DNA of 33,367 nt, from the NCBI GenBank assembly GCA_000934665.2, contig JYFJ02004284.1, positions 1 to 33,367 of the forward strand, in the 5' to 3' direction. A program made the position numbers and the translations under genes. How positions within the stretch are numbered: the first letter of the stretch is position 1; each line of letters opens with the position of its first letter. Under the pieces are notes generated by a model. It saw only the letters and a list, made by a program, of their open reading frames with translations. It was not told the DNA's origin and did not search any database. Below, piece by piece: positions 1-33,367 of this stretch. The stretch is from Catajapyx aquilonaris (taxonomy: Eukaryota).

Positions 1-315
1 CGATCGCCAGGTGGCAGGTCAGTCGATTGGAGACACGGTTGCCATGCTACCAGCTGTTTTTTCCACTCTTCCTAGTATTAAGCTCTTTGGTAATTCAGTG
101 CCATCGCCGACGGGGAAAAAAACAAAAAACATTCAGAGACGGCTAATGTGTCCAGCACTGTACAGACTCTTACCTGACGCATATACTAGTAGGTATTGGT
201 GCAATCATGCTATGGTGGTATTCTCTCCAGTCCATCCAGACAACGCAAACAGGTTTCATTTGATTCACCCTAGTAGTATTTAGCGTAAAATTATGTCACG
301 GTTTCAGCAGATTAC

Positions 316-584
316 CCCACTATTCCTTCCAGATCCAACTCCTAATGGGTCGTCTTCATCTTTGATCTCCCTATTCGTGGCCACCACCATCTCTTCCTCC
401 TCCTCCTCCTCTGCCACCTCCTTCTTGACCTCACAAAGGGTGTCTTCCATGAGCGTAGTAGAATCCTTGTCCAACCATGGTGGCGGTGCTTCCTCCTCCT
501 TCACCCTTAGCCTCCAACTCTCCTCGTCCACTGTGATGTCCTCCTCCTCCTTCACTTCCNCTTTATCCTCAGGATCAAAGACAT
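316..584 (-). CDS. ZF gene A, acidic N-terminal coding exon (ZF exon lies off the left edge)
   Basis: Acceptor ttttgcag|GACC-ATG at 588/584. Encodes MSLILRIK..VKEEEDITVDEESWRLRVKEE..EDDPLGVGSGRNSG, then phase-0 donor GGG|gtaatc. The apparent frameshift coincides with an N at 560. Homologous to the same exon in B, C, D, F. Confidence 0.75.
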
Positions 585-943
585 GGTCCTGCAAAACACA
601 AAGAGGGGAGGTCATGTAGTCATGTCAAGAGTGTAGTAACCCATTCAGGGCAACAATTATACTGCAGAGGAGGAGTATTGCGAGGAGAAGTGCGGGCAAA
701 GGGAAGCTAATAAGACAAGCCCCATCCCCAGGCCAGTCCACTCACCCTCCTTCTCCTTCCACTCCACAGTCCCCACTCCTCAGCCCCCTCCTCCTCCAGA
801 GTGCCAGCGATGTGTGGTCGAGAGGGGAAGAGTCCCTCCTCCTCCTCCTCCGGGTTCCAATCGAACCGAATCCAGGGGTTGAGTTCGATTCCCTCTCCCT
901 GGACAGAATGATGCTGCGGCCCGGTCTCTCGTTCGAGGCCAAG

Positions 944-1110
944 TCACTCCGCCATCTTTGATTCTGTCTCCTTCTCTTTCTTTCTTTTTTTATGCAAATT
1001 AGGGTGCGTTCCTACCCCCGCACCATGTCATGGAAGGAAGGCCTTATGCGCTATCCCTTCCCATTTCAACAATCGCTGCTGCTACTTCCGATATCAACGC
1101 TATTCGCAAC
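944..1110 (-). promoter_or_regulatory. Conserved promoter/5'-leader cassette of gene A
   Basis: Shared with four other copies: YY1/Pho-like AAGATGGCG, octamer ATGCAAAT (992-999), GGGTGCGTTCCT, CTTATGCGCTATC, AACGCTATTC. Exon-1 donor GTGAGT at 745-740. Confidence 0.6.
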
Positions 1111-2031
1111 ATACAGGCTTTGGCTGCAGTAGTAATACTGTGTGTCAAAAATTGTCTGCATGATTCTTACCTTTATTGGAATTTCATAATTACCCTGACA
1201 GAAAACCAACTTGTATATTGGCAGTTTCTTGCCGGAAAAATGGTCCATTTGAACAAAAGTCATGCTTGGCTCAACAAACACATACGTACCGGGTACCGGC
1301 ATACTCCTGCATGGAATATAAAGTTAGATAATAGCGACAGGTACACATGAGCCAAATCGACACAAAGATGAAGTGGTTAAAAATATACTTTTATTTGCGC
1401 TACCAACCTACACCTGAGCATAATCACATACCACATGTATATCACATCATGAAGTATTTTCAAACTAGGGCGAGGTATGTAATGCAGACATTTACTTACA
1501 CTTGAGTATAACGTAGACCTTCTTGAATGTAATGGCCAGCTCCGTGGGTATACGGGTGAGTGGGAGGGGAGGTGTCGGGTGAAAGTGGATGGCCTTTTTG
1601 TGACTTCCCCTGGGTGGATTAGTCTAGTGGGGATTCCAACTGAGATGGAGACAGAGACTACCCAACTCCATATGAAATGGAATGGGCAAAATTACATTGA
1701 ATTTTAAGCAAATGACATACTGTACCCCGATTATTTCTGGAACCTGTTTTAAGGGGGTCATCTCCATCTTCAATGTCGGCCAGGCTGATTGTCAAATTTC
1801 CCAACCAGAATATGTCACTCTCGTGTATGAATTTGCATGTGACGCTTCAAATTTATTTTGTTTCATTTCATTTTGTTTGTGTTACCTCACTGCCCATACA
1901 ATTACGTGTGGGGAGGGAGTTTATTCTCATAGAAAGAAGTAACACAACAAAATGAAATATTTACCACAGATATCCAATTCCTGCATACTACCATGACAGT
2001 GAAATAATGAAAAAAGGAGAAGAAAAAAAGA

Positions 2032-2050
2032 GTGTGTGTGTGTGTGTGTG
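2032..2050. repeat. (GT)n microsatellite
   Basis: Direct reading. Confidence 0.9.
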
Positions 2051-2359
2051 GGGCGGGGGATTGTCTGCATGTTTACATCCAATTTAGAAGGGTGTAGTAT
2101 CTCATCAGTATCCCATTTTTTATGTTCATAGCTAGAGGGGCATCGCTCAACTTCTTCTGAATAGAACTTCAGGCCATCTGATGTGACTTTTCTAATTCTT
2201 CGCATAATAAAAAATTTTCACAAATAAATGAGCTCTCTCTCTTGCGTACGTTTTCCAATCATAGGATAAAAGTTTTTTAAATGCCACAGCTCTAAAGCAA
2301 ATGGCATCCTTTCATGTATGAATTCTCATGTGCATGATCAACCTCCATGCATCAGGAAA

Positions 2360-3382
2360 TTAATTCTGGGACACCTCGCAAGTAACTCCTGCATGAATTC
2401 GAATGTGAGTATTCAAAGTACCTTGATACTTAAATTTGCTGTTGCACACCTCACAAGTAAATGGTTTACTCCCAGTATGAATTTGCATGTGCCTTTTCAA
2501 ATTCGTCGCATTACTCAAGTTTTTCTGGCATACCTCACATGTGAATGGTTTCACTTCTGTGTGACTTTGCATGTGCCTTTTCAAGCTATGTGAATCACGA
2601 TATTTTTTCTGGCACACCTCACAGCTATATGGCCTCTCTCCTGTATGAATTTGCATGTGAGTTTTCAAATGATATGAATCACTAAATTTTTTCTGGCACA
2701 CCTCACAAGCGAATGGTTTTTCTCCTGTATGAATTCGCATGTGAATTTTCAAGTGACCTGTCTGAATAAATTTTTTCTGGCACACTTCACAAGTAAATGG
2801 TTTGTCTCCTGTATGAATTCGCATGTGATCTTTCAAATTACTTGGAAGGGTAAATTTTTTCTGGCACACCTCACAAGTAAATGGTTTTTCTCCAGTATGA
2901 ATTCGCATGTGCTTTTTCAAATGAACTGTCTGAATAAATTTTTTCTGGCACACTTCACAAGTAAATGGTTTGTCTCCTGTATGAATTTTCATGTGAGTTT
3001 TCAAATTACTTGGACGGTTAAATTTTTTCTGGCACACCTCACAAGTAAATGGTTTTTCTCCCGTATGAATAAGCATGTGAGTCTTCAACTTATTTGATTC
3101 ACTGAATTTTTTCTGGCACACCTCACAAGTAAATGGTTTGTCTCCTGTATGAACGAGCATGTGAGTTTTCAACCTACTTGGATGAGGAAATTTTTTCTGA
3201 CAAATCTGGCAGCCATTTCTGTCACTATGAGTTATCATGTGAATATTCAAATCCTTCTGGGTGCCAAATGTTGTCTGGCATATTCTACACTCAAATGAAC
3301 TTCTTCCATCAAATATTCCCCTGCTCCTTTCCTCCTGGATCCCATTCTCTTCTTCTCCATCTTCAGTTCCCACTTGCATGAC
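2360..3382 (-). CDS. ZF gene B terminal exon, 11 C2H2 fingers
   Basis: Acceptor tttcag|GTC ATG, 341 codons, CxxC-x12-HxxxH repeats with TGEKP/TGDKP linkers. The upstream part of ORF 2360..3514 is intron. Confidence 0.92.
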   Translation of the reverse strand, partial: [340 protein letters not shown]

Positions 3383-3650
3383 CTGAAATGTAAAATTGCA
3401 GTACAGCAATTTTAATTTTACATTATTTTCATTGCCCTCCCTCGTGTTCCAATCATCTTCACCTTTTCTATGGCGCTTAAAAAGTGCAACAAATATACTG
3501 CACATACCCACCACTTTGTATTTTCAGTTTTGAAGTGTTATACTTTTGTGCATCTATACACTGAATATTAATGCTATGTAACCTTATCAGTATCAAGTTC
3601 AGCATTCATAAAAATTGATATGGTAAAATGAAGTAATTCCAACACCAAAT

Positions 3651-3995
3651 TATTATTATTATTATTTTTTTTTTTGCATTACCCCATTGGGAGTTACATT
3701 TCCTTTAGGGGGGTGGAATACCACCATTTGGGTGGAACCGGTATACTAAGATAGTATTTAGTGTGTTCCAAGGGTAGGTAGGAGGGGATGTGCAAAGTGC
3801 GTGTGCAATGTCGTTGATGTGCCGTTTTGTGAACTCCCCCGGGTGGCATATGTGAAAGGATCGCCACCCGAAACGAAGCCAGAGACGGTCTCACTCTGCG
3901 CGAGATGAAGGGGGGAACCCCGGGTTGGGATCGAACCCGGGACCTTAACATCCGCGGGCGCATACGTTACCGCAGCGCCACTTCGCCTCCCCGAG
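3651..3995 (-). mobile_element. tRNA-derived SINE
   Basis: Minus-strand A-box TGGCGCTGCGG and B-box GGTTCGATCCC, A/TAA tail, 12-bp TSD CCAACACCAAAT at 3639-3650 and 3996-4007. Confidence 0.85.
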
Positions 3996-5146
3996 CCAAC
4001 ACCAAATATAAAAACATACAATAGTACTTGAAACAGAGATTTTCTTGTAGCACTTCATTATTTTCCAAGATGTTGTAGCGTAGAATGTGATTTTCAGATA
4101 TTCCAAGCCCAGGTATGGTTCCGTAGTCATATTTTTTCGCTGTTTAAAATTTTAAATCATAAGGATAAAATATTAGTGTTGCTAGTGTATTAAATCAAGT
4201 ACATGTTCATACTTCTGTAATACACTATATTATAATGAGAACGAGTTCATTTACTAGGGACATCAATTTTTTTCAAAGGCGTGAGTTGCAAACTTGTAAT
4301 TGAAATAATAAGCTCTTTGTATCTAACAGTAGCAGTAATTAAGAAAATACAGATATTTGTACTTCTTACCTATACATTAACCAGGTGCCACCAATGTGAC
4401 ACACCGATCTCGATGCTTCACTTAATCTGACATTTAGAGCAAAACATATGCATTCTTTGTATGTTATTTGGCTTTTAAATGTTACATTACGTCACCCTGT
4501 GTATTTTTACTCCTGATATAACATTCAGTATTAATTTTTCGCCTCCCCTTCTCGACTATAACATACCATTTCTTGGCCCCTTGGTGGGAAAATTAGCTGC
4601 TTTCGATTACCCACTGCAAGCTTCCCATGCTTAGGAAGAAAGAGAATACTGAAGCAGCTGAGTCATTTTTGCATCTGTCACTTATCTAAGCTTCCTACTT
4701 GCAAGTTCTGCATCTCAAGGTTGAGGCACACATGTGCTCCACTCAATGTTTCTGGTAGTCTTAATGAACTCCCTTCCTTGTGCTGGGCTGCCTTTGGTTC
4801 CCAGCTATTTTATTGGGTCACACTCTACGTGAATGAGGCACTTGTCAGTGAGACAAAGACAGCCAAAATGTCATGAAGCGAATTTAATATGACAATTTTT
4901 CTGGCCAACAAGGAGATGGCAGAAGAAAATTACTGGTTTTTTTGGTACTGCAAACATGGCGATTTGTCCATAATTAACAGACTGATATCTGGGGTCCCTT
5001 GAAGGCCATTACATATGGAGTCCAAATGTCCAATGTACACGAAAACCCTCTTCACAGTTTAGTCAGCATATCTGATAAAATAGTCAAACATCACGAGTGT
5101 GTTTCATGGGAAACCATCACAAAGTGGTTGAGTAAATGGAGCAGGA

Positions 5147-5438
5147 GCACTGAAGCAGTGGTGGCGGAGGGGATATGGTATCCGACTGCTAATCGGGAGG
5201 TCCTGGGTTCGAATCCCGGTGCCGGCAACTCCAACTGTGGTTTTCTGTGGTCTCCCACGGTTCCTCCTGGAGAATTCCGGAGTTGTTTCCTAAACTAATA
5301 GGCCACAGCCGCCTCCTTCCTTTCCTATTCTATCCCAAAAAGCGCAGTAAAAGCGAAACGAAGAGTTCCAGTTAATAATAATAATAAAAAATCCCCCCCT
5401 AAAGAGACGCCGGCTGATAACAGGGTATGAATTATGAT
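5147..5438 (+). mobile_element. tRNA-derived SINE (second family)
   Basis: A-box-like TGGCGGAGGGG, B-box GGTTCGAATCCC, TSD TAAATGG(A/C)GCAGGA at 5133-5146 and 5439-5452. Paralogous introns (~10128, ~19407, ~25198) show the empty site. Confidence 0.85.
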
Positions 5439-5539
5439 TAAATGGCGCAGGATTGTGGATATTTCCAAAGCATTTTTCCAAGCCTGGTTGCTTGAATTGG
5501 ATTGATGAAATTATGCTGCAATTTCAGCAGTTTACTTAC

Positions 5540-5800
5540 ACCACTACTTCCAGAACCTCCTCCCAAAGGGTCGTCTTCCTCATCACTCTCCCTGGGCATG
5601 TCCACCACCATCTCCTCCTCCTCCGCTTCTTCCTTCTTGACCTCAAGGAGAGTGTCTCCCATGAGCGTAGCAGACTCACTGTCCAGCCATGGTGGTGGTG
5701 CTTCCTCCTCCTTCACCCTTAGTCTCCAACTCTCCTCGTCCACTGTGATGTCCTCCTCCTCCACTTCCTCCTTCTTTATCTTCTGCAGGATCAAAGACAT
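5540..5800 (-). CDS. ZF gene B acidic N-terminal coding exon (87 codons)
   Basis: ttgcag|GACC-ATG; MSLILQKIKKEE..EDDPLGGGSGSSG; donor GGT|gtaagt is phase 0 and in frame with the 3382 acceptor. Confidence 0.85.
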
Positions 5801-5932
5801 GGTCCTGCAAGCACAAAGAGTGGAGGCACCAAAAGGTTCCAGGCCACTCCGAGCAGCCGGATCCAAGCCCGTTGCAATACTCACCGTGGTGTGCCCAACA
5901 CACTTCGAGAGAATCGACGGGAATGATGCTCA

Positions 5933-6100
5933 TCAGGCGGCCAGCTTTCTTTCTCTTTTCTTTTTCTTTTTTATGCAAATGAAGGGTGCGTTCCTGTCGC
6001 CACACCAGTAGGGGGGGAAGGACGGGCTTATGCGCTGTCGCTCAGGAGTAGCCGCTACTGGCGCAGAGCTGCTACTTCCTCCAGCAACGCTATTTCACAA
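5933..6100 (-). promoter_or_regulatory. Conserved promoter/5'-leader cassette of gene B
   Basis: Octamer ATGCAAAT 5973-5980, GGGTGCGTTCCTGTCGCCACACCA, GGACGGGCTTATGCGCT. The YY1-like ATG is changed to CTG. Exon-1 donor GTGAGT at 5884. Confidence 0.6.
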
Positions 6101-7125
6101 GTCGCTGCGCTTGTCTTACGTTTGGCGTGAAAATTTCATTGTCCGGGTTGGGGGGGCTATTCCACATTTCGGGTCAACTGTGCATCGACAAAGAGGAAAG
6201 GGTAGAAAGAAAATCACAATGAATGTCAATATGTCTCGCAAAGAAACACTATAGTAGTACATATACGTATATTATACAACATATGAACAGTAGTAGCCTA
6301 CTTATGTAGCCCTTTCTTGCGAGACATGTTGGAATTCTTTAGGACTTTCATTTCCAGAAGTCACACCAATTAAAATATGCTAAACATTTTATTGTTCCGA
6401 TAAAACCTGATTGAAAGCAGCATACACTCTGCATGTATACAGTACTACTGGCATAGTTACGAAGATATAGTAAATCATGTATTTGAAGACAAATGATACA
6501 ACATGATGCAAGATTGAACTTGATTTGTATGAGATACGAGGGTGTTAAGATGAATTTTGTGACATGCGGGGTGACTTTGTGACATCAACTTGTCACAATG
6601 ACAGTCCAAGGATACTGTTTACTGTTTTAACCTATGGTTTGTTCCTTTAGGGTACTGTGCCACTCCATATTATACACATCCAAATTAGAATCCACAGAAA
6701 TTAGCCGCCAAGGACATTACGAAATGAAGGACCTGAACTAATAGACCAAAAACATTACATAATGTTTTTCATAGTACTAGATTATATTATTTATGGCCAA
6801 CACTAATAGCAGGATAGTGGCATATCATTACCCGTTACTGAGTGTCAGAATAGAAGTATTGCAATAGTTGCTACTGAGGAGTCAGTTATATGCAAAGATA
6901 TCTGCTATATCTTTGGTTAGACTGTAATGTCGGTAAGAACAATTTAAATAGTTTCCAACCCAGCACCGCGACGGACGGGCCTACCGGATAGGCGATGTTC
7001 GGAGGATCGGGGATGCAGGCCGGATGGATGATATGCGACCAGCACACGTCTACTTCCAAATTTGGCCACGAGAAGGGAGGAAGGTCAGCTCTCTCGAAAT
7101 CGCTAGGTAGAAAGGACGCTCTAGT

Positions 7126-7299
7126 TTCTTTCGTGTACGAATTTGCAGATTTGTATTCAAATATCGCTTGCCAAGTTACTTTTCTCTGGAACACTTCACA
7201 ATTCCATGGTTGTTCTCCTGTATGAATTCGCATGTGAGATTTCAAATAACAAGAATCACGGAACATTTTCTAACACACCTCACAAGTGAATGGTTTGTC
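7126..7299 (-). pseudogene. Eroded zinc fingers downstream of the gene C stop
   Basis: In-frame continuation [37 protein letters not shown] after a GGA>TGA change. Confidence 0.8.
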
Positions 7300-8793
7300 T
7301 CATGTATGAATTTTCATGTGAGATTTCAACTTCCTAGATTCACGAAATTTTTTCTGGCACACCTCACAAGCGAATGGTTTTTCTCCTGTATGAATTCGCA
7401 TATGAGTTTTCAAATGACTGGAATGACGGAACTGTTTCTGGCACACCTCGCAAATAAATGGTTTTTCTCCTGTATGAATTCGCATGTGGCGTTTCAAACA
7501 ATATGAATCACGCAACTTTTTCTGGCACACCGCACAAGTAAATTGTGTGTCTACTGTATGAATTCGCATATGTGTTTTCAAATGACTGGTATCACGGAAC
7601 GTTTTATGGCACGCCTCACAAGTGAATGGTTTGTCTCCTGTATGAATTTTTATGTGAGATTTCAACTTCCTAGATTCACTAAATTTTTTCTGGCACACAT
7701 CACAAGCGAATGGTTTGTCTCCTGTATGAATTAGCATGTGTGTTTTCAAATGACTGGAATTACGGAACTTTTTCTGGCACACCTCGCAAGTAAATGGTTT
7801 TTCTCCTGTATGAATTCGCATGTGAGTTTTCAAACCATATGAATCATGGAACCTCTTCTGGCACACCTCACAAGTAAATGGTGTGTCTCCTGTATGAATT
7901 CGCATATGTGTTTTCAAATGACTGGTATCACGGAACTTTTTCTGGCAGACCTCACAAGTGAATGGTTTGTCTCCTGTATGAATTTTCATGTGAGATGTCA
8001 AATAACTTGATTTACGAAATTTTTTCTGGCACACTTCACAGGTAAATTGTTTTTCTCCTGTATGAATTTGCATGTGTGTTTTCATATGACTGGAATCACA
8101 GAACTTTTTCTGGCACAGCTCACAAGTGAATGGCTTGTCGCCTGTATGAATTTGCATGTGTCTTTTCAAAGTGCTGGAATGGCGGAACCTTTTCTGGCAC
8201 ACCTCACAAGCGAGTGGCTTTTCTCCTGTATGAATTAGAATGTGGAATTTTAACTTCCTAGATTCACAGAATTTTTTCTGGCACACCTCACAAGTGAATG
8301 GTTTGTCTCCTGTATGAATTCGCATGTGCGTTTTCAAATGATTGGAATTACGGAACTTTTTCTGGCACACCTCACAAGTAAATGGTTTTTCTCCTGTATG
8401 AATTCGCAAGTGGAATTTCAACTTCCTAGATTCACGAAATCTTTTCTGGCACACCTCACAACTAAATGGTTTGTCTCCTGTATGAATTAGCATGTGATTT
8501 TGCAAGGTACTGCGATTTCTAAAGTTCCTCTGGCACACCTCACAAATAAACTGTTTTTCTCCTGTGTGAATTCGCATGTGGATTTTCAACCAATGTGAAT
8601 TACTAAATTCCTTCTGGCAAAGAAGGCAGGTTTCAAAGTGCGTTCGCATGTGAACCTTCACATCATCCAGGGAACCAAATATTTTCTGGCATATTCTGCA
8701 CTCAAATGGATTTCTTCCATCACACATTCCCCTGCTCGTTTCATCCTGGATCACATTCTCTTCAACTCTGCCAGTAGTTCCCATTGTCACAAC
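7300..8793 (-). CDS. ZF gene C terminal exon, 17 C2H2 fingers
   Basis: Acceptor ttccag|GTT, 498 codons of tandem C2H2 repeats. Confidence 0.92.
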   Translation of the reverse strand, partial: [497 protein letters not shown]

Positions 8794-9760
8794 CTGGAAA
8801 GGAAAATACTATACATCAATTTTGATTTTCCAGTGTGCATCTTGTGAGGCGCCGGATACCTATGCGATTTTTCAGAATCGCGGGCCAAGTTTGGCCGAGT
8901 CACGGGTGCAGCATTCCCTTCGCACCGCCGGTGCGGGTGTTTCTCTGGAGGTACGGACATGAAATTTTACAGCATGGCCAGGAAGGGCCAATTGAGCCAC
9001 CAACTATCTATTAGAATAATATTGCGAGATCTACAAGGGGAGGATTTGAACCTAACTCCCACAACACACATATTCCAGAAACGTCTCACTACTCGGGCTT
9101 CAACAATGAATATTTATCAGCATCAATAACAATATATCAACAATTACTCCTTTTCCAAGTTCGCAATCCCATGGAAATGCTCTTATGCAAGAATACCTAG
9201 CAAATTAATGCACTGGGATTGCATCTATGTATCTTACGCCTCTCTTTTTTACTCGTCCCATCGCAGTAAATTATTCAACTAATCTGGCAATATTACACTA
9301 ATATATTGGCCACCTCACGTGAGTATGGTATGGTAATTCTGGGATTTTGTGAGATTTGAAATTACACTTCCAGACACAAATAAATACAACAAATACAGTT
9401 TTTACAAAAATTACTCAGTGTTGAAAACAAAACTTCCCACCACACATATGTAGGTACATTTCAAAAGTTATTCTGGGCAAACATATGGAACGAAGTGGGG
9501 GTGTGAGGTGGCATTGGGGGGTCAAGGGGTCAAAGATTCTGAAACAACAACATGGCTATGCAGCCTTATCCTGGGCCAACTCCATCCGCATTTTATCTGC
9601 GTCGACTATGCTGTAAGTGTAACCGAAGCAGGTAATCACTCACAGATTGCGACAAACTTTAGCTTATTGTGATATGTGAATGCAAGGAGGAACGGGTGAG
9701 GGTGGGTGGCGTGAATATACTTGGCATCGTCACTGGCAATATAAGTCCGAAGCGATTGAC

Positions 9761-9867
9761 AATATGGTAGGCACAGTAGGCCGCAGGCCTAGAAAAGAGC
9801 GAGCGAAGCGAGTGGTTTTCTAGGCCAGCGCCCTAGGAAAATGCGAGTGTAGCGAGGGTTTTCCTAG
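9761..9867 (+). mobile_element. Dispersed repeat, probable Helitron-type 3' terminus
   Basis: GAGCGAGCGAAGCGAG motif, GC-rich palindromic pieces, ends CTAG|T. An inverted copy lies at 16376-16484. The family call is an inference. Confidence 0.5.
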
Positions 9868-10237
9868 TGCAGGTTTAAACTCAATAGTTTAAATAGTATT
9901 TGCACAAGGGCCTTACAGATTGAACAAGGTTCTGGGAAAACAACAAATCAAGGTTTCACTATTATACAGTACGTAGAACACTAGGAAACCATCATCATCC
10001 TGAGAATATTGTGATGAAGATGATAAATTGATAACTACTTATTGAAAAGTAGGCTTATTCGATAAAATAGTCAAACATCATGACGCGATGTTTCAAGAGC
10101 AAACATTAACACCACCAAGTGATGGAGTAAATGCAGCAAGAATGTGGCAATTTCTTTAAAGCATCTTTCCAAGCCTGGATTTATGATTTGGTGTCACTTC
10201 AGTGTAAAATTACATTGCATTTTCAGCATATACGTAC

Positions 10238-10504
10238 CGCACTAATGCTTCCGGAACCTCCTCCTAAAGGGTCTTCTTCATCTTCAACCACCCTCGGAAT
10301 GGCCACCACCATCTCCTCCTCCTCCTCCGCTTCCTCCTTCTTGATCTCACAAAGGGTGTCTTCCATGAGAGGGGAGCCATCATGAGAGCAAGAAGGGGCC
10401 TCCTCCTTCAACCGCAGCCTCCAAGTCTCCTCCGTTGTGATCCCACAGTCATCTCCTCCTTCCTCCTGCTCCTCTTCCTTCTTTATCTTCAGGATCAAAG
10501 ACAT
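10238..10504 (-). CDS. ZF gene C acidic N-terminal coding exon (89 codons)
   Basis: ttttgcag|GACC-ATG; MSLILKIKKEE..EEDPLGGGSGSISA; donor GCG|gtacgt, phase 0. Confidence 0.85.
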
Positions 10505-10775
10505 GGTCCTGCAAAACAATGCTGAAAGTAATAATTACATGCATGTCAAGGAGTGTCCCAATCAAGCCAGCTGCAGAGGAGCAGCAATCCTCTGGTGCGT
10601 GGGGAAAGGGAAAAAAACACGGCAGCATGGCAGCTACACAAAAGAGGTGGTCTATTGTTGGGTTCGCTGCAATGCAATACTCACCTCCTAAGAATGCGTA
10701 GTTATTCACCTGCTTGAGCTGCGAGGTCAGGACGAGGTCAAGACAACGGTTACTTGGAAAGAATCAATAGAACGC

Positions 10776-10940
10776 TCAGGCGGCCATCTTTGATTTCTCT
10801 TTTCCTTTTTTTTTTTTTGCAAATGAGGGGTGCGTTCCTGTCGCCACACCAGAGTCAAGGACGGGCTTATGCGCTATCACTACATGTCGACAATCGCTGC
10901 TACTGGTGCGGAACTGCTACTCTCCTCCATTTCACCGCTA
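10776..10940 (-). promoter_or_regulatory. Conserved promoter/5'-leader cassette of gene C
   Basis: CAAAGATGGCCGCC, TTGCAAAT, GGGTGCGTTCCTGTCGCCACACCAG, GGACGGGCTTATGCGCTATC. Candidate donors GTGAGT (10684) and GTGAAT (10709). Confidence 0.6.
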
Positions 10941-11095
10941 CTCAGGTTCAGCGTTCAGGATCACAACGGGGTTGGGGTACTTTCCGGCTACATCAGACAT
11001 GGAAGGTTACTTATGGAGATGTCCTTTAATAAAACATGACAAAATGTTTTTCATATTATATTATAAATGCTCAATTTCATGAAATAATTATATCA

Positions 11096-11587
11096 TATCC
11101 TGGAAGTTGGACGCTTTTTGTCACCAAAGTTGGACAGGTACACAGTGAATGTGATCAAAAATTTCCATCCAGCCTGCTGATTTTTCAGGCGATTAGGACT
11201 CACAATCAGTGCATGACTCACCACCACCCAAAAGTGATGGACACCATTTATGCAGCACGAAAACTCATCGAAACTGAACTCATGGTGTCTACGGTGGCCA
11301 AACTGAAACAGTCCAGGCCGACTGATGTCTTTTGTAAAAAGTGAGGGTCCATATTGCAGAATCATGTAACGCTGTACTGTACTTTAGTCCCATATGTTCT
11401 CTACGGATAATACTGTACATACATGTACTGTACACTGTAAAAATTTTTATGAATGTGTTTTCATCATGCATGCATGACCGCAGTATGACCGTACCCTGTA
11501 CAGTACCTATCTCCCTAAGTTGGACACCCCTCTATGTTGGACATTTTTTGTGGAACCGTGAGTGTCCAACTTAGAGGGGTTTTACTG
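11096..11587 (+). mobile_element. pogo/Tigger-like MITE, left-truncated
   Basis: Ends ...AGAGGGGTTTTACTG|TA, subterminal AAGTTGGACA repeats, body homologous to 17990-18340. Confidence 0.7.
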
Positions 11588-11648
11588 TATTTGTTTCAAA
11601 TATTACAAGTACTTGCCAAGTTACTTTTCACTGGAACACTTCACAATT

Positions 11649-12656
11649 TCATGGCTTTTCTCCTGTATGAATTCGCATGTGAGATTTCAACTTCCCAGAT
11701 TCACGAAATTTTTTCTGGCACACCTCACATGTAAATGGTTTTTCTCCTGTGTGAATACGCATATGAATTTTCAAATGACTGGTATTACGGAACTTTTTCA
11801 GGCACACCTCGCAAGTAAATGGTTTTTCTCCTGTATGAATTCGCATGTGAGTTTTCAAATGAGTTGAGTCACGGAACTTTTTCTGGCACACCTCACAATT
11901 AAATGGTTTGTCTCCTGTATGAATACGCATGTGAGTTTTCAACTTCTGTGAATCACGCAACTTTTTCTGGCACACCTCACAAGTAAATGTTTTGTCTCCT
12001 GTATGAATTAGCATGTGAGATTTCAACCGAGTTGAATCACGGAATTTTTTCTGGCACACCTCACAATTGAATGGTTTGTCTCCTGTATGAAGTCGCATGT
12101 GAATTTTCAAACTACTGGAATAACGGAATTTTTTCTGGCACAACTCACAAGTAAATGGTTTGTCTCCTGTATGAATTCGCATGTGCCTTTTCAAATGATA
12201 TGAATCACGGTGTTTTTTCAGGCACACCTCACAAGTGAATGATTTTTCTCCTGTATGAATTGGCATGTGCCTTATCAAGTTCCTAGATTCACGAAATCTT
12301 TTCTGGCACACCTCACAAGTAAATCGTTTGTCTCCGGTATGATTTAGCATGTGATTTTGCAAATTACTGAGATTTCTAAAGTTCCTCAGGCACACCTCAC
12401 AAATAAACTGTTTTTCTAATGTGTGAATTCGCATGTGGGTTTTCAACCAATCTGAGTTACTAAATTCCTTCTGGCAAAGAGGGCAGCAATTTTTTTCACA
12501 GTGAGTTCGCATGTGATCCTTCACATCATCCATGGAACCAAATAATTTCCGGCATATTCTGCACTCAAATGGATTTCTTCCATCAGTCATTGCCCTGCTC
12601 CTTTCATCCTGGATCCCACTATCTTCAACTCTGCCTGCAGTTCCCACTGGCACAAC
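11649..12656 (-). CDS. ZF gene D terminal exon, 11 C2H2 fingers
   Basis: Acceptor ttccag|GTT, 336 codons, close paralog of C. Confidence 0.92.
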   Translation of the reverse strand, partial: VVPVGTAGRVEDSGIQDERSRAMTDGRNPFECRICRKLFGSMDDVKDHMRTHCEKNCCPLCQKEFSNSDWLKTHMRIHTLEKQFICEVCLRNFRNLSNLQNHMLNHTGDKRFTCEVCQKRFRESRNLIRHMPIHTGEKSFTCEVCLKKHRDSYHLKRHMRIHTGDKPFTCELCQKKFRYSSSLKIHMRLHTGDKPFNCEVCQKKFRDSTRLKSHMLIHTGDKTFTCEVCQKKLRDSQKLKTHMRIHTGDKPFNCEVCQKKFRDSTHLKTHMRIHTGEKPFTCEVCLKKFRNTSHLKIHMRIHTGEKPFTCEVCQKKFRESGKLKSHMRIHTGEKP

Positions 12657-12917
12657 CTGGAAAGTGAAGTACTATACATCAATTTTGATTTTTCAGCGTG
12701 CATCGTGTGAGGCGCCGGATACCTATGCGATTTTTGCGAATCACATTTAAAGTTTGGGAAAGTCACGGGTGCAGCGTTCTCTTCGCACTGCCGCGCCGAT
12801 GCGGGCATCTCTCTGGAGGTACGGACATGAAATTATCACAGCATGGCGAGGAAGGGCCAATTGAGCCACCTACGGAGCTTCTATCTATTAGAATAATAAT
12901 TGCGAGATCTAAATATA

Positions 12918-13479
12918 CAGGGTGTCTATTGTAACTCTGCAATGACTTTCAGGGGTAATAGAGGGGACCAAGACAAGTATTTTTGACATAGGAACCCATG
13001 TCAGGAAACGCCATCTAGAGGGGGTTCATAGACAAGGAACGGGTGAGCTCAGACGCGTCACGCGGGAGGCGCTAGGGGAGCGGCCTGTTTTGTTGATAGA
13101 TGGCGCTCGGATAGTAACCAACGATGCAATGTGTCATAACCTGACAACAGCAGAGCCATCTAGCAACTAAAGTATGCCTCCTAGGAAACGCGCGGATAGT
13201 CAACAGCGGTTCTGTTGTTGTCAGGTTATGGCTTATCGCGTTGTTGCTTGCGTACAACGACGCGATACGCCATAACCTGGCAACAACTGTGTGCCACCTA
13301 TCAAGAAAACAGTCCGCTCGCCTAGCGCCTCTCGCGTGACGCGTCTGAGCGCACCCGTTCCTTGTCTATGAACCCCCTCTAGATGGCGTTTCCGGACACG
13401 GGTTCCTATGTCAAAAATACTTGTCTTGGTCCCCTCTATTACCCCTGAAAGTCTTTGCAGAGTTACAATAAACACCCCG
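12918..13479. mobile_element. Tc1/mariner-type MITE
   Basis: TA|CAGGGTGTCTATTGTAACTCTGCAA ... TTGCAGAGTTACAATAAACACCCCG|TA, ~155-bp inverted arms, no coding capacity. Confidence 0.88.
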
Positions 13480-13779
13480 TATATGAAACGAGGTGGGTGT
13501 GTGAGGTGGGGTTCGGGGGTCAATGGGTCAAATATTCTGAAAACAACAACAACGACAACATGGCTATGCAGTCTTTTCCTGGGTCAACTCCATCCGCATT
13601 CCTCTTTGTACAGATCCAATCAGCATAATTATCTGCTTGGACTATGCTATAACAGAAGCAGTTAATCTATCACAGATAGTGACAAACTTTGGCTTATTGT
13701 AACGTATAAGGCGTATTTTAAGGTGTATTTGGTTTCAAGTGCATGGAACGCAAATTTTACGAACAAACTTTCTAAAATA

Positions 13780-14679
13780 CAGGGTGTAAATGAATTCAGG
13801 GGACAAACTTGTAGGGGTAATAGAGGGGACCAAGACAAACATATTTGACCTAGGAACCTGTGTCCGGAAACGCCATCTAGAGGGGGTTCATTTGTTCATA
13901 GACAAGGAACGGGTGCGCTCAGACGCGTCAGGTTTGCAGCGTTAGCGAGCGGACCGTTTAGTTGCTGGGTGGCGGGCGGATTGTACACAACTTCGCAATT
14001 TGCCATAACCTGGCAACAACAGAACCACCTAGCAAGAGAAGTCAGCATGCTAGGTAGTGGGCAGATAATAAACAACGGGGGAGGCACAGTGGCCGAGATG
14101 GTAATGTCTCGTCTAGCTATGCGATAGGTCCCGGGTTCAAATCCCCACCTGGGAACAAACCTCACGCTTGCGTCATTGGGTCGTGACCCGCGCCTAAGGA
14201 GGCGTCTTGGCAACCTGACCTCCTGGGGGACTGTACCTGACCCACCGCTGGACAATGCACCTGCACATGTGTCCCCTCCCAAAAATCCCCTACCCTTACC
14301 CAATTTCCTCGTATTCCTTGCACCGGTGATTGAAGTAAATATAAGAGAAAACTGTATGGTGGTCTGCCATCCCCCTAAAGCGGCCTAGGGTTGCATCACG
14401 GGGTAAATAAAATAAAAATAAAATAAAATAATAAACAACAACTCTGTTGTTGCCAGTTTATGGCGAAATACAAAGTTGTGTACAATCCGCCCGCCACCTA
14501 GCAGCTAAACGGTCCGCTCGCTAACGCCGCCAGCCTGACGGGTCTGAGCGCACCCGTTCCTTGTCTATGAACCCCCTCTAGATGGCGTTTCCGGACACGG
14601 TTTCCTATGTCAAATATGTTTGTCTTTGGTGCCCTCTATTACCCCTACAAGTTTGTCGGCTGAATTCATTTACACCCTG
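13780..14679. mobile_element. Related Tc1/mariner-type MITE carrying a nested SINE
   Basis: TA|CAGGGTGTAAATGAATTCAG ... CTGAATTCATTTACACCCTG|TA, long inverted arms, shares its subterminal sequence with the 12918 MITE. Confidence 0.88.
14077..14427 (+). mobile_element. tRNA-derived SINE nested in MITE
   Basis: A-box TGGCCGAGATGG, B-box GGTTCAAATCCC, (TAAAA)n tail, TSD ATAATAAACAAC at 14065-14076 and 14428-14439. Confidence 0.88.
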
Positions 14680-14711
14680 TAGATTACATTGCATTTTCAG
14701 CATATACTTAC

Positions 14712-15074
14712 CGCACTAATGCTTCTGGAACCTACCGCCAAAGGGTCTTCATCATCTTCAACCACCCTCGGCATGGCCACCACCATCTCCTCCTCCTCCT
14801 CCTCCTCCTCCTCTGCTGGAACAATTCCCAATGGGTCATCTTCCTCTTTGTCCCCCCTGGACGTGGTTGCCACCATCTCTTTCTCCCCCTCCTCCTCTGC
14901 TTCCTCCTCTTTGATCTCACGAAGCGTGTCTTCTATGAGAGTAGAGCCACCATCAAGGCAAGAAGGGGTCTCCTCCTTCAACCGCAGCCTCCAAGTCTCC
15001 TCCGTTGTGATCCCAACGTCATCTCCTCCTTCCTCCTGCTCCTCTTCCTTCTTTATCTTCAGGATCAAAGACAT
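14712..15074 (-). CDS. ZF gene D acidic N-terminal coding exon (121 codons, internal duplication)
   Basis: ttttgcag|GATC-ATG; two AEEEE..EMV..DPL modules; donor GCG|gtaagt, phase 0. Confidence 0.85.
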
Positions 15075-15353
15075 GATCCTGCAAAACAATGCTGAAAGTA
15101 ATAATTATATGCATGTCAAGGAGTGTCCCAATCAAGCCAGCTGCAGAGGAGCAGCAATTCTCTGGTGCGTGGGGAAAGGAAAGGGAAAAAACACGGCAGC
15201 ATGGCAGCTACACAAAAGAGATGGTATTGTTGGGTTCGCTGCAATACTCACCTCCTGAGTATGTACCCCACAGTTATTCACCTCCTTCAGCTGCGAGGTC
15301 AGGATGAGGTCAATTCAACGGGGGACACTTCTTCCAGAGAATCAACGGAATGC

Positions 15354-15517
15354 TCAGGCGGCCATCTTTGATTTCTTTTTCTTTTTTTATGCAAACGAGG
15401 GTGCGTTCCTGTCGCCACACCAGAGTCGAGGACGGGCTTATGCGCTATCAATGCATGTCGATAATCGCCGCTACTGGTGCAGAACTGCTACTCCCTTCCA
15501 ACTCAACGCTATTCACA
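15354..15517 (-). promoter_or_regulatory. Conserved promoter/5'-leader cassette of gene D
   Basis: CAAAGATGGCCGCC, ATGCAAAC, same conserved blocks as A-C. Donor GTGAGT at 15251. Confidence 0.6.
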
Positions 15518-16375
15518 TAATCATAATTAACTCTGCCAATTGTCTCCCATTTTGCGTGTGAAAGTTCTCTCGTTATGATTTAAGTGCTATTAGATAAGAC
15601 TTGAATATAGTATGGGTTGGTGTGCGACTAAAATTTGGCACATTTNGGGGGGGGGGGGGGGGAGTTAAATGATTTCTTATTATTTTTCTTGCAGCTTCAT
15701 TGGCAAATGCTAAACATAAATGTGGAGTATATCCACCAGAAATGGTCATTTCTTGATCTCTTCTCCCTTCCCTAAGTGCACTGTAATCAAAACAGGTTGA
15801 GAAACACTCCGCCACGTCAGATTTGATATTGAGTCACAGGACAGTACAACAAAAGTGTTCAGTTTTTGTGCCTTGTATTGCTCAGCATAAAAATGAAACA
15901 CATTTCAAATGTGAAGATTGCGAATCGAGCACGTATCAAAAGAAGGTCCCTAACAGTACCTTTTGAAACACAACGTATCCATCACTGGCAGCTGGCAGGT
16001 GATTAGTTACGAGCATCTCAATATTTCCGTGTGGACTAGTCACCAAATCAGGAAATTCCCACCGGAAGAGGAAAGGTGAATCATTGTTGCACTCTATTCT
16101 TGACCTGTGGGATATGACTGAATTACATTGGCATCTATGAATAATAGTCGCATTGAAACTGGTATACTGATGTCACGACGACTTTAATCGGTGAGGTAGT
16201 GACATCAACAAAAATGTTAATCAGAGTTAGCGCATTGAGGTGTTCCCATGAAGACATAGACAAGCTGTCCAGATCAGCCAACTGTTATTTTCCTCCTCTT
16301 ATATCTTCATGATTCTGTAATCTGGTGGTGCTACTGGCCATCAACACCACCAGGGTTGAAATTTTAAACAATAAA

Positions 16376-16484
16376 TTAGGAAAACCCTCGCTATACGCTC
16401 ACATTTTCCTAGGGCGCTGGCCTAGAAAACCACTCGCTTCGCTCGCTCTTTTCAAGGCCTGCGGCCTACAGTGCCCACCATATT
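16376..16484 (-). mobile_element. Second copy of the probable Helitron-type terminus
   Basis: Reverse complement of 9761-9867 with few mismatches. Confidence 0.5.
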
Positions 16485-16770
16485 TGCACATAGAAAAAGT
16501 TGACTGGTAGGCCTATATATTTTTTTCTCTTCCTCAGTGTCGTTGTTTTCATGACACCACAACAAACATCACCAAAGGGTAACTGGGTATTTCAAATTGG
16601 ATTGCCTGGTACTTGGTTTATTTTTCCCAACACGCTCAAAATCGTGGTACAGCTACATCACAGAAAATAAATATTTTTATTTTATATGAGCGAACTTTGG
16701 CATAAAAAAGTAGATTATATTTTGGCGCTTCAGTAAGTTAGTCTTATGCATCGCCACTCTTTAATTGTTT

Positions 16771-17859
16771 CTATCGTGTATGAATTCGCATGTGAGTTTT
16801 CAAATTATATGAATCACGAAATTTTTTCTCGCACACCTCACAAGTAAATGATTTTTCTCCTGTATGAATTCGCATGTGCTTTTTCATCGTGGTTGAATAA
16901 CTAAACTTTTTTTGGCACACCTCACAAGTAAATGGTTTGTCTCCTGTATGAATTCGCATGTGAGTTTTCAAATTATATGAATCACGAAATTTTTTCTCGC
17001 ACACCTCACAAGTAAGTGGTTTTTCTCCTGTATGAATTCGCATGTGCTTTTTCATCGTGGATGAATCACTAAACTTTTTTTGGCACATCTCACAAGTAAA
17101 TGGTTTTTCTCCTGTATGAATTCGCATGTGAATTTTCAAATGACTTGAATGACGGAACTTTTTCTGGCACACCTCACAAGTGAATGGTCTCTCTCCTGCG
17201 TGAATTCGCATGTGGATTTTCAACTGACTTGAATCACGACATTTTTTCTGGCACACATCACAAGTAAATTGTTTTTCTCCAGTGTGAATTCGCATGTGAA
17301 TTTTCAAATGTGATGATTTACGAAATTTTTTCTGGCACATTTCACAAGTGAATGGTTTTTCTCCTGTATGGATTCGCATGTGAATTTTCAAATGACTTGA
17401 AAGACGAAATTTTTTCCGGCACACCTCACAAGTGAATGGTTTGTATCCTGAATGAGTTTGCATGTGAATTTTCAACTTGCATGATTCACGAAAATTTTTC
17501 TTGCACACCTCGCAAGTGAATGCTGGTTTGTCTCCTGAATGAATTCGCATGTGAGATGTCAAATCATGCAGATTTCTAAATTTTTTCTGGCACACCTCAC
17601 AATAAGGGCATGGTTTTTCTCCTGTGTGAATATGCATATGGGTTATCAACCTACGCGAATTAGTAAATTTTTTCTGGCAAAGAGGGCAGCAATTTCTTTC
17701 ACAGCGAGTTCGCATGTGAACCTTCACATCATCCGGGGTACCAAATAATTCCTGGCTCATTCTGCACTCAAATGGATTTCTTCCATCAGTCATTGCCCTG
17801 CTCCATTCATCCTGGATCCCACTCTCTTCAACTCTGCCTGCAGTTCCCACTGGCACAAC
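16771..17859 (-). CDS. ZF gene E terminal exon, 11 intact fingers plus 1 degenerate first finger; no own promoter or start visible
   Basis: Acceptor ttccag|GTT, 363 codons open. The first finger reads CRMS..HMRTR (lost one Cys and one His). Confidence 0.75.
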   Translation of the reverse strand, partial: VVPVGTAGRVEESGIQDEWSRAMTDGRNPFECRMSQELFGTPDDVKVHMRTRCERNCCPLCQKKFTNSRRLITHMHIHTGEKPCPYCEVCQKKFRNLHDLTSHMRIHSGDKPAFTCEVCKKNFRESCKLKIHMQTHSGYKPFTCEVCRKKFRLSSHLKIHMRIHTGEKPFTCEMCQKKFRKSSHLKIHMRIHTGEKQFTCDVCQKKCRDSSQLKIHMRIHAGERPFTCEVCQKKFRHSSHLKIHMRIHTGEKPFTCEMCQKKFSDSSTMKKHMRIHTGEKPLTCEVCEKKFRDSYNLKTHMRIHTGDKPFTCEVCQKKFSYSTTMKKHMRIHTGEKSFTCEVCEKKFRDSYNLKTHMRIHTR

Positions 17860-17879
17860 CTGGAAAGTAAAATACTATA

Positions 17880-18345
17880 CAGTAAAACCACTGTTGTTAG
17901 ACAACCCTCTATGTTGGACATTTTTGGTGGAACCATGGAAAAGCCTAGCAATTTGCATGGGCACATTAGCTCTTAAGTTGGACACCCCTGTATCCTGGAA
18001 GTTGGATGCTTTTTGTCACCCAGCTACGTTGGACAGGAACACAGTGAGTGGGATTAAAAATCACCATTCAGCCTGCTGATATTTGAGGCCATTACTCAGT
18101 GCATGACTCACCACCAAAAGTGATTGACACCATTTATGCAGCCCGAAAATTCATCAAAACTGAAATCATGATGTCTACGCAGGCCAAACTGAAACAGTCC
18201 CGGGTGACTGATTTCTTTTGTAAAAAGTGAGCGTCCATATCGCAGAATCCTGCAACGCTGTCCATCTGTTCCCTACGGATAATACCTATATACTGTACAG
18301 TAGTGTACTGCACACTATATACTCTAAAAGTTTTTATGAAGGTGT
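17880..18345 (+). mobile_element. pogo/Tigger-like MITE, right-truncated
   Basis: TA|CAGTAAAACC left end, GTTGGACA repeats, body matches 11096-11460. Confidence 0.7.
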
Positions 18346-19063
18346 TGTCTTATGAAGAGTTGTCCTAAACTCCTAAAGGAACCAAGTAATGCATATTCAG
18401 TGATCACATGTTCACACTTTTCCCTCTGTATTGTGCTCACCTGTGCGGCCATATGTGCAGACAATGACTGCCTGATTCTTTCTCAGGAGAAAAAGAATAC
18501 ATGGAATAGTTCGTTTCAATCTATCTGCAGCTATTACAATTACGCCAAGAAAACAAGGCTCTGGAAGAAGGGAATTACCCTTCACTGTGAAGCCTTCATT
18601 CACTGTTTACGTAAAGAGAAGAAAAAAAGCTGATGGATGTGGGAAATGACAAATGTGTGGGCCAATATAAAAATGTTAAAAGTCTTAATTCGTTCCAAGA
18701 GACCATTGGAACTCTGAATTGTTCAAAGTCCAAATCAGTTTTCCTCATTATAAATAAATGAAAAGCGAATAAATCCGTTCCCTAACCCTGCATAATACCC
18801 ATTTCGATAAACCTAAACAGCAAATACGCAAAAATTTAAGGTAAAAAACACAATTTAATGCCCTAAATGATAAATTAAGACACGAAAACAATGAAATGTA
18901 TAAATACAACTGTGACAAAAGCACTGAAAACACATGAATGTGATTCAAGAGATGCTTTCACAGTGAGAGTGAGAAACGACTTGGGCGCACAACAGATGGC
19001 ATTTATGCATCAAGTGCATATTTTCCCCTCTGGGCGTAGTTCGAATTTCCTCGTTAGAAGTAC

Positions 19064-19067
<4 letters not shown>

Positions 19068-19101
<34 letters not shown>
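19068..19101. repeat. (CA)n microsatellite
   Basis: Direct reading. Confidence 0.9.
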
Positions 19102-19526
19102 TTCCAGATAAAATTCATCTGGAATTAAGTGTTCAAATTCTGGAATGTAAGAAGTACGAGGTTCCATGGCAATAGAAAAATGGAAATATCATCATCATTC
19201 AGAAGACGAATATTGGTAATGTGTGAAAGTAGCGAGGACCTCCTCGTTATCCGCTGTCACCCCAGTTTTTTGGGAAAAGCCGTGATGAATATGATGATGA
19301 TGATGATGATGAGTCTGAAGAATGTTATGATGATAAAACAGTAGGCGTATTTGACATGAGGATGTTTCAAGAGTTAACATTTACATCACCAAGCTGTCAA
19401 AGAAAAAATGGAACAGGAGTGTGGGTTTTTCCTAAACACATTCCAAGCCTAGGTGTTTGATTTGGAATGACGCTTTTGTGTCAATTTAGTGCAAAAATAT
19501 AATGGCATTTTCGACAGATGGCTTAC

Positions 19527-19583
19527 CCCACCAATCCTTCCAGAACCAACTCCTAAAGGGTCATCTTCATCTTCAACCACACC
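19527..19583 (-). pseudogene. 3' remnant of gene E acidic exon
   Basis: Encodes GVVEDEDDPLGVGSGRIGG with intact donor GGG|gtaagc. Homology stops abruptly at ~19585. Confidence 0.8.
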
Positions 19584-20574
19584 GACCCCCATTACTCCCC
19601 CCATTACTGTACAGTCGGAAGTTTCACTGAAACTACGACATTTGATGCTGCAATGATAGAAAATAATGAATTCTTTGGATTGAGGTCAAAATGTTAAATT
19701 AATGCACCTTTTAACAGATGAATATTATTTTTGAAAAACATCCTTAAATTTCCTATAGCCTCACTGATTCTCACGTTAAGTATCCAACCTCCACGGGTAA
19801 ATTGCATGAAAGTAGTCTGGTAGCCAGTGCTGGAAACCTCCTTCGTGAATTTCCACCACAATTTTTCTATAGCCAGCATGGCCAATTTTTTTGAATGACA
19901 TATTGCTCACATAACATAAAGGATCCATTTTAGGGGCGGAAGCCTAAGAAAGACCATACTGTACCTAAATCTTTTTGTTTGAAATAAAACACTATCAAAA
20001 CACATGAAAACTGCAGTTTTTTTCCCCAAATGCATGGACAGTTTGTACAGTACACAACACTGGCATTTGTAACAGGATGTTCATAGATTATTATCATAAT
20101 TATGATTGGCATTGAATTGTCACAGACCAATTTCAAGTGATGGGATCTTACCTATATCTTTCAACAAGGTTTTTAATTACCTCATCTGGGGAGGTTAATC
20201 GCACCTTGGTTAGCTGAGTCGATGCATGTTGCTGACTGGATATGTCAAAAGATGAATGTTATGCAATATGCCAATTTGGAAGCCAATAAGGTTAGGTATA
20301 TTGTCCAGGCCTTCCCCCCCCCCCCCCTCACTTGCTAATTACTTAGAAGTACCGTGCCTTTACAGTGCAACTAATCTAAATCCGTATGCACTTACCACAC
20401 GTTACCCTACAATCCAACATTGAACTGAGCACGTGTGTGCCTCAACCGTGAGATTGAAAACTTATCTGTAGGAAGCGGAGATAAGTGACAGATGGGAAAA
20501 ATCACCCTTGCGGCATTATGAAGTGACTTCCTGCAGTTGGGAAGGTGATATCTTGTCCATCGCCACTCTTCTAA

Positions 20575-20667
20575 TAGTTTCTCTCACGTATGAATTCGCA
20601 TGTGATATTTCAACCTCGTTGGATCAGAAAGGTTTTTCTGGCACAAATCACAAGTGAATGGTTTCTC
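20575..20667 (-). pseudogene. Eroded finger after gene F stop
   Basis: *EKPFTCDLCQKNLSDPTRLKI then a frameshift to HMRIHT. The same lesions occur at 31777-31864. Confidence 0.8.
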
Positions 20668-21666
20668 CTACTTATGAATGAGCAAGTGCCTCTTCAAAAC
20701 ATATGGTTTACAAAACGCTTTCTGGCACACCTCACAAGTGAATGGTTTTTCTCCTGTATGAATTCGCATGTGAATTTTCAACGTACATGATTTATGAAAT
20801 CTTTTCTCGCACACCTCACAAGTGAATGGTTTTTCTCCTGTATGAATTCGCATGTGAATTTTCAACTTACTTGAATAACGAAACTTTTTCTCGCACACCT
20901 CACAAGTGAATGGTTTTTCTCCTGTATGAATTAGCATGTGAGTTTTCAAATTACTTGACTGGGTGAATTTTTTTTGACACACCTCACAAGTAAATGGTTT
21001 ATCCCCTGTGTGAATTCGCATATGAATTTTCAACTTAGTACTTGTATTACAAAAAAAAATCTGGCACACTTCGCAAGTGAATGGTTTTTCTCCTGTATGA
21101 ATTCGCATGTGAATTTTCAGCTTAGTTGAATTAAGCAACTTTTCCTGGCACACCTCACAAGTGATTGATTTTTCTCCCGTATGAATTCGCATGTGCCTTT
21201 TCAACTTACATGATTTACGGAATTTTTTCTCGCACACTTCACAAGTGAATGGTTTTTCTCCTGTATGAATTCGCATGTGCGTTTTCAAATGACTAAGTTT
21301 TGTAAATGTGTTCTGGCAGACCTCACAACTAAATGGTCTCTCTCCTGTATGAATTCGCATGTGAGTTTTCAAATATCCTGACTCACGAAATGTTTTCTGG
21401 CACACCCCACAGGCAAATGGTTTTTCTCCTGTGTGAATTAGCATATGAGCTTTCAACCCACAAGAATGACTGAACTTTTTCCCGCAAACATGGCAGCAAT
21501 TTTTCTCACTATGAGTAATGACGTGAATATTCAAATCATCCTGGGCACCAAATATTATCTGGCATACTCTGCACTCAAATGGATTTCTTCCATCACATAT
21601 TCCCCTGCTCCTTTTCTCCTGTATCCAATTCTCTGCTACGCCATGCTCAGTTCTCACTTGCACAAC
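20668..21666 (-). CDS. ZF gene F terminal exon, 11 C2H2 fingers
   Basis: Acceptor ttccag|GTT, 333 codons. Finger 7 has one extra residue (FFCNTSTKL). Confidence 0.92.
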   Translation of the reverse strand, partial: VVQVRTEHGVAENWIQEKRSRGICDGRNPFECRVCQIIFGAQDDLNIHVITHSEKNCCHVCGKKFSHSCGLKAHMLIHTGEKPFACGVCQKTFRESGYLKTHMRIHTGERPFSCEVCQNTFTKLSHLKTHMRIHTGEKPFTCEVCEKKFRKSCKLKRHMRIHTGEKSITCEVCQEKLLNSTKLKIHMRIHTGEKPFTCEVCQIFFCNTSTKLKIHMRIHTGDKPFTCEVCQKKFTQSSNLKTHMLIHTGEKPFTCEVCEKKFRYSSKLKIHMRIHTGEKPFTCEVCEKRFHKSCTLKIHMRIHTGEKPFTCEVCQKAFCKPYVLKRHLLIHK

Positions 21667-21763
21667 CTGGAACGTGAATTACAGTTTATCAATTACTATT
21701 ATGCAGTGTTGACAGACTCATGCTTTCCACATGTTTTGTCATTTGAAAGGTATCCCTTATTAT

Positions 21764-24069
21764 CATTTCCTAATTTTTATTTTTATTTTACTTAACCCCT
21801 TGGGAGAAACATCGCTCCTTTAGGGGGGTGGAAAACTACCATTTTCCATCACTATTTTCTCGCATATTTTCTTTGTACACTGTACAATAGGGCGGCTCGA
21901 AAAACACTTTTTTTCGAAAGTTGTAGTTCGCTAGTGAAAAAAAGTTGTGTTGGGCGATCCTTTTAACAGGTAAAAAATCTGAGTCATGTGGGTTAATATC
22001 CTACGGCTCCGCCAGGGGCGTAAGTGACGCAACTTCCGGTTTTTCGTGTTTTGGTGTGCGAGTACACTTACCCGGCCTAAACATGAAAAGTTGTGGCCCT
22101 TTGGGGGTGAAATGTCGTTATCTTTGCGATATCTTGCACCGTTGACGAGATATTGACCAAAGCCCCAGGTTCAAAAATTACACCGTTCTGCAAAAAAACA
22201 CTCTCTTTCGCTCTTTTGAAACCTTTTTTGTGCTTTATATGGATTTTGGGGTGCTGAATCCGAATCCGGCAACAGATTTGCTCTATCACGTACAGTTTGT
22301 GAGATATATCGTTTTAAAACTTTGGACGATTTACTAGGGGTCTTTCCGAATCAAGTGGGCCTAAATGTTGCTAGACCGCCTTGGATCTTGGTGAAAATAA
22401 TCACAGATGTACTAATCTATTCCTTAACGCTTCCTATAAAAATTCAGCCATATTGCTCAATTCTATGATAAGGGGAAAAATCGCAAACATCTGGAAATGG
22501 CTGAGAATGAGGCCCTTTTTGGAGATTTTTTTTTCGGTTAGTGCAAGTGGTCAAACCCCAATGAACATATATATCAAAAGAAAGGGAAACACCAGGGCAA
22601 TGCGCCTATGGAATTAGTATTCCTCTAAAATGTAAAAATAAATTTTTATAGCATTTCATTTGTCACTTGCACAGTCACATGCCCAAGAATATATTGTGAC
22701 CTCAACATGTTCTGCAGAAAAATCCTATTTTGGATAAAAGTAGATGGACTATATTATAGATTAAGGTATGCTGAATCCAGATCTGAAGTCAGAATGGCTC
22801 TATCACGTACATATTTTGAGAAAACGCAAATTGTGGGAGATACGACACTTAAATCAAGAATTGTTGTTTTTCACAGTTGTCGCAGTGTATATCCAGGACT
22901 GCGTAAGGGTTTTCCCCGCAGGACTGCCCGAACCTGTGATATACGTTTTTGTATAAGTGTAAAAGGTACGAGAGGGAGTCGGCCAAGGACAGTCGATTAG
23001 AATTGTTGAGGTCACAATATATTCTTGGGCATGTGACTGAGCAAGTGACAAATGAAATGCTATAGAAATTTATTTTTACATTTTAGAGGAATACTAATTC
23101 CATAGGCGCATTGTCCTGGTGTTTCCCCTTATTTTGATATATATGTTCATTGGGGTTTGACCACTTGCACTAACCGAAAAAAAAATTCTCCAAAAAAGGC
23201 CTCTTAGCCATTTCCAGATGTTTGCGATTTTTTCCCTCATCATAGTATTGAGCAATATGGCTGAATTGTTATAGGAAGCGTTAAGGAATAGATGAGTACA
23301 TCTGTGATTATTTTCACCAAGATCCAAGGCGGTCTAGCAACATTTAGGCCCACTTGATTCGGAAAGACCCCTAGTAAATCGTCCAAAGTTTTAAAACGAT
23401 ATATCTCACAAACTGTACGTGATAGAGCAAATCTGTTGCCGGATTCGGATTCAGCACCCCAAAATCCATATAAAGCACAAAAAGGTTTCAAAAGAGCGAA
23501 AGAGAGTGTTTTTTTGCAGAACGGTGTAATTTTTGAACCTGGGGCTTTGGTCAATATCTCGTCAACGGTGCAAGATATCGCAAAGATAACGACATTTCAC
23601 CCCCAAAGGGCCACAACTTTTCATGTTTAGGCCGGGTAAGTGTACTCGCACACCAAAAAACGAAAAACCGGAAGTTGCGTCACTTACGCCCCTGGCGGAG
23701 CCGTAGGATATTAACCCACATGACTCAGATTTTTTACCTGTTAAAAGGATCGCCCAACACAATTTTTTTTCACTAGCGAACTACAACTTTCGAAAAAAAA
23801 GTGTTTTTCGAGCCGCCCTACAAACTGTACAAGGGAGAAAGGACATAGGGAGGGGAATGAGAATTTTTGGGGAGGAGACAAGGTTGCAAGAGCAATGACG
23901 GAAACTGGGCCATGTGGAATGTCCCAGGAGGTTAGGTTGCCAGATGTCTCCAAGGCACGGGTCAGGGACCCTCCTGACGCAGGTGAAAGGGAACATCTGG
24001 GCAGGACTCTAACCCGGGACATTTCGCCCAGCAAGCCGAGTCGTTACGACTTGGCCACTACACCTCCCT
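21764..24069 (-). mobile_element. tRNA-derived SINE split by a foldback insertion
   Basis: 15-bp TSD GGTATCCCTTATTAT at 21749-21763 and 24070-24084, A-box TGGCCAAGTCG, B-box-like GGTTAGAGTCC. An uninterrupted copy lies at 28609-28951. Confidence 0.8.
21888..23820. mobile_element. Foldback-type non-autonomous DNA transposon with ~820-bp terminal inverted repeats
   Basis: Arms 21888-22707 and 23004-23820 are near-perfect reverse complements around a 296-bp spacer. ACTGTACAA is duplicated at 21879-21887 and 23824-23832. Empty site at ~28720-28735. Confidence 0.9.
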
Positions 24070-24493
24070 GGTATCCCTTATTATAATGGCTGAAGAGGTT
24101 TTCTCACAAACACACAGACTGTACAGTCCCATATTTCTCTCTAGCTACATAAAATGTAACGCTGGAAATAGTAAATTGCTTGTTACGGCCTATTATGTAG
24201 CCACTGCTACATTCCTGATAGTAATGAGACACCTGGATCAGGAACCATCCGGCTAGGGATACACAGAAATAATTCCCATGGACTAAAACCTAAATACTAC
24301 CCATGCACTTGGAACACCATGTATACACATAAATGCTCACCCAGTTCCACCCGTTTCCCGGTCTGTTCCAGCGGGAGCCTGTACATCGGTTCCACGAAGT
24401 TGTTACCCCCTTGACAAGGACCTTGCATTCAGTGATAATGATGAAAACATAAAAATCTAGATCTTTGCACACTTCTGCACATGTACCATTACC

Positions 24494-24899
24494 GACCTCG
24501 TGGAGGTCACTATCACAGGGTTGCCATACTAACAGACTGTGAAACATGAGTTTCTCTTTGAATAATGAGCTTGCATTCGGTGATAAAGACATAAACTTGG
24601 CACCATAGAGGCCTAGATCTTTGGAGCCTTCTAAACACATCTGGATGTGGGACTACAATGACCGACCCTGTTGGAGCTCCCTATTCAAATATAAACACTT
24701 GTTTCCCCGTTTGTTAAATATGGTAACCCTGCAAAAGTGATTTTAAGCAGGGTCTGTGATCGTGGCCCCACGTCCAGATATGTTCAGAACTAGTTTCATG
24801 TCTTTATTGCCGATTTCAAGCTCACTATTCAAATATAAATGCATGTTGCACAGTCTGTTGGATTTGGCAACCCCGTGAGAGTGACCTCCAGCGAGGTCA
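24494..24899. repeat. Degenerate inverted repeat (old MITE/foldback relic)
   Basis: 24494-24598 is the diverged reverse complement of 24792-24898. Related pieces at ~24680-24740 and ~30296-30345. Confidence 0.6.
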
Positions 24900-25306
24900 C
24901 TGTGCCTAATTGTATGTATGTATGTATAATTATTCAGGAGAGTGAATTAAAGTTTGCATTCCCTTAACAAATCATAGGGAACGCGGGTTGTGAACTTGTG
25001 ATCTAGTCCGTGTGGCCGTCTAGTGCATGGTACGTGAACTTGGAGCGTACCAAACTGTTTGTCATGTCTTTTACTTAGTTGCTAGGTGTTTAGGTCAAAA
25101 ATGACAAAAATGAGGGGGTTATCACCTTTTCCCACAACACCCCTCATTTGTCCTGGAATCGCCCACGAGGAACCATTAACATCACCAAGTGGTCGAGTAA
25201 ATTCAACAGGAGTGTGGGAATTTCCAAAACATCATTCCAAGCCTGGGATTGATGATCTGGTGTCACTTCAGTGTAAAATAACATTTCATATTCAGCATAC
25301 ACATAC

Positions 25307-25555
25307 CCCACTAATCCTTCCAGAACCCACTGCCAAAGGGTCTTCTTCATCATTGACCACATCGGATGTGGTCAGCTCCATCTCTTCTTCCTCCTCCTTG
25401 ATCTCGGGGAGAGTGTCTTCTAAGAGCGTAGAGCCAACATCAAAGCAGGAAGGGGTCTCCTCCTTCACCCTTAGCCTCCAACTCTCCTCATCCACTGTGA
25501 TGTCCTCCTCCTCCTTCACTTCCCCTTCCTTCTTTATCGTCAGGATCAAAGACAT
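25307..25555 (-). CDS. ZF gene F acidic N-terminal coding exon (83 codons)
   Basis: tttgcag|GGCC-ATG; MSLILTIKKEGEVKEE..EEDPLAVGSGRISG; donor GGG|gtatgt, phase 0. Confidence 0.85.
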
Positions 25556-25726
25556 GGCCCTGCAAACACAGTGCGGACACTTCTACTATAATCATTACCG
25601 TTGCCGGATAAAAAAGGGAACTCCTCAGTACGGGTGGTTATTCACCTGCTCGAGCTGTTTCGCCTAGGGATGGGCTCAACTCGACGGGGGGACACTCTCT
25701 CTCTGAAGAGAACAAGGCGAGGGAGG

Positions 25727-25897
25727 TCAGGCGGCCATCTTGGATTCCACTCGATTCTTTTTTATGCGAATTAAAGGGTGCGTTCCTGTCACCGCGCCAG
25801 AGAGTGAAAAGGACGGCCTTAAGCGCTATCCCTTCCCTTTCTATACACGCCGCTACTTCTGAATCGCCGCTACTCCTTCCAACGACGCTATTCACAC
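25727..25897 (-). promoter_or_regulatory. Conserved promoter/5'-leader cassette of gene F
   Basis: CAAGATGGCCGCC, ATGCGAAT, GGGTGCGTTCCTGTC, GGACGGCCTTAAGCGCTATC, ACGCTATTCAC. Donor CAG|GTGAAT at 25645. Confidence 0.6.
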
Positions 25898-27009
25898 CAA
25901 TCTGTTGGAAACTTTATAATAATCCCGCCTCATGTGAAAAGGAGATCATTTAACCAACAATGCATCATCCAGGGAGCAAATAAAGATTTATTGAGACAAC
26001 TTGTGAGACGGATTGTATAATCACTATGTTATTACACTGTAAGTATTGTTTTATTATTACATTCTATGAGTACAGTATTTTATAACATGGGTCATGGGTG
26101 GGAGTCTCTGTTCCCAGGGTATGTGCTTGTGCGTGTTCTTCCATATCTTCCCACTCTCAAAATGATTACATTAAAAAATAATTATACTTTCCTAAAACTT
26201 GAAACTAGTGCACACTTCAAGATTGCTTCCTGATAATTGGCAATTATTAGGAGGCGCTCAGAGGATAAACGGGATATCCCAACCAACCTCCGATTTTGAA
26301 ATTGTCCTTCTTTTATACTCTCCTCATGTGCTGAAGTGCCAAAATGAATTGGGATATGCCAAAGCTCACATATTCGATATTCCACTTGTAAAATTGGTCG
26401 GCAATGGAAAATCCTATCCTCTTGCAACACAAAAAGTTGATTATCTCAAAATGAAATCCGGTTGGGATGTGTAGTTTTTCCTCTGAGCGGCTCAATTCCT
26501 ATGGCACCAAAGGATATGCACTCCAAGTTGATCAGAGCGGGGAGGAATGAGTGAAATTACTCTATTCAAGGCAAGATTCTCTAGTGGTGTAATGTGCCAA
26601 TTAATTGGCATGACATGAAGTAGTGACAGTAAGTCAAGCATGGTATTTTTTTTTCCAGCAGCAAAACACCTGAAAATAAGTTTTTATATAATGCATGGAA
26701 AGTTGTACACACAACAATGACATTTGCAACCAGATGCTCATAGATCATCAGGATTATGATAGACATTGAACAAATACAAGTGATGTGATGTTACCTATAG
26801 GCTACATTGCCGTGCTCTTCTCTGTATTTGCATGTATCTTGGCATATTACTTGCCTGATTATACGAGGGTTGTTCCGAAAATAAGTTTCGTAATTTTTAA
26901 TAACAGGAAAATTATTTTATACCTGAAATAGAATGCATTATCTGTGGAATGACACATACCACGTCGACTTTGATACAGCCATCGTGTGACATTTCACATA
27001 TCTGTGCAA

Positions 27010-27256
27010 CGATAAATGGTGTCTCTTCAGTGCGCCGTCACATAAGCACTTTCACAGTAGGCTACTTGTATCACAAAACCATTTTCTTGCATTCAGGGCA
27101 ACTGTATGGTGTTTGATCCGTGTGCATTATGCGACATTTCAACCAATATGCTGCACTGAATTCCTTTTGGCAAATTTCACTGCCAGTAGATACCAGTACC
27201 CGTTCCTTGCATTACATATTATTTAAAGGAGGCACCGGAAAAATTAATTTTTTCTC
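27010..27256 (-). pseudogene. Heavily eroded fingers after gene G stop
   Basis: Minus strand reads EICQKEFSAAYWLKCRIMHTDQTPYSCPECKK. Confidence 0.6.
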
Positions 27257-28504
27257 TCATGTATGAATGCACTTGTGAGAATTCAGAGTACCTATATGAC
27301 GAAATTGTTTCTGGCACACCTGACAAGTAAACGGTTTTTCTCCCGTATGAATTAGCATGTGCCTTTTCAACTTATTTAATTCACTGAATTTTTTCTGGCA
27401 CACATCACAAGTGAATGGTTTGTCTCCTGTATGAATTCGCATGTGAGTTTTCAACTTATTTGATACACTGAATTTTTTCTTGCACACCTCACAAGTAAAG
27501 GGTTTTCCTCCTGTGTGAATAAACATGTGCCTTTTCAAAATATATGGTTTGCAAAACGTTTTCTGGCACACCTCACAAGTGAATTGTTTTTCTCCCGTAT
27601 GAATTAGCATGTGCCCTTTCAAATTATTTGATTCATGGAACTTTTTCTGGCACACATCACAAGTGAATGGTTTTTCTCCTGTATGAACGAGCATGTGAGT
27701 TTTCAACTCACTTGATTCACAGAATTGTTTCTGGCACACATCACAAGTGAATGGGTTGTCTCCTGTATGAAGGAGCATGTGAGTTTTCAAACAATATGAA
27801 TGACTTAATTTTTTCTGACACACTTTACAAGTAAGTGGTTTTTCTCCTGTATGAATTCGCATGTGAGTTTTCAAACAATATGAATCACGAAACCTTTTCT
27901 GGCACACATCACAAGTAAAGGGTTTTTCTCCTGTGTGAATAAACATGTGAGTTTTCAAATCATATGAACCACGAAACTTTTTCTGACACACTTCACAAGT
28001 GAATGGTTTTTCTCCGGTATGAATTCGCATGTGAGTTTTCAAATGAGTTGGATTTGTAAATGTGTTCTGGCACACTTCACAAATATATGGTTTTTCTCCT
28101 GTATGGATATGCATATGAGTTTTCAAATTATATGCGTCACGAAACTTTTTCTGGCAGACCTCACAAGTAAATGGTTTTTCTCCTGTATGGATATGCATAT
28201 GAGTTTTCAAATTATATGCGTCACGAAACTTTTTCTGGCAGACCTCACATGTTAATGGTTTTTCTCCTGTGTGAATTCGCATATGAATTTTGAAGCCAGA
28301 AGAATGACTGAACTTTTTCCCGCAAACATGGCAGCAATTTTTCTCACTATGAGTAATGATGTGAATATTCAAATCATCCTGGGTACCAAATATTATCTGG
28401 CATACTCTGCACTCAAATGGATTTCTTCCATCACATATTCCCCTGCTCCTTTTCTCCTGTATCCAATTCTCTGCTACGCCATGCTCAGTTCTCACTTGCA
28501 CAAC
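27257..28504 (-). CDS. ZF gene G terminal exon, 14 C2H2 fingers; no own promoter or start visible
   Basis: Acceptor ttccag|GTT, 416 codons, all fingers keep their zinc ligands. Confidence 0.82.
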   Translation of the reverse strand, partial: VVQVRTEHGVAENWIQEKRSRGICDGRNPFECRVCQIIFGTQDDLNIHIITHSEKNCCHVCGKKFSHSSGFKIHMRIHTGEKPLTCEVCQKKFRDAYNLKTHMHIHTGEKPFTCEVCQKKFRDAYNLKTHMHIHTGEKPYICEVCQNTFTNPTHLKTHMRIHTGEKPFTCEVCQKKFRGSYDLKTHMFIHTGEKPFTCDVCQKRFRDSYCLKTHMRIHTGEKPLTCKVCQKKLSHSYCLKTHMLLHTGDNPFTCDVCQKQFCESSELKTHMLVHTGEKPFTCDVCQKKFHESNNLKGHMLIHTGEKQFTCEVCQKTFCKPYILKRHMFIHTGGKPFTCEVCKKKFSVSNKLKTHMRIHTGDKPFTCDVCQKKFSELNKLKRHMLIHTGEKPFTCQVCQKQFRHIGTLNSHKCIHT

Positions 28505-28608
28505 CTGGAACGTGAATTACAGTTTATCAATTACTATTATGCAGTGTTGACAGACTCATGCTTTCCACATGTTTTGTCATTCGGAAGGTATCCCTTATGG
28601 GTTATTAT

Positions 28609-28951
28609 CATTTCCATATTTTTATTTTTATTTTACTTAACCCCTTGGGAGAAACATCGCTCCTCTAGCGGGGTGGAAAACCACCATTTTCCATCACTAT
28701 TTTATTCTATATTTTCTTTGTACACTGTACAAGGGAGAAAGGACATAGAAAGGGGAATGAGAATTTTTGGGGAGGAGACAAGGTTGCAAGTGCAATGACG
28801 GAAACTGGGAGGTTAGGTTGCCAGATGCCTCCAAGGAGCGGGTCAGAGACCCTCCTGACGCAGGCGAAAAGGAACTCCCGGGCGGGGCTCTAACCCAGGA
28901 TATTTCGCTCAGCACGCCGAGTTTTTACCGACTTGGCCACTAAGCGTCCCT
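28609..28951 (-). mobile_element. tRNA-derived SINE, same insertion as in gene F intron
   Basis: A-box TGGCCAAGTCGG, B-box-like GGTTAGAGCCC, degenerate TSD at ~28587 and 28952-28966. Confidence 0.8.
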
Positions 28952-30566
28952 GGTGCCCCTTATTATAATGGCTGAAGAGGTTGTCTCACAAACACACGGA
29001 CTGTACAGTCCCATATTTCTATGCAGCTACATAAAATGTAACGCTGGAAATAGTAAATTGCTTGTTACACCCTATTATATAGCCACTGCTACATTCGACG
29101 ACCTGATAGTAATGGGACACCTGGATTGGGAAGCAAACAGCCTACACATAAATAATTCCTTTGGACTAAACACTAAATACTAGCCATGCACTTGGAACAC
29201 CCTGTATACGCACAAATGTTCATTTCATTAAGTCATGTTATATTTCAAACTTAGCAATAAATATGAAACATTCACAATATTTGCTGGATCTCCAATGGCG
29301 ATGTTGTGAGCATATGAAAACATTATCATGGACTCAAACACGTAAATATTTGCATTGATAAAACTGAGAACAAGTTCAGAATGGGCTTTACCATCATCAC
29401 CACCACCACCACCACCACCACCACCCTCCAGCTCCTTGTATGACAGATCAGATACATTCAAAGTTGCACAGATAGGGATATGGAGTCAAAACTGCTAGTT
29501 GTTACTCCAGGTCCCAAAAACATCAATGACTGTCACTGCTGATGTATAACATTTGTATGTGCAGCATTGCTCAGTGATCAGACCAGGGTTAATTGTCTTT
29601 GGGACTCTGGGGGTCTCAACCATAAGTGTGAAAACGATATATTGAGACAACTCCATGGGGGCTTTAATTCCATAGTTTAAATAGTGTTTGTTCCAGGGCT
29701 TGCAGATTGAACACGGTTCTGGGAAAGCAACAGATCAAGGTTTCACTGTACCGTACTTAGAACACTATATCATCAACATCCTGAGTGTATGATGGTGATG
29801 ATGATGAGGAGGAGGAATTGATAATTTCATATAGAAAAGAAGTCTCATTTGACATCATGAGGATGTTTCATGAGGGTGATTCCAGGACAGATCATGCAAA
29901 ATAAAATTCACGGTTCACCCCCTATTTTTTGACCACAATGAAATTTGGCAGAATAATCTCTCAAGATAGTATAAATGTAAAAACTTGTCGGTATGTATAA
30001 TTATATCATTAGTATTAAGCAGAAATGGCGAATAGACCATTTTCCCCCAAAAATGCGAAAATGCGTATCTTATGTTGACATCACCCACCACATGGTTTGG
30101 TGAAATGGCAGATGTGTAGGTGGAACAATGTGCCTGTACGAGAAAGTGCCTGTACGAGACAGTGTAAGGAGAAAGGGAGCATATCCCAGGTGCTAAGGGA
30201 AATTATTAAACGTTGCCTTTGTGATTAAATTTTGAAACTCGGTACTCTTAATCTTTTGACACTTCTGAGCATATTTGGATGTGCGACCACGCGGGGTGAC
30301 CCAGTTGGAGGTCACTTTCACAGGGTTGCCTAATTGAACAGGTGCAGCATACCTTTACATGGAAAAGGTCCAAGGGGGTAACAACTCCCCAAAAAAGTGT
30401 ACACCGTATCTATGAATCCTTTGGTTCCACCCGGTTCCAGGCCAGTTCCAGCGGGACCCTGTACATCGGTTCCACGAAGTTGTTACCCCCTTAATAAGGA
30501 CCTTGCATTCAGTGATAAAAACATGAAACTTTAGTGTAAAATAACATTTCATATTCAGCATCATAC

Positions 30567-30818
30567 CTCACTAATCGTTCCAGAACCAACTGCCAAAGGG
30601 TCATCTTCATCATCATCGACCGCTCTGGATGTGGTCAGCTCCTCCTCCTCCTCCTCCTCCTCCTCTCCTTCCTCCTTCTTGATCTCGAGGAGAGTGTCTT
30701 CCATTAGAGTAGAGCAATCATCAAAGCATGAAGGGGTCTCCTCCTTCAAGGGAATCTGCCACGTCTCTTCTGTTGTGATGTCCTCATCTCCTTCTTCCTC
30801 CTTCTTTATCTTCAGGAT
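30567..30818 (-). pseudogene. Gene G acidic exon lacking its acceptor and start codon (frame still open)
   Basis: ILKIKKEEEGDEDITTEETWQIPLKEE..EDDPLAVGSGTISE, donor GAG|gtatga. The cag|GACCATGTCTTTG start is replaced by a T10 run. Confidence 0.75.
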
Positions 30819-30855
30819 AAAAAAAAAAGTTGCTTATGATAACCATATTCTTCAT

Positions 30856-30905
30856 GGTTTTATGAATTCGCATGTGGGCTTTCAAATCATTGGACTGACG
30901 AATTT
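30856..30905 (-). pseudogene. Isolated half zinc-finger relic
   Basis: Reads IRQSNDLKAHMRIHKT on the minus strand. Confidence 0.65.
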
Positions 30906-30942
30906 AAAATAAATTAAAGTCTCAAGAGGTTGTCTCAGCGAT

Positions 30943-33264
30943 CCCCATTACTGTACAGTCAGAGGTTTCACTGAAACTACATTATTAGATGCTGCAATAA
31001 TAAAAATAATTACCCACGTTGGATTGAGGTCGAAATGTCAAATTAATGCACATTTTAACATATGAATATTAATTTTGAAGACATCCTTAAATTTCCTCGA
31101 GCCTCACTTATTGTCACGTTGAGTATCCAACATCCACGGGCAAATTGCATGCAAGTTGTCTGGTAGCCTCCTTCGTGAATTTCCACCACAATTTTTCTAT
31201 AGCCACGATGGCCAATTTTTTTTTTGACTGACATGTTGCTCACACAAAAGATCCATGTTACGGGCGGTAGCCTCTAAGAAAGACCATACACCGTATACAT
31301 AAAACATTTTGTTTGAAATAAAACACTATCAAAACACATGAAAACTGCAGTTTTTTTCTTCTCCAAATGCATGGACAGTTTGTACAGTACACAACACTGG
31401 CATTTGTAACAGGATGCTCATAGATTATTATCATAATTACGATTGACATTGAATTGCCACAGGCCAATTTCAAGTGATGCGATCTTACCTATATATATAT
31501 TTCAACAAGTTTTTTAAATACCTCATCTGAGGAGGTTAGAAGTACCGTGCCTTTACAGTGCAACTAATCTAAATCCGTATGCACTTACCATACGTTACCC
31601 TACAATCCAACATTGAACTGAGCACGTGTGTGCCTCAACCGTGAGATTGAAAACTTATCTGTAGGAAGCGGAGATAAGTGACAGATGGGAAAAATCACCC
31701 TTGCGGCATTATGAAGTGACTTCCTGCAGGTGGGAAGGTGATCTCTTGTGCATCGCTACTCTACTAATATATTGCTTCTCTCATGTATGAATTCGCATGT
31801 GATATTTCAACCTGGTTGAATCAGAAAGGTTTTTCTGGCACACATCACAAGTGAATGGTTTCTCCTACTTATGAATAAGCATGTGCCTTTTCAAAACATA
31901 TGGTTTACAAAACGCTTTCTGGCACACCTCACAAGCGAAGGGTTTTTCGCCTGTATGAATATGCATGTGAGTTTTCAAATCATATGAACCACGAAACTTT
32001 TTCTGACACACTTCACAAGTAAATGGTTTTTCTCCTGTATGAATTCGCATGTGAGTTTTCAAACGACTTGGATTTGTAAATGTGTTCTGGCACACTTCAC
32101 AAACATATGGTTTTCCTCCTGTATGAATATACATATGAGTTTTCAAATCATATGCAACACAAAAAATTTTCTGGCACACCTGACAAGTAAATGGTTTTTC
32201 TCCTGTATGAATTCGCATATGAGTTTTCAAACAATATGAATCCCGAAACTTTTTCTGACACACATCACAAGTAAATTGTTTTTCTCCTGTATGAATTCGC
32301 ATGTGAATTTTCAACTTACATGATTTACGAAATCTTTTCTGGCACACCTCACAAATAAATGGTTTTTCTCCTGTATGAATTCGCATGTGAATTTTCAACT
32401 TACTTGAATTAAAAAACTTTTTCTGGCACACCTCACACGTGAATGGTTTTTCTCCTGTATGAATTCGCATGTGCTTTTTCAAATGACTTGAATCACTAAA
32501 TTTTTTCTGGCACACCTCACAATTAAATGGTTTTTCTCCTGTATGAATTCGCATGTGAATTTTCAACTTACTTGATTTACAAAAAAATTTCTGGCACACT
32601 TCACAAGTGAATGGTTTTTCTCCTGTATGAATTCGCATGTGAATTTTCAGCTTACTTGAATTAGGCAACTTTTTCTGGCACACCTCACAAGTGAATCGTT
32701 TTTCTGCTGTATGAATTCGCATGTGAATTTTCAACTTACATGATTTACGAAATTTTTTCTGGCACACCTCACAAGTGAATGGTTTTTCTCCTGTATGAAT
32801 TCGCATGTGACTTTTCAAATTTCCAGAACCACGAAATGTTTTCTGGCACACCTCACAGGCAAATGGTTTTTCTCCTGTGTGAATTCGCATATGAATTTTC
32901 AACCCAGACGAATGACTGAACTTTTTCCCGCAAACATGGCAGCAATTTTTCTCACTATGAGTAATGATGTGAATATTCCAATCATCCTGGGTACCAAATA
33001 TTATCTGGCATACTCTGCACTCAAATGGATTTCTTCCATCACATATTCCCCTGTTCCTTTCCTCTTGTATCCAATTCTCTGCTACGCCATGTTCATTTCT
33101 CACTTGCACAACCTGGAACGTGAATTACAGTTTATCAATTACTATTATGCAGTGTGGACAGACTCACGCTTTCCACATGTTTTGTCATTTGGAAGGTATC
33201 CCTTATTATCATTTCCTTATTTTTATTGTTATTTTACTTAACCCATTGGGAGAAACATCGCTCC
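30943..33264. repeat. Segmental duplication of 19599-21820 (3' flank, ZF exon, intron start)
   Basis: Non-coding flanks are colinear and highly similar. The F copy has ~150 extra bp at ~20197-20345. Confidence 0.88.
31865..33112 (-). CDS. ZF gene H terminal exon, 14 C2H2 fingers (5' exons off the right edge)
   Basis: Acceptor ttccag|GTT, 416 codons, close paralog of F and G. Confidence 0.9.
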   Translation of the reverse strand, partial: VVQVRNEHGVAENWIQEERNRGICDGRNPFECRVCQIIFGTQDDWNIHIITHSEKNCCHVCGKKFSHSSGLKIHMRIHTGEKPFACEVCQKTFRGSGNLKSHMRIHTGEKPFTCEVCQKKFRKSCKLKIHMRIHTAEKRFTCEVCQKKLPNSSKLKIHMRIHTGEKPFTCEVCQKFFCKSSKLKIHMRIHTGEKPFNCEVCQKKFSDSSHLKKHMRIHTGEKPFTCEVCQKKFFNSSKLKIHMRIHTGEKPFICEVCQKRFRKSCKLKIHMRIHTGEKQFTCDVCQKKFRDSYCLKTHMRIHTGEKPFTCQVCQKIFCVAYDLKTHMYIHTGGKPYVCEVCQNTFTNPSRLKTHMRIHTGEKPFTCEVCQKKFRGSYDLKTHMHIHTGEKPFACEVCQKAFCKPYVLKRHMLIHK

Positions 33265-33337
33265 CAAAGATATCCCAAATAGTCCAGGCAACGAAGGGAA
33301 AATAGAATAAATCGTGTAGCTTTGAAATTTGGCACAG

Positions 33338-33360
33338 TTGTGTGTGTGTGTGTGTGTGTG
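33338..33360. repeat. (GT)n microsatellite
   Basis: Direct reading. Confidence 0.9.
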
Positions 33361-33367
33361 GGGGGGG

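Follow-up and report, generated by a model that had tools for sequence, protein, structure and literature searches.

Zinc-finger gene expansions have arisen independently and track transposon load across animals, and their effector half is mostly obscure beyond tetrapods; for the KRAB-less families of insects, the account of PMC6444547 names the effector as an open question. The genome of the early-branching hexapod Catajapyx aquilonaris raises this question in a concrete form, as it contains a family with a sharply defined effector candidate, i.e., a short shared exon with residues pointing to SUMO, followed by fingers apparently under diversifying selection. Could a disordered SUMO platform stand in for KRAB? 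The window, meaning the whole stretch of DNA analysed (33,367 nucleotides, contig JYFJ02004284.1), contains seven zinc-finger exons on the minus strand and seven acidic head exons. The number of C2H2 fingers per exon is, in window order, 11, 17, 11, 11, 11, 14, and 14. The arrays are matched by the Pfam families zf-C2H2 and zf-H2C2_2 and consist of C-x2-C-x12-H-x3-H repeats with TGEKP-type linkers. The units, U0 to U7, have the following parts:

316..588, minus strand: U0 acidic head exon, ATG at 584; its finger exon is off the contig end
to donor at 745, minus strand: U0 non-coding exon 1
949..1055, minus strand: U0 promoter boxes (upstream box, GGAACGCACC, octamer-like box, and AAGATGGC box), with putative box roles
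2363..3382, minus strand: U1 zinc-finger exon, 340 aa, 11 fingers
5540..5804, minus strand: U1 acidic head exon, 87 codons from ATG at 5800, phase-0 donor
5885..6039, minus strand: U1 promoter boxes and non-coding exon 1, donor at 5884
7303..8793, minus strand: U2 zinc-finger exon, 497 aa, 17 fingers, with degenerate fingers beyond the stop
10238..10508, minus strand: U2 acidic head exon, 89 codons from ATG at 10504
10685..10878, minus strand: U2 promoter boxes and non-coding exon 1
11652..12656, minus strand: U3 zinc-finger exon, 335 aa, 11 fingers
14712..15078, minus strand: U3 acidic head exon, 121 codons, EEEM...DPL tail present twice
15252..15449, minus strand: U3 promoter boxes and non-coding exon 1
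16774..17859, minus strand: U4 zinc-finger exon, 362 aa, 11 intact fingers, finger 1 lacking a cysteine
19527..19575, minus strand: U4 head remnant, a 3' stub of about 50 nt with a donor, without start codon or promoter
20587..21666, minus strand: U5 zinc-finger exon, 332 aa, 11 fingers and one past a linker TAG
25307..25559, minus strand: U5 acidic head exon, 83 codons from ATG at 25555
25646..25830, minus strand: U5 promoter boxes and non-coding exon 1
27260..28504, minus strand: U6 zinc-finger exon, 415 aa, 14 fingers, open frame
30567..30822, minus strand: U6 head exon, no ATG and no promoter, with a finger remnant from a different gene ahead of it
31784..33112, minus strand: U7 zinc-finger exon, 415 aa, 14 fingers and one past a TAG; its head is off the contig end

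Four of these eight units (U1, U2, U3, and U5) are complete genes, two are promoterless and 5'-truncated (U4 and U6), and two are halves cut by the contig ends. The complete genes have the order common promoter, short non-coding exon, acidic exon, finger exon, with the head–finger junction predicted in phase 0. The head frame of U0 is broken by an N at 560, possibly an assembly gap; intact heads nearly identical to it are present on contig G000:C2909. The in-linker TAG of the U5 array has an identical counterpart in U7.

The sequence-only reading of this DNA had described eight units on one strand, in which an acidic exon leads in phase 0 into a single exon of 11–17 fingers, and introns full of TEs. 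This observation was real but miscounted. There are seven same-strand single-exon arrays, and the full pairing and the phase-0 junction, as judged from sequence-inferred splicing, hold for the four complete genes, the other units being partial. The finger range fits the window exons, whereas across the 71 modelled genes it is 4–25. The high-copy insertions in the window introns are real but local, since introns of the family range from 55 to 7285 nt. The near-constant framework and variable helix were borne out in the 83 window fingers, where entropy is low at framework positions and high at positions −2, −1, 2, 3, and 6. The shared promoter and the short non-coding first exon had not been mentioned in that reading.

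At least 150 heads are present in the genome; the statistics given here rest on about 0.7 Mb of hit-rich contigs, which hold a part of the family. On 22 such contigs (570 kb), 71 of 112 heads have an open ATG-to-donor frame and a downstream exon with at least three fingers. An acceptor is located 4 nt 5' of the ATG in 75 of the 86 open heads, and the full promoter pattern occurs 37 times versus none for its reversed control. Judging from these signals, head-to-finger splicing probably takes place in the family, and with such splicing the layout of an effector exon followed by a single finger exon, in tandem clusters, is present here. Read runs X5 and X1, aligned to positions 2200–20100, both extend over intronic DNA and contain no splice joints, a result that has no bearing on expression. 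Ordinary ZAD-ZNF genes coexist in the same genome in separate clusters; they are multi-exon, have conserved arrays, and lack the cassette. A hidden upstream ZAD exon was considered and rejected: exon 1 is short, no in-frame start upstream of the head exists in any of the 66 promoter-bearing heads, and there is no room between promoter and head.

The head is about 85 aa in length, with 33% Asp/Glu and interspersed W, L, and F. Structure prediction gave a pLDDT of 59 and a pTM of 0.15, so the head is predicted to be unfolded. A Pfam search with the heads matched no family, whether KRAB, ZAD, BTB, SCAN, or other described domains, in line with the earlier claim that such domains are absent; KRAB (PF01352) had no match in 46 heads at E up to 0.1, and zf-AD none either. 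No homologues were found among 974 longer-protein candidates, nor did the head profile match any of 1.84 billion protein representatives, a search in which low-complexity queries lose sensitivity. Atlas matches to the head all scored below 0.9; among them, a KRAB cluster at 0.83, based on 65 of 256 features, is a lead only. The density of psi-K-x-E motifs is 3.2 per head versus 0.25 in shuffles, and 242 of 382 head lysines lie within them. DPL is present in 75 of 75 heads, although the profile used to collect them contained the motifs, which favours apparent motif conservation. The pN/pS ratio is 0.07 for the motif Glu and 0–0.07 for DPL, versus 0.49–0.81 elsewhere in the head. By this codon-level measure, the three psi-K-x-E motifs and the invariant DPL appear to be kept by purifying selection. 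The psi-K-x-E motif is a frequent attachment site of SUMO, which connects KRAB/TRIM28 with SetDB1, as described in PMC7915335, and SUMO-dependent H3K9me3 silencing operates in insects according to PMC10672805.

Selection on the fingers was assessed in 245 nearest-neighbour pairs taken from 1082 fingers, with three probably allelic contig pairs excluded; contact and framework omega were fitted by maximum likelihood on a grid. Contact codons show 225 single-base replacements versus 27 silent changes (neutral share 0.786, p 7e-6), and the ML omega is 1.48 at contact codons versus 0.52 in the framework (LRT 28.9), with the reservation that finger pairs are partly non-independent and some arrays may be pseudogenes. 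Contact omega is 2.06–2.31 under mutation models derived from introns or fourfold sites and with CpG changes removed. In internal fingers it reaches 3.39 (176:14) versus 0.76–2.13 across 28 neutral simulations, while variable non-contact positions have an omega of about 1.1. Pairs with at most two helix differences show a weaker excess (70:11, p 0.046); fingers 1–2 show no significant one (32:7, p 0.3). When pairs are defined most strictly, by the fingers on both sides (33 pairs), contact omega is 1.48 and non-significant (p 0.11), and it falls to 1.0 after removal of five pairs with a replaced central finger. Random finger pairs have an equal N:S excess (2.6–2.9), and some of the excess could therefore stem from conversion tracts. 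These data support diversifying selection at base-contacting codons, with a weaker signal in the strictest sets. Whole-finger swaps were observed in 6 of the 33 flank-defined pairs, and the U5–U7 arrays are mosaic.

The mobile elements in the window introns are the following:

3779..3991, no strand assigned: high-copy SINE-like insertion, U1 intron; depth peak with loose ends at 3779/3991 in DNA run X1
5152..5330, plus strand: tRNA-derived SINE, U1 intron; Rfam tRNA at 5155–5227, 32 bits versus a gathering threshold of 29; depth peak
12913..14686, no strand assigned: two related MITE-like inverted-repeat elements and a SINE-like piece, U3 intron; inverted repeats I4, I5, and I9
21888..23820, no strand assigned: young non-autonomous DNA-transposon-like element, U5 intron; 820-bp terminal inverted repeats with arms 97% alike

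The elements of the U3 intron have the highest depth in DNA run X1, and 85% of this intron is matched by three or more other contigs. The arms of the U5-intron element have at least 40 full-length genome matches at 94–100% (40 of 1380 candidates scored), and the element is absent at the paralogous site in the U6 intron. Intronic transposons were ruled out as a sign of TE surveillance: introns are shorter than 100 nt in 11 of the 71 modelled genes and repeats also occur in the spacers, so the insertions are no evidence of targeting.

The explanation we lean towards, at somewhat better than an even chance, is that the genes encode sequence-specific DNA-binding repressors with a SUMO-motif head, share the build of KRAB- and FiNZ-ZNF genes, and turn over as a family by birth and death. 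The whole cassette of promoter, non-coding exon, acidic exon, and finger exon would duplicate in tandem and presumably be expressed; the arrays would diversify by selected point replacements at base-contacting residues and by swap, duplication, and loss of whole fingers. The head may be a disordered acidic chain of short motifs, namely three psi-K-x-E, an EEEM-V-V patch, and the invariant DPL, which most likely takes SUMO and would recruit a common silencing or chromatin cofactor to finger-bound sites. Within this reading, the most likely driver is DNA that is mobile or repetitive, a call that is about evenly balanced, and transposon surveillance is a plausible role of the family. Rather unlikely, in our estimate, is the bolder version in which this hexapod lineage possesses its own KRAB-like genome defence without a folded effector, where every adaptively evolving finger protein bears a multi-SUMO platform and brings SUMO-reading silencing machinery directly to young TEs, with the promoterless U4 and U6 finger exons spliced to the head of an upstream gene and so widening the repertoire.

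Other explanations deserve weight. It is unlikely, though to be taken seriously, that these proteins are architectural or heterochromatin factors like dipteran ZAD-ZNFs, binding fast-changing satellites, promoters, or insulator sites instead of silencing transposons, with SUMO motifs serving nuclear-body or insulator assembly. In the account of Wells et al. (PMC10547256), dipteran ZAD-ZNFs take part in heterochromatin organisation and seem not to target TEs; such families need not do so. Loss of the insect TIF1 protein Bonus is described as leaving most TE families unchanged (PMC10672805), Panfilio et al. (PMC6444547) describe insect expansions as not requiring an arms race, and positive selection is compatible with any moving target. 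However, the ZAD-ZNF genes of this genome are separate, with conserved multi-exon arrays, and the shuffling single-exon arrays and two-part layout of the family are nearer to FiNZ and KRAB genes. If the targets are not transposons, the family is an ordinary case of a well-known mode of gene-family turnover. Mostly neutral birth and death is improbable; here, unequal crossing-over and gene conversion would amplify the cassette while contact residues, with constraint relaxed, drift and most copies do little. The truncated U4 and U6, in-array stops, degenerate tails, a framework omega as high as 0.5, and a contact omega near 1 in strict pairs all fit it, but internal fingers have a contact omega higher than in any of the 28 neutral simulations, purifying selection on the head motifs is strong, and most sampled heads retain their splice signals and an open frame. 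Activation is another known role of acidic disordered regions, and an Asp/Glu-rich chain with W, L, and F is the style of acidic activation domains; the composition and predicted disorder of the head would suit a family that switches on lineage-specific genes. This is very improbable, as conservation is strongest in the SUMO-type motifs and in DPL, not in the aromatics alone, and FiNZ and KRAB are likewise acidic, yet tied to repression.

The favoured repressor reading has close parallels in known systems, and the idea of a lineage-specific finger repertoire already appears in published work on other animals, namely on FiNZ-ZNF and on the ZF271-like genes of Hemiptera. Wells et al. 2023 (PMC10547256) describe the FiNZ-ZNF genes of cyprinids as hundreds of lineage-specific copies with embryonic expression, with demonstrated TE derepression on knockdown, and with positive selection at contact residues in part of the family. 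Like them, as far as that description goes, the Catajapyx genes are numerous and lineage-specific and have a short Glu-rich head exon without a known domain, then a single finger exon, and selection at contact residues. The FiNZ head is given as 28 aa, whereas the Catajapyx head is about 85 aa, predicted unfolded, and carries the three psi-K-x-E and DPL; the FiNZ genes belong to another phylum, and the head searches described above gave no sequence link to them. Tetrapod KRAB-ZNF clusters, as presented in PMC7915335 and PMC10672805, share the tandem arrangement, the effector exon with a single finger exon, shuffling, pseudogenes, and selection at helix positions −1, 2, 3, and 6. Vertebrates silence transposons with genes of this layout. 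Unlike them, the Catajapyx genes have no KRAB match in 46 heads and no folded head and are not known to act through TRIM28, and any SUMO would be carried by the finger protein, not by the corepressor.

Among hexapods, the ZF271-like/APEZ genes of the milkweed bug and pea aphid are likewise described as lineage-specific, KRAB-less, and tandemly clustered, with pseudogenes, in clusters of 4–8 genes with more than 115 members in Oncopeltus (Panfilio et al. 2019, PMC6444547). By that description they have no other domain and a variable exon structure, unlike the Catajapyx genes with their common promoter, motif-bearing head exon, and phase-0 intron. When residues 1–85 of the U6 finger exon were used as a query, all matches were generic finger proteins, 35–45% identical. 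Insect ZAD-ZNFs are also clustered and lineage-specific, but the head cassette has no Cys4 domain, and the ZAD genes of Catajapyx are of a different build. The proposal of an independent, lineage-specific, fast-evolving repertoire agrees with the number of heads, the lack of an outside head homologue, the replacement excess at contact codons, and the separate ZAD-ZNF clusters, while the earlier interpretation as a whole is partly supported. Of the conditions named in the earlier reading as refuting it, a head match to a described domain family and a lack of excess non-synonymous change at contact residues were both checked, and neither refuted it. No description of the head was found in the literature, searched mainly at abstract level; the supplementary species table of Wells et al. 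may count these arrays.

The finger genes form a real, large family that evolves adaptively and whose head is unlisted; what is new here is the corrected unit count for the contig and the controlled selection test. The window is a complete contig of a 286-Mb draft genome, and its minus strand carries every gene. Six-frame translation revealed seven finger-array frames with 11, 17, 11, 11, 10–11, 14 and 14 fingers. The sequence-only reading had counted eight units (U0–U7), each with both exons, which is an overcount: four (U1, U2, U3 and U5) are complete, U0 has no finger exon and U7 no head because the contig ends there, and the heads of U4 and U6 are truncated. In the complete units, with splicing predicted from the sequence, promoter boxes are followed by a short exon 1, an acidic head exon of 83–121 codons whose start lies 4 nt past the acceptor, a phase-0 intron of 1.4–3.6 kb and a single finger exon; the proposed phase-0 joining of acidic and finger exons was borne out in these four models. 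U5 and U7 share a stop ahead of the last finger.

The U4 head is reduced to a 3′ stub, while U6 keeps most of its head, lacks the start codon and promoter, and sits after a remnant of another finger. The DNA upstream of the two truncated heads is paralogous (19599–20197 and 30943–31538, 86%), which points to a single truncation that was duplicated, with later additional loss in U4. Headless, promoterless finger exons with intact acceptors also follow complete genes on other contigs of the assembly (G000:C2972:22655–26661 and C2127:21356–24330); like U4 and U6, they may be either pseudogenes or alternative last exons using the head of the upstream gene.

A genome search with the U2 head gave at least 150 matches from 450 candidates, and a search with a divergent head gave at least 139 (150 scored), further contigs among them. 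When 22 hit-rich contigs, which total 570 kb with the window, were searched with a profile, 112 heads were found, more than the U2-head matches listed there; the genome total is therefore probably above 200, a few likely being haplotype duplicates. According to automatic models, 56 of the 112 heads have a promoter, an open head and a finger exon, and 15 others are short of a recognised promoter box alone; these 71 models have 4–25 fingers and introns of 55–7285 nt. Arrays on the contigs C2640/C6448, C2972/C8869 and C10010/C9098 are 97–100% identical, probably representing uncollapsed haplotypes that raise the counts. At G000:C2127:25371–28813, finger genes consist of one large exon and have no phase-0 intron; the exon begins with a related stretch that is acidic (IKQE, VKTE, EEEM..V..EDPLG) and may be an older relative of the family head. 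An exon within a family cluster (G000:C2972:19001–20000) carries a C-x-V-P-x-C ... C-x-x-H-F pattern, which we take to be THAP-like.

The earlier reading saw no KRAB, ZAD, BTB or SCAN sequence, and the head searches agree: no Pfam family exceeded its cut-off in 46 heads, and no homologs were found by word search or by profile against 1.84 billion protein representatives. The AlphaFold model (pLDDT 59, pTM 0.15) fits a disordered region. Across 75 heads of 70–100 aa, DPL is invariant, [IVL]-K-x-E occurs 3.2 times per head versus 0.25 in 200 shuffles, and 242 of 382 lysines lie inside this motif. In 28 close head pairs, pN/pS was 0.07 for the motif Glu, 0.24–0.42 for Lys and 0–0.07 for DPL, versus 0.49–0.81 elsewhere, indicating tighter constraint on these residues than on the rest of the head. 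Since psi-K-x-E is described as the usual SUMO site (PMC7915335), the head motifs are putative SUMO sites.

There are 37 exact occurrences of the promoter pattern and none of its reversed control. None of the 66 promoter-bearing heads has an in-frame start from the short exon 1; therefore, no ZAD or other domain is hidden upstream, which, together with the Pfam result, agrees with the proposed absence of ZAD. In 34 of these 66, the conserved AAGATGGC box provides the start of a three-codon upstream frame that encodes MAA, MAD or MAE and then stops; this may damp translation or merely reflect a binding site. The box would be YY1/Pho-like, and the TTTGCAT box would resemble an octamer. The AAGATGGC box lies in the window at:

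949–958, AAGATGGC box
10781–10790, AAGATGGC box
15359–15368, AAGATGGC box
25732–25741, AAGATGGC box

Entropy maxima fall at helix positions -1, 3, 6, -2 and 2 and at one non-contact strand position, and 923 fingers carry 710 distinct contact prints. Variability by itself is generic, and a selection test was therefore run on 125 arrays of at least five fingers each, 1082 fingers in all (709 kb). Fingers were paired as greedy nearest neighbours at 1–12% nucleotide distance, each used once, with three probably allelic contig pairs excluded. In the resulting 245 pairs, 225 of the single-base changes at contact codons are replacements and 27 are silent (p 7e-6 against a neutral share of 0.786); the framework has 398 versus 241, and other variable non-contact positions a neutral-like 85 versus 26. 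Maximum likelihood with one distance per pair gave a contact omega of 1.48 versus 0.52 for the framework (LRT 28.9), in line with the predicted excess of replacement at contact residues. Contact omega stays at 1.7–2.3 with intron or fourfold-site mutation models and with CpG changes removed; for internal fingers it is 3.39, above all 28 same-tree neutral simulations (0.76–2.13). The excess is also seen at 1–8% distance (147 pairs; 95 versus 14, p 0.013; LRT p 0.053) and in pairs containing a window finger (43 versus 5, p 0.039); it is not significant in fingers 1–2.

Some results weigh against this reading. Random finger pairs show the same replacement excess as close pairs, so conversion can import it, and pairs that differ at no more than two helix positions give 70 versus 11 (p 0.046). 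In 33 pairs set by both neighbouring fingers only, contact omega is 1.48 (p 0.11), and 1.0 after removal of five pairs with a replaced middle finger; whole-finger swaps were found in 6 of the 33, and the U5–U7 arrays are mosaic. Taken together, the sequence comparisons support diversifying selection on contact codons moderately to well (omega about 1.5–2), with whole-finger swaps acting alongside it. Each array starts with a finger (e.g., window 3296–3230) whose signature is shared across the family, with G at -2, T at -1 and D at 3; this finger has no significant excess of replacement and may be used for protein contact instead of DNA reading.

The introns, described earlier as full of transposons, do contain SINEs, MITE-like elements and a young 1.9-kb element; by a rough measure their repeat cover is uneven (12%–85%; spacers 0–55%). 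The young element is:

21888–23820, foldback-like element with 820-bp inverted arms and many 94–97% copies

The transposon load is active; the intronic copies show load and do not show targeting. In layout, acidic head and selection pattern, the family parallels KRAB-ZNF genes of tetrapods and FiNZ-ZNF genes of cyprinids (PMC10547256). Hemiptera are described as having KRAB-less clustered finger expansions that lack a shared head (PMC6444547). By analogy, the family would work like these three groups, and by sequence it probably belongs to none. According to PMC10672805, SetDB1 and H3K9me3 can be reached in insects by SUMO-dependent routes, and the TIF1 protein Bonus leaves most transposons unsilenced; because of the latter, targets other than transposons stay a live alternative.

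Elsewhere in the genome, nine ZAD matches over the cut-off were found among 27 candidates, and the best named match of a BTB-finger gene on a different contig is a protein from a springtail (52% identity); together these suggest a hexapod, probably an early-branching one. The true ZAD-ZNF genes have several exons, do not carry the family cassette and lie in clusters of their own. Those on G000:C2790, C5848 and C5382 are tandem and near-paralogous, so that this genome holds a second finger-gene expansion, independent of the first.

Follow-up and report, generated by a model that had tools for sequence, protein, structure and literature searches.

In the genes broad and fruitless, one N-terminal module is joined to alternative finger exons, and the common exons of lola and mod(mdg4) encode a BTB domain. 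For lola and mod(mdg4), the available part of PMC6237743 describes variable exons that have their own promoters and are trans-spliced. A different route to a chimeric product is read-through between adjacent genes, known as cis-SAGe or TIC (available parts of PMC13501980 and PMC6862657), and in the model outlined in the former the terminal acceptor is skipped and the first acceptor of the next gene is used instead. Tandem zinc-finger paralogs built from an N-terminal-module exon and a single finger-array exon are described for FiNZ-ZNF genes (PMC10547256, available part), and truncated and orphan pieces lie among the tandem paralogs of KRAB-ZNF clusters (PMC2865497, available part); the portion of PMC5363842 that could be consulted contributes nothing further on splicing. 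In the literature covered, with most subscription papers outside it, no report was found of a promoter-deleted zinc-finger paralog serving as an alternative last exon.

The window, that is the whole 33,367-nucleotide stretch of DNA analysed here, is an entire contig (G000:C2330) of a 286-Mb animal assembly and contains a tandem row of eight C2H2 zinc-finger units, named A to H, every one on the minus strand. A complete unit runs from a G+C-rich promoter cassette through a short non-coding first exon and an acidic coding exon to a single finger-array exon, with exon structures throughout read from the sequence alone. For the acidic exon at least 151 genomic matches were counted (with 150 out of 427 candidates scored); it matched no Pfam family, KRAB and BTB included, and a weak search of protein databases found no relative for it, while a protein search with the first 115 residues of E returned generic finger proteins only. 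The exon break falls on a codon boundary (phase 0) in C, D, E, F and G, and likewise in E', a relative of E on contig C5387. The frame match between the F donor and the E acceptor is thus family-wide and inherited, so that it gives no sign of design and is necessary for a join but not telling.

Among 112 promoter cassettes, AAGATGGC was present in 104 and AGATGGC(C/G)G in 101, a motif that in our view resembles a YY1 site; TATCGATA occurred in none of the 112 and TATAAA in two. A subfamily on C2987, C2127, C2972, C5067 and C8422 had no cassette match, and its acidic-to-finger introns were mostly very short (tens of bases). Elsewhere in the window, the D acidic exon (14712-15070) contains an internal repeat of its own 3' end, and short interspersed repeats, tRNA-derived by eye, lie at 5150-5280, 14079-14285, 23865-24068 and 28800-28950, with a similar tRNA-like repeat inserted in the E' intron. 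Palindromic or inverted-repeat elements occupy 12913-13484, 13778-14681 and 24494-24898 in the D and F introns, the one at 12913-13484 having a 96% copy on C5387. The features of the F and E region are as follows, in the order of transcription.

25724..25888, minus strand: F promoter cassette (profile match), the candidate driver of read-through
25645..25723, minus strand: predicted 3' part of the non-coding first exon of F, with its donor GT starting at 25645
25307..25559, minus strand: F acidic coding exon; ATG at 25555, 83 codons, phase-0 donor GT at 25306
20668..21666, minus strand: F zinc-finger exon; 332 codons and stop
19584..20667, minus strand: F 3' flank, with no promoter cassette
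19647..19667, minus strand: acceptor-like site whose first exon base would be 19647, in the wrong frame for the F acidic donor
19587..19608, minus strand: duplication with a 12-bp period, CCCCATTACT occurring twice (19587 and 19599) and carrying ATGs at 19604 and 19592
19580..19583, no strand assigned: CACC, a 4-bp microhomology at the deletion junction, the same CACC standing at both ends
19527..19583, minus strand: E acidic-exon remnant; 57 bp, 19 codons
at 19526, minus strand: retained E donor, with the sequence GTAAGC
17860..19526, minus strand: E intron; 96% identity with that of E' (1621 bases aligned)
16771..17859, minus strand: E zinc-finger exon; phase-0 acceptor, 1089 nt made up of 362 sense codons and a stop (16773-16771)
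16676..16681, minus strand: AATAAA for E, 90 nt past its stop, with a second at 16622

Sequence inspection bore out the description of E in an earlier note on this DNA, namely that the 57-bp remnant abuts the F 3' flank at the tandem duplication with copies at 19587 and 19599, and that the finger exon (362 sense codons plus stop) is open with a phase-0 acceptor fitting the F donor at 25306. To this description our analysis adds the 716-bp deletion detailed below, the donor that E has retained and two ATGs at the junction, which would offer a third expression route. The E exon encodes one degenerate finger followed by 11 canonical C2H2 fingers, has neither stop nor frameshift, and keeps the zinc ligands in all 11 fingers after the first. 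The first finger, which the note had called degenerate, lacks its second Cys and last His, but as a sign of pseudogene status this is weak since a non-canonical first finger was also found in 16 of 82 promoter-bearing genes (scored by the distance to the first canonical finger, and including E'). The acceptors of E and F are of nearly the same strength, with 11 and 10 pyrimidines out of 15 positions, respectively, and a median of 11 among 86, and donors of the GTAAGC type were found in five of the scored promoter-bearing genes. The last four fingers of E (16780-17115) represent a 168-bp duplication, 162 of 168 positions being alike; all six differences are replacements, two of which fall in a recognition helix. 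E also carries an additional codon in one finger linker that is absent from E'.

The ATGs at 19604 and 19592 are in frame with the remnant, resulting in a possible 388-residue frame without the F coding exon, and the acceptor-like site at 19647 could serve a non-coding first exon. This site is inherited, as it is also found in the flanks of E' and H. Both it and the ATGs are flank sequence of older origin, and their functional fit may be due to chance.

How E lost its head could be read from E', because a search of the assembly showed that on C5387 the two sides of a query spanning the junction stand apart with extra DNA between them. There the gene has kept its promoter cassette, first exon and start codon as well as an acidic exon complete at 97 codons, and relative to E' the E locus lacks 716 bp (C5387:6491-7206) comprising the promoter, first exon, start codon and most of the acidic exon. 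The 12-bp duplication sits a few bases from the CACC on the flank side, and this combination of short homology and a small local duplication is what we take to be a pattern of end-joining repair. Of 2267 non-coding sites, 91 (4%) distinguish E from E', as do 18 small indels, 16 of them with lengths not divisible by three. In the assembly the deletion is real; the junction was found there in one copy only, and E lost its head after its split from E'. The neighbours of E' differ from those of E on both sides and no F copy above 92–95% turned up in the assembly, which favours a paralog over an allele for E'. E' (C5387:9379-10113) has kept its promoter, but an in-frame deletion has taken away its first two fingers. 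The sequencing runs listed for 16700-21750 were four DNA-type runs of a single sample and one run of unknown kind. Among the joints listed for three of the DNA runs and the unknown one over 16400-31200, all of them contigs, none connects 25307 with 17859 or with 21666, a result that has no bearing on expression. A joint between 19578 and 25378 in the DNA runs was set aside, one of its sides being only 20 letters long and fitting the acidic exon of a paralog.

Rates taken from the comparison of E with E' gave the probability that E would have stayed open by chance under neutrality, which was 0.006 had the loss occurred at the base of the branch, 0.09 for half the branch, 0.31 for a quarter and 0.63 for a tenth, or about 0.20 with the loss date drawn evenly along the branch. 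The open frame is therefore a mild surprise if E has been dead since its loss, and these values indicate that E is either in use or lost its head recently. Codon counts were mixed and fail to separate E from neutrality. The pN/pS value between E and E' was 0.28 over fingers 3–5, where the branch of E has three silent changes and two to three replacements, while the differences in the linkers and the remnant were almost all replacements.

The interval between F and E was searched for promoter and termination signals. As the earlier note had claimed, no promoter cassette stands there: no profile match was obtained, none of six core or cassette motifs occurs on the minus strand from 17860 to 20667 (an unrelated promoter type would go undetected by these motifs), and the G+C content of the F flank is 36–45% in comparison to 49–54% at three intact promoters. 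The region of the F cassette itself (25640-25900) has a G+C content of 54% and a CpG observed/expected ratio of 1.0. In the 1084 nt from the F stop to the junction there is no AATAAA, and ATTAAA occurs once, at 20177. Exon 2 of F and the E finger exon are open in one frame of 445 residues; the F-to-E intron would measure 7447 nt in comparison to 6880 nt for the longest of 72 scored family introns. An inverted repeat in the second intron of F (21888-23820; arms of 822 bp, 97% alike) has very deep coverage in DNA runs and is therefore probably a non-autonomous DNA transposon present in many copies. In F (20590-20668) and H (31787-31865) the stop has the same position and is followed by a single relic finger; their 3' ends are 95% alike.

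Our survey of arrays without promoters covered 39 contigs or stretches (742 kb) picked by matches to the acidic exon; five contigs without any promoter match, two fragments and 32 arrays with their upstream DNA cut off were left out. Among arrays with three or more intact fingers, the only ones detected, 14 of 89 had no cassette separating them from the array before, a count to which promoters missed by the profile may contribute. Acceptor calling succeeded in 11 of the 14 promoterless and 70 of the 75 promoter-bearing arrays, and 10/11 and 66/70 of these, respectively, were open; the three unscorable promoterless arrays include two that resemble fragments and one that is atypical. Five of the 81 scorable arrays were broken and orphan pieces are also present in the family. 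Fast deletion of dead copies, if it happens, would inflate the open fraction. Open exons are almost as frequent among arrays without a promoter as among those with one, which lends indirect support to E as an alternative last exon of F. An AATAAA within 300 nt upstream was found for 1 of 11 promoterless arrays versus 20 of 64 others, a difference that was not significant (p = 0.17) and was weaker at 600 and 1000 nt.

C1547:38241-38420 is built like E, with the 3' part of an acidic exon and its donor joined to the upstream flank, the join presenting a phase-0 CAG after a T-run. On C4388 (1600-12500) a single promoter precedes a complete gene and then two promoterless heads, the first with an acceptor and an ATG and the second with neither. 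The relatives of three promoterless arrays, a 94–99% copy for C6818, relatives of only 86% for C170 and, for C1547, none that is close apart from its flank, yielded no firm date for the losses.

Within the window, gene G has lost its promoter in parallel with E.

30567..30828, minus strand: G acidic exon without ATG, first exon or promoter, joined to the H flank at an A-run (30819-30828)
27257..28504, minus strand: G zinc-finger exon with 14 fingers; open over 415 codons

A separate deletion, about 370 bp in size and against a flank of similar kind, removed the head of G, whose promoter loss is independent of that of E. The G junction leaves a T10 run five bases ahead of a phase-0 AAG, which could act as a weak acceptor, and no AATAAA occurs in the H flank ahead of the junction; the donor of H falls outside the contig. 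The junction is shared by G' on C12863, and the two differ at 2% of non-coding sites (26 of 1321), which sets a minimum age for the loss. The probability that G stayed open since then without selection was 0.02 with all indels counted, 0.23 with single-base ones removed and 0.58 with all indels removed. A pN/pS value of 0.33 for the G and G' remnants was dropped, as their glutamate-rich part aligns ambiguously.

Our preferred reading, which we hold tentatively, is that read-through from F may splice the F acidic exon onto the E finger exon in cis. Transcripts from the F promoter would sometimes fail to end behind F and run on into E; the F acidic donor at 25306 would then skip the F finger exon and pair with the E acceptor at 17859, the first intact coding acceptor downstream, and the transcript would end at E's own AATAAA. 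The predicted product of 445 residues would combine the F head with the E fingers, and selection on it would keep the E exon open. This order of events is made more plausible by E having kept its acceptor, open exon and AATAAA, and by the lack of an AATAAA in the F flank. In the other direction, the donor that E retains, 1.67 kb from its acceptor, would compete with that of F and leave E within the F 3' UTR, and the F-to-E intron is longer than any scored in the family. Of the earlier proposal that E is an alternative last exon of F, the in-frame join thus stands as feasible and agrees with the 10 of 11 open promoterless arrays and with G, open since a loss of known minimum age, while its actual use is a matter of cautious preference. 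Almost equally probable is the reading that E is a young pseudogene, silenced by a deletion too recent for a stop or frameshift to have arisen, with any read-through placing E in the untranslated tail of F. The disabling lesion relative to intact E' is the 716-bp loss itself, which may be arbitrarily recent (0.31 for the last quarter and 0.63 for the last tenth of the branch, as above); the single junction copy, the retained donor, the replacements at all six differences of the internal duplication and the extra linker codon all agree with this, as do the broken and orphan pieces in the family, comparable to those in human KRAB-ZF clusters (PMC2865497, available part). However, the zinc ligands are intact in all 11 fingers after the first, promoterless arrays are mostly open, and G is open after a loss that can be dated.

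E might also be expressed from a new short head, in which the F first exon or a cryptic start in the flank is joined to the acceptor-like site at 19647, translation begins at one of the two ATGs (19604 or 19592) and the E intron is spliced as before, giving 388 residues with most of the acidic domain missing. The two ATGs are in frame, each having a purine at −3 and a G at +4, remnant and donor are undamaged, and the 19647 site equals the true E acceptor in pyrimidines; this route is nevertheless improbable, as the ATG and the site are inherited from the flank (shared with H and E'), one frame in three fits by chance, a short upstream frame begins at 19641 and no promoter motif was found. Trans-splicing, in which the E exon is transcribed separately and joined to acidic exons of other members in the manner of lola and mod(mdg4), would be served by any head of the family since the inspected donors are all phase 0, but we regard it as very improbable: no promoter was found upstream of the acceptor, the E acceptor is paired with its own donor, and the model in the available part of PMC6237743 needs separately transcribed exons with unpaired acceptors. 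Equally remote is the explanation that misassembly produced the junction and that E is intact. None of the read contigs listed over 16400-31200 bridges 19585, yet the 4-bp overlap together with a new 12-bp duplication does not correspond to repeat collapse, both sides are 4–6% from E', and the analogous junction of G stands on two contigs.

If E is used by way of F, its finger exon would act as an alternative last exon, and promoter deletion in a finger cluster would mean more than gene death, as several arrays would come under one promoter and head. If E is dead, the case is ordinary cluster birth and death with a neatly documented deletion. Either way, intact and deleted copies 2–4% apart are found within one genome. 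A wider interpretation, which we consider doubtful, is that repeated deletion of downstream promoters is converting tandem genes of this family, each with a single product, into genes that share a promoter and have several finger-array endings, a state that 14 of the 89 surveyed arrays would have reached already. E and G could then be seen, again with more doubt than confidence, as two independent and datable steps of that change, a route to lola-like genes.

In comparison to the known systems, the layout of an effector exon plus a single finger-array exon in tandem paralogs is shared with KRAB- and FiNZ-ZNF genes (for FiNZ the layout only), while the acidic exon differs from the KRAB-ZNF type in having no KRAB match. 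The likeness to lola and mod(mdg4) drawn earlier is partial: one N-terminal module could join more than one DNA-binding last exon here as well, whereas the F head has no BTB or other Pfam family, one extra exon only is involved, and E has no promoter that could be found and has its own donor at 19526, making its acceptor a paired one. Any use of the E exon is, judged by these features, not lola-type trans-splicing. The putative F-E join is closer to cis-SAGe, in which the upstream gene's penultimate exon is joined to the downstream gene's first usable acceptor when termination has failed. It differs in that E has lost its promoter, so that read-through would be its only route, and in that F and E are tandem paralogs, whose fusion would yield a normal-looking protein of the family.
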